From: a virus | DNA length: 64,000 bases | Virus record (IMG/VR): IMGVR_UViG_3300034190_002401 | Location: 21,459 to 85,458 of that record | Reading direction: 5' to 3' (one strand) | Shown: positions 1 through 64,000 of the stretch, in pieces | Layout of the letters: each line of letters begins with the position of its first letter | Position numbering within the stretch: position 1 is the stretch's first letter | The notes under the pieces: generated by a model | Databases searched by the model: none | What the model saw: only the letters and a program-made list of their open reading frames with translations | What the model was told of the DNA's origin: nothing | Program-made: the position numbers and the translations under genes

Positions 1-3000
1 CTCTTGATGCCGGTGACCTCGACCTCGACTATGTCACCCTCTTCAAATGATTTAGGGCTAGATACCGTCCCTACGTCTAGATACACCTCCCCCTCGTAGT
101 CTACTGTGGCATTCTCTATTCCCTCATCGTCAATCAGAGGTCCTGCGCCTAGCCTGTACGTGATGCTCTTCTTGCCTCTCTTATCGAGAATCCTGAGGTT
201 GACATTCTTGTTGGGTCTGAGTAGAACCCACTTCGGGTGTCTTTTCTCTCCCTTCATGTATGTGCTTTTACCGTCTCTGATGAGTAGGCAGTCATGTTCC
301 TCAAGAAGTGACTTTACCGTGTCTTCCAGACCATCATCGTCAGTCATGCGTGTGTCGTGTGGTCCGGGCACAGTGACGTTGTCGTATCCATCGAACTGTC
401 CCCTGAGTATCTTCAATCTCTCTTGAATAGTCATGTCGGTAACATCGGTGTCATCGTAGTAGGTGATGTCGATGATGTGCAACTCGTCATCTGAGAGTAT
501 ACCGTCCAAGGTGCAGTCCTTCTTTCCGAGATTATTGACACCATCCTTGACCCAATCAGGAATGCTCATTCTTGAGTTATGCTCGTTGTACGCTGATACC
601 TTGTCGTTTAACTTCATGACTACGACCCTCTCTCCCTCATACCACTTGGATACCACCCAAGAGCCAGTGAAACCCCTGAGTTGCTCCATGTCCTTGAAGT
701 TGAATATCCTGTGCATGGGTCGTATCGGTGGTACGAAGTTCGGTGTGTCATCCCCTTTCAGCATCAGTGAGTCTGGGTTGAGAAGGAAGGCTGCGTAGTC
801 CGACGGCTCGCTGGTTGTTATAGAGAAAGGCTGAGTTGCTGGGACAGTACCGTCTGGATAGGACATGAACTGATTAGCACCAGTCATAGAGATGTTCTGG
901 TCATCGAGGTTCTGGACTGCTGATGCAACTTCTCCCCCGAAGTGCCGTTGAATGATTGACATGGGTACTGCGTGCATAGGTTGGGGAGCGGCTGTCGGTC
1001 CTGACGTGAGTTCACCGAAGGTAGCATCGAAGGACTCGGCTGGTTTCCTGAGTCTGTGATTGCTGTGGTCCATAAGTCCTGAATACCCATAGATGTCCAT
1101 GACGGGTGAGCCTTGTACTCCTATAGGGTGCAAATCCCTTGCTCCGAATCCTATGGTCTCACTCTCAATCATAGCAGGTGACGATGACAGGTCGAAGTTG
1201 GGGTCATGCACGAAGAGGTCCTTACTCGCATGTTGGATGTAGTCTGCTCTTCTTTTCAAATCACCACCCTCTGCTTGACCACTTCGTCGTGCTTTGATTG
1301 GTTTATTGGAGAGCAGAGAGCGTCTTTCCTTACCCCTACCTATCTCAGGGGCTGCGAAGTACGTCAGACCTAGATTGTCCTGAACCTCCTTGGGAAGGCT
1401 GTTGACCTGACCCCTGAGTCCTCTTATCTGTGATTCTATGCGCTTTGTGTATCCAAGCCTTTCATCTCTGGAATGTTTGTACTTCTTCTCGTACTCCTCG
1501 TCGGAGAGCGTTTGGTCTCTAGAAGAAGCGAATAATTTACCAGCATGGTCGTGCATGTGTTCTATATCATCGTACCCTAAGAACATCCGTTGGTCCTTTC
1601 CTGCGTATAACTCAGGTGGGTTTGTAGTCATGGAGTTGAGGGACATCAGTACCCTGTGGTCATCCTCGTTGTTCGGGTCGAGTGATGCCTTTATCGAGTC
1701 CAGCACGTTTCCGTAGTGCGCTGAGTGATTACCATCCTCACCCATGCCTAGGTGTTTCACTAGGTCGTCTAGGGTTGTTTTCGAGTCTACTCTGAATCCG
1801 TGCTCTCGCATGTGCTCTGGTAGTCTGTGTAGGCCAGTCCTCTGCAATGGCGTTTCTATTTTATCTAAACCATGCTCCATCACCTTGAGGTTGTTTGTCC
1901 AAGTCTCACCGTTGGGTAGTTCTATCTCCGCTCCCCTCGGTAGGTGCATCAAGACCATGTTGGCATCCCTGAACAGGCCGTCAATCTCCGCATCCAAGTT
2001 GGGGTTGTCAGGGCTGAACGTGCCCTCTGGTTTGAGTTGCCTGAGAACCATCGCCATCTGTTCTATTGCTTTATGATGGGATTGTATCCTACTCATGTGC
2101 TGTCTCATGAGCGTACCTCCCATTCTGTCCTCTAGACCAAAGTGTGTTAGGAACTCCTCAACCGCCTCATCGTCTCCTGTCCTAGCACCGAATGACGGGA
2201 GATTCAACTTGAGGCTGGCTGGTGTCAAACCGAGCATACCAACGGGTCTCCCATCAGTTCCTCTTCCCATCATGGTTGCTATGGAATGAGACCAGAGATG
2301 CTGGAACTTGGAAACTTGGTCTGGGTCTATCTTCTCCTCGTAACTATCCTGCACGTTTTCCCCTGTCGGTAACTCCTCACCCACTCCTATGGTTGATGCT
2401 AGGTTCGTAGCGCCTATGTCTGCCTCTTTCTTGACTGACCTCTTGTACCCCTTGCCGTGCGGTATTCTTGAGTTGGTAGCACCTGAAGAGTACTGAGGTT
2501 TATTGATTCTGTAGTTCTTATTGTACTTCTCCACTAATTCCTCATCTGTCATTCTGGATATGACGTTGACCAGACCGGGTGATAGATGTGACAGGTTTGC
2601 CAGAATCTGGTTCTTCGGGGTTGTACCCTTTATCCCATTAACCTGAGACTGTCCGTACTTAGATAGTATATTTGCTGGGGTGTTGAAGACACCACGCTTG
2701 TGATTGAGGAAAGGTGCAATCATTCCTATGTTGAACTCATTGGGTGTTATGCGCTCACCATCTACCATCCCTAGATGACTCTCACCCTCTGCGTTTGAGA
2801 AGTGCCTGAAAATCATCTCCATCAACGTGTGTGGGTTTCTACCAAGACCACCAGCAGCGAAGGCCGGAGCGAAGAAAGCACCTAGGCCGTAGTGACCTGT
2901 GCTATCGGGAATCCTCAGGTCCTGCATGACCTCGGCCATCTCCGGGTCAATCTCGGACTCATCGAAGTACAGACCTCCATGTAGGAGCATGTCGTTGCGT

Positions 3001-4775
3001 ATGTCCTTGGCATCCTTGCCTAGGTCTCCTTGGGACTTGGCTTTGGCGAGCACCGACATGAGCGTGTCCCTGTCGAGCAGAGGACCTGAGAAGTTGGGAT
3101 AGTGATGGTTGTCATCCTCGCTCATCTCAGTCATGTCCTCGTTGTATCCCAATGCGTAGAGAATCTCCTTCTTGGATAGCCTATCTCCGTGACCTGTCCC
3201 TATTATGTCGTTGATGGACTTGTCATAGTGAGAGGCTATGGCATCCTCCTCGGATGCACCCTTGTTCTTCTTCTGGTATCCCTTGATTGACCTATCACTG
3301 TGCTTCGACAACTTGGGTAGGTGGTTGAACTCCTTGTGTGCCTTGCCGGTCTCCTTGTGGAAATGACCATCCTTGTCAAGGCCGTTCTCATCATTGGCTT
3401 TGACGAACTCCAGACCCAGAGCCTCTCTGAGATTGTTGTGTATGGTATCCCTATGCTCGAAATCGTCATCATGTACTATATCGTGAAGCGCTGCGAAGAA
3501 CTCGTCTTTCTGGTTGTCAGAGAGTTGCTCTTCGTTGTTCTCCTTATGGGGTATGACGTTCTCATTCGTGAAACCATGCTGCCTGCCACCCCAGTTGGAC
3601 ATCGCATTGAGTATGTGCTGTGTTGACCTCTTTATCCTCCCAGCGGATACCGTAGTGCCGTCTGGTAGTTTGATGTCTTGGTTTCCCACCTTGTCCAACC
3701 CATCCTGCATCTTGTTCATTATCGCTGTCCTCTCTCTGGGGGAGAACCACTGTAGTTGGTGTATGAAACCACCAAGACCCAGATTGTATCCGTGGTCGAT
3801 AGTCTCCGCTGGTGGCATCTTGCCTTCCTTGTCTGCTAGTGCGTAGTCGAAGGGTTGCTCCTTGACCTCGGTATCCACGTGCTTGTGATTCCAACTCCTA
3901 GCCCTGTCGTCTGCGTGTAGTTTCCTGAGAGCCAGTTCCTCCTGCGAGTGGAAATGACCTTCTGGTATCTCGTCTGACAGCCCCTCTGCTCTGGCATCTG
4001 CGATAGAGCCTGTCCTCCAAGACCCGTCGTGGTCCACCTCACCAGTCTCAGGGTTGATGCTCTTCCATTCCTCGTCACCACTGAGCCAGCGCTGGTAGTC
4101 CCTCTCGTACACGTCATGCATGGTCTTGAGCGATACGTCCTTCAAACCACCAAGAGGACCGAGACCGTGGAAGTTCCTGACTGTGTTGCCCTCTAGGTCC
4201 AACTTCTGCATTCCCTTGTGGTGTGGGCTGCCCTTCTTCCTGAGCATCTTGTCTTGCGCATGCTCCACAGCCGCTGATATCTTTCCGTGGGTCTTGTGGT
4301 TGGTGAGCGTGGGTAGCATCTGCCTGACCATCAAATCGTCCCTGACTGAGCGCCCTGATGGTAGCATTCTCTTCGATGGGTCGTAGAAACTGCTGAAGGG
4401 GTTGGACTTCGAGTCACCGTAGGGTGCTAGACCAATATCTGCGACCTCAAGGTCGTGATGGTGCGAAGTCCCTCTTCTCTTGACCCTGCCTCTCCAAGGT
4501 TGAGTCTTGGAGAGATGCTGCTGGTTCTGCTCGGCTTGCATGGCTAGGAATTGCTGTTTCGGTATGTATCCTTTACCACTGTAAGTCATTTTTCTGACGA
4601 AGGAGTTGCATATGTTCTCCTTCCAAGTAATGTCATTGGTGAAGCCATCCTGCTCCATCACCGCTTTGGCGATGACGTACTCCTCTATACTCTCATCTAC
4701 GTCTAATCCGTCTAGAATACTAAGCAGGAGTTGTTCTCTTGCCTTCACGAACGTGGATACTGAGTCTTCATACAC
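1..4775 (-). CDS. Giant (>1590 aa, runs off the left edge) head-module protein with a degenerate ATP-dependent DNA ligase-like domain near the window edge
   Basis: Missing from the ORF track because no stop lies in the window. Hand translation from GTG 4775 (GGTGG RBS) stays open: MYEDSVSTFVKAREQLL... Nucleotides ~730-1 encode WVVSKWYEGER, CTLDGIL, HIIDITYY, IQERLKIL, LLIRDGKSTYMKGEKRHPKWVLLRP and an OB-like GDIVEVEV, i.e. ligase motifs I, III, IIIa, IV and V. Confidence 0.8.
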   Translation of the reverse strand, partial: MYEDSVSTFVKAREQLLLSILDGLDVDESIEEYVIAKAVMEQDGFTNDITWKENICNSFVRKMTYSGKGYIPKQQFLAMQAEQNQQHLSKTQPWRGRVKRRGTSHHHDLEVADIGLAPYGDSKSNPFSSFYDPSKRMLPSGRSVRDDLMVRQMLPTLTNHKTHGKISAAVEHAQDKMLRKKGSPHHKGMQKLDLEGNTVRNFHGLGPLGGLKDVSLKTMHDVYERDYQRWLSGDEEWKSINPETGEVDHDGSWRTGSIADARAEGLSDEIPEGHFHSQEELALRKLHADDRARSWNHKHVDTEVKEQPFDYALADKEGKMPPAETIDHGYNLGLGGFIHQLQWFSPRERTAIMNKMQDGLDKVGNQDIKLPDGTTVSAGRIKRSTQHILNAMSNWGGRQHGFTNENVIPHKENNEEQLSDNQKDEFFAALHDIVHDDDFEHRDTIHNNLREALGLEFVKANDENGLDKDGHFHKETGKAHKEFNHLPKLSKHSDRSIKGYQKKNKGASEEDAIASHYDKSINDIIGTGHGDRLSKKEILYALGYNEDMTEMSEDDNHHYPNFSGPLLDRDTLMSVLAKAKSQGDLGKDAKDIRNDMLLHGGLYFDESEIDPEMAEVMQDLRIPDSTGHYGLGAFFAPAFAAGGLGRNPHTLMEMIFRHFSNAEGESHLGMVDGERITPNEFNIGMIAPFLNHKRGVFNTPANILSKYGQSQVNGIKGTTPKNQILANLSHLSPGLVNVISRMTDEELVEKYNKNYRINKPQYSSGATNSRIPHGKGYKRSVKKEADIGATNLASTIGVGEELPTGENVQDSYEEKIDPDQVSKFQHLWSHSIATMMGRGTDGRPVGMLGLTPASLKLNLPSFGARTGDDEAVEEFLTHFGLEDRMGGTLMRQHMSRIQSHHKAIEQMAMVLRQLKPEGTFSPDNPNLDAEIDGLFRDANMVLMHLPRGAEIELPNGETWTNNLKVMEHGLDKIETPLQRTGLHRLPEHMREHGFRVDSKTTLDDLVKHLGMGEDGNHSAHYGNVLDSIKASLDPNNEDDHRVLMSLNSMTTNPPELYAGKDQRMFLGYDDIEHMHDHAGKLFASSRDQTLSDEEYEKKYKHSRDERLGYTKRIESQIRGLRGQVNSLPKEVQDNLGLTYFAAPEIGRGKERRSLLSNKPIKARRSGQAEGGDLKRRADYIQHASKDLFVHDPNFDLSSSPAMIESETIGFGARDLHPIGVQGSPVMDIYGYSGLMDHSNHRLRKPAESFDATFGELTSGPTAAPQPMHAVPMSIIQRHFGGEVASAVQNLDDQNISMTGANQFMSYPDGTVPATQPFSITTSEPSDYAAFLLNPDSLMLKGDDTPNFVPPIRPMHRIFNFKDMEQLRGFTGSWVVSKWYEGERVVVMKLNDKVSAYNEHNSRMSIPDWVKDGVNNLGKKDCTLDGILSDDELHIIDITYYDDTDVTDMTIQERLKILRGQFDGYDNVTVPGPHDTRMTDDDGLEDTVKSLLEEHDCLLIRDGKSTYMKGEKRHPKWVLLRPNKNVNLRILDKRGKKSITYRLGAGPLIDDEGIENATVDYEGEVYLDVGTVSSPKSFEEGDIVEVEVTGIK

Positions 4776-4785
4776 ACGTTACCAC

Positions 4786-5253
4786 CTAGTCTCTATCTGG
4801 TTGTTTGTTGTCTGTGGAAACGTCACGGTCTTGGTCTCCGCTTTGATGTGCATTCATCCTCTTTGCAAGTTCTTCGACATTGAAGGAACTGGAAGTTGCA
4901 CCTTTGTTGGCTACGTCCTCCACCTCTAGTAGATGTCCGTTGGTCGAGTACCCTGCGCTCTTAGTCTGCCCACCAGTCTCTGATACGAAATGCATGCCTT
5001 CTGGTTTTGTGGAGAAAGTCTGTTCGTAGTGAGGTTGAGCAGATTTGTTGACTTTACCGTGAACCTTATCGCACTGTGCCTTCTCCTTCGCTGAACACTC
5101 AGAGTATTTCTTGCCAAAGTTCTTCATACAATACTTATCTTTTTCAGCCATGGAAGCCTTCTCTATGGCATCTGCTTTCTTTGCTAAATACTGTGCTTTC
5201 TTCAATAGTGCTTCTGCCTCACTGGAAACTTTTTCATATCTCGGTCTCATCAT
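4786..5253 (-). CDS. Hypothetical head-module protein
   Basis: 155-aa ORF in the operon, coupled to its neighbours; contains ALLKKA and IEKA. Confidence 0.7.
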   Translation of the reverse strand: MMRPRYEKVSSEAEALLKKAQYLAKKADAIEKASMAEKDKYCMKNFGKKYSECSAKEKAQCDKVHGKVNKSAQPHYEQTFSTKPEGMHFVSETGGQTKSAGYSTNGHLLEVEDVANKGATSSSFNVEELAKRMNAHQSGDQDRDVSTDNKQPDRD

Positions 5254-5600
5254 AATACCTCCACGTTCTTGGTGCTGTCTGCCAAATCGTGAATGTCATC
5301 CCAAGACATCTGGTGTACGTCTTCGTTGCTCATCACACCAATATCTACTCTTTTGCCTTTCAGTAGAGTAGCCTCTCCCATATCTAGGTCTGCTCTGAAA
5401 TTATCATTTTCTACATCCTCAGAGAGAGGTGTGTTGACTGATATGAAACCTGCTCTCTTGAGTAGGTTTCCGGGTCGTTGAATCATTTTCTTGAGTTCTA
5501 TGTTCTCTTGTTTCAAACTATCGAGAGAACGGTCCATGGACTCCATCTTGTTGATTAGAGCATTCATTAACCGCTCTGTTCCACTCTCTTCGGTTGTCAC
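5250..5600 (-). CDS. Hypothetical coiled-coil protein (scaffold-like)
   Basis: 116 aa, heptad pattern LDSLKQENIELKKMI, downstream of portal. Confidence 0.7.
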   Translation of the reverse strand: MTTEESGTERLMNALINKMESMDRSLDSLKQENIELKKMIQRPGNLLKRAGFISVNTPLSEDVENDNFRADLDMGEATLLKGKRVDIGVMSNEDVHQMSWDDIHDLADSTKNVEVL

Positions 5601-5609
5601 AGTTAATCC

Positions 5610-5966
5610 TCACTCTGGTCTGTATGCTCTTCCGAAAGTACCAGTGTGGGGTCTCATCCTGCTGTTGCTTCGTGCAGAAATGACTGTGCCCGGCAACTGA
5701 CTGTCTCTTTGATTGACATCGAAATTAGTGCCTCTCTCATTGAACTTCATAGGTGCTACACCATTTACGTATTCGGAAAGCGGGTTATCCGCTTTGGTTA
5801 GTTTGACACTTAGGTCCTCGTGCAGGTATCCACCGAACTTCAGCATCTCCTCTAGATGTTGTTTCGCATCATCTGCGTTTCCATTTTCAAAAGCCTTGGT
5901 GAAGGCTTCTGCATGCACGTTTAACTTCCTAGCCATCGGGTCTAACTTCAATAGGTCCATACTCAC
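5610..5966 (-). CDS. Hypothetical head-module protein
   Basis: 118 aa, preceded by a TATA-like ATAATTAAAGGAACAAC about 24 nt upstream. Confidence 0.7.
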   Translation of the reverse strand: MSMDLLKLDPMARKLNVHAEAFTKAFENGNADDAKQHLEEMLKFGGYLHEDLSVKLTKADNPLSEYVNGVAPMKFNERGTNFDVNQRDSQLPGTVISARSNSRMRPHTGTFGRAYRPE

Positions 5967-5981
5967 TCGTGCCCTCCGAAG

Positions 5982-5999
5982 TGTTGTTCCTTTAATTAT
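5982..5999 (-). promoter_or_regulatory. Putative TATA promoter, variant of the viral TTTAAAGGAACA motif
   Basis: Minus strand reads ATAATTAAAGGAACAACA, about 24 nt before the GTG at 5966. Confidence 0.5.
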
Positions 6000-6001
6000 C
6001 C

Positions 6002-7750
6002 TTATGCACCACGAGGGCGTTTTGCGTCTGAAATGCCACGTTGTGCTCTCTGAACGGGAGTTTGTTGTGGTCCTCTCTGTTGAACGTTGGAAAACGGTGA
6101 ACCTGCTCCTGCTGTGGCTCTTTGTTCAGGCCTTGCTGGTGGTGCGTTTCTGATACCCATACCTTCACCACCGGGATTTGCTATTCCGGGCGGCATACCC
6201 TGTACTCTCTGCATGACTCCGGGCGGCATTGCCCCTCCCGGTGGCATTCCGGGTGGCATTCCGGGTGGCATTCCGGGTGGCATTCCGGGTGGCATCATAG
6301 GCATACCACCACCTCCGGGTGGCATTCCCTGTCCTTCCATCGGGTCTATCTTCTTGTATACGAAGCGAATGTCCCTCTCTCCTTCTTCGAGTAGTTCGGG
6401 TTTGTAGCCGAGCATCATCATTCGTTGTGCTAGGTTGGCTTCCATCTCGTCTCTCCTGAGTCTGGTTATCTCGTCTTCTTCCTCGTTCGGGTAGAGAGTC
6501 AGTTTCCAGTCGTTGACTCCCATCTCCTTGAGCATACGTGGGAAGAGAACATCGGTGTATACCTTCTGACCATACTCCACAGCCCGATTGGTAACGAGAA
6601 TCTGCATACCCTCGTTGTTGAGACCGCCACTCTTACCGTTGTCAATCATGAAGACTGCTGATACCCCATAGAATGCTGCTATCCTGTTTCTCATTTCGTC
6701 ACGGACAGCGATGTACTGCATCTCCTCAAGGGTGTCCATGAACTTAATCCAATTGACACCCCCTCTTCCACTGGAACTCTCGATACCGACCTTGGGAATG
6801 TAGTGAGGGTCTCTCTCCATCTTCTCATCGACTGTCTTCCAGAAGGATTTCATCGACTCTAGATTGTCGGTCGTGACTGATATGATTCCCTTGGGTGCTC
6901 TTCTTTTCTGATAGGATGTGTACATGTAATTGTCCATCGCTGTGAGTGTCATGGCCTGTCTCCACATCGTGTTGACTGGACTTCTTCCGTAGAGTTTCGA
7001 GGGATTGTACTTGCTGACGTGCAGCACCTCGCCCTTGAGGTAGTACTGACTCTTGCCGCTACCAGCCATGTTGATGTAGTGCACGTCTTCCATCTGCCCA
7101 CCGCAGACTTGGCAGTCACCCTCTTGACCGGGATAGGACACCTCTGTCCTGTGCAATGGGCAGACCTTGTACCTGCCACCTCTGACTCCTCTCTTGTCTG
7201 ATACTATACGCATGAATATGGGGTCGCCACGAATGAGTTCCTTGACTCTGAAGAACTGTATCTCTCCATCATCTGGGTCAACGTAGTACTCCTTCACTAT
7301 AATTAGAAATGCGTCGTCAACGACATTGAGGTCTTTCTCTATCTCATACAGAACATGCATGAAATCTTGCTCCATCGAGTTCTGCTCCTTGAGAAGCCAT
7401 CTTGGGTAGACAATCTCGTCTGGGCTTGGTGGTCTTACCGGACTTTGACATGATGTGCACATCTCTATGTCATGTTGGTATTCCTCGCCGCAGGTGTCAC
7501 ACTTGAATCTGAATCTCTTTTCCCAGAAGTACCCTCTCCTGAATATCTCCTGCTGTAGTTTTGACAGGACTGTTCTGAGAATCAGGTTCTCATGTGATAC
7601 AGCGTACAAGGCTGGGATGGTAATACCCTGTGCCAACACTGGTTCTTGTATACCAGTGGTATACAGGGGCATTTGTGGTTGAGGGGTGGTTCGCCTCTTG
7701 AAGGGGTTCAAAGAGTCTAGGAATCTTCTAACAGGACTCTCATCTGCCAT
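6002..7750 (-). CDS. Portal protein (HK97-like) with Cys-rich inserts and a Pro/Gly/Met tail
   Basis: EVLHVSKYNPSKLYGRSP and RIAAFYGVSAVFM are portal-family motifs; lies two genes downstream of TerL. Confidence 0.85.
   Translation of the reverse strand: MADESPVRRFLDSLNPFKRRTTPQPQMPLYTTGIQEPVLAQGITIPALYAVSHENLILRTVLSKLQQEIFRRGYFWEKRFRFKCDTCGEEYQHDIEMCTSCQSPVRPPSPDEIVYPRWLLKEQNSMEQDFMHVLYEIEKDLNVVDDAFLIIVKEYYVDPDDGEIQFFRVKELIRGDPIFMRIVSDKRGVRGGRYKVCPLHRTEVSYPGQEGDCQVCGGQMEDVHYINMAGSGKSQYYLKGEVLHVSKYNPSKLYGRSPVNTMWRQAMTLTAMDNYMYTSYQKRRAPKGIISVTTDNLESMKSFWKTVDEKMERDPHYIPKVGIESSSGRGGVNWIKFMDTLEEMQYIAVRDEMRNRIAAFYGVSAVFMIDNGKSGGLNNEGMQILVTNRAVEYGQKVYTDVLFPRMLKEMGVNDWKLTLYPNEEEDEITRLRRDEMEANLAQRMMMLGYKPELLEEGERDIRFVYKKIDPMEGQGMPPGGGGMPMMPPGMPPGMPPGMPPGMPPGGAMPPGVMQRVQGMPPGIANPGGEGMGIRNAPPARPEQRATAGAGSPFSNVQQRGPQQTPVQRAQRGISDAKRPRGA
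6240..6295. repeat. 12-bp tandem repeat GGTGGCATTCCG, about 4.7 copies (encodes MPPG repeats)
   Basis: Directly visible in the sequence. Confidence 0.95.
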
Positions 7751-8888
7751 CTACATCACCCACCTGTTTAGCAGAGTCGTGTAGAGCGTCGTGCTTGAGT
7801 GTTTCCATCTTTTCAAGGACATATTCGGCTTGTTGCCTCTTGGAGGATAGGTATGGTAGCATGTTCTTGAGGATATTAGACACCTCATTGTCCATGCTGA
7901 AGATGAGGCGGTGTTGAGTTGTATGTTGTTTCGAGATTTTTCTATTGAGTTGCAGAGAGCCACCTTGAATCATCTTGTGCAATTGCTCGCAATGCACCTT
8001 GCCTCTTTTTCCCGGTGATATGAAACCCAGTGAGACCTCACCTCGCTCAGAGATTTTGATGAAACCATCCGACTCTAGGAAGTCAGCGGCATATGACCAA
8101 GGATTCTTGATGATGATTCCATCGTCATGCATCTTGACGAATGTGCCCTTCTTAGGACCGCTGATGATATCGTACTCCTCACCGTACATCGAGAGCAACT
8201 TGGACAACTTGCCTGTGGTCATGCTCTTGTGCAAGACCGATTCATCCAGCATTCTCTCCTGTAGTCTCCTGCTGGAAAGAGCACCTTCTAATTGTAGTAT
8301 ATGTGATGCCTTGATTAGTGTGTCCTGCTCCTTCTGTGTCAGACGTTCAGATTGATGTAGAGTGCTTCTCCACATTTTCTTGGCATCGGTTTTGCTCTGC
8401 ATTGCAGTTGCCCAAGCCTGTGATTCATGTTCTCCCCATACATCTGTGAATTGGTCTAGCATCTTCAATGATGAGTCTGCGCTGTCCCATAGATTACAGG
8501 CTTGTATGAGACCGACTCTTCGACTCTCACCGAATCTCCTGAGGCTCTTGAGGTCTCTATCACTAGCACCAAGTTGCTTTATGGTGCTCTCTTTGCCGTT
8601 TGCCCAAGATATTCCTTTGAGTGTGGTCTTCACCTCTAGCGCCTTGAGTGTCCTAACATCGTCAATCAATAGGTCGATGTCGGCCTTTACGTCCTTGTTG
8701 TTTCTCCTCATCTTCCTAAGTCTCAATACGAAATCGGAAGCACTGCAACCCAGATGAGTCTCGAACCAACCGTTGCCTGTATTGGAGAATGCGTATGAGG
8801 GTGTGAACTTCTCCTCTTCCTTCTGTATGGTTTCAGTCTGGAAGTCTATGTCTTCCTTCAGTATTGCACTATACCAGATTGTCTTCAC
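7740..8888 (-). CDS. Protein with a C-terminal LAGLIDADG-like domain
   Basis: YAADFLESDGFI and MLPYLSSKRQQAEYVL resemble a single-motif LAGLIDADG endonuclease. Confidence 0.6.
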   Translation of the reverse strand: MKTIWYSAILKEDIDFQTETIQKEEEKFTPSYAFSNTGNGWFETHLGCSASDFVLRLRKMRRNNKDVKADIDLLIDDVRTLKALEVKTTLKGISWANGKESTIKQLGASDRDLKSLRRFGESRRVGLIQACNLWDSADSSLKMLDQFTDVWGEHESQAWATAMQSKTDAKKMWRSTLHQSERLTQKEQDTLIKASHILQLEGALSSRRLQERMLDESVLHKSMTTGKLSKLLSMYGEEYDIISGPKKGTFVKMHDDGIIIKNPWSYAADFLESDGFIKISERGEVSLGFISPGKRGKVHCEQLHKMIQGGSLQLNRKISKQHTTQHRLIFSMDNEVSNILKNMLPYLSSKRQQAEYVLEKMETLKHDALHDSAKQVGDVDGR

Positions 8889-8961
8889 CCCAGTATGTGT
8901 AGAAAACGCCTGTCGTATTGTCTGATATGTTTGTACTGCTGTTACTCTCGTATTTCGCCAT
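8869..8961 (-). CDS. Putative 30-aa peptide MAKYESNSSTNISDNTTGVFYTYWGEDNLV
   Basis: ATG with a GAGGTGA RBS just after the TerL stop; fills the gap to the next gene. Confidence 0.4.
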   Translation of the reverse strand: MAKYESNSSTNISDNTTGVFYTYWGEDNLV

Positions 8962-8971
8962 CTCTCTCACC

Positions 8972-10450
8972 TCAGGGTATTAACCACCCTCCGCCGGACT
9001 GTTCCTTCCCGCCGAACATGCTGTCGAAGCCCGGCATATAATCATCTAGGAGGACAACCGTTCCTTTGAACTCCTTTGATGCCCAATTAGCGAGTGCCAA
9101 ACTCATCGCTAAGTCGTCATGAACACCCACGCTCTCAAGCCTGCCGTTCTTCTGCATGCCGAATCTGTTTAACTGACTCTCAACCTCATGTGTGTACTTC
9201 CTGCTTCTCTCGTCGCCGTATGGTAGTTTGATGTGCCCCTGCTCGAATGCTAGTAGTAGGGACATGAAGAGTGATTCCTTCTTTGCTCTGGTAGTCATGA
9301 AGACACGGATTGGCATGTCTGCCGCCATCTCCCTCATCTCCTGCTCAAGCATCCTCTGGAAGTTGTTACCCTCAAGTTCTATCAATTCTGGACTGAACTT
9401 GTTGTTGAGCATGACCATCATCCTCTTCTGAGCCATTGAGGACATACCACGCTCGTGTACGACGTGCACTATCTGCTTGAACTCCTCATCTGGAATCTGC
9501 CTCATGACAGTCATCGCTGTGAAGTCAGCGTTCTTGTCGGAGGATATGGCCGGGTCGTGTCCTATGAAGTGCTGACCGAACACACCGTCAGGCTCTCCCT
9601 CCTCGTTGTAGTTGGTCTCAGCCCTGTCTATCAGGGTGAGTTCGTTGTCCCTAGCGGCCTCCAGTATGTCCATCGGGAACATACTCGCCACGTCGTGGAT
9701 AGGCTCGCACAGATACTCACGGCTGAATTGTATGGCTGGCATGGAAAGCCTTCTCTGTTCCAGCGCTTCTATGTTCCAACGCTCAGGCCAGAGTGCTACA
9801 CCTTCGGCGTTTATCGCAGGGAAGGTCTCCACACGGAAGGTCTCCTTCTGCTCCAATTCCGCATACAGGTCGTTGTAACTGAATGGAGTTCCTACCATCA
9901 TGAGTTTGCTGCTGTGGTGGAGAACAGGGAGCAGTACACCGTAGAACCAGTCTGCTGTCCTCTGTAGTTCAGTACCGCTAGTGCCCCACAGGATATCGTC
10001 GCATACAACCACGTCAGGGTGGAAACCACGAGTAGCACCACCGACCGACTTGGCCATGATACGAGAGCCGTTGGAGAACTCGAAGTACGATTTAGCCCAA
10101 GGTCTGCCCTCTGGTATCAGACCACGAAGGCAATCGGTCCTGTCGATGTTGCTTTTTATGAAGCGCATGTGCTCAAGCGTCTGCTCAAGGGAGTGTGAGA
10201 AAATCATGATGTGCTTGCCGGGATTGAATGCAGCAAGCCACAATGCATAGGACATGAAGAACACGGACTTGCCGTGGTCACGAGATGCCTTCACGCAGTA
10301 GTACTGCGATTCCTCAAGCCCGTCCTTCCAAGATTGGTGATGACCGCTGAAGAGGAAACCGAGTATGTCAACGAAGAAGTACTCGAATGACTTCCTGCAC
10401 ATCTCCTTGTCCATCTGGATGATGAAGTCATCCATCGACTCGTCACTCAT
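8972..10450 (-). CDS. terL: Terminase large subunit
   Basis: Walker A ASRDHGKS, Walker B VVVCDD, coupling motif VGTP, nuclease motifs GHDPA and HDDLAMSLALA. Confidence 0.95.
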   Translation of the reverse strand: MSDESMDDFIIQMDKEMCRKSFEYFFVDILGFLFSGHHQSWKDGLEESQYYCVKASRDHGKSVFFMSYALWLAAFNPGKHIMIFSHSLEQTLEHMRFIKSNIDRTDCLRGLIPEGRPWAKSYFEFSNGSRIMAKSVGGATRGFHPDVVVCDDILWGTSGTELQRTADWFYGVLLPVLHHSSKLMMVGTPFSYNDLYAELEQKETFRVETFPAINAEGVALWPERWNIEALEQRRLSMPAIQFSREYLCEPIHDVASMFPMDILEAARDNELTLIDRAETNYNEEGEPDGVFGQHFIGHDPAISSDKNADFTAMTVMRQIPDEEFKQIVHVVHERGMSSMAQKRMMVMLNNKFSPELIELEGNNFQRMLEQEMREMAADMPIRVFMTTRAKKESLFMSLLLAFEQGHIKLPYGDERSRKYTHEVESQLNRFGMQKNGRLESVGVHDDLAMSLALANWASKEFKGTVVLLDDYMPGFDSMFGGKEQSGGGWLIP

Positions 10451-11415
10451 CGCATCACCGACTTCAATAACATAAAAGCCAGTTCCATCGGTTCTCCTGC
10501 GTTTTTCATATTATTCTGATAACCAAAATAACCAGCAGCGCCCTGTGCATCCATCTCAGCAACAAGGTCTTCAGGTGGTACTTGATTCGGGTCTACCGCC
10601 GCTTTTGCAGGAACACCAATTTGAGAAGAGCCGACTTTAGCATTCTGTGTTTGAAGAGGGGTTTGTTCGACCCCCGGTAGCATCTGACCCATCTGTTCCA
10701 TGGTCATGGTAGGCACTCCGGCAGAGCCGGTTGGTGTCTGGTAAACTTGGTCAGCATATGACTGTCCTGCTCTAACATCAGGATTAGGAGCGACATTTTG
10801 CAGCATTGATGGGTCTACGTTGCCTAGTCCTGCTGCTCCAAGACCGGTAGGTGCTGCTGGTGCTGCTGGGTTGAACATATTTCTCTGTATACCCTTTTGA
10901 CCTGATACCACTTGATTACCTCCGGGCATGGGTGTGCCGTATATTCCCAGTTGGAAGTTTTCTGGTATGTTGAAGTCCGGCGAGGCGGCAGGTTGTGCTG
11001 CTCTTTCTCTACGTACTGCTACTTGAGTATCATAATGCTGCGGAGGGGCAACATTACCACCGGGTGGCATTTGGGCGTTGAACGCTTCCATTCCCATTCG
11101 ATTTGCCCTTTCTAACTTCTTTTTCTCTTTGTGCTGTTCTCTAGCCTCAACACCAGAATCTATGGTTTTACCTGCTCCGAGATAAGTACCTACACCACGA
11201 CCAGCAGCCGTTTGTGCTGCGCTGAATGCATCCTGCTGGTTCTCGCTTGCATCTGCTAGGGATGTCAGTGCTGAAAGTCCACCGAGAGCACCACCTACAA
11301 TTTTTCCGGGTTTGGTCTTAACTCTGAATAGGTCTTGGAGTGCTTGTCCCCCGTAGGCGTTTGCTAGAGATGTCATAGCACTAGGGGACTTGACCAGAAC
11401 CTTGCCTTTCTTCAT
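10447..11415 (-). CDS. Low-complexity Gly/Ala/Pro/Gln-rich putative virion or ejection protein
   Basis: Start re-called at ATG 11415 (overlaps the upstream TGA). C-terminal PMELAFMLLKS motif. Confidence 0.7.
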   Translation of the reverse strand: MKKGKVLVKSPSAMTSLANAYGGQALQDLFRVKTKPGKIVGGALGGLSALTSLADASENQQDAFSAAQTAAGRGVGTYLGAGKTIDSGVEAREQHKEKKKLERANRMGMEAFNAQMPPGGNVAPPQHYDTQVAVRRERAAQPAASPDFNIPENFQLGIYGTPMPGGNQVVSGQKGIQRNMFNPAAPAAPTGLGAAGLGNVDPSMLQNVAPNPDVRAGQSYADQVYQTPTGSAGVPTMTMEQMGQMLPGVEQTPLQTQNAKVGSSQIGVPAKAAVDPNQVPPEDLVAEMDAQGAAGYFGYQNNMKNAGEPMELAFMLLKSVMR

Positions 11416-13655
11416 CACTCTCCCCCCAGTGTGACCTTGACCACCTTGACTACTGATGGTTTGATTTTGTATGCCTTGGCAATCCTGTCCCAATCGCCCT
11501 TGCTGTTGGATATGGTTCTGACATCCTGCTTGGTGATACCGAGTTTCATGGCGAGGAATGACACGTCATCCTCCTTGTTGGCACTCAACTTCTCCTTGGG
11601 CATCTGCTTGAGCACAGCCACGTCCCTTTTAGCCTCAAGCATCTGGACTCTTTCCATTGCTTTCACCAGTCTGTCTTCGATGGATAGTGTATCGAAACTG
11701 GTTGCCACTGGGAAGGAGTCAGTCAACTTTGTTTGATAAGGGCTTTGTGAAGCACCAAAAGTTTTGACTGCTTCCATGAGTTTTTGCCTTTGCTGCTCGT
11801 CAAGAGAAAGAGGGTCTACTGGTTGCTTACCAGTCTGTTGGAAATACGATGGAAGACCGAACATTGGCTCTTTTTGCATTCTTCTGGATATAGCCTCTCC
11901 TACTTTCTTCCGGTATTCGTCATCCATACTAGCGAAATCAGGTGGTGCTGCTTCGGGTTGTGCTTCTGGTTTCGCCATCGGCTCTGAGTCGTCTGCCGCT
12001 AGCGGAGAGTCGTATGCCTCTGTCATTGCGCTCGGCACGAAGTAGTTCTGCATGTGCTCAGGCAGTGGTCTGTTGACATCGAGGTGACCATCTAGATACT
12101 TGGGGACTAGACCGGGAGCGGCCTCGCCTGACACAGGTGCGAACTCACGCACCGTGCCACCGTGACCCAATGTGACGAGAGAACCTAAGAGGGAGAACAT
12201 GTCTTTCTGACTCTGAGAGGTCTCATGAGCAGGCTCTTCTTGGGCGAAGTTAGTGAGAGCGTCTAAACTTCCTATGACACCTGAGAGTGCGAGGAACTCG
12301 GCTGCTGGCATATGAACCGCCTTGCCCTTCTTCTCGTGAGTTCCCAGAGTGTTACCGGCAGTGACCCTCTCCATTGCGTTGTCGAACATCTGCTGTCCTT
12401 GCCCCTTCAAATCGGGGTGTCCTATCAGGGTATCTTTGAGAGTATTCACCAACTTATTGACACGTGATGTCTTCTGAGCGGGGTTGCCGAGCATGAATTG
12501 AAGAGCATCAGGACTCATGGCCATCTGGTCTATCAAATTATCAAGTTTGGGAAACTTCTTTCCAAATCTAGTCTCCTCGTATATCTCCCTGACTGTAGGT
12601 CCTTCAACAGGACCTGATGGGTCTTGTCTCGTGAATATGGGAACGTCTAGCATCTCGGTGTTGTTCTTGTTGAGATTGGAGACAATCGCTGGTAGCAATT
12701 TTAACATGTATTCACGATAGTTTTCTTTCTTTATATTAGTGCCACCCGGATTCTTTACTCCCTCTCCATATTCGGGAAGAGGATTGAAGATGTCAAGAGG
12801 CATGTGTTGAATCATCTCCCAGTTGTGAACGTTGTCGTGCACCACATCACCTACGGATGAGTGTCCCAGCATCTCCCTGAACTCAGGTGGTAGTGTCATG
12901 TCATCTGCTAGGTTCTCACCGACCACGCCTCTCAGTCTCCTAGTGTTGGGGGATATGTGCCTGCCTGAGATGTAGCCATGCGTGATTCCCTCATCGAAGT
13001 TTGATTTGTAGTTGAAGTCCTCCTTGAGAGTATTATGTAGATAGGGTGCGAATGGTATCCTGTACGACTCAGGGTGCTGTGCTAGACCCTGCTTGGAGTG
13101 CTTGAGACGGGCATCGCTGCTCATGTTGAGGTTGATGAAAGTGCCACCCTTGCCACGAGCGGAGAACTGGTTCGCCTGCTCTGTAGTTTTCGGACTGGAG
13201 AAATCACCCTTGGTCAGCCTCCTCCATTCTGGTGACATGATGTCCTCAGGCAGGCTCTGGTTCTTCGCATCCTGATGGTCTTCGTTGTAGTCGCCTATCG
13301 CATCGCTGATTATCTCCCTAGCGAGTTTACCATTGCCGACTATCTTGGACACCTTCGCTATCAGTGCGTCGATTCCGTGTCGGTGCTCGTTGCCGTGTAT
13401 GTCGGTGTAGACGTGCTCGCCATCAGCCCCCATTCCCCAATCTCCCTCTGCTGCCCTGTCACCGTATCTGGCGTTCTTGGGGAGGTCGTATCCCATGTCA
13501 TTGGTGGGGTTGAGGTCGTGGTACTGGTCTGGGTGAGTGTCTCCTAAGAACACCAACTCACCAGTGAGAGGGTCAACGGTGTACGTTCCCTCTCCCTTTC
13601 TGAGCATGCCACTTGCGAGTAAGGCATGTGTGACGGATTTGAAAAGCAGGCTCAT
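11415..13655 (-). CDS. Large putative virion protein with an HTH-like C-terminus
   Basis: 746 aa, coupled to both neighbours; LAMKLGITKQDVRTI is HTH-like. Confidence 0.75.
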   Translation of the reverse strand: MSLLFKSVTHALLASGMLRKGEGTYTVDPLTGELVFLGDTHPDQYHDLNPTNDMGYDLPKNARYGDRAAEGDWGMGADGEHVYTDIHGNEHRHGIDALIAKVSKIVGNGKLAREIISDAIGDYNEDHQDAKNQSLPEDIMSPEWRRLTKGDFSSPKTTEQANQFSARGKGGTFINLNMSSDARLKHSKQGLAQHPESYRIPFAPYLHNTLKEDFNYKSNFDEGITHGYISGRHISPNTRRLRGVVGENLADDMTLPPEFREMLGHSSVGDVVHDNVHNWEMIQHMPLDIFNPLPEYGEGVKNPGGTNIKKENYREYMLKLLPAIVSNLNKNNTEMLDVPIFTRQDPSGPVEGPTVREIYEETRFGKKFPKLDNLIDQMAMSPDALQFMLGNPAQKTSRVNKLVNTLKDTLIGHPDLKGQGQQMFDNAMERVTAGNTLGTHEKKGKAVHMPAAEFLALSGVIGSLDALTNFAQEEPAHETSQSQKDMFSLLGSLVTLGHGGTVREFAPVSGEAAPGLVPKYLDGHLDVNRPLPEHMQNYFVPSAMTEAYDSPLAADDSEPMAKPEAQPEAAPPDFASMDDEYRKKVGEAISRRMQKEPMFGLPSYFQQTGKQPVDPLSLDEQQRQKLMEAVKTFGASQSPYQTKLTDSFPVATSFDTLSIEDRLVKAMERVQMLEAKRDVAVLKQMPKEKLSANKEDDVSFLAMKLGITKQDVRTISNSKGDWDRIAKAYKIKPSVVKVVKVTLGGE

Positions 13656-14971
13656 GCTGTTCGACCCGCCCTGCTGGTGTAGATACCAACAGGGTCAGCA
13701 CCATGCATCTCCTCTTCCTCTATGTTCTCTGTTGGTCCATTGGGTTTGCTGGTCTGGTCTCTTGAGTTAGAGGGGTGTTTTGGTAGATTAGAACCACCAC
13801 CTGAAGTGTCCTTGTCTCCCTTCCCTTTCTTCTTGTTCTCCTTCCTGTCAAGTAGCCTTGCCACCTTTTGTGCGAGTATCCTCAGTTCCTGCTTGTCTCC
13901 CCATGTCGTCTTTCGACTCTTGCCTATCATCGACATTGATTGATTAGACATTCTAGGGGAGAAGGATTGTGTAGAGCCACCCATGTTGAGATGCGGCATA
14001 CCACTGATTCTAGGTGGTACTATTGGAGGAGCACGGTGTGGTTTCAGTCTAGGTCTTGGGACTTTCGGCCTCATCTCACCCGGTAGTTTGGATTGGATTG
14101 TACCTGCACCGGTCTCACCTGCCTTGTACGACCTAGGGTTCTTCGGATTGGGTGTTGACTCTGTGACTCTGACGTTTCCTGTTCTTTTCCTACCACCTTG
14201 AGCACCCATGTAACTCCTGTATGCACCGGGGTCTTTGCTCATCGGTTGTTTGGTTGCGATGGCTCTGTGTTCCATCTCGACGGAGAGTGGCGCTTGCATC
14301 ATTCCTCTTTTCTTGCCTCTCGTGACACCTCTTCTCTTGGCCTTGTACGAACGCTCGGTGGCGTTGATACCACCACTCATCCCTCCCGGTCCTGTCTTGA
14401 ACTGCCCTGTGCTGGGCTTGAACTTCTTTCTCCTCTCCTGCACCGCTTCCTTGTCGTCTGCTCTACCTGACTCACTGAGTGGTCTGAGCATAGCGGTATC
14501 CGCATTCTCACCGAATGACTTGAGCAATGAGGACCAAGCATTCTCCATTGGTTCACTTGTGAATACCGGGTGGCCGTATGCCGCTCCCGGTCCTTTTGCC
14601 TGATTTGCTAAACTGGTCATGAACCCACCATTGCCGGGCGGTCCAGTGAATGCGTTGATTTCTCCCTCGTTCGTCAATCTACCTGACAGGCTTCTGGGGT
14701 CTTCTTCGGTATCGTCTCTCGTTTCTGATGGGTCGTCCTTGAATTGTTGGAGCATAGCAGGTGTGACCTTGACGTGTTTTCTGTTCTTGAGTTTCTTCTC
14801 CTGCATGTCCTGCTCCTTCTGCTTCTTCTCCTTCTCAGCATCTAGATACTCAGGGTCACCGGGGTTGTAGCGACTCTCGTATCCATCGTTGTACCTGAAC
14901 ATCGTGGATGATTCGCTTCTTGAGTTGTATAGTCTGGTATCGCTACCACGACCCATCATTCCCTCGGTCAT
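13652..14971 (-). CDS. Basic, largely disordered putative internal head protein
   Basis: 439 aa, rich in K/R/G/P; internal PMENAWSSLLKS motif. Confidence 0.75.
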   Translation of the reverse strand: MTEGMMGRGSDTRLYNSRSESSTMFRYNDGYESRYNPGDPEYLDAEKEKKQKEQDMQEKKLKNRKHVKVTPAMLQQFKDDPSETRDDTEEDPRSLSGRLTNEGEINAFTGPPGNGGFMTSLANQAKGPGAAYGHPVFTSEPMENAWSSLLKSFGENADTAMLRPLSESGRADDKEAVQERRKKFKPSTGQFKTGPGGMSGGINATERSYKAKRRGVTRGKKRGMMQAPLSVEMEHRAIATKQPMSKDPGAYRSYMGAQGGRKRTGNVRVTESTPNPKNPRSYKAGETGAGTIQSKLPGEMRPKVPRPRLKPHRAPPIVPPRISGMPHLNMGGSTQSFSPRMSNQSMSMIGKSRKTTWGDKQELRILAQKVARLLDRKENKKKGKGDKDTSGGGSNLPKHPSNSRDQTSKPNGPTENIEEEEMHGADPVGIYTSRAGRTA

Positions 14972-15387
14972 ATCGCCTCAGTCTCCCCCATCATGGAGTT
15001 AGCGGTCTGTGATATAGCATCTGATAGTTCGATGTAAAACGACTTGACGAATGGCGGGTTGGTGAAGCACTTGCCCATTCTCCTGCATTCGTCCTCGAAG
15101 AGCGGTAGTAGTGATTTGAGATTGTCCCTCACTGGCCAAACCGTCACTGGGTCGTCATCCTCAGATAGGGTCTTCAAAGCATCCACTATGTCATTGAGGA
15201 ACGATGAGTACTCAAGGTTGCCATATGAATCTCGATTGACGTAGAACTTGAATCTCTTGTACACCAAAGTGGCGTAGTCTAGTAGTACGGGTAGTTCGTT
15301 TTCATTGATTACCCTACCATTCTTGATGAGTCTGTAGCCCGGATGGGACATCTGTAGTAAATCAGTAATTACTATTCTCTGCTCCAT
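14968..15387 (-). CDS. Hypothetical protein
   Basis: 139-aa ORF with a GGTGG RBS, coupled to the next gene. Confidence 0.7.
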   Translation of the reverse strand: MEQRIVITDLLQMSHPGYRLIKNGRVINENELPVLLDYATLVYKRFKFYVNRDSYGNLEYSSFLNDIVDALKTLSEDDDPVTVWPVRDNLKSLLPLFEDECRRMGKCFTNPPFVKSFYIELSDAISQTANSMMGETEAI

Positions 15388-15396
15388 CTCCCCACC

Positions 15397-16074
15397 TCAC
15401 TCGCCTTGCTGTTCCAATAACTGCTCTTTAATCCTCTTCCAACTATCAGGGCTTTCCTTTGCTAATTCGACTTTTAGTATGTTAAACGTCTGGTTGATTT
15501 GAGTACCATCACTGTCTGCCCCCCAACTGTCATTTAACTTCACTAGGTCTTTGATGCTCTCCCTCACCTCTTTGTGTAGTTTCACTGCATCACCGACGAA
15601 ACCATCTTCATGCACACTACCGTAATCTAACAACTCATTGAACTTGTCGTTGAGTTTCTCAACATTAGTACGGAGAACATTGACTTCTTGACCTAGAGTG
15701 ATAGCGACCTCGAATGCTGCTGCCTTCTTGACGAGAGGCTGGAAGTGGTGTTTCATGTGGTGATAGACGGAGTTCTCAGAGCATCCAATGACTTCTGCTA
15801 TATCCTCACTAGGCAGTATACCCTCGAAGTATCCTGTCTCGAACTCCCCTCTCCTGTCATGTGTGCAAACCACACAGGAATGGTTGGAATCCATGTGATA
15901 CTCACCCATGTGATTCTTGAAGTGACGGTCTGCTGTATTGGCCCTCCAATTCATGTCTTTATCCAGTTGCTTACAACTGATTTCACCGTTCAAGAGAGAC
16001 TGTTCTAGTTGCTCTCTATCATCAGATTGGCAAAAGGCGCAGGACCTCTTGACCACTCGCTCTCGCTCGGTCAC
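15397..16074 (-). CDS. Tandem Zn-finger/HTH protein, candidate terminase small subunit
   Basis: Two CxxC...HxxxH repeats with an HTH (EDIAEVIGCSENSVYHH), followed by a coiled coil. Confidence 0.55.
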   Translation of the reverse strand: MTERERVVKRSCAFCQSDDREQLEQSLLNGEISCKQLDKDMNWRANTADRHFKNHMGEYHMDSNHSCVVCTHDRRGEFETGYFEGILPSEDIAEVIGCSENSVYHHMKHHFQPLVKKAAAFEVAITLGQEVNVLRTNVEKLNDKFNELLDYGSVHEDGFVGDAVKLHKEVRESIKDLVKLNDSWGADSDGTQINQTFNILKVELAKESPDSWKRIKEQLLEQQGE

Positions 16075-16122
16075 GAGTGACCGGAGGTATAATCACCAAA
16101 TGAACGTTGTTGATTTATAGAT

Positions 16123-16389
16123 TTACATCCGACTTATTCTGGTGTATATCGTAGTCAGTCCCATCATGGAGATAAATATCGCAATCATAGCCATTGAAGC
16201 ATCAGTTTGACTGATGTCAGAGGCCTTGAAGACCAAAACGAAAAGCATGACGAGTATTGCGCTGATGAGTTGAATCATCACCATGTCGATAATGACGCTT
16301 CTCTTGTGGGAGAACATGTTTAACGACAAGTTGGCCACTTGGTTCGGCACTCCTAGGGGAAGCGAACCTCTGCTAGGTCCTGACATCAT
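16123..16389 (-). CDS. Small two-TM membrane protein (holin-like)
   Basis: Two hydrophobic helices: IIDMVMIQLISAILVMLFVLVF and AMIAIFISMMGLTTIY. Confidence 0.7.
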   Translation of the reverse strand: MMSGPSRGSLPLGVPNQVANLSLNMFSHKRSVIIDMVMIQLISAILVMLFVLVFKASDISQTDASMAMIAIFISMMGLTTIYTRISRM

Positions 16390-17027
16390 ACTCTACCCCC
16401 GAATAGTGCTCTGTTGATGAAACCACCAGTGGCTTGTCCTACCGATTCCATCATACCGGGGTCTGCTAATGCTGTGTTCAACATACCCTGCATGAGAGAT
16501 TGGTCAGCCATCTGTAGTATCTGCTGTCTCTCAGCCTCAGCCTTCTGTATTATCTGCATGGATGTATTCTGTAGACTGTTTAGTTGTGCTATAATATTCT
16601 CAGCACTTAGAGTTTGTAGGTCGCTAGGCATAGAAGTGACATCAAGTGAGAGACTACCTGTAGTCTCGTCCATAATGAACTTGGAGTTCTTCAACACGTT
16701 GAGAAGCGAGAATGTAGTGATATTCGACAGCATCTCGATGAATATAGGCATGTTCTGACTGATGATGAACTTGTCAATTGGTTGAATTGTGTTGAGCATC
16801 GAAGCCAGAATCTGAGTTTCCGAAGGTGGGGCTATTGGTGTGTTGTATTGTTGAGGAGATATACCTGCTCCCCCTAGAATACCACCCATTAGAGGGGAAG
16901 TGCCGTATGAATTAGGAGCATACCCGTTTTGCATGGGTTGTTGACCGAAAGTGTTTGATTGACCAGTGCCTAGACTAAGCGAGGAGGTGTTTTGAGTGCC
17001 CCCTAGATTTGAGAGTCCTAATGTCAT
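16386..17027 (-). CDS. Hypothetical Gln/Ser/Gly-rich protein
   Basis: 213-aa ORF, coupled by ATGA overlaps. Confidence 0.7.
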   Translation of the reverse strand: MTLGLSNLGGTQNTSSLSLGTGQSNTFGQQPMQNGYAPNSYGTSPLMGGILGGAGISPQQYNTPIAPPSETQILASMLNTIQPIDKFIISQNMPIFIEMLSNITTFSLLNVLKNSKFIMDETTGSLSLDVTSMPSDLQTLSAENIIAQLNSLQNTSMQIIQKAEAERQQILQMADQSLMQGMLNTALADPGMMESVGQATGGFINRALFGGRV

Positions 17028-18058
17028 TGTATCACCTCTGCTGGGTTTGCTGCTGTTGCTATAGTGGGCACTACCGGAGGCGGTGCTTGCATAGTCGCAG
17101 CGGGGTTCAGGGTTTGAGCCTGTTGGTTGAGAACTGTATTGAACGCTTGTTGTGCTGCTAATTGTTGTTCATGTGCCTCTCTTTGAAACATTCTCATGTC
17201 AAATTGCACCATGGTGATGTCATTTGAGCCTGTTTCTGGATTTGGTATGTGCCATACGTTGATTCCCTTCGTTCTCTGTGAGTCTTTCTCAATCTCTTGG
17301 AAGAAAGGCTCGTACTTCTGAACTAAGTCGGGTGCTCTAACCTCGTTGGATTGCAGTGATGACACTGGTATAGTAACTAGACTGACTCCTTTCTTCACCT
17401 TGTCCTTGAATCTGCTAGGTCTCATCTCATCTTCCTTGTCTTGAGCGTCTTCCCATTTGCAGAGCAGGTGATAGAGATGTAGATGTTCAGGGCAGTATGT
17501 ACCTTTGAGAGTCTTACCGCTGGTTACTCCACTCCTCGCTAAGAATGCTTCAGTTTGTCCTGAAATAGGATTCTGCCAGTACATGTCCCAAAGACTTCTA
17601 CCTGTGTCTTCGTCTGTGATTCTCGCATAGAGGTTGTCATATTCTATGAGTTGCTTGCAATCACAACCATCGACAACACAAGTGCCGCTGTCTTTGGTGT
17701 ATCTGTATGGACTTCCCAACCACCTTCTTGGGTCTAAAACAGACCTCCTTGTTGGTTTGAGTAGTCTGTATGCCTGTTTGATGTCTTTTCTTCTGGCTTT
17801 GCGAGGGTCAGCGTGATTAGAGGGGTAGAAGTTCACTTTTGGAACTTCGAGATTCTTCTGTCCTGCTATCTGCTGCATCTGCTGCTGCGCTATTGCTTGT
17901 TCCATAATCGCTGCTTGATTAAACTGAGGATTGCCCATTTGGGCCATGTTCAACATTGCTGCGTCATTCAAATTGCTTAGACTCTGAGTTTGCATCGGAG
18001 TTCTTGTTATTGTGCGATACATATTATCGGGTACATCTAAGAGACCGCCTACCATCAT
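17024..18058 (-). CDS. Hypothetical protein with a putative Zn site
   Basis: CVVDGC...CPEH, with Gln-rich ends. Confidence 0.7.
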   Translation of the reverse strand: MMVGGLLDVPDNMYRTITRTPMQTQSLSNLNDAAMLNMAQMGNPQFNQAAIMEQAIAQQQMQQIAGQKNLEVPKVNFYPSNHADPRKARRKDIKQAYRLLKPTRRSVLDPRRWLGSPYRYTKDSGTCVVDGCDCKQLIEYDNLYARITDEDTGRSLWDMYWQNPISGQTEAFLARSGVTSGKTLKGTYCPEHLHLYHLLCKWEDAQDKEDEMRPSRFKDKVKKGVSLVTIPVSSLQSNEVRAPDLVQKYEPFFQEIEKDSQRTKGINVWHIPNPETGSNDITMVQFDMRMFQREAHEQQLAAQQAFNTVLNQQAQTLNPAATMQAPPPVVPTIATAANPAEVIQ

Positions 18059-18240
18059 TCAACCTCCGCTGGTGTCACATGAATAGACATTTGCCCGTTT
18101 TCTGCCGATAAACGCCATTCTAATTTACTTCCAGCAGTCATACCAAACTGCTGAACAATCCACATAGGTATAGTAGTTCTAAGTGAGTTACTACCCCCTC
18201 CTGTGGGGACGAGTGTTGTGGTAGTCTTACCCTTCGCCAT
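18055..18240 (-). CDS. AbrB/MazE/SpoVT-family DNA-binding protein
   Basis: SLRTTIPMWIVQQFGMTAGSKLEW is a swapped-hairpin signature; start re-called at ATG 18240. Confidence 0.8.
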   Translation of the reverse strand: MAKGKTTTTLVPTGGGSNSLRTTIPMWIVQQFGMTAGSKLEWRLSAENGQMSIHVTPAEVE

Positions 18241-18275
18241 GGAGGTCGCACACCCTACTACATCAAAAAGGTCAC

Positions 18276-18989
18276 TCAAGAGGTCAAGAGTTCTACTAGG
18301 GTTGGTTCAACATTCCAACCCACACGAGTAGCCATGAAAGCACGCTTTGTTGGTAACCTTGCTTTCTGCAAGCGAATTAGGTCATCTCTGAAGGGGTCGA
18401 ATATCTTGTGCTCACCTATTCTGTTCTGCTGCCATAGTTCAGCAGCCTTCTTGTCGAAGAACCTGTCTGCCTTATTAGCCACTAACATGACCATTCTGGG
18501 TGTGTATTTCTTTCCCTTCAATCTGCTTCTGAGAGTTCTATATCTGTAGTCTCTCTGGATAAGTCTATCTACAAGATATTTGAAACCAGCAACTTGCTCT
18601 GCGCCTTCAGGCCCACCAGCAAAGGCTCTGTCATCAAACACAAACATGACACATTCCACTTGTCTAGACACCATATCGTCAATCCACAGATTCCAGAATC
18701 TCTCTTGACCACCTATGTCTGCTGAGTATACCACTCTCTTTTCGCCTTGCCAAGATATTCTCTTCCTAGTGGGTTTTGGTAGCATATACCTTGTTAGTAA
18801 CTTGAAATGTTTGGTTCTCTCATCCTCGTGTATCTCTTCCATCTCACCGGGAGTGGTCATATAGCGGTCTAATGTGGTCTTGCCAACCATGCTAGTGCCG
18901 TAGATACCGACTTTTCTTGGCTTCCATGAGTTGTAGAGGTGTTGTCCGTATATGGCTACACCAACGAGTACACTCCCCCCGCCTACCAT
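18276..18989 (-). CDS. Small Ras/Arf-superfamily GTPase
   Basis: G1 GTSMVGKT, G3 DIGGQ (DIGGQERF, Arf/Rab-like), G4 NKAD; hydrophobic N-terminus. Confidence 0.9.
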   Translation of the reverse strand: MVGGGSVLVGVAIYGQHLYNSWKPRKVGIYGTSMVGKTTLDRYMTTPGEMEEIHEDERTKHFKLLTRYMLPKPTRKRISWQGEKRVVYSADIGGQERFWNLWIDDMVSRQVECVMFVFDDRAFAGGPEGAEQVAGFKYLVDRLIQRDYRYRTLRSRLKGKKYTPRMVMLVANKADRFFDKKAAELWQQNRIGEHKIFDPFRDDLIRLQKARLPTKRAFMATRVGWNVEPTLVELLTS

Positions 18990-18998
18990 TTACTTCAC

Positions 18999-19259
18999 CT
19001 AGTTGGGCAATTTAGAGTAGAGCCAATCAGCAAAACCCTCAACCTGCTGATATGTCCACTCAACTGTCCAACCCCAAAGCGTGAAATCACTGTATGATTC
19101 CATTGCACTAACTGCTAGCGATGCTCCTAGTGCCGCAAGTATGGTTCTAAGCCAACCGACACCCCATTCGTAGGTGTTATCAACAGTGTTAGCAAGGTGC
19201 ATTGCGCGTAGAGTTTCCTCTACAGAGTCGTCTTTTGGAGTCTTGAATATCCTACCCAT
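18999..19259 (-). CDS. Small membrane protein
   Basis: Hydrophobic, Trp-rich WGVGWLRTILAALGASLAVSAM segment. Confidence 0.7.
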   Translation of the reverse strand: MGRIFKTPKDDSVEETLRAMHLANTVDNTYEWGVGWLRTILAALGASLAVSAMESYSDFTLWGWTVEWTYQQVEGFADWLYSKLPN

Positions 19260-19897
19260 TAGTTATCGCCACTACCCTTCGTATATCTAAGGTCTGGCGT
19301 TCCGTCCTTCTTCAAACGGACATTATTCGATGATATGTCTCTAGGCGGAACTACTGATTCACGAACCATTTCATCAGCCAGAGAATCTAAGCCAAAACTT
19401 GTTGATTGAGTAACATTAGCGTTATGAGACGGAGGTTTTGATGTGTTAAATAGGTCAACTCCTAATCCTGAGATACCGGATTGACTGTTAGACATCATGG
19501 AAGGGGGCATCTTACCGGGATTCTGCTGCATCCAAAGCAGTTCCTTCTCCAACTGCATCTCCTGCATTCGTAGTTCCATGTCCGCTCTACGCTGGTCGTA
19601 ACTGAATTGCTGCTCTCTGAAACGGTAGTCCCTCTGCCTCTGCATCTCTGACATTCTAACTCGCTCTTGCATCTGTTCTTCAAAGAACATCTTGAACAAG
19701 TAATACGCTAGAATCTGAATTGCTAACGCTCCCATAGCGTATGTCATTCCGTTGACATACTGATTTGCATTCTCTCCACCGGGCAACCACAATCCGGCAT
19801 CGTAGATACCTATTGCGACTCCCACTAGAGCCGACTGAGTTAGTATCAACCCAGTCAATCTCATTTCTGATTTATCCGAAGGGTCTTGTCTGCTCAT
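19259..19897 (-). CDS. Two-TM membrane protein with a coiled coil
   Basis: Two TM helices, a Gln/Glu/Arg coiled coil and a C-terminal KKDGTPDLRY; start re-called at ATG 19897 (GAGGT RBS). Confidence 0.75.
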   Translation of the reverse strand: MSRQDPSDKSEMRLTGLILTQSALVGVAIGIYDAGLWLPGGENANQYVNGMTYAMGALAIQILAYYLFKMFFEEQMQERVRMSEMQRQRDYRFREQQFSYDQRRADMELRMQEMQLEKELLWMQQNPGKMPPSMMSNSQSGISGLGVDLFNTSKPPSHNANVTQSTSFGLDSLADEMVRESVVPPRDISSNNVRLKKDGTPDLRYTKGSGDN

Positions 19898-19951
19898 CTT
19901 AGTGACCTCTAGAAAGACCCCACGAGGGTGGCTATCATAAGCCTTCTGCAC

Positions 19952-20980
19952 CTAATTCAGTGTCTGGTAAAGATTAGAACCCGGATAATTAGTATAATAA
20001 TCAGGTTTCTTCGGAGTAATAGATGACGATTGATATTGTTCGGTAATATCACCACGAGCATCTCTGAAAGATGGTTTTTGCTGACCAGCAGTATACATGA
20101 CTGCCTCTTGGCCATACTTCGCTGCCAACTCCAGAAGTTTGGCCTGTTGCTCTGGGTTTACTCTAGGTATGGTGAATGAGGGTTCTGTGTCTCCCCCCTC
20201 TGTCCATTTAGAACCCCCCTCGGCTGATATTATGTCTGGTAGTTTAAGCCCCGCTAGTTCTGCAAGCATTTGATTACTCAACCCTTCTGCTCTTTTCCTA
20301 CCCACGGTTGTTGCTCCCGGTTTAGTGCCTATGGTCATGGTGGGGTACTTGTGAGGTCGATGTGCACCCTCTATTTTAGAGGGGGAAAACTCAGAAAGAG
20401 TAGTCTGCTTTGATTTTATCACTCTCAAAGTCCCTTTGTCTTTGAAGTGTCTAGCCCTGTTCGCGTGCTCCCCCTCTAACGTGAGCCTCCCACCTTGTGT
20501 GTGACTGACATCCTTACGATTGTGAGACCCGTAGATGCCTCGTCGTCTTCTTTCCCTATTGAGTTCTTCACGGTACTTCACACGTTCAGGGCTGGACTCG
20601 TATTTTGTGTCATATTCCTTCTTATGACGCTGGGCTTCTGGTGATAACTCCCTTGCTTTGAGGACTGCAACCCCCTTAACAATCGTCGGTTTCCCACCAA
20701 TCCCCTGTTTCTTGGCTCTTTTGCGTTTTGTGGCTGACCTTTTCTGTCCACTTGACATCGAACCAGAAGTCTTTGGAGTTTTGTCTGAAACTTTCACCGA
20801 TGGCCTGCACTTCGGGTATCCTTTTCCAGACAATTTTGCTTTCCCCCTCCCGCATGGTGGGTGTTTCCCATCCTTGTCCTTTCTCGATACGTCTACCCAC
20901 TTCTCCTTGAACCATCGGTTCAGGTTCTTTACCACTAACGTATTGTGGCAGGTGCAGCGGGAGTCTGAATCGGTACTCAT
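19952..20980 (-). CDS. Multi-domain basic protein (DUF5872-like + HNH-like + C-terminal domain)
   Basis: LNRWFKEKWVD...PCGR...YPKCRP; KDVSH...HANRARH; modules separated by hydrophobic-x-K motifs. Confidence 0.7.
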   Translation of the reverse strand: MSTDSDSRCTCHNTLVVKNLNRWFKEKWVDVSRKDKDGKHPPCGRGKAKLSGKGYPKCRPSVKVSDKTPKTSGSMSSGQKRSATKRKRAKKQGIGGKPTIVKGVAVLKARELSPEAQRHKKEYDTKYESSPERVKYREELNRERRRRGIYGSHNRKDVSHTQGGRLTLEGEHANRARHFKDKGTLRVIKSKQTTLSEFSPSKIEGAHRPHKYPTMTIGTKPGATTVGRKRAEGLSNQMLAELAGLKLPDIISAEGGSKWTEGGDTEPSFTIPRVNPEQQAKLLELAAKYGQEAVMYTAGQQKPSFRDARGDITEQYQSSSITPKKPDYYTNYPGSNLYQTLN

Positions 20981-21168
20981 TTCTTCTTACCTTTCCCTCG
21001 AAACTTTCCCCTGCAATATTGTACAGCCCATCCATTAGCATAGGCAGACGGATAGACCTTGAACTTTCTTTTTGCAGCGGCTTTACCTGCTGGACAGAGT
21101 TTCTTTTCAAGTGTGTCCCATGCACCATTCATACCGACGCAATGACCACAATCACAAGAACCTATCAT
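20977..21168 (-). CDS. Small basic protein (KFKVYPSAYANGW family, DUF5872-like)
   Basis: Motif common in marine phage proteins; carries AWDTLEK. Confidence 0.7.
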   Translation of the reverse strand: MIGSCDCGHCVGMNGAWDTLEKKLCPAGKAAAKRKFKVYPSAYANGWAVQYCRGKFRGKGKKK

Positions 21169-21353
21169 ATCACAAACACCATTTTAGTAATTTTATCAGC
21201 GGCTTTTCTCTGAGCATACAGTAAACTGTAGCAGGGACATCGAGGTGGGGTCATTGAGCATTTCATCACTCCCTTTTCCATGCATTTGCATGGATTCTTC
21301 TTATTTCCACCACAACAACAACTATCTCTTTTCAATGCCATCAGCAGTTCCAC
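21165..21353 (-). CDS. Small Cys-rich protein
   Basis: CCCGG...CKC...C...CPC; coupled to neighbours. Confidence 0.6.
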   Translation of the reverse strand: MELLMALKRDSCCCGGNKKNPCKCMEKGVMKCSMTPPRCPCYSLLYAQRKAADKITKMVFVI

Positions 21354-22120
21354 CTCTTCAGTGCTGCACCCTTTGGTGTGAGTTTGCCGTCCTTGCTGGT
21401 AGGACCTTTACTCCCACCCATGCGAGCGCAGAAGGACTTTCTTCTCTTCGCCTTTTTACTACCCGGTTTGAGTTTGGATGGTTTTGTCGTGACCGGGGGT
21501 TTGAGGTTCGCACCGGTTTCTCTCTTGAACTTGGCACGCCCCTTTGCGTTCAGACCGCCCTTCTTGTGATGCCTCTTCGGGTTGTATCCGTGAAACGGCT
21601 TGGATTTCTTCTTGGCCTTCTCGAAATAGTCCTCAATCAGAGTGCCGAATGCCTGTGTGGAAGGAGAACAGCAGTCACAAGTCGCTGTGACTTGCACGTA
21701 AGCGTCTGATTTCATCGTCATGGGGGCTAGATTGGCCCTAGGAATGCCTCCACTCCTCACATTACTTTCAGTACCACTGAAAATACCACCGCTAGGCTCT
21801 GGTTGTGCGACTGGGTTAGCCAGTCCTCCACCCCTCACGCCTACTACACCCACATTGCTCTGAGGCAGACCGAACTTTTTGGCCCTTTCTAATGCGAACT
21901 GGTACGCTAGTTCTGGATTGTCGGTTGTGTAGGACACCCTGTCCTCATTCCTGAGGCTGGGTGGGACGTAGTGTTTCGAGCGTTTTTTCGGGTCTCCACC
22001 CATGATTCCTTGGTCGAGAACGCCCTGCATGTCGATTGTTCCGTGGTACTCACTGACTGGACCAAGGCTGCTGGGAAAATCAGAGTGGAACTCACCGAGT
22101 TCTGTCTGTCTGCTTACCAT
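21341..22120 (-). CDS. ADP-ribosyltransferase-like domain fused to a DUF6321-like basic domain
   Basis: YHGT...VLDQGI...SYTTDNPELAYQFA suggests the ART fold; GGLNAKGRAK...RRKSFCARM...ALKRWNC is DUF6321-like. Confidence 0.6.
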   Translation of the reverse strand: MVSRQTELGEFHSDFPSSLGPVSEYHGTIDMQGVLDQGIMGGDPKKRSKHYVPPSLRNEDRVSYTTDNPELAYQFALERAKKFGLPQSNVGVVGVRGGGLANPVAQPEPSGGIFSGTESNVRSGGIPRANLAPMTMKSDAYVQVTATCDCCSPSTQAFGTLIEDYFEKAKKKSKPFHGYNPKRHHKKGGLNAKGRAKFKRETGANLKPPVTTKPSKLKPGSKKAKRRKSFCARMGGSKGPTSKDGKLTPKGAALKRWNC

Positions 22121-22132
22121 GAATAGCCCTCC

Positions 22133-22678
22133 TTAGAGTCTCTGTGGAGGACTCCTTCGCTCGATTGGCGAGTTTTGTCGATTCACCTGTGATAGAATCT
22201 CATTTATCGCATTCCGGTAGTAGTCTGTGGCTTCCGGTGGTGCTTCTCTACGTGGAGGACTTGGGTCTGGCTTCTTGTCCATGGGGTTGGGCATCTCGAA
22301 CAGGTCTGGCCTTTCTCTCTTGAGTTGCTCTTGGTCTATGTGTAGACCTGCATTAAGTTTTTCTTCCAAGTCTTCTCTTTCTGGAGAATGGTCGAGGTAG
22401 TCATATTTAGACTCAAAAAAGTCCCCTCTATGCATCTTTTCTTCATCCGGTATAAGTGGTAGACCATATTCGTCAAAGTTCTCGTTTTCTCTGCTCAGAG
22501 GCCTGCCCATTGCGTCTATGAGAGGCTCGCCCGGCTCGAACTTGAGGAACTCCCATGCTTTCTTCATGGCTTTCTCGTCTGGTTTCGAGGTTTCAGTAGG
22601 CTTCTTGGGCATCTTAGGGCCGACAGCGATAACCAGTGTCATCCCTGCTTTCTTACCCTTGTCCTTCATACATATCAC
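22133..22678 (-). CDS. Hypothetical AWxxLK-motif protein
   Basis: MKKAWEFLK followed by an acidic, Pro-rich region. Confidence 0.7.
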   Translation of the reverse strand: MICMKDKGKKAGMTLVIAVGPKMPKKPTETSKPDEKAMKKAWEFLKFEPGEPLIDAMGRPLSRENENFDEYGLPLIPDEEKMHRGDFFESKYDYLDHSPEREDLEEKLNAGLHIDQEQLKRERPDLFEMPNPMDKKPDPSPPRREAPPEATDYYRNAINEILSQVNRQNSPIERRSPPQRL

Positions 22679-23220
22679 TGGTTATTTCTCTGCTCTGGTA
22701 TCTGAGGGGCGGAAACTCCTATTTTTGATGGTGCGCTGTCCCTACCGGTCATACCGGTGTTCATGGCATTCATGTCCCTCATGTGCTCTACAAAGTACTC
22801 TTGAGCGATATCAGAACTCAATTGGTGCTCATCATCATCCATTCCCTGCTCTACCGCAGACAAACCGGGGATGATGCCTAGTTTGTTCATGTAGTGATGT
22901 AGTATCTGCTGCTCCTTCTCGTTCCTAGGCTTGTGGTCATCGAAGATAGTGCCACCATGTGCGTCGAAGTCAGCCTGAGCCTGCTCGAACTCATCCAATT
23001 CAGGACCATCCGAGTAGTCCTCGTACTCATCTCTGTACGATTTCCTGAGTGTGTTGTAGTCGTATTGTAGTTTGAGGGCGGCCTTTCTCATGACATAGGC
23101 CTTCTTCATCTCGCCGCCGCAGCCCATCTTCTGCATGCAGTGTGCTTTTTTCATGCCGCATCCGGGGCACTTCTCATTGTCTGCTTTCAATAGAGTCCAT
23201 GCTGTGTCAAATGCGCTCAT
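22675..23220 (-). CDS. Hypothetical AWxxLK-motif protein
   Basis: Begins MSAFDTAWTLLKA. Confidence 0.75.
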   Translation of the reverse strand: MSAFDTAWTLLKADNEKCPGCGMKKAHCMQKMGCGGEMKKAYVMRKAALKLQYDYNTLRKSYRDEYEDYSDGPELDEFEQAQADFDAHGGTIFDDHKPRNEKEQQILHHYMNKLGIIPGLSAVEQGMDDDEHQLSSDIAQEYFVEHMRDMNAMNTGMTGRDSAPSKIGVSAPQIPEQRNNQ

Positions 23221-23226
23221 ATTCTT

Positions 23227-23466
23227 CTATCTCCTTCTGGATACTCTTACTAGGCCTGTCTGCCTACGCATCCTCGGACGTGTGTTACCCCTATCTAGGT
23301 TGCGTTTGTAGCGAGCCTTCGTCTTGCGATTCTTCGTCTTCCTCGCTAGACGCTGGACCTTGGCTTTAGCCCTCGCTTTTGGTCTATTTGAGATATATTG
23401 AGAGGTTTTCATCCCGAACTGACCCTTCTTGAGTGACTCGAACGCCAAATCGAACTCAAACCCCAT
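23227..23466 (-). CDS. Small highly basic (protamine-like) protein
   Basis: FDLAFESLKK followed by an R/K-rich tract. Confidence 0.7.
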   Translation of the reverse strand: MGFEFDLAFESLKKGQFGMKTSQYISNRPKARAKAKVQRLARKTKNRKTKARYKRNLDRGNTRPRMRRQTGLVRVSRRR

Positions 23467-23519
23467 GATTGCAGCGTATAAGGCGACACCATAATTAGTT
23501 TCTGCTTCTCCGACGTGTT

Positions 23520-23870
23520 ATGGACTCGGATTACGACATTGAGAAGTTTCTTCCGGCTCTAGTCGCTGGATTGGCCAGAATAGGTCCAGCAGCGGCAAAA
23601 TTAGGCTCAAAAGGCCTACAATCCGCTAAAAAAGTAGGTGTAGCGGCCAAAAACTCGAAAATGGGCCAAAATATGGCCAATTTAGCCGATAAAGGCAAGG
23701 AAATGAAGGAAACTTTGGATGCAGCGAAGGAAAGTCCGATGGGACAGGCCATGAGCAGCCTGCAAGAGGCAGCAGCACGAAATCAGCAGGATACAGCCAG
23801 AATGGAGCAAGAAGCACGTCAAAGGATGATGTCTGGTGCTTCCACTGGAAGTACAACCACTCGTTCTTAG
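23520..23870 (+). CDS. Small protein with an amphipathic N-terminal helix
   Basis: Only plus-strand gene in the left arm; fills the gap; TATA-like element upstream. Confidence 0.65.
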   Translation: MDSDYDIEKFLPALVAGLARIGPAAAKLGSKGLQSAKKVGVAAKNSKMGQNMANLADKGKEMKETLDAAKESPMGQAMSSLQEAAARNQQDTARMEQEARQRMMSGASTGSTTTRS

Positions 23871-24058
23871 GTTCTCATGCCCTTGTAGCGTGCGTAAAGC
23901 ATGCCTGCTTCCTCTTGAAGCCTCAAATCATCGGAGTTCATCATCTTGAGGATAGTCCCAGTGATGAATTGGTCCTCTTTAGAGGTGAAATCTACCCCAT
24001 TCTCCTGATGCTTGAGTAGAAGCCACGCCGCAGCGAAGGCGCTCTCGGATACTGTCAT
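23867..24058 (-). CDS. Small AWxxLK-motif protein
   Basis: SAFAAAWLLLK; own TTATTAAAG promoter about 23 nt upstream. Confidence 0.7.
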   Translation of the reverse strand: MTVSESAFAAAWLLLKHQENGVDFTSKEDQFITGTILKMMNSDDLRLQEEAGMLYARYKGMRT

Positions 24059-24239
24059 CGGGAATACTATGTATGGTGCTGCTTTAATAAGGGTTTAGTT
24101 AAAAGACCGTCTTTTGCTCGATGAAACGTCAGTTATGGGTATCAGCGAAGTTATTTTTGACAAGTTTAGAATGGTAGTGATTGATTTACTAATCAAAATA
24201 GGACTAACAGGTGTGGTTCTGCTGTTCGGAGTCAGTTGG

Positions 24240-24518
24240 TTACTGTCCCTCTGACCTTTTCTGCGCTTCCATGGCCTGCCTTGCCCTCTCAATCATGGAT
24301 TTCTGGCCTTCTGAGTGAGTATTTCCGTCTCCCATGACGTTTCTCATGCTCATTCCGCTGGGTGCGCCACAGTTTTCGCACTGTGGGTTGCCGGGATTGA
24401 GACCCTGCTTGCAACTCTGGCAGAACATCGAGTCCATCGCCCGTGCGCCCATCGGGTCGTCAGGAGATGTGGGCATGATGTTTTTCAGAACAGCCCAAGA
24501 CTTGTCGAAAGCGCCCAT
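24240..24518 (-). CDS. Small Zn-ribbon protein with a motif N-terminus
   Basis: MGAFDKSWAVLK, CQSC...CENC; start re-called at ATG 24518. Confidence 0.7.
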   Translation of the reverse strand: MGAFDKSWAVLKNIMPTSPDDPMGARAMDSMFCQSCKQGLNPGNPQCENCGAPSGMSMRNVMGDGNTHSEGQKSMIERARQAMEAQKRSEGQ

Positions 24519-24710
24519 GTCCGAGCGCAAGGGGGGTCAGAATAAAATCATTGCTGGTTTTTAGGTGCAGTCGATGCCATCTGCGTAGAAACATGAAAGA
24601 GTGTTGTCAATTTCGGAACAGGTTGAGAGATGACAAACAGATGACACCGACCACGATGTATGATTACATGCATTCTACTTGTATGTTCTTACTCTCTTGG
24701 TCGAAAGGAT

Positions 24711-25640
24711 TTATGTCACAGCCACCTTGTCTTGCCAATCGAAAAGGCGATTGTCTATATTTCTTGAAACCGTATTTCTGTCACCGAACATCATACGTTG
24801 AGTTGCCTCATCATATTCCGGCTCATCCCCCATGAAGACAGGTGCGGACTCCTCGTCTCCGACATGCCAAGCCGATAGGTACGGGGTATCGCCCATTTGA
24901 GCCATTATCGCTTGATTTAGTTTATTCAACTCAGGTACTTGCCTAGCAGCAGAATCCAGTTTCTCGTTGAATCTCTGCCAAACGGGGGGACGACTAATCC
25001 TTGAACTTCGCTCAGGATGCAAGACGTAATCCACACCAGCATTGGCGAGCAACTCATTCAAATTGTTCATTCTCATGTGGCCCGGAGAAGAAGTGTATGC
25101 GCTTTCCAGTTGCTGTGCCCTCTCCATGGCACTTGCTGGCGATATGTTCGACCCCTCTGCCAATCTCTGTACGACAGGCGATTCGATATCATTCAACGGC
25201 CCTCCATGGTCAAACGCCCTCCTACCGAGATTCAACACGGAATCGTCGTTGAATGACACTGGCATCTCGAAGCGACCTATCCGCCTTGGCTTCGCGGGGT
25301 CTCTCCATGCTTCGGAGTATTGCTGGGCGGTTATCCTCTGTGGGCTAAAGTACCTCTTTGGGTATTTGTCGCCTATCTTGAGTTCAGGCTCATCTTTCGA
25401 CATAGACCTAAAGACGCTAGGGGTTCTAGCAGTCGGATACGTCGGTCTGTTGGTGATGTCCCGCATGGCTTCCCTGAGTATCCTACTGTATCTGTCCCTG
25501 TCGCTATCACTGGCAAGACTAGCGAGAAGGCCATAATCCACAGCCTTCAGCAGAGACCACGCTTGGTCGAAGGGCGTGCTGACAGGCGACTTGCCGATGC
25601 GTGCAGCCATGCTTTTACCGACAACGCCTCCTGCCAACAC
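24711..25640 (-). CDS. AWxxLK-motif protein with a possible ART-like domain
   Basis: PFDQAWSLLKA; VFRSM...RYFSPQRITAQQY. Confidence 0.65.
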   Translation of the reverse strand: MLAGGVVGKSMAARIGKSPVSTPFDQAWSLLKAVDYGLLASLASDSDRDRYSRILREAMRDITNRPTYPTARTPSVFRSMSKDEPELKIGDKYPKRYFSPQRITAQQYSEAWRDPAKPRRIGRFEMPVSFNDDSVLNLGRRAFDHGGPLNDIESPVVQRLAEGSNISPASAMERAQQLESAYTSSPGHMRMNNLNELLANAGVDYVLHPERSSRISRPPVWQRFNEKLDSAARQVPELNKLNQAIMAQMGDTPYLSAWHVGDEESAPVFMGDEPEYDEATQRMMFGDRNTVSRNIDNRLFDWQDKVAVT

Positions 25641-25745
25641 GCTAGAGGGGAGGGGGGCTGGATTATTGATTTTTTTCTGTAATTTTTTTTCGGGAAAGGG
25701 CCTTCCACCGAAAAAATGGTGCAGCGCTGTGTGCGACTAAAAGAT

Positions 25746-25831
25746 GCGATTAACCGTTGCGATTAACATCGCCTCCGGCGATTAACCCTGCGATTAACCC
25801 CGCGATTAACTGTTTTCAGGGTGCGATTAAC
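25746..25831 (+). repeat. Six direct repeats of GCGATTAAC (iteron-like; origin or packaging site)
   Basis: Copies at 25746, 25759, 25778, 25790, 25802 and 25823, in the divergent intergenic region. Confidence 0.9.
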
Positions 25832-25841
25832 TAGGCCACTG

Positions 25842-25901
25842 GGGATACAAGTATCCCAACACATGTGTGTACACACGTGAACGTACCGTTCCAAGGAACG
25901 G
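25842..25901. repeat. Three adjacent inverted repeats
   Basis: GGGATAC-aa-GTATCCC, GTGTGTACACAC and CCGTTCC-aa-GGAACGG. Confidence 0.85.
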
Positions 25902-25915
25902 AACGTTTAGACTAG

Positions 25916-25932
25916 GGCTTTCCCATTTAAAG
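25916..25932 (+). promoter_or_regulatory. Viral early promoter, copy 1 (GGCTTTCCCATTTAAAG)
   Basis: TTTAAA box 20 nt before ATG 25952. Confidence 0.8.
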
Positions 25933-25951
25933 TCTCAACACATGAGAGTCG

Positions 25952-26707
25952 ATGGCCAAGAAATCAGACATCCTAAGAAGCATAAAGACGACCGCCGAGT
26001 TCCTAGGGAACTCAGACAGACCTTCGGTCTGTACTCTCAGAGTAGACTCATTGTCTACTCTAAAGAGGAACACCAAAGGTGTTCAATACACAAGGAAAAG
26101 CCTTAGGGCTTTTGCCAAAGCAGTACTGACGGAACGTCAGTCCTTCAGAGAAGGTATCTACATCCTTAAGGATGTAAACATCAAGGCTCTGAAAGACTCT
26201 CAACTCGGAGAGTTGCTTTCGGCTACTAACCCCAATGGGGATAGTAAGTATTACACCACAGTCCGAAGGATGACCTATCAGAACATCCTTGCTGATGCCA
26301 TAGCATCAGCAGAAGAAGAAGATGAGCCTGAGGCAAAGCCTCAGAAGAAGACAACCAAGAAGGCTAGGAAGCCTAAGGCTTCCAAGAAGCCTAAACTCAC
26401 ACCTGTTGAAGAGGAACTCTTCGATGAGGATGGCAACCTTGACCCTCAGCCAAAGGCTGAAGCAAAGCCAAAGGCTACCAAGCCAAAGGCTTCCAAGGTC
26501 AAGAAAGCAGTACCCAAAGGTACTGTCACCTTGACTGCCGTTATCAACGGCAAGAAGAGAGAAGCCACACTGCCAAAGGCAGACTGGGAAGGAAGCAACC
26601 ACTCCCAATGGGAGTTCAAGGCTGATTCCAGAGACATCCCTACCAAAGGTAGGAGCAAGAAAGAACTTGCAGTGCTCGTTGGAGTCCATGACTCCATCTT
26701 CGAGTGA
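25952..26707 (+). CDS. Lys-rich putative DNA-binding protein (first early gene)
   Basis: KPKA repeats; possible Rho-N/SAP-like C-terminus. Confidence 0.8.
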   Translation: MAKKSDILRSIKTTAEFLGNSDRPSVCTLRVDSLSTLKRNTKGVQYTRKSLRAFAKAVLTERQSFREGIYILKDVNIKALKDSQLGELLSATNPNGDSKYYTTVRRMTYQNILADAIASAEEEDEPEAKPQKKTTKKARKPKASKKPKLTPVEEELFDEDGNLDPQPKAEAKPKATKPKASKVKKAVPKGTVTLTAVINGKKREATLPKADWEGSNHSQWEFKADSRDIPTKGRSKKELAVLVGVHDSIFE

Positions 26708-26709
26708 AT

Positions 26710-26950
26710 CGAAGATTCCAACACACAAGTGTTCGGACATACGTAAGTGTTGGAGAGTGAGTCTAACGACTCGCTCTTCAGCATGCCAACTGACCTGTGC
26801 TCCCACGTGTTAGAACACACACAGGTTGCCCCCCAAAAAAAACGTCAAACTCCGAGAGGCATAGCCTCCCAGTGCTTTGGCTTATCAATGCCTAGCCTTC
26901 GGCTTAGGCTTCTTCTCCAGCACATACGTGTGTTGAACACGTGCTGGTAT
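26710..26950 (+). ncRNA. Putative structured non-coding RNA
   Basis: 16-bp stem 26748-26783 whose three non-Watson-Crick pairs are all G-U on the plus strand; further hairpins include a C(UUCG)G loop near 26895. Confidence 0.4.
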
Positions 26951-27230
26951 ACATCTACACATATACGTATACGTGAATACGTGTTGCCTTTCCTGTGTGT
27001 TGGATACCTTTGGTATAACTATCCAACTGTCTAACTGTATTGTCTATACAATAGACTGTACATACATATATGTAGAGACTACAATGAAACTTGTATTCTT
27101 AGACACATGTATATTGTATGAATGAACCATCGGACTATTGAACATGAGACACATCAACATGCACGCAGGAAGGAAATGGAATACGTATGATTGGAATCGT
27201 TTAACACTCATGCAATAGAATCAACTTCGT

Positions 27231-27252
27231 GGCTTTCCCATTTAAAGGAACA
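27231..27252 (+). promoter_or_regulatory. Viral early promoter, copy 2
   Basis: GGCTTTCCCATTTAAAGGAACA, TATA 20 nt before ATG 27267. Confidence 0.85.
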
Positions 27253-27266
27253 TAATAGTAGCAGCG

Positions 27267-27554
27267 ATGCCGATGGTAATCAGTGTAAACAAAAACGAAA
27301 GAAGCCCTGCTAACGAATGCCGATATCCCAACACGATTGTTGTAAGACCGAGGTCTGACTTCCGTATGTTGGGAAGTGGAATCTCAGTGTCGAGTTCCAA
27401 AACATACACAGCAATTGACGCTGTCAATCAGCCAGACTGGAAGACCAGAGGTTTGGTCTTCATCTTAGATGCCGAAGGAGATACAACTAACTTGGGTTTC
27501 CTGATTGACAAACACGACTATGTTGTGGTCGATGATGATGAGGTGGTTCAATGA
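27267..27554 (+). CDS. Hypothetical protein
   Basis: 95 aa, directly after the promoter. Confidence 0.7.
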   Translation: MPMVISVNKNERSPANECRYPNTIVVRPRSDFRMLGSGISVSSSKTYTAIDAVNQPDWKTRGLVFILDAEGDTTNLGFLIDKHDYVVVDDDEVVQ

Positions 27555-28456
27555 GTATTGAACACACGAGACTTCTGACAACCTCCCGTAAGAGATGGGT
27601 TGGACTGGAGTACTCCACTCTAGTGGACAAGATGAAGTGGGTTGATGTCCCAACACACATAGGTGAATGGCTGGAAGCCATTGGTGGGACTTGGGACTTG
27701 GGTTGGACTATGCCGAAGGGCTTGACCAGTTTCATGGCTGACAAAGACATGTCCGTGTCCCAACTTGATACTGTGTTGAAGTGGTTCGTTGACCACAGTG
27801 GTCACTGCTTCACGTATTACTGCCGGAACGAACATCCGTTTGGTAGGAGATACAGAATGTCGAAGAAGCCATTTACACACAAGTCTCACAACTACTCTGC
27901 AAAGGGATTGGCTGGAACCATCCAAGACAACCAGTTCTATGTGAACACAAGTGTGTTCGGTGATGGTGCTATCACCATGGACAATGCAACACTCAAGGAT
28001 TGGTACAACCAAGTGTTGGTTGATTTGCCCAAGGCGAGGTTGCAAATGTTGTTAGCAAACGACAACGAGAAAGTTGAGCAAGTGACAAGCAACTATGCAG
28101 ACCTTGCGGTCTACGACTCGAAACTGAGCAAGAGACTGGCGGAGTTAGACATACACAAGTTGCTGAAGGTGACCATTGAGAGCCACTTCGACAACATGCT
28201 CCACGAGAGTTGGGACATGCATCCGTTGGCTAAGGCCGATGACTTCGTGGCGACACTCAAGAGTGACTACTTGATTGACACACAGAGCATGTCCTTCGAT
28301 GAGCAGATTGAGAAGGTCAAGGCTGCCAACACACAGGTGAAGCAACTCGGAGCGAGCGTGTTCAGCAACATACTTGCGATTGAGTCAGCCAAGGAACAGG
28401 CACTGGCTAGCATAGCCAGTCTAGCAACTACAACACAGGAGAGTGAAGAGGAATGA
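27551..28456 (+). CDS. Hypothetical protein
   Basis: 301 aa, ATGA-coupled. Confidence 0.8.
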   Translation: MSIEHTRLLTTSRKRWVGLEYSTLVDKMKWVDVPTHIGEWLEAIGGTWDLGWTMPKGLTSFMADKDMSVSQLDTVLKWFVDHSGHCFTYYCRNEHPFGRRYRMSKKPFTHKSHNYSAKGLAGTIQDNQFYVNTSVFGDGAITMDNATLKDWYNQVLVDLPKARLQMLLANDNEKVEQVTSNYADLAVYDSKLSKRLAELDIHKLLKVTIESHFDNMLHESWDMHPLAKADDFVATLKSDYLIDTQSMSFDEQIEKVKAANTQVKQLGASVFSNILAIESAKEQALASIASLATTTQESEEE

Positions 28457-30816
28457 GCATTGAGAAGATGATGAATATGGAAAAGAACACACAGGTGATT
28501 GAGATGAACGACGAACACAAGACATACACAGACGAAGACACGTGGAACACACACAGGTTGAAACTGGTGAAGTCACAGAAGGCTATCGCCTTAGACCACT
28601 ACCGGGACTTCGGCAAGTCTTACGCAGGCTACCGTGTTCCCAAGACGCTCTACGTGTTGGTTGACGACGACCCTTGGGAGGTTGTCAAGTGGTGTGAGTC
28701 TACCATATCAGTGGACACTGATATCTTCGTGAGGACTTGCCCTCTCAATCCAAGGCACGGCGTGTTGGAAAGCACGAGGTGTGCCAACCACAAGAATGCC
28801 ATAGTCAAGACGATTCAACACCTACAGGCAGTCATGTTGGAACACGACCCTGAGGGTTGCTTGATTGTTCAGCCTTACCAACCTGCGATTGCCTCGTGTG
28901 TCCTTGCTCCGAACATGTATGTTGTATTCGGTGAGGGTCACGACGGAGTGACTGCCGGAACTAACTACTCTGACGCAGGTACATCTCTGATGTTCCCGCT
29001 ATCAGAGAAAGACCGTGTGTTTGAGGGAGCACTCGTCAAGATGAGCCTTGGAAGTGGACACATATACAATACCGACAAGCATGAGATTGAGATGGTCTTC
29101 AACGATGAGGAGCATTACAACAGACAGTGGGGTGACGATTACATCAATTCGGTCAAGGCAATACTCACACAGATACGTGGGTGTGACGAACACATACAGG
29201 TTGGGACACCACCGGAAGGAGTCAGCATCAACGGCTCTATCCCCTCTGGGGATGTAGTGGTGACTGAGACTGTGGTCATGACTGGACTTGAACAAGTCCA
29301 GTGGCTTGAGGAGAACATCACGAAGGAACTTTGTCCTGATGGCTTCGTTGTCGTTGAGCCTAACGGCTCTCTGTTGAGTCACATCAACGCACACTGCCGA
29401 ACACATGGCATCCCGTATGTCATAACAGACGAGGTGTGTGTTGGAGACACATGGACTGAGGTTGCTTCGGGATGGGTCATTCAGAACAATGACGGTGACT
29501 TCGTTGCCAATCCATACAACCCTTGGCAACACGTCAGTGCGTTCAGGGATGGGGTGACATACGGCAATGCACATTGGAACAGGAAGCAGTCAGCATTGTC
29601 TACGTTCTTCCATCAGTGGATGGGTCAGCCTTGCAACGACCCACAACTCAGTGCGTTCCTTGGTGGTGTGTTCTGTGCATGGATTGTCAAAGCCACAATC
29701 GGTGCGACTGTTGGAGAGATGAGACACGCTAGGTCTCAGAAGAAGAACTACCGAGTCACCATACCACTGGCCACCAACTCGTTCATGGGTGTTGAACCCA
29801 TGGATGATTGGGACATGGACAGTGGGATTGGGATACCTAACAGTCGAACACCATACCACCGATGGATGAGAGACACCATCGTGGATTGGGAACAGGCATC
29901 GCACCTTCTGACATACATGCATGACGAATACAAGACCGGTTGGTCATCAGCCTACGGTGGGCCGAAGTGGGGAGACGGAGCGGAGAAAGGTGCTCGTGTT
30001 GCAACACTCATACACCAACTCGTGAGTGCATCAGATGACGTGTTGGAAGACGTGGGCAAGGAACTGGTCGAAGCAGTCAACGCCTTGGAGAATGCACAGC
30101 ACAACAACGGTGGTCTACTGAACAAGTTCGGTGGTGATACCATGACTCACTTCAATGCTGGAACACATGGCTACGCAGAGAGTGAGATGAGGCATGCTCT
30201 TCACTCATACATGATTGCGATGGACATCGTGAACGACCGTGTTGAGACAAACGCACGGGAATGCAACATACTATGGGGAGATGTCGTTGCCTTCCTCGGC
30301 AAGAGTCCTTCGTACTTCAGGAACAACCCTGTGTTCAAACACACGGATGCACCCAAGGATGTTCAGGTTGTCCTTGACAAGTGGAACGAGACCGGAGACC
30401 TAACACACATGTTCCACGGCGACTCAAACCACCAGTACAACAAGACTGGCCACGAGTCTTACATCCCTACGGGACACAGTTGTGATGGTTCAGACACACA
30501 TCACTTCAACAAGGTGAGCATGCAGGCCAACAAGTCCGTGCCTTCCAACACATACGACGTGTTCCTGCTTGGGAAGCAACAGACGCAGGTTATCAAGGTC
30601 GAGTCAGATGTGGTCAAGAGTGTGAAGAAATTACAGGCACTGGTCGGCAACGACTGGAATCTATCGAACTTGATAGCACAAGTCTGTCAACACGTAGAGG
30701 ATGGAACATGGGAAGAAGTCGAACACTTGTGGGCTACGTATGTGTATGGACTTGAGACGAGTGAGTTCGTGACATACATGAACGCATTGAAACTAGCACA
30801 GGAGATGAAACAATGA
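28453..30816 (+). CDS. PEP synthase/PPDK-like dikinase (ATP-grasp + phosphohistidine swivel) with a novel C-terminal domain
   Basis: FVRTCP, LIVQPY, GEGHDGVTAG, EIEMV and LTQIR are ATP-grasp motifs; NGSLLSHINAHCRTHGIPYV is the His-swivel motif. Confidence 0.75.
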   Translation: MSIEKMMNMEKNTQVIEMNDEHKTYTDEDTWNTHRLKLVKSQKAIALDHYRDFGKSYAGYRVPKTLYVLVDDDPWEVVKWCESTISVDTDIFVRTCPLNPRHGVLESTRCANHKNAIVKTIQHLQAVMLEHDPEGCLIVQPYQPAIASCVLAPNMYVVFGEGHDGVTAGTNYSDAGTSLMFPLSEKDRVFEGALVKMSLGSGHIYNTDKHEIEMVFNDEEHYNRQWGDDYINSVKAILTQIRGCDEHIQVGTPPEGVSINGSIPSGDVVVTETVVMTGLEQVQWLEENITKELCPDGFVVVEPNGSLLSHINAHCRTHGIPYVITDEVCVGDTWTEVASGWVIQNNDGDFVANPYNPWQHVSAFRDGVTYGNAHWNRKQSALSTFFHQWMGQPCNDPQLSAFLGGVFCAWIVKATIGATVGEMRHARSQKKNYRVTIPLATNSFMGVEPMDDWDMDSGIGIPNSRTPYHRWMRDTIVDWEQASHLLTYMHDEYKTGWSSAYGGPKWGDGAEKGARVATLIHQLVSASDDVLEDVGKELVEAVNALENAQHNNGGLLNKFGGDTMTHFNAGTHGYAESEMRHALHSYMIAMDIVNDRVETNARECNILWGDVVAFLGKSPSYFRNNPVFKHTDAPKDVQVVLDKWNETGDLTHMFHGDSNHQYNKTGHESYIPTGHSCDGSDTHHFNKVSMQANKSVPSNTYDVFLLGKQQTQVIKVESDVVKSVKKLQALVGNDWNLSNLIAQVCQHVEDGTWEEVEHLWATYVYGLETSEFVTYMNALKLAQEMKQ

Positions 30817-31901
30817 AATGGAAGAAGTACCTTACAGGAAAGAATGGAGATGAGAAGATGAAACAGAGAAAGATATGCAAACACGAGACATGCCAGAATG
30901 ACGCACCGAAGGTCGGGGACTACTGTGCTACGCACAAGTCCAAGTCCAAGTCCAAGGGACACACGTATGTATCCAAGAATGGATGTCACACAGGCAACGT
31001 GCTTGTGTTCACAACACCTGAGGGTATCAAGGTCTACGGTGGTGGCTCAAGCCGTCAAGGTGGTTGGTGGTTGATGAACCCACTACCGGATGTTGCAATA
31101 GGTCCGAGTGAGATTGTGTCCAAGGGTCACAGGTATCTCAAGAGTGGTGACCATGACTTCCCCGAAGGTTGGAAGGCATCCAACACACAAGCGTCTGACA
31201 ACACGACTGCTGTGTTCAGCATCGACTGGCCGGACTACTCCATCCCTACGGGGCTGGGTCGTGAGTTCTGGCTCGCACTTGTTGAGGACATCTACACCAA
31301 GGGTGTCATGACTGTCTCTTGCCAGTGCATGGGTGGACATGGTAGAACTGGTGTGCAGTTGGCTATCCTTGCTCACTACCTACTGCCTGAGTCCCAACAC
31401 TCATGGAGGGATGCAGGTCAGTTGATTGACTGGGTCAGGGAACACATGTGTGTCCATGAGGTCGAGGCATCGAGTCAGCAGAAGTACATCGCTGATGTGT
31501 GTGGCTTGCCTGTTGGAGACTCACGTGTGTCATCCAGCAAGTGGGGTGGCTACTCAGGTGGATGGGGCAATCACTATGCGAGTATCAACACGCAGAGCAT
31601 ATACAAACAGGTGAATGATTCCCTTGAGGATGGCGACGACTTCGATGACTGGGAGTACACTGAAAGTGGTTGGTCAAGGAAGGATGATAGTGAAGAAACA
31701 GACGTGCTCGACAGGGTATTTGAGTGTCTGAATTGCGATGCTCAAGAAGTCATCGGGCCGCACATAGAGCGAGACAGCAACGGTGAGATACCGTGCATCA
31801 CATGTGGTAGTTCCAACATGATAGATGTGACAGACGTAGGTGTGGGTAAGGTTGACCTTTCCCATTTAAAGGAACAAGATAAGAAACAGGAGAGTGAATG
31901 A
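30813..31901 (+). CDS. Dual-specificity/PTP-family Cys phosphatase with Zn-finger extensions
   Basis: WPDYSIP acid loop, CMGGHGRTG P-loop, VEASSQ Q-loop. Confidence 0.9.
   Translation: MKWKKYLTGKNGDEKMKQRKICKHETCQNDAPKVGDYCATHKSKSKSKGHTYVSKNGCHTGNVLVFTTPEGIKVYGGGSSRQGGWWLMNPLPDVAIGPSEIVSKGHRYLKSGDHDFPEGWKASNTQASDNTTAVFSIDWPDYSIPTGLGREFWLALVEDIYTKGVMTVSCQCMGGHGRTGVQLAILAHYLLPESQHSWRDAGQLIDWVREHMCVHEVEASSQQKYIADVCGLPVGDSRVSSSKWGGYSGGWGNHYASINTQSIYKQVNDSLEDGDDFDDWEYTESGWSRKDDSEETDVLDRVFECLNCDAQEVIGPHIERDSNGEIPCITCGSSNMIDVTDVGVGKVDLSHLKEQDKKQESE
31855..31876 (+). promoter_or_regulatory. Viral early promoter, copy 3 (inside the phosphatase 3' end)
   Basis: ACCTTTCCCATTTAAAGGAACA. Confidence 0.8.
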
Positions 31902-32332
31902 ACATGAATGAACAAACGAATGGAAATGGAATAATGGAAAGAATGCAAGTGAGAACGGAATACAGCAGTGAGTATGCGATGCATATTCAGATACTTGGGA
32001 GTATCAATGTGAACCGTGAGTATGGATATGCGAACGAGTTGAGAGCACCACAGGTTGTGATTGACTGGCTACGTGAGCAAGAGCCAATCTTGGAGAGTGC
32101 AGCGAGCAAGGGACACAACTACTACATCCGCATGGATGCGGTTGAGTTCGATGACAACACGCATGCGTTGCTGATACACGGCACGCCTTTGAATCACGAG
32201 AAGGGTTGCCTCTTGGGTGTGAACCCCAGTCCCTCAGTGACACAGGTGTTTGACTACGCCAAGCAAGGCGAGTGTGTTGTGTCAATGGACAAGGCTGATG
32301 CTATGGCATCAATGGTAGGTGAGGAAGAATGA
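31898..32332 (+). CDS. Hypothetical protein
   Basis: 144 aa, coupled. Confidence 0.7.
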   Translation: MNMNEQTNGNGIMERMQVRTEYSSEYAMHIQILGSINVNREYGYANELRAPQVVIDWLREQEPILESAASKGHNYYIRMDAVEFDDNTHALLIHGTPLNHEKGCLLGVNPSPSVTQVFDYAKQGECVVSMDKADAMASMVGEEE

Positions 32333-32616
32333 TTGACACAGACAAATACGAAGGACATACACAGGGTCATTGGGCTATCACTACTCGTAAAGGAACATGG
32401 GTAGTCTATACACAGGACAACGGTGATGTTGCTACCATGAATGATTACGAAGATGCAAGACTCATAGCAGACGCACCACTTCTCCTTGAGGAAGTCCAGC
32501 GGTTGCGTAAGCAATTGAGCGAGGCAGAGGATGTTATCCAATACGCTCTTGACATGACAAGTGATGATGATGCCAAGAATGTGTTTGAGGATTTCTTGGG
32601 GGTGAAAGAAGAATGA
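32329..32616 (+). CDS. Conserved phage hypothetical protein (HTxGxW...ARLIAxAP family)
   Basis: GHTQGHW...DARLIADAPLLL. Confidence 0.75.
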   Translation: MIDTDKYEGHTQGHWAITTRKGTWVVYTQDNGDVATMNDYEDARLIADAPLLLEEVQRLRKQLSEAEDVIQYALDMTSDDDAKNVFEDFLGVKEE

Positions 32617-33158
32617 TTGACACAAACGAGTACAAGTTCTACGTGGGAGACCCATGCTACGTGATTGACAGCAGGAGATGGAGCGAGTTCTGTGACAAGT
32701 TGTTTGCCCTTGAGGGATTCAAGAAGAACGAGGACTACTATGGCATAGTCAAGTGGGAAGTGAATGGTCGAACATACGACGTTGAGTGTCACGCATCACC
32801 CGGTGGTGATAACACGTGGTACTTCAACGAGAAAGATGATTCAGGCAACGACATCGAGTTGGGTGTTGACGCAGGCATGTTGGCAATCGTGCCCATGGAG
32901 TGCGTGTGTCCTGTACAGGTATCAGGGTACGGTGGTGGCATCACTGGTCTAGGTGCGGTGTTCAACACAGTCCCGATTCTGGTGACGTCCAATCACAGTT
33001 GTGGTTGGGTCGAACTCAACGGAGTCAAGGACACGCAGTACACAGACAACTTGTGTGAGGAGTGTGGTGGCCATGACTTCAACCTTGAGTACTGTGAGTA
33101 CTACGGTGCTATGGTATGTTGGGGATGCTACGAAGAAGAGGAGAGTGAGGAAGAATGA
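32613..33158 (+). CDS. Conserved phage hypothetical protein (GDPCY...VDAG family)
   Basis: FYVGDPCYVI, GVDAGMLAI and a C-terminal Cys cluster. Confidence 0.75.
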   Translation: MIDTNEYKFYVGDPCYVIDSRRWSEFCDKLFALEGFKKNEDYYGIVKWEVNGRTYDVECHASPGGDNTWYFNEKDDSGNDIELGVDAGMLAIVPMECVCPVQVSGYGGGITGLGAVFNTVPILVTSNHSCGWVELNGVKDTQYTDNLCEECGGHDFNLEYCEYYGAMVCWGCYEEEESEEE

Positions 33159-33628
33159 CACACAGATACATAGGTCTTGGATACATGAAAATTACAGACA
33201 ACGTTTTCTGTGCCGATGGTAAGAAGTTCATCGAGGGTGATGACACACATCGCATGTTGAACACGGAGCGGATAGACACAGTCGTGTCCCTTGACAGGAG
33301 AGCAGGTAAGTGGGTTGAAAACAACTCGCACACAGTGTATGTCAGTAGGATTGTCAGACACATCGAGAATCCCTACGGGAAGAAGAACTACGTCAAGGAC
33401 GAGGACTACATTCGTGACACTGCTCAGTTGATACTGACACTGGCACAAGACGCACCAGTGTTCTTCCACTGCTTGCATGGCAAGGACAGGACGGGCTTCG
33501 TCAGGGATGCCATCGAACGCATGCTTGACCCCAAGCGTGTTCCAACAGGCATGCGTGAGGATGACGAGTTAATCATACGTGTTGAGGATGGAGAGACAAT
33601 TCACGAGAGGTGGGAACTTGACTCTTAA
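33155..33628 (+). CDS. Tyrosine-phosphatase-family protein
   Basis: PVFFHCLHGKDRTG P-loop. Confidence 0.85.
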   Translation: MTHRYIGLGYMKITDNVFCADGKKFIEGDDTHRMLNTERIDTVVSLDRRAGKWVENNSHTVYVSRIVRHIENPYGKKNYVKDEDYIRDTAQLILTLAQDAPVFFHCLHGKDRTGFVRDAIERMLDPKRVPTGMREDDELIIRVEDGETIHERWELDS

Positions 33629-35705
33629 GGCAGACATGTACACAGAGACGTACTACACGAATAACGACACACAGCGTAGGTATCCAAGACAGGCGAAGCG
33701 TGTTGCACTGTCCTTCCCATACAACCCTGAGATAAACAATGCCATGAAGACTGAGTTGAAGTCCCTTGAGGGATTCTACAACGTCAAGTGGAGCAACAAC
33801 ACATGGAGCGTGCGTTTCGACAGGGATGTGTTGCAGGTCACTGCTTCCATCTTTGAGAGGTTCGGCTACGACAGTTCACCTATCACTGAGCACATAGCAT
33901 CCGCTCCTTCAAACACGAGTACTGCGAGCAAGTGTTCAGCATACATCGTGGATGGTGCGTTGGCATTGGAGTGGCCTTTCATTAGGGATGAATCCCTGAG
34001 GGATGAGGTCAAGGAGATTGTCAAGGGCATTCCTAACAGGAAGTGGGACAAAGACAACAAGCGTTGGATGATACCGATAAAGCAAGCAGGATTCCTAGTC
34101 AAGAGACTGGAGGATGTCTACGAGCCACTGGCCACAGTGGTGAACGAACTTGAGGATGTTCAGATGTACATCACCAAACATGCGGAGCGTGTTGCAATCA
34201 GCAGTGCAGTGGAGTTGTCAAACTCACACACAGTAGATGATATGCAGAAGAGGTTGTCTGAACACTTCCACGAAGGCCGTGAGTTGTACCCCTTCCAATA
34301 CGTGGGTGTTCGCTTCGCTGAACTGGCAGGTGGTAGATGCCTCATCGGAGACGACATGGGCATAGGCAAGACCATCCAAGCGATAGCATACGCATCCCTT
34401 CACAGGGAACTATGGCCTGTGTTGGTGGTCTGTCCCTCTAGCGTCAAGTACAACTGGGCCAAGGAGATAGACACATGGCTCAAAGACGTGAGTGTCGAGG
34501 TGGTCAATGGCTTCAAGGGTGAGATAGCAGATGCTGACTTCACTGTGGTCAACTATGACTTGATGGGTAAGAGAGAGGAGCAACTCACGGGCATGGGATT
34601 CAACCTATGCGTGTTCGATGAGTCACACTTCCTGAAGAACAAGACAGCCAAGAGGACACAGGCTTGTCTCAACATAGGGAAGCAGTCACAGAGCGTGCTC
34701 TGTCTCAGTGGTACTGCCATAACCAGTCGGCCTGAGGAGTACTTCACCACGCTGAACCTACTCAGGCCTGTTGACTTCCCGTCATGGCTCAAGTATGTTC
34801 GGAGGTACTGCGATGCGTATCACAACGGGTTCGGTTGGGACACACGTGGCTCTTCCAACGAGAAGGAACTACACAATGTGAGTAGAGACTTCGTGCTTCG
34901 CAGACTGAAGAAGGAGGTCATGGAGGAACTGCCAGACAAGATAAGGCAGGACTTCGCAGTCGAGCCTTCGGCATCTGGGGTCAAGTCCTACCAGACCTTG
35001 CAGTCTGGGTGGTTGGATGAGTACAGGCAACACAAGCAGAACAACACACTCCCTGCGGGATTCGTGTTGAACATGCTCACGAGTCTGAGACATCACTGTG
35101 GGATGCTCAAGGTGCAGTCGGCTTGTGAATGGGTGGCTCAGTACCACGAACAGACAGGCAAGCCTGTCATCGTGTACACGCATCACAGGGATGTGTTGAA
35201 ACGAGTAGTGGACACACTCAACCCTGATTTCCTACGTGTTGCAGTCATCGAAGGTGGAGTGACAGCACAGAAGAGGCAGTCCATAATAGAGGACTTCCAA
35301 GCGGGGAACGTAGACGTGTTGGTTGCTAACATACTGTCGGCCAACATGGGAATAACACTCACCAAAGCAGACACGGTTGTGTTCGTGGAACGTGAGTGGA
35401 CTCCTGCCGTAGAGGAACAGGCGGAGGACAGAGTGAATAGGATAGGTCAGGATGCGAGTGTTGTTCACGCAGTCTACCTGTCTGTCTCCAACACGATTGA
35501 CGAGAGGTTCTCTCGCATCGTCTCTCAGAAGAGAGATGTAGTCAAAGGGATACTGGATGGAGGAGAGAAGGAACAGAGGAAGGCCTTGGCAACAGAGTTG
35601 CTCATGGGCATGGTTGATTCAGGTGAGATACCTGCGAGCATGCTAACCGATTTCATCGGTGGAAAAGGGTCTTCCCCATTTAAAGGAACAACAGAGGAGT
35701 GGTGA
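33618..35705 (+). CDS. SNF2-family helicase with HARP-like N-terminal domains (SMARCAL1-like)
   Basis: DDMGIGKT, DESH, LSGT, QAEDRVNRIGQ; two FPY...W..W repeats. Start uncertain (TTG 33618 or ATG 33636). Confidence 0.9.
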   Translation: MTLKADMYTETYYTNNDTQRRYPRQAKRVALSFPYNPEINNAMKTELKSLEGFYNVKWSNNTWSVRFDRDVLQVTASIFERFGYDSSPITEHIASAPSNTSTASKCSAYIVDGALALEWPFIRDESLRDEVKEIVKGIPNRKWDKDNKRWMIPIKQAGFLVKRLEDVYEPLATVVNELEDVQMYITKHAERVAISSAVELSNSHTVDDMQKRLSEHFHEGRELYPFQYVGVRFAELAGGRCLIGDDMGIGKTIQAIAYASLHRELWPVLVVCPSSVKYNWAKEIDTWLKDVSVEVVNGFKGEIADADFTVVNYDLMGKREEQLTGMGFNLCVFDESHFLKNKTAKRTQACLNIGKQSQSVLCLSGTAITSRPEEYFTTLNLLRPVDFPSWLKYVRRYCDAYHNGFGWDTRGSSNEKELHNVSRDFVLRRLKKEVMEELPDKIRQDFAVEPSASGVKSYQTLQSGWLDEYRQHKQNNTLPAGFVLNMLTSLRHHCGMLKVQSACEWVAQYHEQTGKPVIVYTHHRDVLKRVVDTLNPDFLRVAVIEGGVTAQKRQSIIEDFQAGNVDVLVANILSANMGITLTKADTVVFVEREWTPAVEEQAEDRVNRIGQDASVVHAVYLSVSNTIDERFSRIVSQKRDVVKGILDGGEKEQRKALATELLMGMVDSGEIPASMLTDFIGGKGSSPFKGTTEEW
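35669..35690 (+). promoter_or_regulatory. Viral early promoter, copy 4
   Basis: GTCTTCCCCATTTAAAGGAACA. Confidence 0.75.
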
Positions 35706-35710
35706 TTGAT

Positions 35711-36916
35711 ATGGATATGAACATTGATACAAACGAGATGACGAATGACGACGAAAGCCCGAACTGGGATACACACACTATTGCTAGTGGTGCTATGCAA
35801 GTTCACGAAGGAGAAGGCTTTGCCTTCTTGACCAAAGGTGGTAGGACTAAAACAGTCTGTGACTGGGACTTCAAACCCTATGTGTTGCCTGCTGTGATAA
35901 ACGTTGACCAACATCCTGAGGACTCAGGTGTGGATGACGGACTGTACACAGTAACAGATGCATACAACGGTGAGAACAACCTGTTCATTATCATGAACCC
36001 CAAGGTCAGGACAGAAAAGCAACCTGTCGGTGCTATACTAGGTGCTGTCTCCAAGAGATACGCAGGTGTGTCTTACCCAGAAGTGTTTGCTCCATTGGCA
36101 ATGCACTGCAACGAGAAGGGATGGGACTTCAAGATAACAGCCTACGACTTCGGCAAGAAAGCACGAATGGACATCAACGTGGTTGCTAACGAGAAGTCAG
36201 AACTCACACAGGTTGGAGACTTGTACAAGTATGGTGTGTCTATTCACAACAGCCTTGACGGTAGTGGCTCTCTGAAAATCAACGGAGTTGCAGAAAGGCT
36301 TGCCTGTACCAACGGTATGGTTGCTACATCCACCAAGAACCTAGCGAGTTTGAGACACACGAAGAATGGTGTTGGCTCAATTGACTTCGCAAAGTTCAGC
36401 AACTCGATTGCGGGTATGATTGAAGACGTGGTGAAGGAACTCGAACTCGTTGAGTCTATGACTTCCTTCGGGATGGACAACGACCTGTTCGGCAAACTTC
36501 TAGTTGCGGCACGAGAGAGAAAGATTCTCTCCCTGCCTCAAGCAACACCCATGATAAACAAGCAGACCGATACAGTTGTGGACTACTCCATCTCCAGAGG
36601 CTACGGTTTCCGTGCGGCACTCATGGGTTGGAACAGACCTGAGGCTGACTTCGTGAAGGTTGAGGGTGAGGCAATCGGTACGGCATACCATGCTTACAAC
36701 GTACTCACTGGTGTTCTAACACACAAGCCTACATGGAGTGGTGCTAACACACTGAGTGGTAAAGGCAACGCTGTCCTTACAGGAAGTGCCCTAGCAATCG
36801 GTGCTCTTGACACACGACTACATGCAGTCCACAAACTCATGTCGGATGTTGTATCCGGTGTTGTGGATTTGAACGAGTACGTCACCCCTATGGAAGCCAT
36901 GGGGGTGACACTCTGA
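35711..36916 (+). CDS. DUF932/DUF945-family protein
   Basis: NSLDGSGS...RLACTNGM...RHT; GTAYHAYN. Confidence 0.8.
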   Translation: MDMNIDTNEMTNDDESPNWDTHTIASGAMQVHEGEGFAFLTKGGRTKTVCDWDFKPYVLPAVINVDQHPEDSGVDDGLYTVTDAYNGENNLFIIMNPKVRTEKQPVGAILGAVSKRYAGVSYPEVFAPLAMHCNEKGWDFKITAYDFGKKARMDINVVANEKSELTQVGDLYKYGVSIHNSLDGSGSLKINGVAERLACTNGMVATSTKNLASLRHTKNGVGSIDFAKFSNSIAGMIEDVVKELELVESMTSFGMDNDLFGKLLVAARERKILSLPQATPMINKQTDTVVDYSISRGYGFRAALMGWNRPEADFVKVEGEAIGTAYHAYNVLTGVLTHKPTWSGANTLSGKGNAVLTGSALAIGALDTRLHAVHKLMSDVVSGVVDLNEYVTPMEAMGVTL

Positions 36917-36942
36917 GCACTGAATACGGCAAGAAGACAGGT

Positions 36943-37371
36943 GTGTTGATTCGCACCAACGGGAAGGTCGAACCAATCAACGTGTACGACCTTGACGACA
37001 TGCAGAATGCCGTAGGTGGGAACATCGAATACGCATTGACTGGGGGTGATGACATCACCCTCAACGGTGTCAAGCAGACATGGGACTTGATTGGGAACGA
37101 GGAAGGCAGGCTACGTGAACTGCCCCTCAACCCAATCGCTCGTGAGTTCATCGCAGAGATGTGCAACATGCCCCTTGGGAGTGTGTTGTCAATGCACGGT
37201 GACTTCCTGTTGCTAGGCCACGATGATGAGGGTGCTACCACAGACTGCCCGACACACATCCGTGAGCGAGTCATGCAGATGAGCATGTTCGATGCTCCCT
37301 TCGCATCAGTGACCACAGTCGATGCCGATGGGACATACGATGTGCAACTGTTCGGAGGTGATGAGGAATGA
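36943..37371 (+). CDS. DUF3846-like protein
   Basis: MQNAVGGNIE...NEEGRLRELPLN...GDFLLLG. Confidence 0.75.
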   Translation: MLIRTNGKVEPINVYDLDDMQNAVGGNIEYALTGGDDITLNGVKQTWDLIGNEEGRLRELPLNPIAREFIAEMCNMPLGSVLSMHGDFLLLGHDDEGATTDCPTHIRERVMQMSMFDAPFASVTTVDADGTYDVQLFGGDEE

Positions 37372-37553
37372 AGGTAGCGAGATACCAGTACAAGCCTGAC
37401 GGCATGCGGTGCTCTCCTGTGTTTGATACACACAAGGGTAAGGAGTGGTGCAACGCTGGCTTTGGGACTCATGGACACATAGGTGCGACAGAGGGTATGT
37501 CCTTCTGCTCCGCTTGTGGCCAAGAGGTAGGCAAGGAGAAGGTGGTTGAATGA
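37368..37553 (+). CDS. Small Zn-binding hypothetical protein
   Basis: 61 aa, CSACG, coupled. Confidence 0.6.
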   Translation: MKVARYQYKPDGMRCSPVFDTHKGKEWCNAGFGTHGHIGATEGMSFCSACGQEVGKEKVVE

Positions 37554-37729
37554 GTTACTGGGAAAGCCTGACAGAGACACACGAGATACTGGCATGGGAG
37601 GAAGGCAGGCTTCAGGGGATGAAGGACATTCGTATGCTCGCCTTCTCTGTGCCTGCTCCTAAGTGTGTGCTACAAGCCATCAGAGAGCAACAGGAGGTTA
37701 TCGATGAGATACGAGGTGAGGAAGAATGA
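37550..37729 (+). CDS. Hypothetical 59-aa protein (MSYWESLTETHE...)
   Basis: Below the ORF-track cutoff; ATGA overlaps on both sides. Confidence 0.65.
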   Translation: MSYWESLTETHEILAWEEGRLQGMKDIRMLAFSVPAPKCVLQAIREQQEVIDEIRGEEE

Positions 37730-37986
37730 GTGGAGCATCCATAGCACTGAACATAGTCAGGAAGCAATACAGGGAGATACGTGAGGCACTTGTTGGAGAT
37801 GGGATGTTTACCCACTCCGAAGTTTTGCAGAAAGCCTTTTCTGTATATGACGACAGTCAGGAACTGCTCAAGGTGCAGGACAGGCTAGCCAAGGCGGAGC
37901 AACTCATACACGAGTTGACTGGAGAGTCGGACAACTACTACTGGGATGGTGACGAGTACAGATTCCACTACGAGGTGACAACATGA
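37726..37986 (+). CDS. Hypothetical protein
   Basis: 86 aa, coupled. Confidence 0.65.
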   Translation: MSGASIALNIVRKQYREIREALVGDGMFTHSEVLQKAFSVYDDSQELLKVQDRLAKAEQLIHELTGESDNYYWDGDEYRFHYEVTT

Positions 37987-38492
37987 ACATATTCGTGTTG
38001 GATGAAGACCCAGCGAAGGCAGCACAGGCGATTGATTGTGTGCGAGTACCGAAGATGGTCACCGAGTCAGCACAGATGATGGCATCAGCCCTGCGTAGGT
38101 GGGGTGCTCCTGATGAACGGATGCCGTTGACGAAGGCTGGACGTCCATACAAGGGCGGGTACAAAAATCACCCATGCACAATTTTTGCGGGAGATACACG
38201 CACTAACTTCTTGTGGCTTGCGACACACGCCTTGGCTTTGTGTAGAGAGTATGAGCAACGCTTCCTCAAAGAACACGCATGTAAGCAACCAATCATACAC
38301 ATGATAGAATGGATAGAATACATCCCTGAAGGCGACCTTACTCCATTCGCTCAGGCCATGCCTGACGAGTTCAAACACGAGGATGCAGTACAGGCATACC
38401 GTCGCTACTACCACAGCAAGATACACAGTGCAGGTGGTGTGCATTACAGACACACAAGCCCGCCTGACTGGTGGATGGGGGTGACGGCATGA
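37983..38492 (+). CDS. Pyrimidine-dimer DNA glycosylase (T4 DenV-like family)
   Basis: MNIFVLDEDP...KMVTESAQ...HPCT...NFLWL...EY..RF...AYRRYY. Confidence 0.8.
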   Translation: MNIFVLDEDPAKAAQAIDCVRVPKMVTESAQMMASALRRWGAPDERMPLTKAGRPYKGGYKNHPCTIFAGDTRTNFLWLATHALALCREYEQRFLKEHACKQPIIHMIEWIEYIPEGDLTPFAQAMPDEFKHEDAVQAYRRYYHSKIHSAGGVHYRHTSPPDWWMGVTA

Positions 38493-38710
38493 ATAGTGGA
38501 ATGATTGGGGATACGGAGGTCCAGATGCATGCAATCTATGAGCATGTTTGGGCCATCGATATTATCGAACACACATCTGAGGACACGAAGGAGTTGGTCG
38601 AAGGATGGGAAGTCGAAGGATGGGAAGAGGCACTTGCATTGTACAATAAAAAGGTAGAGGAAATAGAAGAGGCACATGCAATGAACGAGAGCGAGGAGGT
38701 GACGGCGTGA
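38489..38710 (+). CDS. Small acidic hypothetical protein
   Basis: Glu-rich, coupled; start re-called. Confidence 0.6.
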   Translation: MNSGMIGDTEVQMHAIYEHVWAIDIIEHTSEDTKELVEGWEVEGWEEALALYNKKVEEIEEAHAMNESEEVTA

Positions 38711-39084
38711 GTAAGACACAGGTGTATTGGCACGCTAGTCCATACGAGAACCTAACAAGCATACTGGGCAACGGCATACAACCACGCTTCGGTGAGGTGT
38801 ACTGCTCGACTAACCTAGAGGCAAGTGCGAGGTGGATTTGCTTTACCAGACGAGATGCAGAAAAGGTTGTCCTGATTCCATTCACGGCTAACCCTGATGA
38901 CATGAGTCTGGGTATAGACCACTCGCCTATGATGACCAAGATGCTAGGCGTTCCTGACGAGGGTGCGTCGTATGTCTATGGTCAGACCGTGAACTTCAGG
39001 CAGATTGTGTTTGATGATATCAGAATTGTAGACAACCCCTTCTACAACAAGAACGTAAAGGAGATGATGCAAGGTGAGGAATAG
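38707..39084 (+). CDS. ADP-ribosyltransferase-fold protein (Tpt1/DarT-like N-terminus)
   Basis: YWHAS..ENLTSILGNGIQP...VYCST. Confidence 0.6.
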   Translation: MSKTQVYWHASPYENLTSILGNGIQPRFGEVYCSTNLEASARWICFTRRDAEKVVLIPFTANPDDMSLGIDHSPMMTKMLGVPDEGASYVYGQTVNFRQIVFDDIRIVDNPFYNKNVKEMMQGEE

Positions 39085-39196
39085 GCTCTCATGCAGATGG
39101 TGTGGGGCTAAGGTGCACTGGGGGCACGACCGAAGGGGAAAGTGCGATAGTTGTAGGCTTTCCCATTTAAAGGAACAAGAGAGGAGAGATGTATGA
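39074..39196 (+). CDS. 40-aa Zn-finger peptide
   Basis: MRNRLSCRWCG...KCDSCRLSHLKEQERRDV; fills the gap, ATGA-coupled to the next gene. Confidence 0.5.
   Translation: MRNRLSCRWCGAKVHWGHDRRGKCDSCRLSHLKEQERRDV
39156..39177 (+). promoter_or_regulatory. Viral early promoter, copy 5
   Basis: Perfect GGCTTTCCCATTTAAAGGAACA, TATA 21 nt before ATG 39193. Confidence 0.85.
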
Positions 39197-39813
39197 AACA
39201 AGCAGAACAGATGAAATGGACAGATGGTGTGGGTAAGGCACTCGCATCACTAGGAGCAGTAATAACGAAAGCGGAGAAGGCTCGCTATGATGATAGTGAG
39301 GAATACTTCAGTGACCCTGAGATAATGGTCATGGATATGAGGACAGGTTCGACCGTCATGGTACAGACAGAGCCACACACAGGTGGCAGGACACAGGGAC
39401 ATGGATACAGGAAGGAAGCCGGATGGGAGCAGAGGATACCGATGAAAGTGCCTTTGACCCTACAGAGGAACATCCTGTTGGACATGCTTGTGGGTATGCT
39501 AGTACCTGCGGATTCAGACACAGCAGGTCCACTGGGCAAAGCGGCATACACACGTATTGCTGAGGCACTGAAGGAAGGACTTGAGATGTCTATCAGCACT
39601 GACAAGGAATTGGCCAAGCACTGGAAGGACAAGTATGCGAAGCATGCTAAACTGGTGGATGAGATATCATCACAAATCAATGATTTGACTATGACCAAGA
39701 TGTCAGGCAGACAACAGATACGTGTTGAAGCCGTACCTGTGACCAATGCAATTCTTAACCCTGAACTCGTAGGAGAGAGCATCTCAACACAAGAGGCAGA
39801 GGTGATTCAATGA
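39193..39813 (+). CDS. Hypothetical protein
   Basis: 206 aa after the promoter. Confidence 0.75.
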   Translation: MKQAEQMKWTDGVGKALASLGAVITKAEKARYDDSEEYFSDPEIMVMDMRTGSTVMVQTEPHTGGRTQGHGYRKEAGWEQRIPMKVPLTLQRNILLDMLVGMLVPADSDTAGPLGKAAYTRIAEALKEGLEMSISTDKELAKHWKDKYAKHAKLVDEISSQINDLTMTKMSGRQQIRVEAVPVTNAILNPELVGESISTQEAEVIQ

Positions 39814-40073
39814 ATGAGATAAGATTGTCAAAGGACATGAAGTCTATGTTGCTACATCTAGTGGGCTTCGATGATACGCCTAAGAGAATGGCAGGTCAAA
39901 TACACAATGAGTTTTGTGATAAACCAACAGAGTTGCCAGACTCTAAACTTGTGAAAGATACCATACGACTTTTGAAACACTGTGGTGACTTTTGGGGAGT
40001 AGATTTGGTTGAGCCTTTCATAACACACTTGAACGAGATGATGGAATGGGCAGACGTGAAGGTGGAAGTATGA
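39810..40073 (+). CDS. Hypothetical protein
   Basis: 87 aa, coupled. Confidence 0.65.
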   Translation: MNEIRLSKDMKSMLLHLVGFDDTPKRMAGQIHNEFCDKPTELPDSKLVKDTIRLLKHCGDFWGVDLVEPFITHLNEMMEWADVKVEV

Positions 40074-40645
40074 TTACGACTCAGAACATATACGACATAC
40101 TCCATGGTGTTGCAGAAAAGGTGAACGACACACCAATACCCGAAGAGGCTATGTCTTACACTAGGATGAGGAACAAAGCCAAGGAACGCATACACAATGA
40201 GGCACATGACACTGCTCACATGCATTCCATGTACGTTTTGGATTCGGTCATGTTGAACCAAGTCGATACTATGGATGACATAGGTTGGGAGATTCTCTAC
40301 AGCAACGTAAGTGAGAGGGAGAACATACCCCTGTCATTTGCACGTGGCCTTTCCTACAATCTGAACCCTGACCCGATGGTCAAGAAGTTGTATTGCAAGG
40401 TGGATAAAGAAAGCATAGAAGACAATCAGAGGATTTTGATTGGTATTGTATTCGATGGTGTCAAGAATGGATTCTGGGAGTTGGATGATGCGAGGTCATT
40501 CGCAGACAAGAAATGCCCAGACATACCGTACTTTGACAAGGATGAGTGGGTGAAGACACTCTCACAGATGATGGGCGGTCATGTTATAGAAGACCTTATT
40601 GACACAGATATCCCAGAGGGTGGTGACGATGTCTACCTATTCTAA
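40070..40645 (+). CDS. Hypothetical protein
   Basis: Start re-called at ATG 40070. Confidence 0.7.
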   Translation: MITTQNIYDILHGVAEKVNDTPIPEEAMSYTRMRNKAKERIHNEAHDTAHMHSMYVLDSVMLNQVDTMDDIGWEILYSNVSERENIPLSFARGLSYNLNPDPMVKKLYCKVDKESIEDNQRILIGIVFDGVKNGFWELDDARSFADKKCPDIPYFDKDEWVKTLSQMMGGHVIEDLIDTDIPEGGDDVYLF

Positions 40646-40663
40646 TTTACATTCCTTGATTGC

Positions 40664-40745
40664 TGTAGTCTCGTGGTGGCGGGGGCTACAAAAAGCAGTC
40701 ATCGGAAGTTTCGTTTGTGTTTTATACATCCCTACCGTCACCACC
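40664..40745 (+). ncRNA. Putative structured RNA element
   Basis: GTGGTGGCGG (40673-82) pairs with CCGTCACCAC (40735-44); TGTAGTC (40664-70) pairs with GGCTACA (40684-90). Confidence 0.35.
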
Positions 40746-40765
40746 AAAACACATGGATGTGATGC

Positions 40766-41077
40766 ATGATGGCTGAGAAGTATGTTGAACACACGTTGAC
40801 TACGAAGTCGTTTCTCCCCTATGGTAAGTTCATCAATCACATGGGAGAGATAGCCGAACTGTGTGAGGAAGTCATGTACATCACCTACAATGGTGAGGAA
40901 CGTGAAGTGCTTCTGGCTATGCCCGCTAAACCAGTTTTGGAATGCTGTCCATTGTGTAAGGGTAAAATACATGATGGGAGTGTGGTGGTAATTACCGACT
41001 CGCACAGTCTATTCCCATGTTGGGAATGCGAGCAGTTGGTGGAACAGGAAAACACAGGAGATGCAATAGATGAGTGA
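40766..41077 (+). CDS. Zn-binding hypothetical protein
   Basis: CPLC...CWEC. Confidence 0.65.
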   Translation: MMAEKYVEHTLTTKSFLPYGKFINHMGEIAELCEEVMYITYNGEEREVLLAMPAKPVLECCPLCKGKIHDGSVVVITDSHSLFPCWECEQLVEQENTGDAIDE

Positions 41078-41792
41078 GTTTGAAATAAATGAAGAGATGA
41101 AGACATGGGCGAAGAACCATTTCGATAACATGGGTATCGGTGGTGTGTGGAGTCCAGAAGGAACGGGACTGACATACCAGAAGGTGACAGACGACAGTTG
41201 GAAGGTGATTCGTATGATGAATCATCCTACAGTTCAGGAGAACCACATGAGGTTCTCTACAATCATGATGAGTGTTGGGATAAACATGGTCATGGGCGAT
41301 GAGGTGGCATACGACCCACCTGCATCATCTGAGGAAGCCTATGCACAGGAGACAGCACACAGGATGGAGATAGCGAAGTCTTGGGCGTGTTCTGAATGTG
41401 GACACAAACTAGCCGAACTGGATTTGGAGACGGCTCGCCCTAGTTTCGAGGGGGAACAGGAGATTCTACTTGAAGATGGCAACACACATGAGGTTGAGGT
41501 ATGGGCCTATGGTCTGTCATGCTCATGCGGTCATGTCACTAAGATAGACCCTGATGACTTCCATCTACTAGCAGGTGACTATCTGTTCATGAGGTATGTC
41601 AACAGCGAGGGAACTCTAAGACAATGTATGACTAGGAAGCAGATGGTCGAGATGGCTGACGCTGAGAATCCTGAGTTAGGTGTAGTGCTTGGGAGCAAAG
41701 ACCCAGACACAGGAGAGCGTGTTCCCTCATGGATGTGGGGTACGTACTGCATGAGTGTTGAGAGATGGGGACTGACTGACGAGGAGGAGTGA
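41070..41792 (+). CDS. Hypothetical protein with a Zn ribbon
   Basis: CSECG...CSCG. Confidence 0.75.
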   Translation: MSEFEINEEMKTWAKNHFDNMGIGGVWSPEGTGLTYQKVTDDSWKVIRMMNHPTVQENHMRFSTIMMSVGINMVMGDEVAYDPPASSEEAYAQETAHRMEIAKSWACSECGHKLAELDLETARPSFEGEQEILLEDGNTHEVEVWAYGLSCSCGHVTKIDPDDFHLLAGDYLFMRYVNSEGTLRQCMTRKQMVEMADAENPELGVVLGSKDPDTGERVPSWMWGTYCMSVERWGLTDEEE

Positions 41793-42073
41793 AGATGGGC
41801 GAAGAGCACGTCTGGCGTTCAGTGAGCATGGAAGGCAAGTGGAAGGATGGCAAGGGAGACGTTGCTGTCAGGCGTGTTGATTACTATGACAAGGTCTGGT
41901 TGGATTTCAGAATCATGAATGTTCAAGATGGTAAGAACCAACACACACGACACGGAGTCAGACTCACAGCAGAGCAAGTGAAGGAACTCATACCCAGACT
42001 TGTTGACTTCATCAATGAGTATGAAGACCAGAAAGAACAACAGGAAAGACAGCCCGAAAAAAATGTGGCTTAG
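41789..42073 (+). CDS. PC4/YdbC-family ssDNA-binding protein
   Basis: WLDFRI...HTRHGVRLTAEQVKEL. Confidence 0.75.
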   Translation: MKMGEEHVWRSVSMEGKWKDGKGDVAVRRVDYYDKVWLDFRIMNVQDGKNQHTRHGVRLTAEQVKELIPRLVDFINEYEDQKEQQERQPEKNVA

Positions 42074-42133
42074 GTTATCCTGTTAGAAATGAAAGTGAAA
42101 ACCCTGAGAGTATATGAACTAAGCAAACTACAG

Positions 42134-42148
42134 TTATAAGGCAACAAC
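42134..42148 (+). promoter_or_regulatory. Promoter variant TTATAAGGCAACAAC
   Basis: Intergenic, TATA about 25 nt before ATG 42165. Confidence 0.5.
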
Positions 42149-42164
42149 AAAATGAAAAGGAGAG

Positions 42165-42404
42165 ATGAAAGTGAAAGAAGAAAGAGCAACAAGTGTATCT
42201 CATGTTGAGTTTGAGATATTGAATGAATTAATCGAGACTGTAGACCTAGAGTCTCTGAAGCAGATTATGGTTGACGACAAGGTGACAGGCAAGCGTTGGG
42301 ACTCAGGTGCAAAGAACGTGCTCCTGTTGCTTGAGAACATGAAGGATAGGAGGCGACATAGATTGAAGCCTGACCATCCTGACTACAGGGGGAAGGAGAA
42401 ATGA
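42165..42404 (+). CDS. Hypothetical protein
   Basis: 79 aa with a GGAG RBS. Confidence 0.7.
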   Translation: MKVKEERATSVSHVEFEILNELIETVDLESLKQIMVDDKVTGKRWDSGAKNVLLLLENMKDRRRHRLKPDHPDYRGKEK

Positions 42405-42703
42405 TTCACTTCCGTATATTAGACAAGACGCTTTGCGGTGCTGACTACAAAGAGCCTAGCAAGAAAGTAGCGAAGGATGGTAGATTCTGTGATGAATGCA
42501 TACAGGTAATGTGGCAAGAGCAGTACAGGCGAAACACACTCATGCCATATGTCAGAAAGGCTAGCAAGAACAAACCGAAAGTAGAACCTGTTGAGGAGCA
42601 TGTAGTTGAGGAGATAACAACAAAAGGAAGTGGTTTGTTTTTGGCCGATTATAGGCTTTCCCATTTAAAGGAACAACATAGGAGAGGTGTGAAAACAGTA
42701 TGA
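42401..42703 (+). CDS. Hypothetical Zn-binding protein
   Basis: H...TLCG...CDEC. Confidence 0.65.
   Translation: MIHFRILDKTLCGADYKEPSKKVAKDGRFCDECIQVMWQEQYRRNTLMPYVRKASKNKPKVEPVEEHVVEEITTKGSGLFLADYRLSHLKEQHRRGVKTV
42654..42675 (+). promoter_or_regulatory. Viral early promoter, copy 6
   Basis: Perfect 22-mer. Confidence 0.8.
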
Positions 42704-43011
42704 TGAGTGAAAGAGAACAAGATGAAAGAGATGAATACAGGGCAGACGCTGCGTGGGAAGCCGCACAGGAAGATAGGTACTGGAACTGCGAGCATGAGAA
42801 CTGGTCTATTACAGACGAGGGTATCGTGGATGTCGAGAGTTGGAAGAACGGCAAGAAGTTGGATGAACCAATAGCGTGCATCGAAGTAGAGTGTGATGAC
42901 TGTGGTAGAACCAACTACCTGAGAGTACACTACAGCAGAATCCTAGAACTCCTGAGAGGAGTGGATTGGAGCAACGATGGTATAGACGAGGATGGGTGGT
43001 CTGAATGTTAA
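42700..43011 (+). CDS. Acidic hypothetical protein
   Basis: CEH...CDDC. Confidence 0.65.
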   Translation: MMSEREQDERDEYRADAAWEAAQEDRYWNCEHENWSITDEGIVDVESWKNGKKLDEPIACIEVECDDCGRTNYLRVHYSRILELLRGVDWSNDGIDEDGWSEC

Positions 43012-43262
43012 GTGAAGAGCAGAGCAGACTGAACATAGGTAGGACGATAATCAAGGCGATAGAGGAGCATGATGAGAAGTTCTACGAGGAGTACATCGAG
43101 AAGTACACTGAGTACCCCGATGAAGAGGCTGACAAGTACTACGATGGTACTGCTAACTACGATGACGACGTAGACATAGCAGAGATGAATGCAATCATCG
43201 ACATACTACACTACGTAGTCACCAACCATCACCCACACAAGGTAGGAGGTGTGGAAGAATGA
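43005..43262 (+). CDS. Acidic hypothetical protein
   Basis: D/E/Y-rich, 85 aa. Confidence 0.65.
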   Translation: MLSEEQSRLNIGRTIIKAIEEHDEKFYEEYIEKYTEYPDEEADKYYDGTANYDDDVDIAEMNAIIDILHYVVTNHHPHKVGGVEE

Positions 43263-43396
43263 GAGCGGGGAAGTTCGATAGACACGAGTCAGCAGTCGAG
43301 CGTAAACTCGACCGCATCATACAACTGTTGGAAGCACACTTGAAAATACTGACAGCCTTTTCTGTGGCTGAGATGTTATTGGAGGATGAGGAATGA
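43259..43396 (+). CDS. Hypothetical 45-aa protein
   Basis: Below the cutoff; ATGA-coupled on both sides. Confidence 0.55.
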   Translation: MRAGKFDRHESAVERKLDRIIQLLEAHLKILTAFSVAEMLLEDEE

Positions 43397-43605
43397 ATCA
43401 CGTGAGTATTGAAACCACATCAGGTAATACAAGCATCAGACTGTCTGATGTGTCGGCAGTCACACATACAGTCGAATCGAAGTATCTGAAGAAACATGCA
43501 ATATTGGACATTCACATGTCTAATGGTACGATATTTACAACCAAACCTATGAAGGTAGAAGAGGCTATCCTCTTTCAGAATCAGGTATGGAGTGGTGAAA
43601 GATGA
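43393..43605 (+). CDS. Hypothetical protein
   Basis: 70 aa, coupled. Confidence 0.65.
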   Translation: MNHVSIETTSGNTSIRLSDVSAVTHTVESKYLKKHAILDIHMSNGTIFTTKPMKVEEAILFQNQVWSGER

Positions 43606-43934
43606 TTGAAGACAAGATAAGGCAGATTGAGGAACAGGCAAGACAGATGATTGAGGAAGGTCAGAAACTGGCTAACCTGAAAGACACACTACAGAAGTTG
43701 GAGCAGTGTATGCAAAGCGGTCACGTGTGGCAACTAGGTATGGGTAACACATCAGAACTGTCACCTAATGGTGGAGTGCAAGGCAACATATCCGACGTGT
43801 TCGAGATACCACTGTATTGCACCAACTGCGGAGCGAGAGTCGTGATGAAGGATAGTGATGGGGCAGATGTGTACTACGCTATGGGCAACAAGGTAAGCGA
43901 GTTGCTTAGGAGTGATGATGATGAACAGGAGTGA
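43602..43934 (+). CDS. Hypothetical protein
   Basis: Coiled coil plus C..H..CTNC. Confidence 0.65.
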   Translation: MIEDKIRQIEEQARQMIEEGQKLANLKDTLQKLEQCMQSGHVWQLGMGNTSELSPNGGVQGNISDVFEIPLYCTNCGARVVMKDSDGADVYYAMGNKVSELLRSDDDEQE

Positions 43935-44308
43935 TGGAGATGGCAAACGAAGGTGGGAAACCAGAGCAGGTAATCGGTAAGTCTGAGATAGTCAAGCAGA
44001 CATACGAGACGCATGTTGATGATGGGAAGAAGAAGATTGCGTCTTCACTCGAACTACCACTGAAGGTGATTGTTCTCGCTGAGGTACTACAGAGAGAGGT
44101 GCAGAAGCATCCCCATTGGGATTGTAGGAGAACACCACACGCACTGTTCGTTGATTGCATATACATCGTATGCAAGAAGATTGGAGTCAAGGTGACATCC
44201 AGAGGGATAGCCACCAAGACCAAAGAGGCTCTGGGAGTAGGCACTCAACCGAGACCCAGAGAATGGTCGTCACAGTTTCAACAATTGATAGACAAGGTGT
44301 TGGGATGA
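43931..44308 (+). CDS. Single-repeat TFB/TFIIB cyclin-fold-like protein
   Basis: IASSLELP..V...A...RRTPHALFVDCIYIVCKKIGVKVTSRGIA resembles a TFB core repeat. Confidence 0.55.
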   Translation: MMEMANEGGKPEQVIGKSEIVKQTYETHVDDGKKKIASSLELPLKVIVLAEVLQREVQKHPHWDCRRTPHALFVDCIYIVCKKIGVKVTSRGIATKTKEALGVGTQPRPREWSSQFQQLIDKVLG

Positions 44309-45714
44309 ACTTCCTGAAGGCCTCTAGACTATACGAGTCACTGAGGCAGGGGAGCAACAAGAGAGAAGTGCTCTCGAAGATAGAGGATGAAAACTCCGCC
44401 CAAGATTTTTACAGACTGCTTTATCCACAGAAGGCACTACTGACGAAGAACGGACTAGCATCGCTTTTCGCTGAAGAGGTAGGTGTGTTCATTGATGTGG
44501 TTATGGATGTGTTAGGTGAGAACGACCTAGCACTCACACTCGCACAGGAGAGCAACGCCAGCACGTCACAAGGCTGGTCAGTCAAGGATGCGTTCAGGAT
44601 GATGGAGAGCCTATCTATGAATGCAGTCGAGGTGCTAGACACAGCACACAAGATGGATGAGATTGAAGCCAGACTGTTCTGGAGTCATGTCTTGGCCAAC
44701 AAGCCTCCAATCACATCACGAGCATTCGTGATACACTTAGGCATCAGCAGAGGCATCCACGCTGATGTGATGAAGAGACATGCGTCTCTGAAGGATGCCA
44801 CAGAACTTATTCATTTGATATTCCAAGACCCTCAGGGTCTAGACATACCAGACAGGTGGTATGAAGAACCTAATCTGGCTCTATCACCTAGGAGGTATCT
44901 ACCCTTTCATCCACATGATTCAATGGAGAAACTTGAGGAGTTTAATTACTCTCGATACCAAAGAATACCCAACAAGGGTTCGACAAAGATGTTGTATGTG
45001 ATTAGAGAGCAGGATGGAGTTCGCTTCGTCTGGAGAGACAGGAGTGGGAAGATTGTGTCCAACGGGCAAGCACCTGACTCGTCGTGGCTTCCAGACACTC
45101 CTATGATATTGGAGACGGTGACTGATGGCAATAACATACATGTGTTCGATGCTATCTTTCCAAGATACCACACTCTCACTCTTGAAGAGAGACTGGCTAA
45201 ACTACAGGAGCATACGAAAGACACACCTATCATTGTACACCAACCAACACGTATAGATAGTATGGTTGACCTAATTAGCAGTCTCAAAGATGATGAGGCT
45301 ATAAGATTCCCAGAAATAGGTGAATACAAACCACTGGAGAGTGGTGGCTACGTTATGATGTCATCTCTATCCAAGATGATTCTGAGACTACATTCTGTGA
45401 GAAATATACAGGACACCTTGTCTGTAAGACTCTCATGTGTTGATGGTTATGATGACTTCATAGTGGTTGGTGAGGTCGATGTAGTCAGTGATGTGAAGAA
45501 CACTATACGAGGTATGGTAGACAGGCTATGCACTATCATGCCCAGCAAAGACTGGGAAGACATACCAGACGAGATTATCATACCGATAGAGGCGGTTGTT
45601 CCCAGTATATTGAAAAACCCACTGTCAATCCCAGACGCCCTTGTCGTCTCAGCAAGAGATGATTTGGGTATGAGTGACGTGACTCAATACGTCGATTTCA
45701 TACATGCGAGTTGA
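44305..45714 (+). CDS. Degenerate ATP-dependent DNA ligase-like protein
   Basis: Ligase-DBD-like N-terminus MNFLKASRLYESL; RDRSGK, HVFDAIF and LTLEERLAKL; no KxDG. Start re-called at ATG 44305. Confidence 0.6.
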   Translation: MNFLKASRLYESLRQGSNKREVLSKIEDENSAQDFYRLLYPQKALLTKNGLASLFAEEVGVFIDVVMDVLGENDLALTLAQESNASTSQGWSVKDAFRMMESLSMNAVEVLDTAHKMDEIEARLFWSHVLANKPPITSRAFVIHLGISRGIHADVMKRHASLKDATELIHLIFQDPQGLDIPDRWYEEPNLALSPRRYLPFHPHDSMEKLEEFNYSRYQRIPNKGSTKMLYVIREQDGVRFVWRDRSGKIVSNGQAPDSSWLPDTPMILETVTDGNNIHVFDAIFPRYHTLTLEERLAKLQEHTKDTPIIVHQPTRIDSMVDLISSLKDDEAIRFPEIGEYKPLESGGYVMMSSLSKMILRLHSVRNIQDTLSVRLSCVDGYDDFIVVGEVDVVSDVKNTIRGMVDRLCTIMPSKDWEDIPDEIIIPIEAVVPSILKNPLSIPDALVVSARDDLGMSDVTQYVDFIHAS

Positions 45715-46153
45715 TACAATGACATTACATCCTGATAATTTCTGGTTTGGTTTAGGCTTCCTCTGTGCTGATTTGAAGTTCAACTTCAGCATCCAGAAGA
45801 GTGCCTCATCCGCAAATGGATTCAGGGTACTGCGTTCTATTTCGTTTCGCTCATATATAAAGCAACAACAAAGTAAAAGCGAAAATGGTTTTCTTTTTCT
45901 GAACGAGGTATTGGAGAAGTTCGGATTACCTTTTGATGAGAGAGTGACCAAGCAGAAGGACATAGAGAAGTGGATGACTATGATTGCTCACTTCAAGTTA
46001 GAGGACAGGCTACTAGACAGAGATGGCTATCTATCTCTGAAGTGGGTGCTGGACAACCCACCACCAAAAGAATATGAGACCTTCGTAGAATGGGTCAAAA
46101 ATGCAGATGAGAGGCTTTCCCATTTAAAGGAACAAGAGAGGAATAGTGTATGA
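45704..46153 (+). CDS. Hypothetical protein, possibly a degenerate LAGLIDADG fold
   Basis: FGLGFLCADLKFNFSIQK...GFRV. Confidence 0.55.
   Translation: MRVDTMTLHPDNFWFGLGFLCADLKFNFSIQKSASSANGFRVLRSISFRSYIKQQQSKSENGFLFLNEVLEKFGLPFDERVTKQKDIEKWMTMIAHFKLEDRLLDRDGYLSLKWVLDNPPPKEYETFVEWVKNADERLSHLKEQERNSV
46113..46134 (+). promoter_or_regulatory. Viral early promoter, copy 7 (replication operon)
   Basis: Perfect 22-mer, TATA 21 nt before ATG 46150. Confidence 0.85.
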
Positions 46154-47103
46154 AGTCATGGAATGAGATTGGTAGACCCACCGAGTTTGAGGATATAGTT
46201 GGACAGCATGCTTTCACTAAGGATGCTCTGAACTGGAAGGCGAACGACTCCTACCCAGACTCCCTACTCTTCGTAGGTCAGAGTGGTGTGGGTAAGACTA
46301 CAGCAGCACGTGTGATTGCCAGACAGATGCTAGACAGAGCGATAGACTGTGATTACTATGAGTGCAACGCCAGTGACGAAAGGGGCATCGAGTTCATTCG
46401 TGTATTCCTGAAGCAGGCTGCACAGACTAGCCCATACATGGCAGATAGAAAGGTCATCCTTCTTGATGAGGCTGATGGTCTGACTCCTGCTGCACAGGAT
46501 GCATTGAGACAGATTATAGAGAACAGCACAGAGAACTGTCTATTCATATTCACAGCCAATGATGAGAGCAAGATACGACCTGCCATCAAGAGCAGGTGTG
46601 TAGTATACAAGTTCAAGGCTGTTGACAGCAAGGAGGGTGCGAAGCATCTCCACAACGTATGTGAGAAGTGTGGAGTGCCTGAGGCTGTCCTCAATGTGTG
46701 GAAGGACTACTTCCCAAGACTCGTCACCTACATGGGTGGGGACTTGAGGTCAGCAGTAGGTGTGTTGGAATCGTTGCAGAAGCATGACATGCATGCCCTG
46801 AAAGACAGGGTGAGTGACTTCAGTGGACCGAGCCAAGCAGCCCTGTCTGCTTTGACAGACGAGTGGATGGACATGCGTGTGCAGTTCCACAAGGCAGTCT
46901 CCAACGGAAGGGACAGGTTCTTCGTGATGCGTTCCTTCTATCAGAATCTATCATCCCTGTTTGATATGGATGACGATGAGAAAGTCTGGACAGTGCTCTC
47001 TGTGTATGGTGATATGATGACACACATATACGAATGGCCTGACAGCGACCAAGCATTCCTCGACTACTTCGTAGCGAGATTAAGAAAGGAAGTGAAACAA
47101 TGA
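46150..47103 (+). CDS. rfcS: Replication factor C small subunit (clamp loader)
   Basis: GQSGVGKTT, NASDERGI, LLDEAD, SRC. Confidence 0.95.
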   Translation: MKSWNEIGRPTEFEDIVGQHAFTKDALNWKANDSYPDSLLFVGQSGVGKTTAARVIARQMLDRAIDCDYYECNASDERGIEFIRVFLKQAAQTSPYMADRKVILLDEADGLTPAAQDALRQIIENSTENCLFIFTANDESKIRPAIKSRCVVYKFKAVDSKEGAKHLHNVCEKCGVPEAVLNVWKDYFPRLVTYMGGDLRSAVGVLESLQKHDMHALKDRVSDFSGPSQAALSALTDEWMDMRVQFHKAVSNGRDRFFVMRSFYQNLSSLFDMDDDEKVWTVLSVYGDMMTHIYEWPDSDQAFLDYFVARLRKEVKQ

Positions 47104-47237
47104 ACAGCGGTGTAATAGAAGAATTAGATAGAACGATACAAGGTGGTCTACTTGGTATACAAGTTAGCATAGACAACCTGAATATAACGATGAAGGCAGT
47201 CCTTAATGAGATAAAGGAGATGAAGAAAAATGAATGA
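47100..47237 (+). CDS. Hypothetical 45-aa coiled-coil peptide
   Basis: Fills the gap, coupled. Confidence 0.5.
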   Translation: MNSGVIEELDRTIQGGLLGIQVSIDNLNITMKAVLNEIKEMKKNE

Positions 47238-48606
47238 AGAAAACCATGAATACGAGTATGAAGACGTACCAGAGAAAGCCAACGACAGTCCACTTGCTAT
47301 GCCAGAGGGTGTCATAGAACGCATGCAGAAGCACGCAGAAAGAACAGGAGACAAGTTGCCTGATGTAATCAAGCACTTCCTCTCTTTCATTGAGAGCGAG
47401 CACTCATGTGAAGATTGGATGGAAGAGGATGAGGACTTACTCATCGACTGGGCAGAGCAGTGTTTCATCCAGTTGAGGCGAAGCACAGTAGGTGGTGGGG
47501 CTAACACAGTTCCATTCGTAGGTTGCTTCGTAGGTGTAGACGCTAAGAAGACAGACCGCAGAGGTGGTATGGTTAGCAGGGCAACTAGAGAGTTCGTCAT
47601 GAATAACAAGGAAGCAGTTGACAACGGAGTTGTAGGAGAGTACTTCCATCAAGGAAACTTCTGGGGTATCAAGACTGCTAATGGTGTGATAGATACCAAC
47701 GACCCGATTGAAGAAGAACCTTCGATGGGTATCAGAGTAGATGGAAAGTACATCTGTCTGATGGGAAGAACAACAGGGAGACCAATGTATCCTTCCCTAC
47801 TAGGTAGAAACTATTACTTCTTGGGCAACCATGAGAATGAGTTCGACAAAGATATCAAACTATGGAGAGTAGATGCTCTAGGAGAGTCTTCTGATATGAA
47901 AGTAAAGGTAGGAGAGGCATGTAGGATACAGGTCAGGCCACCTAACGCTGAAGCAGCAGAGGCATTCAGAGATGTACTTGGTACTGGTATAGGTTTCCAT
48001 GAGAACATAGAGTATACCACTAACTTCGTAGATGAGGATGAGGTGAAGTTCCTCCATCCACACAAGTTCCTAGCATCTGATTTGTTCCATCAACTGTATG
48101 TGCCACTTGAATCATTGAGTGATGCTTATGCTACTGGTAGTAGAACCTTTGAGATAAATGGTGAGGTAGGTAAGGCAGGACCTATTGTATTCACAAAAGG
48201 TAGCGTGAGCAGACTATCTACAGAGGGTAGAGAGAGTGCGTATGATGAGTCTGGTAGAAACTTCAGCCTCAATCTAACTAACATATCCCTACAGAGTCAG
48301 TATGGAGATAAGCCACAAGCAGAGGTATCGTGCTGGATTAGTGGAGCATGCCATGACAACTCGAATCCGTTCGTTGCTAGAAAGGGCGATGAGGAAATAC
48401 CTTGGGCTGAGAAGTCATCAATCATTGTGATTGGAAGAATAGGTATGAGTGTGAGGGATGGTGTGGAGAGTCCTAAGATGAATGTCTTTGGTATCTATGC
48501 AGACCCAAGGAGAATACGAAAGAGGACACAAGGTGGTAACACCAACATGTCCCAATTCATAGGAGAAGAGTCCAAGTCGGAAGATGAAGAAGACAAACAG
48601 GAGTGA
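47230..48606 (+). CDS. Putative ssDNA-binding (RPA/OB-fold-like) protein
   Basis: Beta-rich with an acidic tail, located between RFC and an ATPase. Function inferred from position. Confidence 0.5.
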   Translation: MNEENHEYEYEDVPEKANDSPLAMPEGVIERMQKHAERTGDKLPDVIKHFLSFIESEHSCEDWMEEDEDLLIDWAEQCFIQLRRSTVGGGANTVPFVGCFVGVDAKKTDRRGGMVSRATREFVMNNKEAVDNGVVGEYFHQGNFWGIKTANGVIDTNDPIEEEPSMGIRVDGKYICLMGRTTGRPMYPSLLGRNYYFLGNHENEFDKDIKLWRVDALGESSDMKVKVGEACRIQVRPPNAEAAEAFRDVLGTGIGFHENIEYTTNFVDEDEVKFLHPHKFLASDLFHQLYVPLESLSDAYATGSRTFEINGEVGKAGPIVFTKGSVSRLSTEGRESAYDESGRNFSLNLTNISLQSQYGDKPQAEVSCWISGACHDNSNPFVARKGDEEIPWAEKSSIIVIGRIGMSVRDGVESPKMNVFGIYADPRRIRKRTQGGNTNMSQFIGEESKSEDEEDKQE

Positions 48607-48611
48607 TATAA

Positions 48612-48872
48612 ATGACTGAAAAGAAAATGAGTAAAAAAGAAGTAGAAACGATGAACGCACAACTGAAAGAGCAGTTGGCTACGGTGACATCCGAGGCACA
48701 GAGAATCTCTGAAGCAGCACAGGAGATACAAGCACAATCTGCTAACAGACTGATTATTATCAGGCTGCTAGAGACATTCGTAAACAGTGTCAATGTGAGT
48801 CTTCAACAACTACAGAGAGACTTGAATGAGATACAAGGTTCTCCTCAACAACAAGTGGAAAGTGAGGACTAA
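48612..48872 (+). CDS. Coiled-coil hypothetical protein
   Basis: 86 aa, heptad-rich. Confidence 0.7.
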   Translation: MTEKKMSKKEVETMNAQLKEQLATVTSEAQRISEAAQEIQAQSANRLIIIRLLETFVNSVNVSLQQLQRDLNEIQGSPQQQVESED

Positions 48873-49888
48873 TGGCTGGATTCGGTAAAGCAAAGCAGAT
48901 GGAAGCGTCGAGAGACATACCACCTGCACTACAGAACACCCAACCTGATGTGGCCCCACTACAACAGGCGAAAAAGCCCATGACTCAGAAGGCTGACGCC
49001 TTCGCAGACTTGAGGGCTGAGTTGACTAACCTGCATCAGAACAGACCCAAGACTCACATGTTCGTGGGTATCGCCGGTCATGAGAACACAGGTAAGTCAG
49101 CCATTGTGCTTGACGCATTCGTCAAGGATGAGGAAGCAACCAAGAGGGGAGACACTCTTGAGATTGTGGACTTCGATGGTGGGGGGTCGGCATCAGCCAG
49201 TGCCTTCTACGCAGACAATGACCGCATTCAGTGTTGGGACCCTTGGGTCATGCAGACTGGTGACAGGACTGCGTATGATTATCCAGAGACTCACAATCGT
49301 GTCATGAAGATTATGCAGTTCGCCTTGCAGAGAGCCAAGGAACAGAACGCACCTGACTATGACGGACCTCGACTATGGGGTGTGTTGGTGACAGGTGTTG
49401 ACCTCTGGGACAGCGTATGTGTCAACAACATGCGTATCGTGGATTTGAATCTCGCTAAGGATGGTATCGACAGTGCTGATTGGAATAAGAAAGTGGGTCA
49501 CCAGTGGGATTGGGCGATACGCAAGACTCGTTTCCATCAGTTGACTGCTGTGTGCAAGGGACTGGTTAAGCAGGGTGTACGTATCTTCTGGGAAACCCAT
49601 CTTAGGATTACCAACTACTCTTTCGGAAAGAATGAGGAAGCGGCTAAGTGGAGGCCTGATTGGGAGAAGGCAAGCAACAACTTCGTGTTCCAGATTATCA
49701 CCATGAACAGGGAAGACTCCTATGATGATGAGACAGGTAAGTTAGTCAAGAGTGAGTACACTGCTACGTTCGACAAGTGTAAGACCAACGCACAACTACA
49801 GGGGCAGAAGAGGACAGTTCTAGTTACTGAAGTAGGTAAGCCTGCTGTGTTCCTTGGACTGCCTGAACTATACGACGGAAGTCTGTGA
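48872..49888 (+). CDS. RecA-like/AAA_24 P-loop ATPase (recombinase-like)
   Basis: GHENTGKS Walker A, IVDFDGG. Confidence 0.75.
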   Translation: MAGFGKAKQMEASRDIPPALQNTQPDVAPLQQAKKPMTQKADAFADLRAELTNLHQNRPKTHMFVGIAGHENTGKSAIVLDAFVKDEEATKRGDTLEIVDFDGGGSASASAFYADNDRIQCWDPWVMQTGDRTAYDYPETHNRVMKIMQFALQRAKEQNAPDYDGPRLWGVLVTGVDLWDSVCVNNMRIVDLNLAKDGIDSADWNKKVGHQWDWAIRKTRFHQLTAVCKGLVKQGVRIFWETHLRITNYSFGKNEEAAKWRPDWEKASNNFVFQIITMNREDSYDDETGKLVKSEYTATFDKCKTNAQLQGQKRTVLVTEVGKPAVFLGLPELYDGSL

Positions 49889-49889
49889 T

Positions 49890-50639
49890 ATGACACACGT
49901 GACTCTTGATAGGAAGAAGGCGTTAGCCTTCCTCTCATCGTTCGGTGAGAATGTGGAAGACCTGTTAGTGATGGTAGCGGGTGCTAGGTTAACTGGTACT
50001 ATCGCATACGACACACACTACCTACGCAGGCACATGCTAGTACCACATGATGATGTCAAGAGCGAGGGCAACCTAGGCATATCCGACCTGAAGAAGGTGG
50101 TGCAGTTCTGCAAGAAGGCCAAAGGTGCTAAGGTGGTGTTCACCCAACAGGACATGGGGAAGCAACTGACAGTGAAGTGTGATTCAATGACACTGAAAGT
50201 ACCCACCATGAGTAGCATCAACAGTTATTCCAAAGTCCCGTTCGTTGAGAAGATTCTCAAGCAGACGGAGAAGAGCATGTTCACCACGTACAAGGACAAG
50301 CAGTTAGAGGCTCACGGTACGATAGACATAACCAACCTGAAGTCGGTATCTAGTTTCAAGAACTTCTTCGCATATCCTAACTTCATGATATCATTACACC
50401 CAGAGGAGAATGAGTTCTTCCTCAGGGCAGGCAAACAAGGCACTATGCAATTGACAATCGACATCGAGTTGACAGATGCAGAAGGCCCGAACCAGAGATA
50501 TGAATCTAAGTTCGGGAAGTGGCTGATGGAATGTACCTCTCTTCTAGACGAGGGGAGTGCAGTTCTACACATGGGGGAAAGCACCTTCTTGTTCATTCAA
50601 CAAGATAACAGTTTCCTCGTTATCAAGAACGAGGCATGA
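49890..50639 (+). CDS. Putative PCNA-like sliding clamp
   Basis: About 250 aa with a two-domain alpha/beta pattern, directly upstream of polB, and RFC is present. Confidence 0.6.
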   Translation: MTHVTLDRKKALAFLSSFGENVEDLLVMVAGARLTGTIAYDTHYLRRHMLVPHDDVKSEGNLGISDLKKVVQFCKKAKGAKVVFTQQDMGKQLTVKCDSMTLKVPTMSSINSYSKVPFVEKILKQTEKSMFTTYKDKQLEAHGTIDITNLKSVSSFKNFFAYPNFMISLHPEENEFFLRAGKQGTMQLTIDIELTDAEGPNQRYESKFGKWLMECTSLLDEGSAVLHMGESTFLFIQQDNSFLVIKNEA

Positions 50640-53017
50640 GTATGATAGTGGATTGGTTTCACCCTGACTTCGACAGGACTGAGTTACCTCACATATACGA
50701 ACGCACGAGAGGTGCGGATGGTGTATTGAAGGAGAGGATAATCACATCTGAGGATGATGATTACATCAAACCGTTCTGCTGGGTCAGGAAAGACATCAAT
50801 CCTAGATTGCAGTCAAGGGTATGTGCAGACTTCCAAGGCACTGAGTTCCACTTCGATGAAGAGGCTGAGGGTATTGATGGTGTACCGCTCATCAAGATGA
50901 CGACTACTTCACCAGACAACTTGTGGAACATCAAAGACAGGATAGATACCTATGAGGCCGACCTAGACTACAGAGACCAGTATATCATCAACGCATACCC
51001 AGATGGTATTCCTGAGTTCGTACCACGCATATGGTACTATGACTTGGAGTGGGATGTCGAAGAGGACTTCACAACTGTCATGGCTGTTGTTGATACCTTT
51101 GAAGACCATCCTGTGGTTTTCGCATGGAAGGAAGGAGTGCAATACTTCTCCACTGATTGGATAGACAGACATGGTGGATATGTATTACATCTATATGGAA
51201 GTGAGGCTGCGATGCATGAGGGCTTCCTTCAGTATCTTGATGCCTGCAATCCAGACATAATGGTAGCACACGCTGGGAACTGGGCTGACCTTCCACACAT
51301 GGCTAGAAGGCTAGAGGACATGAACAGACTAAGCCCTCTGCATTACATGACACCTTTGAGAGAGGGGGGTCAGGGTTTCTATGATGATACTGCACAACCA
51401 CTGAGAGGTCGTCTGGTGTACGACAGTGCCGCACGTGGTATGACTGGTAGTGGTTTCGAGTCCATCTGGCAGAAGTCAGGAAGGGGACAGATGTCTAGTA
51501 GGAAACTAGACTGGGTGGCACAGAGACTAGAACTCGGTGAGAAACTCACTAACAGGATAGAGGGAATGACTGTACACAATGGGTGGAGAGAATACTTTGA
51601 TGAGTTCGTTGACTATTGTCTGGTGGATACCACATTACTCAGAGATGTTGATGAGAAACTACACGCAATCGACTTCCACCTAGCCATGCAACAGTTGTGT
51701 GGTGTGGCTTTCCCAAGCACCAATAGGGTAACCAGATACTTCAGGGGTCTGATTGCTAGAAGGACAGACAAGAAAGCACCATCAGGTAGGGCTAACTCAA
51801 GAGAGGAACTACAGGCTGCTTTCATTCCAGACCCCAAGTACGGGAGACATGATGGTGTTGCTCTCGTAGACTATGCATCGCTTTACCCTAACATCATCCT
51901 CAGTGATAACCTGTCATGGGAGACCAAGAGGAGACATGGTGGTGAGGGAATAAAGACAGTGGGTAATGGTACGCACTGGGAGCAAACCAAACAAGGCCTT
52001 CTGCCTAGCGTCGTTGTCGAGATGCTGGCTCTGAGGAAGGAGTACAAGAAGAAGATGTACGAAGCGACTGACCCAGATGAGAAACTGGGATACGACATGC
52101 TACAGACTGCTACCAAGGTTGCAGTCAATGCTCTCTACGGTATGGTTTCCATGCGAAAGATAGGGGGTATGTGGTCTGACCTAGACATTGGTAAGACCAT
52201 CACCTACAGAGGTAGGGAGAGTATCAAGTTCCTAATGACAGAGAGTGAGGAACAGGGATACAAAGCCCTGTATGGACACACAGACTCTGCATTCATTCAA
52301 GTCCCATTCGATGAAGCCGAGGCATTAGCAAAGCACCTGACCAAATCTGCTCAGGAGAAATTAGACATGCCTTATCTTGATGTAGAGTTAGAGGCATACT
52401 TCGACTATTGGATTAGCACCAAGACGAAGAACAGATACTTCGGTATCAAGACTTGGCCTGAGTCTGAGAAGGGTAAGATGAAGGTCACAGGTTTCGAGTT
52501 GAAGGCAGCCAACGCTGCTCCTATTACCAAGCAAGTGCAGGACATAGCATTCAATCTCATAGGAACAGGTGCTTCTGAGGATGATGTGAATGCAGCAATC
52601 AGACCCATAGTCAACTCTCTTAAGGATGGTACGGTCAACATAGAGGATGTCGCTACATTCGGTAGAGTCAAGAAACCATTCCATCAGTATACAACAGTAG
52701 TACCCATGGCTGTTAGAGCAGCCAAGTATTACAATGACAACATGCAACCAGATGAGCCTTTCAGACCCGGAGACGGAGCACAATGGATATACATATCAAA
52801 CACGCCTGAGTCTCTTCCTAACCAAGTAGAGTTCAGTAAGAGAAAACCCATGTGGGCAGAGGTAGTTGCGTTCAGAGACCCATCTGAGATAGATGAGTTC
52901 GACATTGATTACGAGAAAATCACAGAGAAGATGATACACAAGAAACTGGAATCTGTGTACAGTGCCATGGAATGGAAGTTAGATTCTCTATCAGGTAGTA
53001 TACCGGAGGAGTGGTGA
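50636..53017 (+). CDS. polB: Family B DNA polymerase
   Basis: Exonuclease motifs YDLE and YCLVD; DYASLYP, KVAVNALYG, YGHTDS, KNRY. Confidence 0.97.
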   Translation: MSMIVDWFHPDFDRTELPHIYERTRGADGVLKERIITSEDDDYIKPFCWVRKDINPRLQSRVCADFQGTEFHFDEEAEGIDGVPLIKMTTTSPDNLWNIKDRIDTYEADLDYRDQYIINAYPDGIPEFVPRIWYYDLEWDVEEDFTTVMAVVDTFEDHPVVFAWKEGVQYFSTDWIDRHGGYVLHLYGSEAAMHEGFLQYLDACNPDIMVAHAGNWADLPHMARRLEDMNRLSPLHYMTPLREGGQGFYDDTAQPLRGRLVYDSAARGMTGSGFESIWQKSGRGQMSSRKLDWVAQRLELGEKLTNRIEGMTVHNGWREYFDEFVDYCLVDTTLLRDVDEKLHAIDFHLAMQQLCGVAFPSTNRVTRYFRGLIARRTDKKAPSGRANSREELQAAFIPDPKYGRHDGVALVDYASLYPNIILSDNLSWETKRRHGGEGIKTVGNGTHWEQTKQGLLPSVVVEMLALRKEYKKKMYEATDPDEKLGYDMLQTATKVAVNALYGMVSMRKIGGMWSDLDIGKTITYRGRESIKFLMTESEEQGYKALYGHTDSAFIQVPFDEAEALAKHLTKSAQEKLDMPYLDVELEAYFDYWISTKTKNRYFGIKTWPESEKGKMKVTGFELKAANAAPITKQVQDIAFNLIGTGASEDDVNAAIRPIVNSLKDGTVNIEDVATFGRVKKPFHQYTTVVPMAVRAAKYYNDNMQPDEPFRPGDGAQWIYISNTPESLPNQVEFSKRKPMWAEVVAFRDPSEIDEFDIDYEKITEKMIHKKLESVYSAMEWKLDSLSGSIPEEW

Positions 53018-53148
53018 TGACTGAGTATGAGTATTGTTCAAAGTGTGGTGAGGAGATGAAGGGTAGACTTGGTAAGAGACTTGGACTCTGTGACTACTGT
53101 GCAAAGAAATGGTATCAAAAAGAAATAAGGGAGATGAAATACAAATGA
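53017..53148 (+). CDS. 43-aa Zn-finger peptide
   Basis: CSKCG...CDYC, coupled on both sides. Confidence 0.55.
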   Translation: MTEYEYCSKCGEEMKGRLGKRLGLCDYCAKKWYQKEIREMKYK

Positions 53149-53489
53149 GTAGAATAGAAGATGAGGTATGTAATAAGATAAAAGGAAGAGCGGCAGTAGG
53201 CAAGGAGAAGTACGGAGTGACCATGGAGACCGCTCCTCTTACCACGATGGAGTGGTTGACTCATGCACAGGAAGAGGCCATGGACTTAGCCGTATACCTA
53301 CAGAAACTCATAGAGAAGCAGCAACACCTGCGTAGAGATGTGTGTTGGTGGTGTGGTGGTAGACTCATCTGGCAAAGCGATTTCGATAAGGAAGACGTGG
53401 TTGGTGAGGGTGAGGGTATGGTGACATTCTTGACATGCAGCGACTGCAACGCTGAAGTTCAGTACACGACGGGGGATGAGGAAGAGTGA
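53145..53489 (+). CDS. MazG-like NTP pyrophosphohydrolase-family protein with a Zn ribbon
   Basis: GKEKYG..WLTHAQEEAMDLAVYL; CWWC..CSDC. Confidence 0.6.
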   Translation: MSRIEDEVCNKIKGRAAVGKEKYGVTMETAPLTTMEWLTHAQEEAMDLAVYLQKLIEKQQHLRRDVCWWCGGRLIWQSDFDKEDVVGEGEGMVTFLTCSDCNAEVQYTTGDEEE

Positions 53490-53611
53490 TATCGAAATGC
53501 AACTGTGGATGGCAAGGTCTCACTACCACACATATGGTGAAAGGTACACCTATGTGTCCCAACTGTGAAAGACCTTTCTCACAATTCAAATGCGAGGGGT
53601 GTGGAGAATGA
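53486..53611 (+). CDS. 41-aa Cys-rich peptide
   Basis: CNC..CPNC..CEGC, coupled. Confidence 0.5.
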   Translation: MISKCNCGWQGLTTTHMVKGTPMCPNCERPFSQFKCEGCGE

Positions 53612-54585
53612 GGTACAATCCTAATGAGGACATTAAGGTAGACAGGACTGAGAGGGATGACTATCCCTTTGATGACCTGCTTGAATCGTACAGTAAGAGT
53701 ACATACGCTTGGCAACCCGGCATGGTGGTTGATGGTGTGGAGCAGATACTGAGAGTGACTAAGAGCAGTCTAGGTACATTCGGTTTCTGTGCAAAGCAGT
53801 ACGAGTTTCAGAACATAATGAAACTACCCACTGAGGAGAAGGACCACCATGTTCGTGGAAACAACGTGCATGATTTTACTGAGTACTTCTTTGAGCAGAT
53901 GTACGAACACTATGATGAAGTGATAGAACTGATAGAAAAAGGGGAGATAGAGAAGGCTAGAGACCGTATGCACTCGGTCATCCCCACACCGCCTGAACCA
54001 TATCAGTATGGTGAGCCTGAGCAGATTACTGCTTGGGTTGATTGGCAGTTCAATAGACTGCTAGCCTGCGAAGGAGAGAACTGGTTTCCTGCTGGTAATG
54101 AGGCGGAGATACATGGGTCAAGAATCGTAGAGGTGAAGAACGATAATGGTGATACAGTCAATGTACCTATTCACATGCGTGGTTTCATCGACAGGATATT
54201 CGAGGATGGAGAAGGGGGCTTCGCTCTGATGGAGTTGAAGACCGGCAAGTGGAAGACTAGGAAGTCATCTGACATGAGGGCTGAGATGCAGTTCTACAAG
54301 ATGATGCTAGAGAACAGCCCACACGGTGAGTATCTCCCCATCACACACTGGGGATGGGAGTTCCCCGGTGGGGACATAAACGAGGGTGACGGCAAACACT
54401 GGGACTACCAGTCTGTCAATGACAGAAGTGCCAAGAACACCCCAGCAGTAGTGGAGCGTAGGCTGAAGAAGTTAGTCAAGGCCCACTTGGATAAGTCATT
54501 TCCCGCAAGCAGAAACGAGTTTAAGTGCGCTTGGTGCGACTTTCTGGATATCTGCCCTGCGTGGACATTGGAGGAGTTAGAATGA
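53608..54585 (+). CDS. Cas4-like PD-(D/E)XK exonuclease (Fe-S)
   Basis: FCAKQY, GFIDRI, ELKTG, QFY, CAWCDFLDIC. Confidence 0.9.
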   Translation: MRYNPNEDIKVDRTERDDYPFDDLLESYSKSTYAWQPGMVVDGVEQILRVTKSSLGTFGFCAKQYEFQNIMKLPTEEKDHHVRGNNVHDFTEYFFEQMYEHYDEVIELIEKGEIEKARDRMHSVIPTPPEPYQYGEPEQITAWVDWQFNRLLACEGENWFPAGNEAEIHGSRIVEVKNDNGDTVNVPIHMRGFIDRIFEDGEGGFALMELKTGKWKTRKSSDMRAEMQFYKMMLENSPHGEYLPITHWGWEFPGGDINEGDGKHWDYQSVNDRSAKNTPAVVERRLKKLVKAHLDKSFPASRNEFKCAWCDFLDICPAWTLEELE

Positions 54586-54914
54586 ACAGAGAAGACAACG
54601 AAGAGAGAAGAAATTGCCAGAGAATGCTAGAGAAGGTCTTGACAGGAGTAGTATCTAGATTAGTACCATACATGAATGTGAATGTGAAAATGAAAATGAC
54701 AGGTAGAGATAACTATACCATATCGTTAAGCAGACAAACTACACTACACGAGTATGGTGACATAGGAGTACAAGCACCAGAGGATGAGAAGTACGATTAT
54801 CTAGATATAGCAATTAACAAGACTCTATTGAACAATCCTGACATTGGGAGCATTGTCGGTAATTTGATTGATGATGTGGAAGTGAAAATGGAACACCTAA
54901 GGCAGAAGGATTAG
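54582..54914 (+). CDS. Hypothetical protein with a PIP-like QTTLHEY
   Basis: Start re-called at ATG 54582. Confidence 0.65.
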   Translation: MNREDNEERRNCQRMLEKVLTGVVSRLVPYMNVNVKMKMTGRDNYTISLSRQTTLHEYGDIGVQAPEDEKYDYLDIAINKTLLNNPDIGSIVGNLIDDVEVKMEHLRQKD

Positions 54915-54915
54915 G

Positions 54916-56022
54916 ATGGGATTCATCACATTGGACTTCCCAAGAGAAGTTCTTGAGTTGAACTCTGAGGGTAACAAGGGCTTCAGGAGACTGGTAAAGA
55001 ACTCCGAAGAACTAGAGGCTTACTGGAGGGGTAAGAATGGGAGTGGTAACGTATACTTCACTGCGTATGGATACAGAAGCCTGACCCCACCTCGTAACCA
55101 CAGAGTTGACTACAACACACCAATCATCAGACACTTCGTATGTGACTTTGATTGCAAGAACTTCAGGAAGAAAGGTGAGGATGTACCGTTTGATGAGATG
55201 CAGGAACAGGTACGTGCCCTCCATACTCACTTAAAAAGCAGCAACAAAATCCACTATATTTGGTTTAGTGGTGGTGGTTTTCATTTTTGGATACCACTTA
55301 GCAAAACCCACACACCCTCTACAGGGTATGACGTGGCTATGGTCAAGGAAGCAGGTAGACATCTTCTCTCCGACTGGCATAAGAAGTTAGACTTGTATTG
55401 CAACGACCCTACTGTTGCCTTCGATACTGCTGGTATGATTAGGATACCTAACTCCTACAACAGCAGAAGAGGCTGCTGGACAATCCCTCTTACTTCCCAT
55501 GAAGTGATGACGTGTAACCATGATGACCTCATAGAAATGTCACAAGAGTCACGTTCTGGTTTTATCAAACACGGCACTGAGACTGTCAAACTACAAATCA
55601 AGAAGAGAACCAAGAAGTTCAAGGGTAAGGAGTACAAGAACATCGACTTGCCTGAACTGGCTATTGACAATATGATTATCCTACCATGCCTAGCACAGTC
55701 AGCAATGGGTGGTGGTAACCCCACACACAAGGCTAGGGTTCACTTCGCATCATACCTAGCGGGTAGACTGAGGTGGTTCTTCCCGCCTGATTATCCTTCA
55801 TTAGAAGAGAAGGAAACTCACATCAACCAGATTGTTGATATCATTGAGGCTCAAGAATGGGTTGACTTCAATCCATCAGTCACTAGACATCAAGTCAAGA
55901 GTATAGTGATAGGCAGTGGTGGTAACAACGGATATATCCCAGCCACCTGTCGCACGTTAATACACGACGGTATCTGCACTGGAAGATGCAGATACTATGA
56001 TGGGACAGCGGAGGATGATTGA
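54916..56022 (+). CDS. priS: Archaeo-eukaryotic primase, PriS fused to a PriL-like Fe-S domain
   Basis: DFD, FSGGGFH, RIPNSYN; C-terminal PCL...C..L...GIC...C. Confidence 0.9.
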   Translation: MGFITLDFPREVLELNSEGNKGFRRLVKNSEELEAYWRGKNGSGNVYFTAYGYRSLTPPRNHRVDYNTPIIRHFVCDFDCKNFRKKGEDVPFDEMQEQVRALHTHLKSSNKIHYIWFSGGGFHFWIPLSKTHTPSTGYDVAMVKEAGRHLLSDWHKKLDLYCNDPTVAFDTAGMIRIPNSYNSRRGCWTIPLTSHEVMTCNHDDLIEMSQESRSGFIKHGTETVKLQIKKRTKKFKGKEYKNIDLPELAIDNMIILPCLAQSAMGGGNPTHKARVHFASYLAGRLRWFFPPDYPSLEEKETHINQIVDIIEAQEWVDFNPSVTRHQVKSIVIGSGGNNGYIPATCRTLIHDGICTGRCRYYDGTAEDD

Positions 56023-56241
56023 ATGAATACCAAGAGGATTTGTAAGGAATGTGGAAAGAAACTACCAAGTAGGAATGGTAATAGAAAGTCATTCACCAAT
56101 CTATGTCAGTTTTGTTTCACACACCCACCAGACGATTATAGGTGTCACGCTATCACACAAAAGGGTAACAGATGTGCTTTCAGAATAACAGGTAAATCTA
56201 GGAAGTTATGTAAGATACACTCTAGGAGGCAAAAAGAATGA
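56023..56241 (+). CDS. Small double Zn-finger protein
   Basis: CKEC..CQFC; CHAITQKGNRC...CKIH. Confidence 0.7.
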   Translation: MNTKRICKECGKKLPSRNGNRKSFTNLCQFCFTHPPDDYRCHAITQKGNRCAFRITGKSRKLCKIHSRRQKE

Positions 56242-56942
56242 GAAGACCTGCCATGATTATTGATAGCAATGAAAGGGGTGTACTGTGTGATTCAGTAATA
56301 CGTAAGGCAGAGAAAGCGGGCTTGTCTGTGATAAGAAAACCGCTAGTGGTAGGGGACTATCTTCTAGGCGAGGCTTGTGTTGAGGCCAAGAGCATCAACG
56401 ACCTATTCCTATCCAGTCACAGCGGTCATCTATGGAGACAACTGGAGAACATGGACATCAACTACCAACGCTTCTTCTTAGTCATACACGGTGGTATAGA
56501 CAAGTATGTCGCTATGGCTAAGAAGACAGGCAAGAAGGTGACATACACTAGGATACAGAATGAGTTGACTGGTACTATTGCACGCATCATGAGTGACTTT
56601 GAGTGTCAAGTATTCTACACACCAAACGTCAGTGAGGCTGCTTTGTTCATTACCAAACTTCACAACAAGTTGCATAAGCCAGCGTCTAGCCACGGTGCTA
56701 GAACAATACGAAGAGTGGCATCCAACGACATCAGAGCCGACATGTTACTGGCCATTCCCGGTATAGGTAAGGACATGGCTGATAGGATTCTAGAACAGTG
56801 CGGGAGCATAGAAGAGATGTGTTTCCCTGAATCTTTGAAGAAGATAAAGGGTCTAGGTGATGTGCTGCGTGGCAGAATAGTACAGGCACTCACATCTGAA
56901 GAGAAGATGGTAGTAGAGAGAAAGGTGAAAAGAAGTGTATAA
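56238..56942 (+). CDS. ERCC4/XPF-family nuclease with HhH motifs
   Basis: IDSNE, GDY, VEAKS..D, IPGIG, IKGLG. Confidence 0.9.
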   Translation: MRRPAMIIDSNERGVLCDSVIRKAEKAGLSVIRKPLVVGDYLLGEACVEAKSINDLFLSSHSGHLWRQLENMDINYQRFFLVIHGGIDKYVAMAKKTGKKVTYTRIQNELTGTIARIMSDFECQVFYTPNVSEAALFITKLHNKLHKPASSHGARTIRRVASNDIRADMLLAIPGIGKDMADRILEQCGSIEEMCFPESLKKIKGLGDVLRGRIVQALTSEEKMVVERKVKRSV

Positions 56943-56960
56943 TGTACGACTGTCTTGTAT

Positions 56961-57000
56961 ATACATAGTATGTATTAAGTACTGACCCCGTTTGGGGTCA
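56961..57000 (+). promoter_or_regulatory. Promoter with palindromes upstream of the helicase
   Basis: ATACATA-g-TATGTAT, TATTAAG, then TGACCCC-gttt-GGGGTCA immediately before ATG 57004. Confidence 0.5.
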
Positions 57001-57003
57001 ATC

Positions 57004-58404
57004 ATGCGTCACTACTCAGAGTACCAAGCAGTGCAGAAGTTTCCTTTGTTCAAGGGGTACTTGGAGCACTTTAGACAGACATCAATGGAAAACGACATAC
57101 CCGGTATGCTTTCCTTCTTCTTCCTACAAGGACAGGTTGCTGTTCCTTTTGTGAGGATACCTTGGGGTTCATCACATCTAGACCCACGTGTGCACGTGTT
57201 CTGGATTCAACCAAGCAGGTCTGGTAAGTCTGTGTCTTGGGAGTTCATAGGTGACATCTGTAGAGAGGCCGAGATACCCACTGAGATGTACACCACAGGG
57301 ACTGACGCTGCTCTGATAGGTGGATGGGAAGAAGAGATTGTTGATGGTGAAACAGTCAAGCATCTCAAAGAGGGACTGTTAGATGGGCGTAAGGCACTCA
57401 ACTTCGATGAGGGTTCAATCATACTCAACCCCAACAAGCACAGTCAGGAGACTGTGTTGTATCTACAGTCTGCCTGCAACCCCGTAGGTAGTAACAACAA
57501 CGTACTTGTCAAGCATACCAAAGCAGGGAGGATAGAGACTGAGTCTCTGGTTTCGATGTGGATTACCACTTTCCCACCGAAGGGTGTCAAGGAGTACGTT
57601 CTGACCAAAGGTATCTTCCAAAGGGTTCTGCTGTATTGGGCAGACTGGGATACAGACAAGAGGATGGGTGTGAGCATGAAGAGGATGGAGATGGCATTCA
57701 AGAAGATACCCAAGTTGTCTGTCGAGCATGACGACATAGTGGATTACTTCAAAGGGTTGACTAAGAGGGTGAGAGATAGATTACTCAACATCAGTGAGAC
57801 TTCCTTCTCAGACTGGGACACTATGAATAGATACGACCAAGAGGAACTGCTACAGTCTCATATGCATCAGATGTTCACAGCAGGAGATGACTTCTACGCT
57901 GCTGCGTATGACTCCATAGAAGACTACTACTCTCTACTAGACGGTCTAGGGCCGGGTATCGGTGATGTGGTTGCTTCATTCATGCCTGCTGTTGAGAATT
58001 ACACAGTCATCTTCGCAACGCACATGGCCATGCTAGACGAGTCATGGGAAGTGACAGGAGAGCACGTTGACATGGCTAAGGACATTCTATACGACCTGAC
58101 TAAGAATCTGATTCTATGGTTAGAAGACGAGGTTGAGGTTGGATACAAGAAGACAGAGGTGTCTGAGTACAAGAAGAGATTTGCAATAGCGTATCAGAAC
58201 ACAGATGCTGTAGACTTCGATGACTCCAGAGGAGCAGGTTGGCACAGGAAGAACAACGTGATACAGACGTACATGAAACTCAATTCAGTCACTAGAGGCA
58301 CTGGGTGGAATCACTTTGGTAAGTACGCTAAAGATATGTTTGACACCGTAAAGGAGAACAAGGTAGTGTATCTCCGAATGAAAGAGGGCGCTAACGATGA
58401 GTGA
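57004..58404 (+). CDS. AAA+ (MCM-like) putative replicative helicase
   Basis: QPSRSGKS, TGTDAALIG, LNFDEG, Arg-finger FQR. Confidence 0.7.
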   Translation: MRHYSEYQAVQKFPLFKGYLEHFRQTSMENDIPGMLSFFFLQGQVAVPFVRIPWGSSHLDPRVHVFWIQPSRSGKSVSWEFIGDICREAEIPTEMYTTGTDAALIGGWEEEIVDGETVKHLKEGLLDGRKALNFDEGSIILNPNKHSQETVLYLQSACNPVGSNNNVLVKHTKAGRIETESLVSMWITTFPPKGVKEYVLTKGIFQRVLLYWADWDTDKRMGVSMKRMEMAFKKIPKLSVEHDDIVDYFKGLTKRVRDRLLNISETSFSDWDTMNRYDQEELLQSHMHQMFTAGDDFYAAAYDSIEDYYSLLDGLGPGIGDVVASFMPAVENYTVIFATHMAMLDESWEVTGEHVDMAKDILYDLTKNLILWLEDEVEVGYKKTEVSEYKKRFAIAYQNTDAVDFDDSRGAGWHRKNNVIQTYMKLNSVTRGTGWNHFGKYAKDMFDTVKENKVVYLRMKEGANDE

Positions 58405-59014
58405 CATACTTTCCTTAGACATAGAGACCGAGAACTACTCTTGGGACATTGGTGGGTGGAACAACATGAACCTATTCAAGACAAGTGTAATTGCAACTTG
58501 GGATGGTACTCAAGGTACTTTGTTTAGTAATAAAAATATACAATTAGAAAACGTGAATGTACTTCCATTACATGCATCAGATATAGGTAATCATATATCA
58601 GAACATATAGAGAAAGGTGGTAAACTACTAGGTCACAATATAATTGGTTTTGACCTACCAGTTATCAGAGATTCGTTAGACTGCTGGGCTGCTGGAGATG
58701 TAATGTCAAAGAGTTCAGATACAATAATAGATACCAAGAACCTAGTTTCAAAAGCATCTAAACTATTATCAGATAGTATAGTGACATCGTTAGATGTACT
58801 TTCAAAATGCACTTTGAAAGAAGGTAAGATAATGCAGAGTGTAGATGCACCTGAACAATGGGCTTTGGGTAAATACAATGAGGTAGCGGAGTACTGCCTT
58901 AAAGATGCACAACTAACATACGAGTTGTACAAGTACGGCGCTGAATATGGTGTAGTAAAGTCACTTTCCTTAGATACAGGAAAAGAGATAGAGATAGAGG
59001 TGGATTGGAAATGA
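58397..59014 (+). CDS. DEDD/RNase H-like 3'-5' exonuclease
   Basis: LDIET, GHNIIGFDLP, YCLKD. Confidence 0.85.
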   Translation: MSDILSLDIETENYSWDIGGWNNMNLFKTSVIATWDGTQGTLFSNKNIQLENVNVLPLHASDIGNHISEHIEKGGKLLGHNIIGFDLPVIRDSLDCWAAGDVMSKSSDTIIDTKNLVSKASKLLSDSIVTSLDVLSKCTLKEGKIMQSVDAPEQWALGKYNEVAEYCLKDAQLTYELYKYGAEYGVVKSLSLDTGKEIEIEVDWK

Positions 59015-60510
59015 CCGATAATGACAAAACAAATAACGCACAAGTGATGAATATACGGGCAGCAAAGGCTATTGTCGAAACTGTACGTACTACCTTAGGA
59101 CCGATGGGTATGGACAAAATGATGGTGGACGGTGCTGGAAACGTGATAGTGACCAACGACGGTGCTACCATCCTACGTGAGTTAGACGTAGCACATCCCG
59201 GTGGTAAGATGATGATAGAGATATCAAAGACACAGGAGACGATATGCTATGACGGTACTACCAGCACAGTAGTGTTGGCCGGTCAACTACTCTCCAACAG
59301 TGAGATGCTTTTCGAGAAGGGACTACATCCCAATGTGATATGCAGGGGATATCGTGAAGCATCGCAGATGGCGATAGACTACTTGAACAGAGAAGTGTCA
59401 TTGGAAACAGGTAATGAGTTCTTGCACGACATAGCCAAAACTGCAATCACCGGTAAGACCGTAGAGGCTGCTACTGATATCGTAAGCACCCTTTGTGTGG
59501 ATGCAGTCATGGCTGCTGGTGATGTGGACAAGGTCAGGGTAGTCAGTCTACCCGGTGGTAGCATCGAGGAATCTTACTTGTTCAATGGTGTGATTGTGAG
59601 TAAGGACTTCGTACTAGACTACGACTTGGATGACGAGACCAACATCCTTCTACTCAACACAGGGCTTGAGGAGGAGAAGAGCAAGGAGAACGTACAGGTT
59701 CAATTGAACGCAGCAGATTACTCTCAGTTCCAGAAGTCAGGTAGGGACAACCTGCTTGAGCGTGCACAACACATAGTGACGAAGATGGAGGGGAAGGGTG
59801 TTGTGTTCGTCAGAGATGGTGCACATGACCACGTCTGCGCTTATCTAAGGAAGAACGGCATAGGTGTGATAAGAAGAGTACCTGAGAGTGTGATGAAAGC
59901 ACTAAGAGGATGCCTAGGTATCAGTGTAGCGCAGACACCAGAAGAACTCGAAGAGGCAGCCTTCGTCAAAATATCGAGGCAGAAGCACAATGACGTGCAG
60001 TACATTTTCGTACATTCAATCGTTGAAAGTGACCAGTCCACTCTGGTTCTAAGAGGGGCAACACAATCTACCTTAGACGAGGTGGAGAGAGGATTCGATG
60101 ACGCATTGGGTGTAGTCAGCCTAGTCAAGGAAGACGGAAAGATAGTCGCTGGTGGTGGTTCATCATTCGTGGCTATGGCTTCCTATCTGAGGAATCATGG
60201 TGCTAGTGTAGGCGGAAGGCCTCAGATGGCTATAGAGGCCTTTGCAGACGCTCTAGAGATTATTCCTGCTACCATAGCAGAGAATGCGGGTCACGACCCA
60301 CTCGACGTGGTGCTGGCTATGAGACACGAAATACAAAGTGGAAATCTACACTACGGTCCTAATGTTACTGATGGTGGAATTACCAACATGAAAGACGCTG
60401 GTGTATTCGAGCCTACCAAACTAATCAAGCAGGCTTTGCTTAGTGCGACAGAAGTCACTACTGCCCTACTAAGGATAGATGATATCGTTGGTAGGAGACC
60501 TGTAGAATAA
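59011..60510 (+). CDS. ths: Group II chaperonin (thermosome)
   Basis: TLGPMGMDKM, TNDGATIL, DGTTS, GGG, LRIDD. Confidence 0.97.
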   Translation: MTDNDKTNNAQVMNIRAAKAIVETVRTTLGPMGMDKMMVDGAGNVIVTNDGATILRELDVAHPGGKMMIEISKTQETICYDGTTSTVVLAGQLLSNSEMLFEKGLHPNVICRGYREASQMAIDYLNREVSLETGNEFLHDIAKTAITGKTVEAATDIVSTLCVDAVMAAGDVDKVRVVSLPGGSIEESYLFNGVIVSKDFVLDYDLDDETNILLLNTGLEEEKSKENVQVQLNAADYSQFQKSGRDNLLERAQHIVTKMEGKGVVFVRDGAHDHVCAYLRKNGIGVIRRVPESVMKALRGCLGISVAQTPEELEEAAFVKISRQKHNDVQYIFVHSIVESDQSTLVLRGATQSTLDEVERGFDDALGVVSLVKEDGKIVAGGGSSFVAMASYLRNHGASVGGRPQMAIEAFADALEIIPATIAENAGHDPLDVVLAMRHEIQSGNLHYGPNVTDGGITNMKDAGVFEPTKLIKQALLSATEVTTALLRIDDIVGRRPVE

Positions 60511-60686
60511 TGGGAAGACTTCTAGACAAACTAAACGTCACTTGTCGTGCTTGTGGTTACAAGCATATCCCAAGAAGGCTGAATGCACGTTATCAAGATG
60601 CTGAAAAAAGGAGAATCAATCTTTGGCAGTGTAAGCAATGTGGTCACTTTTGGCAGGATTCGGTATACAAAAAGACGAAACAATAA
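60510..60686 (+). CDS. 58-aa TFS/RpoM-like Zn-ribbon protein
   Basis: CRACG...LNARYQDAE...WQCKQCGHFWQD; missing from the ORF track. Confidence 0.55.
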   Translation: MGRLLDKLNVTCRACGYKHIPRRLNARYQDAEKRRINLWQCKQCGHFWQDSVYKKTKQ

Positions 60687-60715
60687 TTTACCTTCGGTGT
60701 AGAATCTACACCAGT

Positions 60716-61006
60716 ATGTTATGGCGATGGTTTGTTCGTAAACTCATGAGAGTAATGGGACATGTCTACGTGTGGTTAGACAAGCGTGTAAAATACTCTG
60801 AAGATGAGGTCAAAGAAGTACTTGGTCTGAAGATAGACAAAGACCTCCAAACCTCCTCAAGATACGAATTATGTCAACTAATAGAAAAAGAGTTCAAAGT
60901 AGACAAAGATTCATTCTGGCATCTACACAGCACTCAGAAGATAAGATTCGCAGCACAGCAGATTCGTGAGATGAAGAAGCCGAGTAAGTTCGAGTTGGGG
61001 TATTGA
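60716..61006 (+). CDS. Hypothetical protein
   Basis: Start re-called at ATG 60716, preceded by the GGTGTAGA-a-TCTACACC palindrome. Confidence 0.65.
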   Translation: MLWRWFVRKLMRVMGHVYVWLDKRVKYSEDEVKEVLGLKIDKDLQTSSRYELCQLIEKEFKVDKDSFWHLHSTQKIRFAAQQIREMKKPSKFELGY

Positions 61007-61275
61007 TGGATTTGAGTTTAAGGAAAGTTAAGACAAGTAGTAGATTTAATTGGTGGAGGTGTAAATTGATATGAAAAGATATAGTAAGACTGCAATGTTT
61101 ATCAGATGTATGAATGAGATTTTTGAGGATTGGGACGAAGAATGATTGTTGACCAGCGTGTGATAGACAGTATAGTCAACGACATGGAGATAGAGATACC
61201 TTTAGGATTCCCTTTGCTTCTACTGGCTACGACAGGATTGCTCATCTATTTTGTATGGTCTAGTAGGGATAGTGA

Positions 61276-62127
61276 ATGAATGCCATATCTCTGTACGAAG
61301 TGAGTCCTAGAGATGGTTTACAGGGTTTACCAAGAACCATCCCTTTGAGGAAAAAAGTCAAACTAATCAAGAAACTAAAGGGTGCAGGTATAGAAGACAT
61401 AGAAGTGGGAAGCCTAGTGCACCCCTCTATACTACCAATGAGAGAAAGTGGTAAACTGTATAGAAAGACAGGCGGAGACTTACTGGTGGTGAATGAGAAG
61501 GGCTTCGATAGAGCGATAGAACTAGGTCTTGAAAGTGTGAATGTAGTGATAAGCCCCGACAACGACTTCAACAAAACAAATCAAAAAAATACATATCAGA
61601 ATATAATGAGTGTATATCAAAATAAATGTAAAGATATACCAATAAATAGATTGTACATTAGTTGTGCATTTAGTAAGGGTGTATCTAAAAAAGCCGTTTT
61701 AGAGTGTGTTAAGTGGGGAAAAGACATATCAAAATGCATTGTACTATGTGATACAGATAGTAATGCAACTGTCAAAAGCATTGCATCTTTGTGTAAGGAA
61801 GCAAAAAAGATTACACACAATCTAAGCATACACCTACACGTGAATGAAGATAGTACAGAATACATCAAAGCCGCCTATGACTCAGGTATCAGACAGTTCG
61901 ACTGTTCTGTGGGGGGGTTAGGTGGTTGCTTCTCTGTGGATTCAGCGCAAAGTAATCTGAGAACAGAGTCATTGGTATCATGGGCATTGACCAATGACAT
62001 ACCAATAGAGGAGAACATACACGTGGACAGATTAACCTCAACAGGTGAGTATGCATACAACTTAGCATATTCATACAGTCAAACTAGACTGGAGAAGATT
62101 ATGTCTAAGATAGGAATCTTGCTTTAG
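61276..62127 (+). CDS. Hydroxymethylglutaryl-CoA lyase-like (DRE-TIM) auxiliary metabolic gene
   Basis: EVSPRDGLQ, LCDT, IHLH, FDCSVGGLGGC. Confidence 0.85.
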   Translation: MNAISLYEVSPRDGLQGLPRTIPLRKKVKLIKKLKGAGIEDIEVGSLVHPSILPMRESGKLYRKTGGDLLVVNEKGFDRAIELGLESVNVVISPDNDFNKTNQKNTYQNIMSVYQNKCKDIPINRLYISCAFSKGVSKKAVLECVKWGKDISKCIVLCDTDSNATVKSIASLCKEAKKITHNLSIHLHVNEDSTEYIKAAYDSGIRQFDCSVGGLGGCFSVDSAQSNLRTESLVSWALTNDIPIEENIHVDRLTSTGEYAYNLAYSYSQTRLEKIMSKIGILL

Positions 62128-62147
62128 GGGAACATGATGTGGAAAAA

Positions 62148-62702
62148 TTACTCAGACCACTCCCAGCCACCTACGTTATCACAGTAAGGGCCGAACTTCT
62201 CTCTCATTCTTGATGAGTAGTCATCTATCCTCTCCTCATGAGTGAGCCATGTATCCAACCAAACCACGTCCCAACTGCTTCCTTCGGGTATCTCCCACGT
62301 ATTGATGTCCGCATGGATTATAGTGAATCTGTCATCCTTAGCACAGTGCTCCCAAACCAAGTCAATGACATCCTGCTCCTTCTCGATTATTGTTACGCTG
62401 GTCACATCATCAGAGTCAAGCAGTGGTATGTGTATCATACCAATACCGAGGCCACCTAGCAACACATCCCCCGACATCCTCTCCACGAGCCAGTCATGCT
62501 CACTATACTCCTGCTCCGTGTCCTGCATTATATTGAGCCAAGACTCACCGAACTTCCTGTATAGGACGGTGTAGTTACCCTCTGCTATGTTGCGAAAGTT
62601 CACGTAGTTCAACCAAGAAGGCTCACCAGTGGTAGCGGTGCACTGCTCGACCTTGTAGTCCCCACTCTCGCCATCGGGTATACCCGTTACTTCCCATCTC
62701 AT
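62148..62702 (-). CDS. Class I SAM-dependent methyltransferase / spermidine-synthase-like
   Basis: VLLGGLGIG, VTIIEK, IIHAD, WDVVWLD. Confidence 0.8.
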   Translation of the reverse strand: MRWEVTGIPDGESGDYKVEQCTATTGEPSWLNYVNFRNIAEGNYTVLYRKFGESWLNIMQDTEQEYSEHDWLVERMSGDVLLGGLGIGMIHIPLLDSDDVTSVTIIEKEQDVIDLVWEHCAKDDRFTIIHADINTWEIPEGSSWDVVWLDTWLTHEERIDDYSSRMREKFGPYCDNVGGWEWSE

Positions 62703-63565
62703 GGTATCATCACCCTCACTGTCACTGTTGGAGATGACAGAGTAGTACCATTGGAATTAATGGCACTGCAATTCACGGCCCAACTGAATCCATCACCTGA
62801 TTGTTGCAACAACAAATACCCTCTTCCTCCTGAATTGTGGGTTATAGATGCGGTTATTCCAATATGTGTGGAAGTACTGTCTTGTGCAGAAGAACCACTA
62901 CCACTCTTGGAAGTACTGTTTATTGCATTATTGGTGTCTTGCACTACCGAAGGAGTCCCCATGCCCCATGAAAAGGAGGTCGCTCCTGTCGCTCTGCAAT
63001 ATCCGAAGGTTCTAAATTGAAGAACACCACTACCAGCGTTTAACGCAGAAGTGTAAGAAGGGCCATAAATCAATTCGACATCTCCCGTACCACTAGAAAA
63101 AGTACTACCTGAGTTTGCGGGTATCACACCACTTCCTGTGATACAATCTATTATCACGGCATCGTCATAGTTACCAGTAGATGAAGTAGCCACGCTAACA
63201 TTGGATGGTGCGCTTCCTGCCGATTGCGTAGTACCACTAGCAACTGAGGAGTAAGACCCATCTCCAGCAGAGTTGCTTGCTCTGACTCGATAGTAGTAGG
63301 TGGTGGATGCGCTCAACCCTGTGTTGTTGAAAGTGGTAGACCCCGTGCTTGTGATTTGGGAATATCCGCTTCCTGAACTCGTAGACCTCTCCACCTTGTA
63401 CGTGGTAGCACCGCTGACGGCATTCCAACTGAGGTTCAATTGACTACTGGATACCACACTCACACTCAGACCAGTCACTTGTCCCGGTGCACTGACAGTA
63501 CCCGCACCGCCTGTACCATCCTCGCAAGTGCCGTAGAATCCGGGTATGAAAGGCATCTCAATCAC
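62699..63565 (-). CDS. Fibronectin type III domain tail/fibre protein
   Basis: LSWNAVSGATTYKVER...TGLSASTTYYYRVRASN. Confidence 0.85.
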   Translation of the reverse strand: MIEMPFIPGFYGTCEDGTGGAGTVSAPGQVTGLSVSVVSSSQLNLSWNAVSGATTYKVERSTSSGSGYSQITSTGSTTFNNTGLSASTTYYYRVRASNSAGDGSYSSVASGTTQSAGSAPSNVSVATSSTGNYDDAVIIDCITGSGVIPANSGSTFSSGTGDVELIYGPSYTSALNAGSGVLQFRTFGYCRATGATSFSWGMGTPSVVQDTNNAINSTSKSGSGSSAQDSTSTHIGITASITHNSGGRGYLLLQQSGDGFSWAVNCSAINSNGTTLSSPTVTVRVMIP

Positions 63566-64000
63566 CCTATCGCTGCGAAGTTTCCATCCGATACCGCGAT
63601 ATACGTCCTCGCAGTGTTTGTCGGCATATCAGCATGAGTACCCAAGATGTGGGTATTACCATTATCACCGATGGTCTCATCGCTGCCTGTGTCGTTGATG
63701 ATGACGAACTGTACGCCTGTCGCCATGCTGGATGGGAGTGTCACTGAACCACTGCCGGTGATATAGACCACAGAGCCGGACTGAGCGTTCGTGAGCGTGG
63801 TGGCCCCTGTCGCTGCTATGATGTTAGCCTTGTTGCCTACTGCTGCCACTCTACACATGGTCAGCATCGTTCCATCAGTCTGCACTCTGACAGTGTTGCT
63901 GGAGTCATCAGCATCGTTCTGCCTTACTCCAAGTTTTATCTTGTCACCAGCCCCTAGCACTAGAGCACCAGCGAAGTTCAACTGTATATCGAAATCATAT
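63562..64000 (-). CDS. Tail-fibre-like protein, 3' part (extends beyond the window)
   Basis: Frame is open to the right edge; VTLP...GVQFVIIN is a fibre-tip-like motif. Confidence 0.65.
   Translation of the reverse strand, partial: YDFDIQLNFAGALVLGAGDKIKLGVRQNDADDSSNTVRVQTDGTMLTMCRVAAVGNKANIIAATGATTLTNAQSGSVVYITGSGSVTLPSSMATGVQFVIINDTGSDETIGDNGNTHILGTHADMPTNTARTYIAVSDGNFAAIG

Follow-up and report, generated by a model that had tools for sequence, protein, structure and literature searches.

The lysis genes of bacterial phages are usually fast-evolving and exchanged among phages, and no lysis system is known to contain a GTPase. The defining feature of the Arf family of small GTPases is presented in 10.1101/2024.02.28.582541 as an N-terminal amphipathic helix that switches with nucleotide. 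In the account given in PMC10927574, ArvA, a small GTPase with an N-terminal helix, drives membrane vesiculation in euryarchaea with small and Zn-ribbon proteins; ArvB is DUF2073 and ArvC is the Zn ribbon DUF2072. For tailed viruses of archaea, one source (PMC10791045) calls the players of egress 'completely uncharacterized'.

The window analyzed here is a stretch of 64,000 nucleotides from a group-A-type magrovirus, a tailed virus infecting abundant ocean archaea. It contains a cassette of genes around a small GTPase that we consider probably to be one functional, membrane-associated GTPase module. Our literature search found no paper describing this cassette. It is an undescribed candidate for how tailed archaeal viruses act on, or exit through, the host membrane.

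Layout of the cassette

Seven ORFs, all on the minus strand, span positions 16123-19897, and the seven co-oriented genes of the first-pass annotation are thus borne out. Adjacent ORFs overlap by 1-4 nt or are separated by a 10-nt gap. They are:

19259..19897, minus strand: core gene 1, 2-TM coiled-coil protein, 212 aa (with a GTG at 19951 as a possible earlier start)
18999..19259, minus strand: core gene 2, '1-TM' protein, 86 aa
18276..18989, minus strand: core gene 3, divergent Arf-like small GTPase, 237 aa
18055..18279, minus strand: clade-specific accessory gene, SpoVT/AbrB (MazE-type) swapped-hairpin protein, 74 aa
17024..18058, minus strand: core gene 4, Cys/His protein, 344 aa
16386..17027, minus strand: core gene 5, Gln/Asn-rich protein, 213 aa
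16123..16389, minus strand: accessory gene, 2-TM protein, 88 aa

Purifying selection is strong on all seven ORFs, with dN/dS = 0.02-0.12 in comparison with loci L002 and L003 (dS 0.6-1.7), and they are therefore not chance frames. The likelier start of core gene 1 is the ATG at 19897, because a GAGGT ribosome binding site lies 8 nt upstream of it and the orthologues start there too. The AbrB-type protein might be 56 aa in length, if an internal ATG at 18225 is the start. In the window the cassette lies upstream of an HTH gene and TerL. A PADLOC scan of eight proteins at E<=0.01 matched no family of defense or toxin-antitoxin systems.

Motifs and fold of the GTPase

The GTPase has a G1 P-loop of the form GxxxxGK[ST] (GTSMVGKT, residues 31-38), a G3 sequence DIGGQERF (91-98) and a G4 sequence NKAD (172-175). 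G31, G36, K37, D91, G94, N172 and K173 are invariant among 16 sequences of the family, down to 21% identity. D175 is nearly so, one distant member reading NKAL. The nucleotide-binding site is predicted to be intact. At G2 the candidate residue, T46, does not vary within alignment A8 but falls in a region modeled below pLDDT 50, and G5 is MAT in the window protein and SA in distant relatives. The protein has the fold of a small-GTPase (Ras-superfamily, TRAFAC) G domain. The structure models made for the cassette have modest confidence, with pLDDT of 64.5 and 67.2. The first-pass annotation had called the GTPase intact. This stands for G1, DxxG, NKxD and the hydrophobic N-terminus, but the 'catalytic' glutamine of DIGGQ is not invariant. 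In 21 close relatives its position is occupied by Gln (12 proteins), Glu (7) or Asp (2), and in distant relatives by His, Ala, Phe or Asp.

The N-terminus is hydrophobic, with a top 15-residue Kyte-Doolittle (KD) window of 1.65 at residues 1-15. No 19-residue window reaches a KD of 1.2, and the helix is shorter than a standard TM helix would have to be. Nor is the helix amphipathic (Eisenberg mean H = 0.55, moment 0.10-0.27). The structure prediction places it at residues 4-22, with pLDDT about 44-51, and it aligns with the N-terminal helix of the Asgard protein ArfR1. The stretch from G1 to G3 is long, about 52 residues, with a long and poorly modeled switch-I/interswitch insert, and a polybasic insert at residues 142-166 has Lys or Arg at 10 of its 25 positions.

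Relatives and origin of the GTPase

The best match of the GTPase profile among solved structures is Asgard GerdArfR1 (PDB 8OUN/8OUM, E = 4.5e-10), followed by Arl8, Rab33B and Arl3/5/1. In hhalign it matches the P0203 family of uncharacterized prokaryotic Arf/SRbeta-like GTPases with a probability of 98.8%. One member of that family passes the cut-off of the Pfam Arf model (38.8 bits vs 22.3), and its proteins carry the names 'signal recognition particle receptor subunit beta', 'GTPase SAR1 family protein' and 'ADP-ribosylation factor-like protein [Bacteroidia bacterium]'. The nearest clusters in the ESM Atlas are annotated as Arf. These results agree with the Arf-like identity proposed earlier. 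MglA, EF-Tu and Rag, which belong to other GTPase families, come within about 1.5 Z units. The Pfam Arf model PF00025 matched neither the GTPase at E<=0.1 nor anything in the genome search at E<=0.01; Roc alone gave a match, at E = 1.2e-3 and under its cut-off. We conclude that the protein is probably a very divergent Arf-like G domain.

Like the Arf family (Asgard ArfR1; eukaryotic Arl8, Arl1/2/3 and Arf1/6), the viral GTPase has a DxGGQ-type G3 and a helix before the G domain. It differs from that family in lacking a Pfam Arf match, in the hydrophobic but non-amphipathic character of the helix, in its long G1-G3 stretch and polybasic insert, and in the variable G3 glutamine. It is also encoded by a virus, with unrelated partners. 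Genes of the P0203 family are differently placed; they lie on metagenome contigs adjoining Ser/Thr kinase-TPR and TPR genes, with no TM neighbors. They are accompanied by a conserved protein of about 180-205 aa that shows no relationship to the Zn protein of the virus (hhalign E = 0.72).

When 1.84 billion proteins were searched with a profile of the GTPase, its own family alone came back, with no cellular homologue. Among the genomes of 185,579 species its relatives are confined to 4 short, inconsistently binned contigs, and there is no homologue in 50,697 phage records. Between clades the median identity is 33% for the GTPase, 38% for the MCP and 35% for the protease. The median identity within the window's clade is 72% for the GTPase and 79% for TerL; within the P0145 clade it is 80% for the GTPase and 77% for the MCP. 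The GTPase has dN/dS = 0.03-0.04. Its divergence is comparable to that of the capsid protein, and it has the status of a core gene. Recent capture from a host is ruled out by the profile search together with this capsid-like divergence, and the GTPase is not the isolated acquisition that the first-pass annotation had raised as an objection to its own reading.

The partner proteins

In the core gene 1 protein two stretches are hydrophobic (KD 1.71 and 1.55 over 19 residues), and after them comes a charged, coiled-coil-like helical region; the protein thus fits its earlier description as a 2-TM coiled-coil protein. It is predicted to be N-in/C-in, and its Gln/Ser/Pro-rich tail ends in a conserved motif of the type LKKDGTPDLRY. 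The core gene 2 protein had been described as having one TM segment. There is indeed a single hydrophobic segment, clearer in other clades, but here it is short (15 residues, KD 1.89) and marginal. Its N-terminus is conserved as MGRIFKTP.DDS.E.TLRAMH, and its C-terminal tail of 33 residues includes four Trp.

The AbrB-type assignment holds through the orthologues, 13 of 17 of which match PF04014 at E<=0.01 (best 1e-5), although the window copy, with 19 bits, falls short of the cut-off of 24.7. The Cys/His residues of core gene 4 are C127, C132/C134, C189 and H192. Three clades keep C127 and C189 and, almost without exception, H192, with a second Cys at +3 or +5, a pattern from which we infer that the protein may bind metal. 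Both its termini are Gln-rich tails, and no known fold was recognized in it. The core gene 5 protein is Gln-rich as described before (9.9% Gln); its N-terminus is of low complexity, its central domain (..LQTLSAENI..) is conserved, and its C-terminus is rich in Gly. Gln/Asn-rich low-complexity regions occur in three of the five core proteins (13-17% Gln+Asn).

The terminal 88-aa protein has two clear TM segments (KD 2.86 and 1.73) and basic ends, and is predicted to be N-in/C-in. Its two TM segments are as first reported, but 'holin-like' would describe its shape only. It has no holin match in Pfam, PHROG or NCBIfam, an absence that does not exclude a holin given the diversity of these proteins. 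No lysin match was found among the cassette proteins and the close neighbors scanned, nor did the cassette proteins match holin, lysin, spanin, ESCRT, ArvB, ArvC or membrane-remodeling families.

The cassette shares with phage holin lysis cassettes small proteins of one or two TM segments with charged ends, and a location in the late region. Unlike them it has no holin-family match and no adjoining lysin, spanin or endolysin, and its conservation greatly exceeds that of typical holins. The layout is also similar to that of the ArvA-ArvB-ArvC operon of Haloferax volcanii as outlined in PMC10927574, in which a small GTPase carrying an N-terminal helix comes first and a small protein and a Zn-binding protein come after it. 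The likeness is an analogy of layout only; the profile search with the viral GTPase reached no cellular GTPase, and DUF2073 and DUF2072 matched none of ten proteins scanned at E<=0.1. In a polarity switch of the MglA/MglB type a Roadblock/LC7 partner would be expected beside the GTPase. No roadblock/MglB family matched its neighbors at E<=0.1, in agreement with the first-pass annotation.

Conservation across magrovirus clades

Five core genes keep the order 2-TM coiled-coil, ~75-aa 1-TM, GTPase, Cys/His and Gln-rich in four clades, between which the GTPases share only 30-42% identity. In the window's clade the seven genes form one colinear series in 79-80 of 80 loci (core genes 1 and 2 and the AbrB-type gene present in 79/80; core genes 4 and 5 and the terminal 2-TM gene in 80/80). 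In the P0145 clade 72 of 80 loci have the complete, colinear set of five core genes; counting only loci with room for each gene, these are found in 77/77, 80/80, 80/80, 80/80 and 75/75. The core order is seen in both loci examined of the P0128 clade, and in all four examined of the 13 loci of the P0126 clade.

The similarity varies from gene to gene. The core gene 1 protein matches its P0128-clade equivalent in blastp (2.7e-10 and 1.5e-7), and has the architecture alone in common with that of the P0145 clade (hhalign E = 0.14). A 1-TM protein of ~72-79 aa is encoded directly upstream of the GTPase in 7/7 loci examined from two other clades and 4/4 from the fourth. The Cys/His protein matches those of other clades at 1e-27 to 1e-42 in blastp. 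The Gln-rich protein matches the P0126 clade at 3e-19 to 3e-10, and the P0145 clade in hhalign with E = 1e-3 and 21% probability.

The seven-gene synteny that had been proposed therefore holds for the five core genes, but not for the other two. The AbrB-type gene is absent between the GTPase and Zn genes at the loci examined in the three other clades, and appears specific to the window's clade. The terminal 2-TM gene is found in two clades only: an 81-aa 2-TM ORF follows the Gln-rich gene in two of four P0126-clade loci, with no detectable sequence similarity to the 88-aa protein, and no 2-TM ORF is present there in seven examined P0128 and P0145 loci. At locus L084 ORFs with one hydrophobic N-terminal segment follow the Gln-rich gene.

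In the P0145 clade the cassette has the MCP and three small genes on one side and the tail-tube region on the other. At one P0128-clade locus (L081) it comes after the thermosome gene, and in the window's clade there is nothing between the MCP and tail genes. The cassette moves as a unit and occupies different places within the late gene arm, among head, tail and packaging genes. Lysis cassettes of bacterial phages are found in two such positions, before the terminase genes in lambda and between the head and tail genes in P2. The cassette appears to be magrovirus-specific and vertically inherited. Distance-matrix correlations revealed no cassette-specific co-evolution beyond common ancestry, TerL being as well correlated with the GTPase as the partners are.

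Possible functions of the cassette

Our tentative reading is that the cassette encodes a late, membrane-bound GTPase switch complex whose role is most likely egress, a role to which we assign a probability of about 0.4. The function proposed in the first-pass annotation, GTPase-timed lysis/egress or a membrane compartment, is likewise a hypothesis, and finds partial support in that the neighbors are conserved with the GTPase and the gene is not a recent capture. Membrane association is suggested by the TM-like segments of two core partners together with the hydrophobic N-terminus and polybasic insert of the GTPase, and late timing by gene position. The GTPase would be anchored to the host membrane from the cytoplasmic side through its hydrophobic helix and its polybasic insert, with the viral 2-TM and 1-TM proteins next to it. 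When bound to GTP it would recruit or release the soluble Cys/His and Gln-rich proteins as effectors or regulators. The assembly could then open or remodel the host membrane late in infection and release the progeny, a step that would be gated by the binding and hydrolysis of GTP. The AbrB-type DNA binder and the small 2-TM protein would be additions to this core in the window's clade. Some features of the GTPase count against egress: its helix is not amphipathic, in contrast to Arf, and is too short to be a standard TM helix, and the expected catalytic Gln is variable. So do the lack of any holin, lysin, spanin, ESCRT, ArvB or ArvC match in the cassette, its slow evolution compared with usual phage lysis genes, the distance-matrix result on co-evolution and the modest confidence of the structure models.

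A bolder form of this reading, which we regard as doubtful, is a self-contained membrane-remodeling machine based on the Arf-like GTPase that breaches or vesiculates the host membrane and releases tailed virions. Two membrane adaptors, a zinc effector and a condensate-prone Gln-rich protein would surround an anchored GTP switch. If true, this would be the first egress system for tailed archaeal viruses, and a prokaryotic-virus counterpart of Arf/Sar1-driven membrane remodeling outside eukaryotes and Asgard archaea.

Conservation of the cassette at the level of capsid and terminase is no less compatible with a structural or assembly role than with egress. The complex might be a membrane-tethered platform for procapsid initiation, DNA packaging or head-tail joining, or might seed a membrane-attached condensate through the Gln-rich tails, with the GTPase as an assembly checkpoint. 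The cassette is inside the morphogenetic arm in those clades where flanking genes are identified, is as conserved as MCP and TerL, and in two clades stands immediately ahead of the gene for a Zn-ribbon/HTH protein, a candidate small terminase or late regulator; the low-complexity regions of three core proteins would also suit such a role. Yet the cassette would seem dispensable for generic head-tail morphogenesis, as related head-tail modules in the 50,697 phage records function with no homologue of it. Assembly of tailed viruses is normally cytoplasmic, and the shifting position of the cassette relative to head and tail genes is unexpected for part of one assembly step. We consider this alternative unlikely.

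The GTPase complex could instead redirect host vesiculation, division, secretion, or envelope or S-layer biogenesis without being an exit device. A membrane-anchored, Arf-like GTPase as predicted here would suit this, the closest non-viral relatives adjoin Ser/Thr kinase-TPR signaling genes, and ArvA provides a case of euryarchaeal vesiculation by a small GTPase, as reported in PMC10927574. However, the cassette lies among late and structural genes, apart from the early or replication arm, its proteins show no similarity to ArvB or ArvC, and no host homologue is close enough for mimicry, which together make host take-over distinctly unlikely.

Flanking the cassette are genes that resemble packaged cargo. 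An A-[WF]-x2-3-L-[KR] tag occurs in seven flanking late proteins, and small TM and low-complexity proteins are known among the ejection proteins of tailed phages. This could point to a virion-borne entry or ejection complex, or to superinfection exclusion, with the membrane proteins controlling the passage of DNA. But the tag is present on none of the seven cassette proteins, which are therefore not capsid cargo by their neighbors' route. The GTPase requires cytoplasmic GTP, and exclusion systems are usually accessory and variable and not core genes, so this explanation is very improbable.

We give almost no weight to an accidental neighborhood, a recent host-derived GTPase, or an AbrB/MazE-type toxin-antitoxin or defense pair: close relatives have the entire arm in the same dense, colinear arrangement, so that synteny within a single clade proves little, and the AbrB-type gene matches the MazE antitoxin family, but that gene is missing from three clades and PADLOC gave no matches, the protein-profile and genome searches returned no cellular homologue beyond the few inconsistently binned contigs, and the five-gene order persists across clades at low GTPase identity while the flanking genes change.

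Cassette genes and their virus

All seven ORFs of the cassette are found on the minus strand at 16123-19897, exactly where the first-pass annotation had placed them, and neighbors overlap by 1-4 nt or lie 10 nt apart. The end at 19897 corresponds to the likeliest ATG of the first gene, with GAGGT 8 nt upstream and orthologues starting at the same point. Measured against the two closest non-identical relatives (loci L002 and L003), dN/dS is 0.02-0.12 at dS 0.6-1.7 for all seven ORFs. The ORFs of 74, 86 and 88 codons are therefore real genes.

The GTPase (237 aa, 18276-18989) contains the motifs GTSMVGKT, DIGGQERF and NKAD on which its identification was based. Its N-terminus is hydrophobic as described, though not amphipathic. 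The sequence bears out the hydrophobic segments described for the membrane proteins; the single helix ascribed to the 86-aa protein is present, but it is short in the window copy (15 residues, KD 1.89). The AbrB assignment holds at the level of the family, with a match to PF04014 in 13 of 17 orthologues. The 344-aa protein described as a Zn protein retains C127, C189 and nearly always H192 in three clades, with the second Cys at +3 or +5. A TM segment, recognizable fold or family was sought in the Zn and Gln-rich proteins, and none was found. Searches of the cassette proteins against Pfam, PHROGs, NCBIfam and PADLOC returned only weak matches to Roc, small_GTP and MazE, and the cassette proteins of the magrovirus clade named by the GTPase P0145 had no match in PHROGs.

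The complete virus record (G000) is 85,458 bp long with a CheckV completeness of 72%, and the window is G000:21459-85458. It encodes a portal protein, large terminase (TerL), family-B DNA polymerase and SNF2 helicase, together with an RFC-like clamp loader, a PD-(D/E)XK nuclease and a thermosome-type chaperonin. The SU10_MCP capsid protein and tail genes are just beyond it. A passage of Philosof et al. (2017, PMC5434244) credits group A magroviruses with an SNF2 helicase and a thermosome subunit, and because both genes match that description we read this virus as a magrovirus of group-A type, with Marine Group II archaea as hosts. Genes in 3-25640 are on the minus strand, including those for packaging and the portal, while those in 25952-62127, including the replication genes, are mostly on the plus strand. 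Downstream of a tail-tube-like gene, an ORF of at least 2,796 codons on the minus strand (L170 2-8389, equivalent to G000:2-8389) runs past the end of the record, and presumably encodes a giant tail or fiber protein.

Conservation of the cassette

In the clade of the window virus the seven genes are colinear in 79-80 of 80 loci (tblastn using the window proteins), with GTPases that are 68-100% identical. The two misses are L035, where the contig ends, and L018, in which the AbrB gene was undetected. Genes further down to TerL are just as colinear (HTH gene 80/80, TerL 76/80), so that synteny within this clade alone proves little.

More distant clades are more informative. The P0145 clade comprises 140 viral contigs, with a GTPase about 30-33% identical to that of the window. 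The gene order is 2-TM protein (141-165 aa), 1-TM protein (~75 aa), GTPase, Cys/His protein (224-240 aa) and Gln-rich protein (231-239 aa). Five loci were examined in detail, and among the 80 contigs fetched of the 140 these genes are present wherever the contig has room in 77/77, 80/80, 80/80, 80/80 and 75/75 cases respectively, with all five colinear in 72/80. The same five-gene order is found in both loci examined (2 of 4) of the P0128 clade, where in blastp against the window proteins the Zn protein matches at 1e-27 to 1e-42 and the 2-TM protein at 1e-7 to 1e-10. It is also found in all loci examined (4 of 13) of the P0126 clade. There is no AbrB gene in the examined cassettes of these three clades, and a small 2-TM gene 3' of the Gln-rich gene is seen only in the window's own clade and in 2/4 examined P0126-clade loci. 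The synteny suggested for all seven genes thus extends across four clades for the five core genes, but the AbrB gene is confined to one clade and the terminal 2-TM gene was seen at its position in only two. Profile comparison between two clades was not significant for the 2-TM proteins (E 0.14), and weak for the Gln-rich proteins (E 1e-3, probability 21%).

The surroundings of the cassette differ between clades. In the window virus its place is upstream of the gene for the HTH protein, several unknown genes and TerL, and the capsid and tail genes have no intervening gene. In the P0145 clade it is placed between a prohead protease-MCP-three small genes segment and the tail-tube region, and in the P0128-clade locus L081 a thermosome gene is followed by the cassette. 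The internal order is kept while the flanks change, and this is the best available evidence that the cassette is a functional unit. We estimate a probability of roughly 0.8 that it is one membrane-associated GTPase module.

The GTPase matches the core genes in divergence. Identities between the window virus and the relative's locus L092 are 38% for MCP, 35% for the protease, 33% for the GTPase and 23% for the tail tube. Within clades the GTPase is 72% identical vs 79% for TerL (window clade), and 80% vs 77% for MCP (P0145 clade). This agreement fits vertical descent of the cassette from an early magrovirus. Mirror-tree analysis (distance-matrix correlation, 70 loci) gave no cassette-specific signal, with values for the GTPase of 0.61 with the Gln-rich protein, 0.57 with the 2-TM protein and 0.57 with TerL. 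The gene immediately upstream (19952-20980, minus strand; DUF5872 match, E 1e-9) has a distance matrix that correlates poorly with those of all the cassette genes (Spearman 0.06-0.33), which suggests a recombination boundary at the upstream edge.

Family and origin of the GTPase

The window GTPase has no match to the Pfam Arf model; the Roc model gives E 1.2e-3, below the cut-off, and small_GTP gives E 0.018. A single-sequence search of the PDB found nothing significant. When the diverse profile A2 was compared with solved structures, the best match was the Asgard GerdArfR1 (8oun_A, E 4.5e-10), followed by Arl8, Rab33B and Arl3/5/1. Neighbors in the ESM Atlas are viral clusters annotated as putative GTPases and then bacterial Arf-annotated clusters, and database pipelines label some members of the family 'GTPase SAR1 family protein'. 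About 52 residues separate G1 and G3 in the viral protein, and a polybasic insert has 10 Lys/Arg in residues 142-166. The Gln position of G3 varies, being Gln in 12, Glu in 7 and Asp in 2 of 21 close relatives, and His, Ala, Phe or Asp in distant ones.

Close relatives are abundant in marine metagenomes, with 495 at E<=1e-3 from 1,024 candidates (71-86% identical among the matches listed, 120 of the 495), and a further 171 relatives are found in IMG/VR contigs. A 21-member profile searched against 1.84 billion representative proteins gave only 83 matches at E<=1e-3, mostly short fragments. Twelve were retrieved, including all those of at least 223 residues, and all twelve are members of the family; the weakest two, P0202 and P0203, are just 21-22% identical. 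In a scan of genomes from 185,579 prokaryote species, a magrovirus-type GTPase was found on four short contigs (L165-L168, 8-29 kb). Two are binned with a Maricaulis MAG (70% and 31% identical to the query), and one each with a Promethearchaeati and a Parvibaculum MAG. They are probably mis-binned viral DNA, not to be taken as host signals. Since the profile finds its own family and the genome contigs read as viral, the GTPase is not a recent host capture.

P0203, the most distant match, belongs to a bridge family labeled SRbeta, SAR1-family or Arf-like, with PF00025 in precomputed annotation. A member of this family exceeds the Pfam Arf cut-off (38.8 vs 22.3 bits), and hhalign of the viral profile with the family gives 98.8% probability (E 5.7e-17, 196 columns). 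Given this bridge to Pfam Arf, sequence comparison places the viral GTPase as a deep, virus-specific branch of the prokaryotic Arf-like GTPases. Relatives of P0129, P0158, P0160 and P0203 were sought among viral contigs and none was found. The genes of these bacterial-type P0203 relatives adjoin Ser/Thr kinase-TPR genes, and each GTPase gene is followed by one for a conserved 179-205-aa protein (L185 2255-2821, L186 6734-7297, L188 3057-3596, L189 1656-2273). This protein matched no Pfam family, and may be a dedicated partner or regulator of these GTPases. Compared with the viral Zn protein it is unrelated (hhalign E 0.72).

Within the Arf-like GTPases the viral protein thus belongs to a virus-specific branch, and its cassette has no described counterpart. 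The word 'GTPase' is absent from the main text of magrovirus and archaeal tailed-virus papers PMC5434244, PMC11706807, PMC10160649, PMC8651126, 10.1101/2025.10.05.680483, PMC10768690 and PMC12999244, whose supplementary annotation tables may list the gene, and no description of the cassette was found in literature searches on small or Ras-like GTPases of archaeal viruses, Poseidoniales viruses and Caudoviricetes. The viral branch, which is large, old and virus-specific and has prokaryotic relatives, widens the range of Arf-like GTPases and bears on how Arf-like switches became membrane-coupled before eukaryotes.

Possible roles of the cassette

Judged from charge distribution, both ends of the 2-TM protein would face the cytoplasm (N-in/C-in), along with the coiled-coil and the Gln-rich tail, and the 86-aa protein would be N-in, its four-Trp C-tail lying either at the interface or outside. 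[quoted passage not shown]

Seven late proteins, encoded to either side of the cassette, share a tag of the form A-[WF]-x2-3-L-[KR] (e.g. AWSSLLK, AWTLLK and AWSLLK). The genes are:

10447-11493, minus strand, tagged gene (motif)
13652-14971, minus strand, tagged gene (motif)
22133-22678, minus strand, tagged gene (motif)
22675-23220, minus strand, tagged gene (motif)
23227-23466, minus strand, tagged gene (motif)
23867-24058, minus strand, tagged gene (motif)
24711-25640, minus strand, tagged gene (motif)

The tag is found in 0/7 of the cassette proteins. If it is a capsid-targeting signal, the cassette products would not be cargo of that kind. No homologue of the GTPase turned up in a tblastn search of 50,697 phage records, so tailed viruses at large form heads and tails in its absence. 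Together, the topology, the absent tag and the lack of a phage homologue lead us to favor a late, membrane-directed and host-specific role.

The first-pass annotation had proposed GTPase-timed lysis or egress, or a membrane compartment. Egress of tailed archaeal viruses is explicitly called an open question in a passage of PMC10791045. Cell exit is an obvious unmet need for such viruses, and egress is a plausible role for the cassette that we hold tentatively, at somewhat less than even odds. Against it, conservation is very high, unlike that of typical lysis genes, no lysis family was recognized among the cassette proteins, and the timing rests on gene position only. The remaining weight is shared by roles as an assembly platform, in take-over of host membranes, and in entry or exclusion. 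According to a section of PMC10927574, membrane vesiculation in Euryarchaeota can be driven by the ArvA system, in which a small GTPase that has an N-terminal helix acts with a small protein and a Zn-ribbon protein. The layout is similar to that of the viral cassette, but no homology between them was found.

The Marine Group II archaea that are the hosts of magroviruses are uncultured. Conserved like capsid and terminase genes, probably membrane-associated and with a GTP switch at its center, the cassette offers five genes that could be synthesized for testing in a model archaeon.

Expression and flanking genes

Four oligo-dT libraries of marine RNA, all from one study, contain only short contigs (31-323 nt among the rows listed) scattered over 13000-23000. 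They are 90-99% alike and of low depth, too sparse to show transcription, timing or operon structure. The depth of 22-387 at 14670-15003, vs 0-5 elsewhere, coincides with very short pieces and loose ends, and is probably low-complexity sequence from other organisms drawn to a Lys/Glu-rich coding stretch.

The tagged gene at 10447-11493, just upstream of TerL, is hypervariable, with a tblastn match in only 7/80 otherwise colinear loci. Directly downstream of the cassette, 15397-16074 (minus strand) encodes a 225-aa protein with an N-terminal Cys cluster and a helical C-terminus. It has a weak HTH_20 match (E 5.6e-5, below the cut-off), is present in 80/80 loci of the window clade and has a homologue 3' of the cassette in the P0126 clade (blastp 1e-28 to 1e-37). 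We regard it as a candidate for a small terminase or for a late regulator. Between this HTH gene and the last cassette gene, a 48-nt gap (16075-16122, minus strand) contains a TATA-like CTATAAAT, with GGTGA ~20 nt before the GTG start, and a new transcription unit may begin there.

Follow-up and report, generated by a model that had tools for sequence, protein, structure and literature searches.

Two open reading frames lie on the minus strand of the window, the 64,000-nucleotide stretch of viral DNA that was analysed here: ORF1 (19952-20980, 342 aa) and ORF2 (21341-22120, 259 aa). ORF1 is made up, in order, of a short leader, the C-terminal half of DUF5872, the peptide GVAVLK, a possibly HNH-like module, and a SAM-lyase-fold domain, while ORF2 comprises an ADP-ribosyltransferase-fold domain, a Cys-rich leader helix, and DUF6321. 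The preliminary description had placed six motifs at the joints between modules, and all of them are found there: LVVK18-N19, TIVK102-G103, AVLK108-A109, and RVIK189-S190 in ORF1, and MTMK137-S138 and YFEK168-A169 in ORF2. A megablast search with 12 kb of this DNA returned no similarity to known phages at the nucleotide level.

The first 18 residues of ORF1 form a leader (20927..20980, minus strand), recognized from the sequence, which carries a C-x-C-H motif and ends in LVVK18. Across 80 related loci, the leader in front of module A ranges from MTVEK to Cys-rich 18-mers, with Cys present in 34 of them; Lys occupies P1, the residue directly before module A, in all 80 loci, and V, I, or L occupies P3 in 79, while P2 and the remaining leader residues vary. 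Module A itself (residues 19-102; 20675..20926, minus strand), delimited by Pfam, PHROG, and HSP ends, is very basic (26 K+R versus 5 D+E, pI 10.9) and ends in GGKPTIVK102. The DUF5872 profile PF19197 matches residues 19-91 with 39.4 bits, which passes the cut-off of 27.5, over profile positions 55-114 only, the N-terminal half being encoded by the adjoining 63-aa gene; phrog_23735 spans residues 19-104, and the AF2 model of the module has a pLDDT below 50. The TIVK joint closes a conserved block, GGKPT-x-VK, which a homologue from a bacterial phage shares, and GGKPT[IVM]VK occurs in 79 of the 80 related loci. In 181 segments K18 is Lys in 100% and K102 in 99%; since at least six other Lys residues of module A are equally fixed, K-versus-R conservation was uninformative as a test of protease specificity. 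Between the two Lys joints lies the spacer GVAVLK (residues 103-108; 20657..20674, minus strand), defined by homologue comparison at the place where stand-alone module A proteins have the C-terminal tails MVAVK, MVAVI, or MVRVI and where protein P0009 has the full tag SGEPMDIAFQLLK. In 18 of 79 cases the residue directly after K102 is Met.

The 63-aa gene (20977..21168, minus strand) carries the DUF5872 N-half behind a tag-like leader, and its stop overlaps the ORF1 start (ATGA). It is matched by phrog_27331 (E 5.6e-18) and weakly by the DUF5872 Pfam profile at positions 8-44, and the N-half adjoins module A in 72 of the 80 related loci. A programmed frameshift from this gene into ORF1 was considered and rejected, and the two are taken as separate genes because the plain ATGA overlap contains no slippery run and they belong to separate PHROG families.

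Module B of ORF1 (residues 109-189; 20414..20656, minus strand) was defined from phrog_6437, which spans residues 114-182, a 19-sequence alignment, and the AF2 model. It consists of two helices and a beta-beta-alpha unit with the invariant pattern D-x-S-H-T...E...N-R-A-R-H-F, in which D157, S159, H160, E169, N174, and H178 are identical in all 19 sequences, and the model places strands at 157-161 and 165-169 and a helix at 173-178 with low confidence (pLDDT ~46-62). The module is possibly HNH-like, as suggested by an Atlas lead to HNH_3 (0.89) that applies to 40% of one cluster; Pfam gives no match to it, and the 19-sequence profile matched nothing in the PDB up to E 10. The terminal RVIK189 is conserved only in the subset of proteins in which module C follows, with h-h-K at the joint in all seven B-C fusions listed; in the B-A order the joint reads GTLKK-NLNRW, and stand-alone module B proteins end in GTLRVV or RVI, one residue short of K189.

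The model of module C (residues 190-342; 19955..20413, minus strand; pLDDT 70-91) has the fold of the phage T3 SAM lyase (SAMase) over residues 205-342. VIA-align superposed 129 of 152 residues on 7ock_L (Z 11.7, rmsd 3.0; the next row has Z 5.8), and Foldseek returned 8bb1_E with a probability of 0.99 and a TM score of 0.67. The SAM lyase profile PF23780 scores 21.6 bits (E 2.2e-4), below its cut-off of 28, and phmmer searches against PDB chains gave chance-level rows only. The fold is assigned from the model, and SAM cleavage is a predicted activity.

Module X of ORF2 (residues 1-137; 21710..22120, minus strand), which ends in PMTMK137, is modelled by AF2 with a pLDDT of 84-91 over residues 20-135 and has the ADP-ribosyltransferase (ART) fold in this model. 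The VIA-align comparison gave KptA (9ld3_A) with Z 9.3 and an rmsd of 2.7 over 83 aligned residues, and the titles of about 42 of the 50 rows point to ARTs, Tpt1/KptA, DarT, or PARPs; by Foldseek, 8tfi is found with E 3.4e-3 and a probability of 1.00, and the top rows are Tpt1/KptA (0.96-1.00). All 40 sequences of an alignment have H26, at least 90% have Y64, and an acidic residue stands at position 108 (E in ORF2, D in the consensus); the homologues end at query residue 132-135. Transferase activity is likewise a prediction. A Pfam scan of module X and 39 relatives gave no ART family match, and the sequence search against PDB chains yielded only chance-level rows. In the same Pfam scan of 40 proteins, a few relatives of module X carry fused domains of the DUF5872, HD_4, GNAT, or poly(A)-polymerase type.

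The internal leader of ORF2 (residues 138-168; 21617..21709, minus strand) was delineated from the AF2 helix, homologues, and HSP starts, and is a degenerate copy of a portable tag. It is acidic, with C-x-C-C-S-P followed by a helix at 156-168 that ends in YFEK168 and lies in a low-confidence stretch of the model; homologues have CCSPAEIAWAITK or AEISFEFLK at this place, in both cases before A. The DUF6321 module follows (residues 169-259; 21344..21616, minus strand), and is extremely basic, with 30 K+R versus 2 D+E and a pI of 11.5; PF19846 matches residues 185-257 with 65.2 bits and passes its cut-off of 28.5, and phrog_10346 spans residues 167-259. The earlier view that the modules resemble stand-alone small phage proteins is borne out by matching PHROG profiles of 50, 81, 86, and 99 residues and by separate small genes in phages P-SCSP2 and 023Pt_psg01. 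Its term 'mini-domains' overlooked two full enzyme folds, those of the SAM lyase and the ADP-ribosyltransferase.

The comparison of module borders with motifs, named beforehand in the preliminary description as the refuting test, gave coincidence of the two by homologue breakpoints, AF2 models, and conservation, the borders having been set independently of the motifs by breakpoints, AlphaFold models, and profile hits. In a BLASTP search with ORF1 (195 HSPs from 120 homologues), residue 102 is the exact end point of 30 HSPs, 64 begin within 105-114, and 105 stop within 186-189. The 127 HSPs of ORF2 include 6 ends at 134-139, 8 starts at 136-137, and 56 starts at 147-148, the last position being the start of the Cys-rich leader and not K168; K168 is the final residue of the model helix and aligns with the h-h-K tag end of homologues, and the confidently modelled domain X stops at 134-137. 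When 856 breakpoint clusters from 240 homologues were pooled, 15.8% fell exactly on [LIVM][LIVM]K as compared with 0.9% of random positions, a ~17-fold excess, and 29% versus 8.8% fell within 5 residues of it, leaving ~70% of homology breakpoints more than 5 residues away. Exact coincidence with any Lys was far more weakly enriched than with the strict motif (25% versus 13%).

Chance expectations were obtained from 5000 composition-preserving shuffles of ORF1 and ORF2. The loose motif [LIVMFYWA]-x-K is not enriched in either protein (9 seen versus 11.0 expected in ORF1, 4 versus 8.8 in ORF2), whereas the strict motif [LIVM][LIVM]K appears four times in ORF1, where 0.86 would be expected (P = 0.008), and is absent from all 259 residues of ORF2. 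The four strict sites of ORF1 are precisely its four named joints among 41 Lys, and four Lys drawn at random from these would all hit the four breakpoint zones with P ~5e-5. The evidence for the joints is their position and conservation, not the abundance of the loose motif; the hydrophobic-x-K linkers described earlier hold on the first two counts and fail on frequency, which is at or below chance. [LIVM][LIVM]K is in mild excess in late genes (58 versus 41.9 expected) and near expectation in early genes (43 versus 40.1), and it also lies inside the capsid protein (residue 147) and in the portal, so that more than this tripeptide is needed to define a site.

In relatives, the same joints carry a full 12-residue helical tag, ...P-M-D-I-A-[FW]-x-L-L-K, that ends in h-h-K, is present in up to three copies per protein, and directly precedes domain X in P0245, P0249, P0255, and P0256. 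Copies of the tag from a single locus agree at 69% of their residues, yet where the residue is identical the codon differs in 121 of 233 cases (52%), which argues for selection on the peptide rather than on the DNA; a DNA-level 'recombination joint' as the cause of tag conservation was rejected on the same grounds. ORF1 has no full tag and ORF2 only the degenerate copy, so that loading of these two proteins is less certain than that of their tagged relatives.

The DUF5872 N-half, module A, and DUF6321 are encoded on the head-gene strand, and the terminase and portal genes are present within the window. Among the 80 related loci, TerL is seen in 37 and portal in 33, and in most of these the N-half/A/DUF6321 trio lies between the two, following portal in three loci; the arrangement of the present genome recurs in 23 of the 80. 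Proteins with module A comprise A alone (18), A+B (13), A+DUF6321 (17), A+other (29), and preceded forms (3). In bacterial phages the modules lie beside portal, scaffold, or capsid genes, and the small basic ones are common to pelagiphages and cyanophages.

A gene for a Peptidase_S78 of the HK97 family adjoins the capsid gene just outside the window (G000:C1:19288-20691; 41.5-44 bits, cut-off 21), and its product shares 27% identity with HK97 gp4 across 149 aa (E 8e-6). The HK97 capsid protein is cut at K103/S104 (PMC10275583), and the context of this cut in gp5 is TFNK103-S104. A motif of the same class lies near the N-terminus of the present capsid protein (GSELLK34-A), and another closes the protease domain (FRILK168-E), where a charged, scaffold-like part follows. 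ELLK is found in 77 of 80 capsid relatives, the 50-residue N-termini of the other three ending before the site; all 80 are at least 79% identical, too close for a divergence test of the site. A limited look at the literature turned up no cleavage site reported for the capsid protein of an archaeal tailed virus. The earlier proposal of release by one Lys-specific maturation protease is partly supported by an S78 gene and a Lys-cutting archetype; packaging and cleavage are inferred.

Taken together, these data suggest, at somewhat short of an even chance, that a magrovirus-like archaeal tailed virus makes ORF1 and ORF2 as polyvalent late proteins, chains of independently shuffled modules whose joints are cleaved in the head. 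Real cleavage at the joint lysines of the two proteins is put at nearly an even chance in its own right. ORF1 and ORF2 precursors would be co-assembled into the procapsid, where the HK97-type serine protease would cut after the joint lysines and free the modules. The basic modules might then remain with the packed DNA, and the enzyme modules might exit with it at infection and act on the host, SAM depletion countering SAM-dependent defences and ADP-ribosylation modifying host targets. In a broader and still tentative form, magroviruses would possess a 'tag, load and cut' system of freely recombining polyproteins that an HK97-type, Lys-specific head protease cuts at every aliphatic-x-Lys joint and that are injected with the genome. 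The cargo in that form would comprise an ADP-ribosyltransferase, a SAM lyase, many other host-attacking enzymes, and protamine-like DNA-binding mini-proteins.

Alternatively, ORF1 and ORF2 may be uncut fusions in which the Lys-ended joints are leftover gene ends, leaders, and tails, and the tag docks or targets without proteolysis, an explanation that we hold to be a serious one, if rather doubtful. It agrees with the rampant fusion and fission evident from the module-A types of the 80 loci, with the likeness of GVAVLK to the stand-alone tails, with the ending of stand-alone B one residue before K189, and with the Met after K102, as a retained start codon predicts. In T7-like phages, which are not known to possess a head protease, these modules occur as single genes and therefore need no cleavage as such. 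For polyvalent proteins, the N4 virion RNA polymerase among them, packaging without processing has been described (PMC5512222). Relics alone, however, do not explain a P1 Lys and an aliphatic P3 that are kept while the leader drifts, a 12-residue peptide that is kept despite the codon divergence of its copies, or the same motif class at the capsid N-terminal region and the protease-domain end.

It is unlikely that the joints are cut, or the tag used, by another agent, such as a host protease or a membrane or secretion targeting pathway unrelated to the capsid. The motif is tied to the S78 enzyme by family precedent only, and in the present genome both genes lie 20 kb from the protease gene, adjoining a GTPase and membrane-protein block; against such an agent speak the position of the modules between TerL and portal in related loci, the virion association of a DUF6321 protein in a cultured cyanophage (see below), and leaders that are amphipathic or acidic, unlike signal peptides. 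Very improbable is a meaningless by-product of composition, namely of Lys-rich proteins (12% Lys in ORF1 and ORF2 alike) with hydrophobic strand ends, which would accommodate the chance-level loose motif and an ORF2 devoid of strict motifs, and which is opposed by the frequency and placement of the strict motif in ORF1, by the excess of exact breakpoint coincidence over random positions among the homologues, and by joint lysines that are invariant ahead of highly variable leaders.

If the cleaved-cargo explanation is correct, the two genes would point to definite effectors that can be assayed, namely an ADP-ribosyltransferase and a SAM lyase, and a simple peptide code would mark what the virus brings into the cell and could list its whole injected arsenal from metagenomes alone. 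Head cargo released by a protease, a feature of T4-like phages, would then occur with the HK97 protease family and in archaeal viruses as well. In its broader form the system would be the first one for delivering effectors to be described from an archaeal virus, and would have arisen as a convergent counterpart of the T4 CTS. The hosts of magroviruses, the Poseidoniales, rank among the most abundant archaea in surface ocean water, and we know of nothing established about how these viruses take over the host; in the magrovirus papers searched for passages, ADP-ribosylation, SAM enzymes, cleavage, and internal proteins go unmentioned. Since pelagiphages and cyanophages also carry the small basic modules, the function of these modules would be relevant to the most abundant marine viruses generally.

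The finding belongs with known kinds of systems, namely T4-style head cargo and polyvalent proteins. As in the HK97 gp4/gp5 system, the protease is of a homologous family, and the HK97 cut falls after Lys with a hydrophobic P3, as would be the case here; to our knowledge, the HK97 protease cuts only the scaffold domain of the capsid protein and itself, and we know of no cargo proteins among its substrates. The T3 SAM lyase is made from an early gene and is not known to be packaged. Module C shares the fold of this enzyme (gp0.3; PDB 7OCK, 8BB1), with a sequence match that is below the Pfam cut-off. In the virion proteome of cyanophage S-CREM2, as given in Table 3 of PMC10665884, a SAM hydrolase and ORF137 are both present, the latter with 4 unique peptides and 4.1% coverage, and ORF137 carries DUF6321 (E 3.5e-10).

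Polyvalent proteins, as described by Iyer et al. 2017 (PMC5512222), combine at least two unrelated conflict-type domains, including ARTs, in one polypeptide, occur in phages with portal-terminase systems, and are predicted to travel with the DNA, with proteolytic release of domains proposed. ORF1 and ORF2 each contain at least two unrelated effector-type domains and are encoded by a portal-terminase virus. The polyvalent proteins of that account commonly, although not universally, carry their own zincin-like MPTase, whereas no peptidase family matched ORF1 or ORF2 at E values up to 0.1-1, and these two would therefore depend on a separate head protease; their modules are also far smaller, and a repeated peptide tag marks the joints. 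In the giant phages phiKZ and SPN3US the prohead protease motif is acid-ended. These phages are described as processing many head-internal proteins with a single prohead protease that recognizes a short consensus, and as ejecting some of these proteins into the host, as would be the case here; their protease is T4-like and acts mostly on single large substrates rather than on chained small modules (PMC5694885, PMC7411985, PMC10052503).

In T4, packaging of internal proteins and of Alt, an ADP-ribosyltransferase, depends on a targeting peptide, the CTS, that is cleaved by the prohead protease gp21 (PMC9026906). The present case differs from it in having an S78 HK97-family protease in place of the gp21 family, an archaeal host, and polypeptides in which several modules are strung together and every border has its joint, and in being known from sequence alone. 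The motif of the T4 CTS ends in aliphatic-x-acid with Glu at P1, that of the present proteins in aliphatic-x-Lys with Lys at P1. As described for IPI-III, Alt, and gp21 of T4 (PMC9026906), a short portable peptide that ends in a protease motif stands before unrelated, fast-changing proteins encoded by late genes, and the cargo includes an ART, in T4 together with anti-restriction functions.

The minus-strand genes ORF1 (19952-20980, 342 aa) and ORF2 (21341-22120, 259 aa) encode chains of independently mobile modules, the borders of which are marked by individual lysines: K18, K102, K108 and K189 in ORF1, K137 and K168 in ORF2. All six Lys motifs quoted in the preliminary description are present at these places. 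Its wider proposal of hydrophobic-x-K linkers holds for these named lysines, which are module borders, but not for the loose pattern, which occurs at or below its expected frequency (9 instances versus 11.0 expected in ORF1, 4 versus 8.8 in ORF2, thus without enrichment). For the strict aliphatic-aliphatic-K motif, ORF1 has four instances where 0.86 would be expected (P = 0.008); of its 41 lysines, precisely the four named ones carry this motif. Both architectures recur, ORF1 as a full-length protein of 97% identity (P0001) on 7 contigs and ORF2 as a protein of 94% identity (P0121) on 8 contigs, so that the fusions are not products of misassembly.

Module borders were defined independently of the motifs, from the ends and starts of BLASTP alignment segments (HSPs) and from AlphaFold models, and were compared with motif positions across homologues, the check proposed at the outset; the named lysines coincide with the borders. 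Among 195 HSPs from 120 ORF1 homologues, 30 have residue 102 as their exact end point, the starts of 64 fall within 105-114, and 105 terminate within 186-189. In many of these homologues modules A and B are separated by 100-400 unrelated residues, and some have the modules in B-A order with the joint GTLKK/NLNRW, from which it follows that module A begins at N19. The ORF1 model comprises a predicted disordered region (1-112), two helices with a beta-beta-alpha unit (114-178) and a confident alpha/beta domain (197-342). Six of the 127 ORF2 HSPs end at 134-139, eight start at 136-137 and 56 start at 147-148, while distant relatives of the first domain stop at query residue 132-135, which is often their own protein end. 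The ORF2 model has a confident domain at 20-135; confidence is low in the part after it, where the single helix (156-168) ends at K168. In a wider set of 240 homologues, 15.8% of 856 breakpoint clusters fall exactly on an aliphatic-aliphatic-K motif, versus 0.9% of random positions, and 29% versus 8.8% fall within five residues of one; these homologues are mutually related, so that the clusters are not independent events, and the enrichment is strong, yet the majority of breakpoints lie elsewhere.

In ORF1, module A corresponds to the C-terminal half of DUF5872 (39.4 bits, cut-off 27.5), and ORF2 ends with a DUF6321 module (65.2 bits, cut-off 28.5); both score above the Pfam cut-off, which upholds the labels first given to them. 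Both are extremely basic (pI 10.9 and 11.5, respectively). The N-terminal half of DUF5872 is encoded by the neighbouring 63-aa gene (20977-21168, minus strand), whose stop overlaps the ORF1 start (ATGA); the halves lie side by side in 72 of 80 related loci and are neighbours in two bacterial marine phages as well. The modules had been likened to stand-alone small phage proteins, and a Prochlorococcus podovirus and a marine phage do encode the DUF5872 C-terminal half and DUF6321 in small genes of their own, next to those for portal, scaffold or capsid. Module B has an invariant D-x-S-H-T...E...N-R-A-R-H-F signature on a predicted beta-beta-alpha unit in a weak model, and an HNH assignment received no support from Pfam or PDB profile searches.

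Module C is predicted to have the phage T3 SAM lyase fold, and is a candidate SAM lyase: its model matches the T3 enzyme structure with Z 11.7 (VIA-align; rmsd 3.0, 129 aligned residues; next match 5.8) and with a Foldseek probability of 0.99, and the Pfam SAM-lyase family scores a sub-threshold 21.6 bits. The first domain of ORF2 is likewise modelled with an ADP-ribosyltransferase fold. Its best structural match is KptA (Z 9.3, rmsd 2.7, 83 aligned), about 42 of 50 structural matches belong to that superfamily as judged by their titles, and an alignment of relatives shows one invariant His, plus a conserved Tyr and an acidic position; no significant sequence family emerged from a Pfam scan of the query and its relatives or from a PDB-chain sequence search. 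In other viruses, relatives of this domain (P0242-P0281) are fused to HD_4, GNAT acetyltransferase, poly(A)-polymerase/CCA-type nucleotidyltransferase or DUF5872 domains, each partner family being found in only 1-2 of 40 members scanned.

All 80 related loci have Lys immediately before module A, and 79 have Val, Ile or Leu at the third position before the joint; the second position varies (V 30, E 20, I 9, R 8, others), and the leader ahead can be as short as MTVEK or as long as a Cys-bearing peptide of 18 residues. Module A ends in GGKPT[IVM]VK in 79 of the 80 loci, followed by S (21), A (21), M (18), G (5), E (5), Q (4), T (3) or R (2). In the place of the ORF1 sequence GVAVLK, relatives have either stand-alone tails reading MVAVK, MVAVI or MVRVI up to the stop, or the complete element of 12 residues (for example SGEPMDIAFQLLK); the short joints of ORF1 correspond to the tails and tags of its relatives.

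This 12-residue tag, a portable helical element ending in hydrophobic-hydrophobic-Lys, stands at every joint of multi-module relatives, in up to three copies per protein, and also at N-termini and at one C-terminus. In several distant relatives it stands immediately ahead of the first domain of ORF2 type, and a pattern search found at least one copy in 31 of 59 relatives of that domain. Copies sharing a locus (39 pairs; 14 of 160 loci) have 69% of residues in common, yet where the residue is identical the codon differs in 121 of 233 cases; the tag is therefore conserved as peptide, not as DNA. The ORF2 leader, C-x-C-C-S-P and then a helix ending in YFEK, aligns with AEIAWAITK/A and AEISFEFLK/A of homologues and is a degenerate tag copy. 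In this genome, full tags occur near the C-terminus of a 348-aa protein just upstream of the terminase (10447-11493, minus; GEPMELAFMLLK followed by SVMR) and inside a 439-aa protein (13652-14971, minus; SEPMENAWSSLLK followed by S), and N-terminal tag-like leaders are encoded at 22675-23220, 7740-8888, 11415-13655 and 15397-16074.

Other short elements accompany these genes. Module A or B proteins that stand alone have a short hydrophobic C-terminal tail, MVAVI, MVRVI, MVAVK or RVV (loci L094, L099, L103, L113, L127, L129, L145 and others), and those of bacterial phages end in KIA or RVA; such tails may represent a shared C-terminal strand. Another portable element, some 30 residues long, is Lys-rich at first and continues with G-M-x-L-V-I-[AS]-V-G and KKP...D-P-D; it begins the 181-aa gene product at 22133-22678 (minus) and proteins P0149-P0164, among others; 31 of its 32 pattern matches in the homologue set are N-terminal, and it lies between modules once (P0131). 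A Cys-rich 62-aa ORF (10 Cys; 21165-21353, minus) between ORF2 and the 63-aa gene starts with MELLMALK and ends with MVFVI, resembling the leaders and tails of neighbouring modules, and had no family match in Pfam or PHROG profile searches.

The source record (IMG/VR; 85,458 bp, linear, about 72% complete), of which the window covers bases 21459-85458, has genes for a family B DNA polymerase and a thermosome-type chaperonin on the plus strand of the window, for a terminase, portal and giant protein on its minus strand, and for an SU10/HK97-type capsid protein just outside it. This gene set agrees with the gene content of magroviruses, viruses of Poseidoniales, as described in PMC5434244. TerL is present in 37 and portal in 33 of the 80 related loci; the trio of DUF5872 N-terminal half, module A and DUF6321 lies between them in most loci showing them and after portal in three, and 23 of the 80 loci have the arrangement of the window. 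A 116-aa protein after portal (5250-5600, minus) shares the C-terminal motif MSWD[DE][IV]H[DN]LA[DN]ST with the protease-scaffold protein, possibly a common capsid- or portal-binding tail.

The latter protein (467 aa; minus strand, G000:C1:19288-20691 in source-record coordinates, just outside the window) joins a Peptidase_S78 domain (residues 21-176) to a charged tail that resembles a scaffold, and is 27% identical to HK97 gp4 over 149 aa (E 8e-6). According to PMC10275583, the HK97 protease cuts its capsid protein at K103/S104; the site, T-F-N-K/S, is hydrophobic-x-K followed by a small residue. Similar candidate sites are GSELLK34/ADAPML in the capsid protein of this virus, GITLIK16/GG at the protease start, and FRILK168/EDKKK at the end of the protease domain, before the charged tail. 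We suggest that the ORF1 and ORF2 products would be loaded into the head and cut by the head protease after the joint lysines, a tentative proposal to which we give slightly under an even chance.

The strongest competitor, to which we give about one chance in three, is that both proteins stay uncut as fusions, their joints being left over from gene ends and docking tails. It accounts for much of the same data, and the aliphatic-aliphatic-K tripeptide is frequent in proteins that are surely not cut. That the joint lysines may be protease sites is a reasonable reading of family precedent, of P1 and P3 (the first and third residues before the joint) conserved ahead of variable leaders, of peptide-level tag conservation and of a parallel in T4. 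Action of another protease or pathway at the joints seems unlikely, and a chance match of motifs and borders, set against the strict-motif count and the breakpoint enrichment, is very improbable.

The consulted parts of the literature on magroviruses, prohead proteases and DUF5872/DUF6321 (PF19197/PF19846) yielded no description of such a Lys-tag or jointed-cargo system. New here are the residue-level borders of ORF1 and ORF2, the aliphatic-x-K statistics, the HK97 site context, the matching of ORF1 short joints to tails and tags of relatives, and virion evidence for DUF6321 from S-CREM2. This one experimental item comes from S-CREM2, a cultured cyanophage that carries a relative of the DUF6321 module but is not itself a relative of the virus studied here. 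Its ORF137 (locus L166, 108049-109521), annotated as hypothetical and lying between the small and large terminase genes, has a C-terminal DUF6321 (E 3.5e-10), a domain on which PMC10665884 does not comment. The S-CREM2 virion proteome reported there (Table 3) includes ORF137, with 4 unique peptides and 4.1% coverage, as well as a SAM hydrolase.

Follow-up and report, generated by a model that had tools for sequence, protein, structure and literature searches.

A 22-nt signal repeated seven times in a magrovirus-like genome and its probable role as a core promoter

Introduction

A 22-nt sequence recurs before genes in a 64-kb stretch of an 85,458-bp virus record (the stretch is called the window below), whose gene content matches that of a group-A-type magrovirus. 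Do these copies mark transcription units, and which protein would read them? The first-pass annotation proposed a virus-specific regulon read by a dedicated factor. We found no paper on this repeated magrovirus signal in the literature. Our analysis partly confirms the observation as a whole and partly supports its interpretation.

Results

The search sequence GGCTTTCCCATTTAAAGGAACA, with up to 3 mismatches, has exactly 7 matches in the window, all on the + strand, as the first-pass annotation had listed them; the chance expectation is 0.00 (100 shuffles). The 13-nt core occurs in 7 forward and 0 reverse copies in the whole record, and the window copies are the sole ones in its 85 kb. A weight matrix built from the seven copies scores them at 34.5-41.5 bits and the rest of the window at 10 bits or less, with a top score of 19.8 bits in 100 mononucleotide shuffles. 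Scoring is thus all-or-none, no window site falling between 34 and 10 bits. Matches to bacterial-type promoters are at chance level (26 vs 23.1). All seven copies are on the coding strand, directly 5' of gene starts:

25916..25937, + strand: copy 1 (GGCTTTCCCATTTAAAGTCTCA), 3 mismatches, intergenic, with an orthologous copy in the relative G001; heads ORFs 25952-26707 and 26747-27034; TAAAG-ATG gap 19 nt
27231..27252, + strand: copy 2, 0 mismatches, intergenic; heads ORFs 27267-31901 (4 genes); gap 19 nt, without a Shine-Dalgarno sequence
31855..31876, + strand: copy 3, 2 mismatches, within the 3' end of ORF 30813-31901, reading LSHLKEQ; heads ORFs 31898-35705; gap 26 nt, GGAG before the ATG, stop/start overlap ATGA
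35669..35690, + strand: copy 4, 2 mismatches, within the 3' end of the SNF2 helicase ORF 33579-35705; heads the DUF932 gene 35711-36916 and the genes after it
39156..39177, + strand: copy 5, 0 mismatches, intergenic; heads ORFs 39193-42703; gap 20 nt
42654..42675, + strand: copy 6, 0 mismatches, within the 3' end of ORF 42401-42703, reading LSHLKEQ; T-tract 12 nt upstream; heads ORFs 42700-46153, the TFB-like gene among them
46113..46134, + strand: copy 7, 0 mismatches, within the 3' end of ORF 45704-46153, reading LSHLKEQ; heads the clamp-loader (RFC) gene 46150-47103 and the replication block after it; gap 20 nt

Copy 1 lies where two gene arms diverge. We read the motif as a TATA box with one element upstream of it and a short one downstream. 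Direct reading of the upstream element, GGCTTTCCC, gives 7/9 pyrimidines, in agreement with its earlier description as pyrimidine-rich.

Four of the seven copies (31855, 35669, 42654 and 46113) are embedded in the 3' end of the preceding ORF. It had been claimed that four unrelated ORFs carry LSHLKEQ for this reason. They are indeed unrelated, since BLASTP matches are limited to tails of 9-16 aa, but only three of them encode the peptide; the helicase ORF uses another reading frame of the motif, giving SSPFKGTTEEW.

The distance to the start codon falls into two classes. From the G of TAAAG to the ATG it is 19 or 20 nt at 25916, 27231, 39156 and 46113. Counted from the last A of TTTAAA it is 21-22 nt, so that the earlier figure of 20-21 nt holds within the counting convention. 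At copies 3, 4 and 6 the gap is 25-29 nt and includes a GGAG-type Shine-Dalgarno sequence. Of the 76 copies counted across 12 related sequences, an ATG-initiated ORF lies within 70 nt of 71, and in 29 of these 71 the ATG lies exactly 19-20 nt after TAAAG or TAAAC, often without a Shine-Dalgarno sequence. This spacing class fits leaderless mRNAs. Two points of spacing count against a promoter reading. The usual archaeal TATA box is centred near -26/-27 relative to the transcription start, a distance that would place the start 2-3 nt inside the ATG at the 19-20-nt copies; therefore either the host must use a slightly shorter distance or the box must lie 2-3 nt further upstream. With the canonical distance, transcripts starting from copies 3, 4 and 6 would also lack the Shine-Dalgarno sequence.

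The fixed ATG spacing and a purine-rich GGAG stretch after 5/7 copies would also suit a signal acting in RNA, in translation initiation or in the processing of long polycistronic transcripts. Assembled contigs from RNA libraries do cross copies 3 and 4, although they are short, possibly derived from library DNA, and cannot show RNA ends. We regard an RNA-level signal as very improbable: the family-wide constant part is a TATA-like octamer with variable flanks; copies 1 and 2 lack a Shine-Dalgarno sequence; copy 1 sits at the start of an arm, where an upstream transcript is unexpected; and an Rfam search gave no match.

Related viruses keep the motif at orthologous sites. G001 is collinear with the window at 88-94% nucleotide identity and retains 7/7 sites; G002 is a mosaic, collinear only from 33341 onward, and retains 4/4 sites in that part. 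Identity to G001 is 68-76% for the first genes (25952-28456) and at least 90% for most genes. Outside the concerted positions described below, the motif differs at 3 of 133 positions, compared with 8.5% (178/2105) in its flanks. From the window to G001, position 8 changes from C to T and position 12 from T to A, each in 7/7 copies; from the window to G002, position 9 changes from C to G and position 12 from T to A, each in 4/4 copies. The letters switched among these three close clades are thus positions 8, 9 and 12, in every copy, and in 4/4 other metagenome contigs that carry two or more copies the letters there are uniform. Positions 1-2 and 6 are mixed within genomes, yet preserved between orthologous copies.

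Homogenization within a genome could indicate sites of recombination or module exchange kept alike by gene conversion, comparable to the promoter-stem-loop cassettes of T4-type phages, and the mosaic structure of G002 would suit such a history, as would the variant letters common to the copies of one genome. However, neither the mosaic boundary at 33341 nor the four indels relative to G001 (32307-32625, 37765-37970, 38494-38708 and 39803-40062) are at motif copies, and conversion tracts would erase the copy-specific letters at positions 1-2 and 6 that are kept across clades. A clade-wise switch in all copies, combined with persisting copy-specific letters, argues against gene conversion, to which we give very little credence, and for a sequence-specific reader.

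More distant relatives have their own most frequent word around the TATA core, for instance TTGACTATATAAACTGGAATAGA nine times, TTCACTACTTAAAGCAGCATCA about 12 times or GTTGATATATAAAGSAACA five times. The family-wide invariant part is the TATA-like octamer, with flanks varying by lineage. Judged from differences among viruses only, the signal is apparently private to the virus lineage. Since each lineage has its own flanks and 2-3 positions are switched in all copies, the flanks are probably read by a sequence-specific protein, not by TBP alone.

The window encodes a candidate for such a reader:

43934..44308, + strand: single-repeat TFB/TFIIB-like protein, 124 aa, candidate motif reader

Its gene lies in the same block as the motif, itself behind copy 6, and has orthologues in G001, G002, G005 and G004. 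The protein matches the Pfam TFIIB repeat (PF00382) with an E-value of 0.0018 and 18.7 bits, below the cut-off of 23.6, and a profile search against the PDB gives TFIIB at E 0.009. The structural model (pLDDT 79.5) has cyclin-fold matches with Z-scores of 7.4-9.1, and one source labels a 93%-identical protein TFIIB/Brf1. Its sequence matches the TFIIB cyclin repeat weakly but repeatedly, and its modelled cyclin fold can be aligned with repeats of TFIIB and TFB. Unlike the TFB/TFIIB family, it has a single repeat rather than two and lacks zinc ribbon and linker, and every score is under the curated cut-off. Two relatives, P0020 and P0021, have a CxxC...CxxC segment at the N-terminus; the window ORF upstream of the TFB-like gene has no significant similarity to this segment (E 0.039).

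Residues 55-101 of the TFB-like protein are identical across all three motif clades, so its core does not co-vary with the motif. In G007 (94% complete) a G004-like motif is present and the protein is undetectable; in L326/L310 the protein is present and the motif was not found. The invariant core and the motif without the protein in G007 leave a dedicated factor unproven.

Discussion

We consider it likely that a group-A-type magrovirus, one of the tailed viruses that infect marine group II archaea, uses the 22-nt motif as core promoter for its early and replication block. The copies with their placement, spacing, conservation and concerted variation are observed; promoter activity, start sites and the identity of the reader are what we infer here. 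Host TBP would bind the ATTTAAAG box, and a TFB-type factor would touch both of its sides, 9 nt before it (GGCTTTCCC) and 5-6 nt after it (GAACA). Host RNA polymerase would start ~21-25 nt after the box, at four copies on or beside the ATG, which would yield leaderless mRNAs. At the other three the start would fall just behind the Shine-Dalgarno sequence, which would then serve read-through transcripts of the upstream unit. The seven copies would define seven co-directional transcription units over 36 kb.

Of the earlier proposal, the virus-specific, promoter-like signal of a regulon is supported by strand, placement, spacing, conserved sites and lineage-specific versions; the dedicated factor is not, host TFB being equally possible. 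We lean slightly towards the participation of a virus-encoded protein, which would act as reader or regulator; otherwise the reader would be host TFB. That the TFB-like protein is this participant seems unlikely.

The motif could instead be an ordinary strong promoter used by host TBP and TFB only, its copies nearly identical through selection for maximal strength. The clade-wide switches would then come from other forces, such as loss of TTTAAA under restriction pressure or a host strain with a different TFB. From its placement, copy 1 must fire at the onset of infection, before any viral protein, and the core of SIRV2 early promoters is common to strong host promoters, as the available text of PMC11065993 describes. 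Restriction-type avoidance is extreme (GATC occurs 0 times in the window and 4 relatives, with 150-368 expected), the switch at position 12 converts the palindrome TTTAAA to TATAAA, which is not palindromic, and TTTAAA occurs once in G001 (83 kb). The lack of co-variation between the TFB-like core and the motif would also be expected. However, the depletion of TTTAAA is not significant beyond a 4-fold depletion of A/T runs (0 outside the motif vs 1.7-2.8 expected), and site avoidance leaves positions 8 and 9 unexplained. Host promoters usually form a graded series, in contrast to the gap between 34 and 10 bits, and here the flanks depend on lineage while the TATA core stays. We consider a host-only promoter possible but less likely than not.

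Alternatively, the flanks could be an operator: the promoter would be read by host factors, and a virus-encoded repressor or activator, distinct from the TFB-like protein, would sit across its TATA box and control the timing of the early block. The box is surrounded by a weak inverted symmetry, TTCC-N8-GGAA, although the 4-nt arms may be due to chance and other lineages lack them at the same positions. Copy 1 is preceded, 14 nt upstream, by the perfect inverted repeat CCGTTCC-AA-GGAACGG, which has the GGAAC half-site in common with the motif and is kept in G001. Regulator sites have been proposed in the virus-specific flanks of early promoters of SIRV2-like viruses and SMV2 (available text of PMC11065993) and, by its authors, for the repeats of HF2 (available text of PMC8707807). 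Among the ORFs that we scanned, Pfam gave no candidate DNA-binding regulator, and we find an operator doubtful.

The core promoter that we favour can be compared with several known systems. Promoters of T7-group phages have at least ~20 nt of near-perfect identity among copies, all-or-none scores, and the same few positions differing in every copy between related viruses. The magrovirus motif resembles them in all three respects but has a TATA box at its centre, whose distance to the start codon is archaeal. Neither this record nor 4 relatives (one 97% complete) gave a match to a multisubunit RNA polymerase domain, with a control that matched 14/14 genomes; a search for the T7-type polymerase family gave no match either, which carries no weight because its control matched 0/14 genomes.

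TBP and TFB together contact a span about as long as the conserved motif block. Like the canonical archaeal core promoter (Pyrococcus woesei TBP/TFB on BRE+TATA, PDB 1D3U), the motif has an A/T-rich octamer ~20-25 nt before the expected start and a direction that agrees with the genes. Unlike it, its upstream element is pyrimidine-rich and its information content is far above that of a general promoter. The archaeal BRE prefers G at -6 and A at -3 (cited in the available text of PMC11065993); pyrimidines at the expected purine-rich position do not match this element, which counts against a promoter reading.

A repeated virus-specific promoter sequence has been described for SIRV2 early genes. 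According to the available text of that study (PMC11065993), crenarchaeal viruses of this kind have a near-identical promoter core before all early genes, with virus-dependent flanks, and the early (anti-defence) genes that follow it are of unknown function, small and fast-evolving. The first genes behind the magrovirus signal are comparable, as their lower identity to G001 shows. The SIRV2-type core, however, is a canonical purine-rich BRE and TATA box that also precedes strong host genes, its virus-specific parts lying around the core. In the magrovirus the lineage-specific letters fall in the BRE position and in the TATA box, and the regulon extends to replication genes.

There is also a likeness in layout to HF2 and other haloferacalesviruses, for which the comparison draws on the available text of Russ, Pfeiffer and Dyall-Smith 2021 (PMC8707807). 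Repeats in HF2 have a length of 56-58 bp, are intergenic and carry extra alpha, beta and gamma blocks, whereas the conserved magrovirus block of ~22-24 nt is the size of a core promoter, overlaps coding sequence in 4/7 copies and is pyrimidine-rich at the BRE position. In both archaeal tailed viruses several near-identical copies are confined to the early-middle and replication part. HF2 class I repeats contain a BRE/TATA promoter and are conserved in sequence and position among related viruses, and for those in the early-middle block promoter activity and start sites were shown experimentally (PMC8707807). There too, the authors propose virus-encoded, sequence-specific factors.

Results

Gene content and close relatives

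The window holds the final 64,000 bases of an 85,458-bp IMG/VR record that is classed as linear and 72% complete. Its ORF map shows genes running leftward to ~25.6 kb and rightward from 25.9 kb. Pfam scans recognized the following products of the rightward arm:

33579-35705, rightward: SNF2 helicase
rightward arm: tyrosine-phosphatase-like protein, DUF932
rightward arm: pyrimidine-dimer glycosylase-like protein and PC4-like protein
46150-47103, rightward: clamp-loader ATPase
50636-53017, rightward: family-B DNA polymerase
rightward arm: PD-(D/E)XK nuclease and ERCC4/HhH nuclease
59005-60510, rightward: thermosome subunit (E 1.6e-130)

Passages of the founding magrovirus paper describe group A magroviruses as carrying a thermosome, an SNF2 helicase, a clamp loader and DNA polymerase B, and assign them to marine group II archaea (Philosof et al., 2017; PMC5434244). 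The gene combination predicted in the window is the one described for that group (PMC5434244). The top GenBank phage matches of the DNA polymerase in tblastn searches are haloarchaeal tailed viruses (24% identity), and blastn comparison of the replication block with GenBank phages returned no match. No tRNA genes were found in the window, and there were no matches to Rfam families. Among genome contigs, the thermosome query matched only one Altiarchaeales contig and NZQM01000180.1 (locus L181, 'MAG: Parvibaculum sp.'). The latter, a 9.6-kb contig in an alphaproteobacterial MAG, encodes a thermosome with 52% identity to that of the virus and is probably a misbinned magrovirus-like fragment.

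A helicase search identified two close relatives, G001 (95% amino acid identity) and G002 (93%), and three more at 43-49%. G001 is collinear with the entire window at 88-94% nucleotide identity, and G002 is a mosaic that is collinear with it only from 33341 onward. Two repeats were seen in passing. ORF 6002-7750 on the minus strand contains, at 6240-6320, a tandem array of 5-6 units of 12 nt (GGTGGCATTCCG-type), which G001 has too, and in the non-collinear early region of G002 (IMGVR_UViG_3300030110_002054, reverse-complement 38017-40531) the palindrome TACCATATGGT occurs five times, 500-760 nt apart.

Seven motif copies precede genes of the replication block

The first-pass annotation had described a 22-nt promoter-like motif repeated seven times on the plus strand, and a search allowing up to three mismatches returned exactly these seven sites, with 0.00 expected:

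25916, plus strand: copy 1, intergenic, at the divergence point of the two gene arms
27231, plus strand: copy 2, intergenic
31855, plus strand: copy 3, within an upstream ORF end
35669, plus strand: copy 4, within an upstream ORF end
39156, plus strand: copy 5, intergenic
42654, plus strand: copy 6, within an upstream ORF end
46113, plus strand: copy 7, within an upstream ORF end

The copies span 25916-46134, the early-middle or replication block, and no further copy exists on either strand of the 85-kb record. A 24-nt weight matrix built from them scores the copies at 34.5-41.5 bits and no other window position above 10 bits; the best score in 100 shuffles was 19.8 bits. The motif is also the most frequent 11-mer of the window. 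All seven copies contain the TATA box ATTTAAAG, lie on the plus strand ahead of plus-strand genes and directly precede a gene start on the coding strand. The four that are not intergenic are embedded in the last 10-16 codons of the upstream ORF, three of them with an ATGA stop/start overlap. It had been claimed that this forces four unrelated ORFs to carry the peptide LSHLKEQ. The ORFs are indeed unrelated and have only their tails in common; the peptide itself is found in three of the four, the helicase reading SSPFKGT in another frame. The 9 nt upstream of the box, GGCTTTCCC, are pyrimidine-rich, as had been noted, and unlike the purine-rich archaeal BRE. Positions -6 and -3 are T and C, where the BRE preference given in part of a published account is G and A (PMC11065993), a consensus that may differ from the host's.

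In the IMG/VR collection, the exact 22-mer had 0 matches. The 14-mer core gave at least 110 single matches, judged to be chance, and a degenerate 19-mer gave at least 116 stretches; among the matches listed, only G001 and G002 have several copies. The other 19-mer matches were rejected as further carriers of the motif, their context being unrelated phage coding sequence. Extra matches to the half-motif GGCTTTCCCA all lie inside genes (8 found, 3.15 expected). In the structural arm, 18 nt ahead of the GTG listed as the start of ORF 5610-5966, a single minus-strand site (5984-5995) matches the motif's right half, TTAAAGGAACAA. The left half beside it differs from the motif's, and the site may be a promoter of another class. 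Inside ORF 42401-42703, a T-tract at 42630-42640 (TTTGTTTTT in the window, CTTTTTTT in G001) precedes copy 6 by 12 nt and may serve as an archaeal-type terminator set just ahead of the next promoter.

The divergent intergenic region ahead of copy 1 contains several other elements. Six copies of GCGATTAAC are packed into 86 nt (25745-25830), in a stretch that is almost identical in G001 though the genomes differ by ~10% elsewhere; the array could be an origin or an operator array. A hairpin follows at 25841-25857, GGGGATAC-AA-GTATCCC in the window and GGGCTAAC-AA-GTTAGCC in G001, both arms having changed so that pairing is kept. A perfect inverted repeat, CCGTTCC-AA-GGAACGG, occupies 25886-25901, 14 nt before copy 1, and has GGAAC in common with the motif. 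Behind copies 1 and 2, four genes (25952-28456) are only 68-76% identical to their G001 counterparts at the protein level, most others being 90-99% identical. These fast-evolving early genes of unassigned function could be candidates for host takeover or anti-defence.

Spacing to the start codon and RNA data

A distance of 20-21 nt between the TATA and the next ATG had been reported for four copies, and within counting convention it holds: the G of TAAAG lies 19-20 nt from the ATG at four of the seven. The remaining three have longer gaps of 25-29 nt, and in them GGAG precedes the ATG by 8-12 nt. Alignment of the flanks shows that conservation extends in most copies as GGAACAA.A.AGGAG(A/T)GGTG, which is Shine-Dalgarno-like. 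We surveyed 76 copies of lineage-specific motifs in 12 related sequences, and for 71 of them an ORF of at least 40 codons begins with ATG no more than 70 nt away. Of these, 29 have a spacing of exactly 19 or 20 nt, often without a Shine-Dalgarno sequence, in a count that includes a few out-of-frame ATGs (one at copy 1 of the window, where the ORF list gives 19 nt). The archaeal TATA box is usually centred near -26/-27, and in the archaeal TBP/TFB core promoter transcription starts ~23-27 nt downstream of the box. A box centred at -26/-27 would put the start 2-3 nt inside the ATG, so the fixed octamer-to-start-codon distance resembles that of an archaeal leaderless-mRNA promoter closely but not exactly. 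Bacterial-type promoter patterns were at chance level (26 found, 23.1 expected), as were terminator patterns (15 and 13.2).

Two oligo-dT marine RNA libraries contain 5-8% of the sampled words, and three sediment libraries contain none. Assembly yielded 22 and 30 short low-depth contigs from sequencing runs X1 and X2, respectively, and none from X3 and X4. Copies 3 and 4 are crossed by contigs, and one contig starts 7 nt past the ATG that follows copy 2. Since they are possibly DNA-derived and starts, strand and level cannot be read from them, we drew no inference from these contigs. Placement, geometry and comparative data support well the earlier proposal of a regulon: the motif is, with good probability, its shared promoter element, the activity being predicted.

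Motif letters switch in concert between clades

The orthologous sites are kept in both close relatives, 7/7 in G001 and 4/4 in G002, all within the collinear part of the latter. Between the window and G001, position 8 changes from C to T in all seven copies and position 12, within the TATA box, from T to A in all seven; in the 150-nt flanks, 8.5% of aligned positions differ (178 of 2105). Compared with G002, position 9 changes from C to G and position 12 from T to A in 4/4 copies each, with flanks differing by 9.0%. A pattern scan of metagenome contigs for the copy 6 site found seven further contigs, and the four that have two or three copies are all uniform at the switched positions (three CCG-ATA, one CCC-ATT). 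The variants mark three clades, CCC-ATT, CTC-ATA and CCG-ATA. Position 6 (T or C) is mixed within genomes, and copies 3 and 4 have odd letters at positions 1-2 that their orthologues in other clades share.

Gene conversion among the copies would make them uniform, and its tracts, if they covered positions 8-12, should also have removed differences only 2 nt distant. Since copy-specific letters persist beside the uniform positions, conversion is disfavoured and parallel selection on specific letters, with the reader's preference differing between clades, is the favoured explanation of the clade-wise switching. The overprinted peptide tails read LSHLKEQ in the window, LPHIKEQ in G001 and LSDIKEQ in G002; they change along with the promoter DNA, so it is the DNA, and not the peptide, that is under selection.

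The switch at position 12 could instead come from restriction pressure against the palindrome TTTAAA, which the change destroys. GATC is absent from the window (~265 expected from neighbouring words) and from G001, G002, G004 and G005 (150-368 expected), the last two being more distant relatives, and this looks like strong restriction-site avoidance. TTTAAA itself is found in the window only within the seven motif copies. However, A/T runs are ~4-fold depleted overall (W6: 315 observed, 1293 expected) and only 1.7-2.8 TTTAAA are expected outside the motif, so its absence there is not significant alone; restriction pressure on TTTAAA also leaves positions 8-9 uncovered. This explanation is possible but unsupported, and parallel selection remains the favoured one. 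As A/T-only runs are so much rarer than base composition predicts and TTTAAA is confined to the motif, TATA-like words are scarce outside the signal. G005 also has 0 GATATC (29 expected) and 0 AATATT (24 expected).

The more distant relatives do not have this 22-mer. Each has its own version, on the gene strand, as the top repeated word of its genome: (C/T)TTGACTATATAAACTGGAATAGA in G004 (9 copies in a 38-kb fragment) and TTCACTACTTAAAGCAGCATCA in G005 (97% complete; ~12 copies in one block spanning the record's ends). Loci retrieved with the TFB-like protein have the versions CTTCACTACTTAAAGCAG, GTTGATATATAAAG(C/G)AACA, TTGATATATAAAGCAGCAAT and TTAGTATATAAAGCAGCA. Common to the lineages are a TATA-like octamer ending in AAAG or AAAC, a TT at ~6-8 nt on its upstream side and (G/C)A(A/G)CA immediately after it; all other letters are lineage-specific.

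A candidate reader of the motif

The block behind copy 6 includes a gene for a candidate reader:

43934-44308, plus strand: TFB-like protein, 124 aa, single repeat

It matches the Pfam TFIIB repeat at E 0.0018 and 18.7 bits, under the curated cut-off of 23.6 (17.5 bits in a six-frame search), and its profile finds TFIIB in the PDB at E 0.009. The predicted structure, a confident model (pLDDT 79.5), has six helices, corresponding to one repeat, with residues 1-13 disordered. The model has a cyclin fold, with Z-scores of 9.1 to yeast TFIIB repeat 2 (rmsd 2.5, 87 aligned), 8.2 to human TFIIB repeat 1 and 7.6 to P. woesei TFB; the full range against TFIIB/TFB repeats is 7.4-9.1, cyclins C, K and T score alike, and values under ~13 are common for helical folds, as the comparison tool cautions. 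Foldseek found no PDB match at E <= 0.001, its top rows being cyclin folds at E 0.065-1. With one cyclin repeat and no CxxC pair, the protein departs from the full TFB layout of an N-terminal zinc ribbon, a linker and a pair of cyclin repeats; two of its relatives, P0020 and P0021, have an N-terminal CxxC...CxxC segment. A 'split TFB' with the upstream ORF 43602-43934 (one CxxC, weak Zn-ribbon at E 0.005) was considered and dropped, that ORF showing no significant similarity to the N-terminus of the fused relatives (30 aa, E 0.039). ORF 44305-45714, which follows the TFB-like gene, has no Pfam match and always adjoins that gene in G001, G002, G004 and G005; its start is probably the ATG at 44305 (ATGA overlap) and not the listed TTG at 44155.

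Orthologues of the TFB-like protein are present in G001, G002 and G005, with a weak one in G004, and its alignment had no match in two scans of genome contigs. Between the three motif clades, its residues 55-101 do not vary. The most conserved segments (WDCRR.PHAL.VDC and GVGTQPRP) are invariant across lineages in which the motif flanks differ, so the part of the motif that is shared is the most that they could read. Only two changes, V102I and Q117E, set the ATT clade apart from the ATA ones. In ATA lineages further away residue 102 is V, and an association between residue and motif was rejected. One locus, L326, has the TFB-like protein and no motif that we could find. G007, a 94% complete record with a G004-like motif, has no TFB-like match by profile or by the G004 protein, the control of the second search being positive. 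Co-occurrence was assessed around clamp-loader genes at 51 of 80 loci, those of at least 14 kb. Judged by eye, a TATA-type family ranked first among the repeats in 7 of the 17 loci with a TFB-like match (8 counting G002) and was clearly present in 2 of the 34 without one. The approach is noisy, as Shine-Dalgarno sequences or start contexts frequently came out on top and the L311 motif was initially missed, and co-occurrence is confounded by relatedness, so we give it little weight. The TFB-like protein is the obvious candidate reader, and this evidence does not tie it to the motif.

As for the polymerase, PF00623 (multisubunit RNA polymerase) found nothing in this 72% complete record and four relatives, with the control positive in 14/14 genomes. 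PF00940 (T7-type RNA polymerase) had no match either, but its control was positive in 0/14 genomes. In Pfam scans of 47 window ORFs the sole polymerase domain is that of DNA polymerase B. With no domain of a multisubunit RNA polymerase found, the host enzyme likely transcribes from the motif, in agreement with a published generalization that polymerases are not encoded by archaeal viruses (PMC5569661).

Discussion

The conserved block of the motif, made up of 9 nt upstream, the octamer and 5-6 nt downstream, corresponds roughly to the DNA contacted by TBP plus TFB in the P. woesei ternary complex. On balance we lean slightly towards a viral protein taking part in reading the motif. That this protein is the TFB-like one encoded at 43934-44308 seems rather unlikely. 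Its gene lies behind a motif copy, and the protein therefore cannot be required in the first round of transcription. It is doubtful, a little more so still, that the TFB-like protein, alone or with a small protein encoded nearby, replaces or supplements host TFB on TBP-TATA complexes and steers the host RNA polymerase to a private promoter, the flank letters of which co-evolve with this factor, clade by clade. If true, the virus would have its own initiation factor, comparable to the sigma factors of phages or to T7 polymerase-promoter pairs, and Archaea would have their first known general transcription factor encoded by a virus.

In the surface ocean, magroviruses rank with the most abundant archaeal viruses (Philosof et al., 2017; PMC5434244); they cannot be cultured. 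A search of open-access papers and bioRxiv found nothing in print on magrovirus gene control, promoters or TFIIB, and the words 'promoter', 'motif' and 'TATA' are absent from the founding paper (PMC5434244). A sharply defined promoter would make it possible to map transcription units and probable early genes, among them the candidate takeover or anti-defence genes behind copies 1 and 2, and would supply a sequence tag with which to find and type related viruses. Three promoter variants in ~90% identical viruses amount to a natural experiment, making the question of who reads archaeal promoter flanks testable with just a few proteins and oligonucleotides. The motif also offers a case of regulatory DNA overprinted on protein tails, the peptide changing as the promoter changes.

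Similar elements have been described in other archaeal viruses. Work on halovirus HF2 reports class I intergenic repeats in seven copies in the early-middle genome, shown experimentally to be promoters and kept among related viruses (PMC8707807), and that on SIRV2 and other crenarchaeal viruses reports a virus-specific consensus around early promoters (PMC11065993). Like these elements, the magrovirus motif is present in several near-identical copies, all within the early-middle or replication block, and is kept in sequence and position among relatives (7/7 in G001, 4/4 in G002). Unlike the HF2 repeats, it is not consistently intergenic, 4/7 copies lying within upstream ORF ends. Compared with both systems, it is compact, partly overprinted on coding sequence and without a purine-rich BRE, and its lineage-specific letters fall inside the core itself. 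By analogy, the motif is the same kind of signal as in HF2 and SIRV2, in a different, uncultured and very abundant group of viruses.
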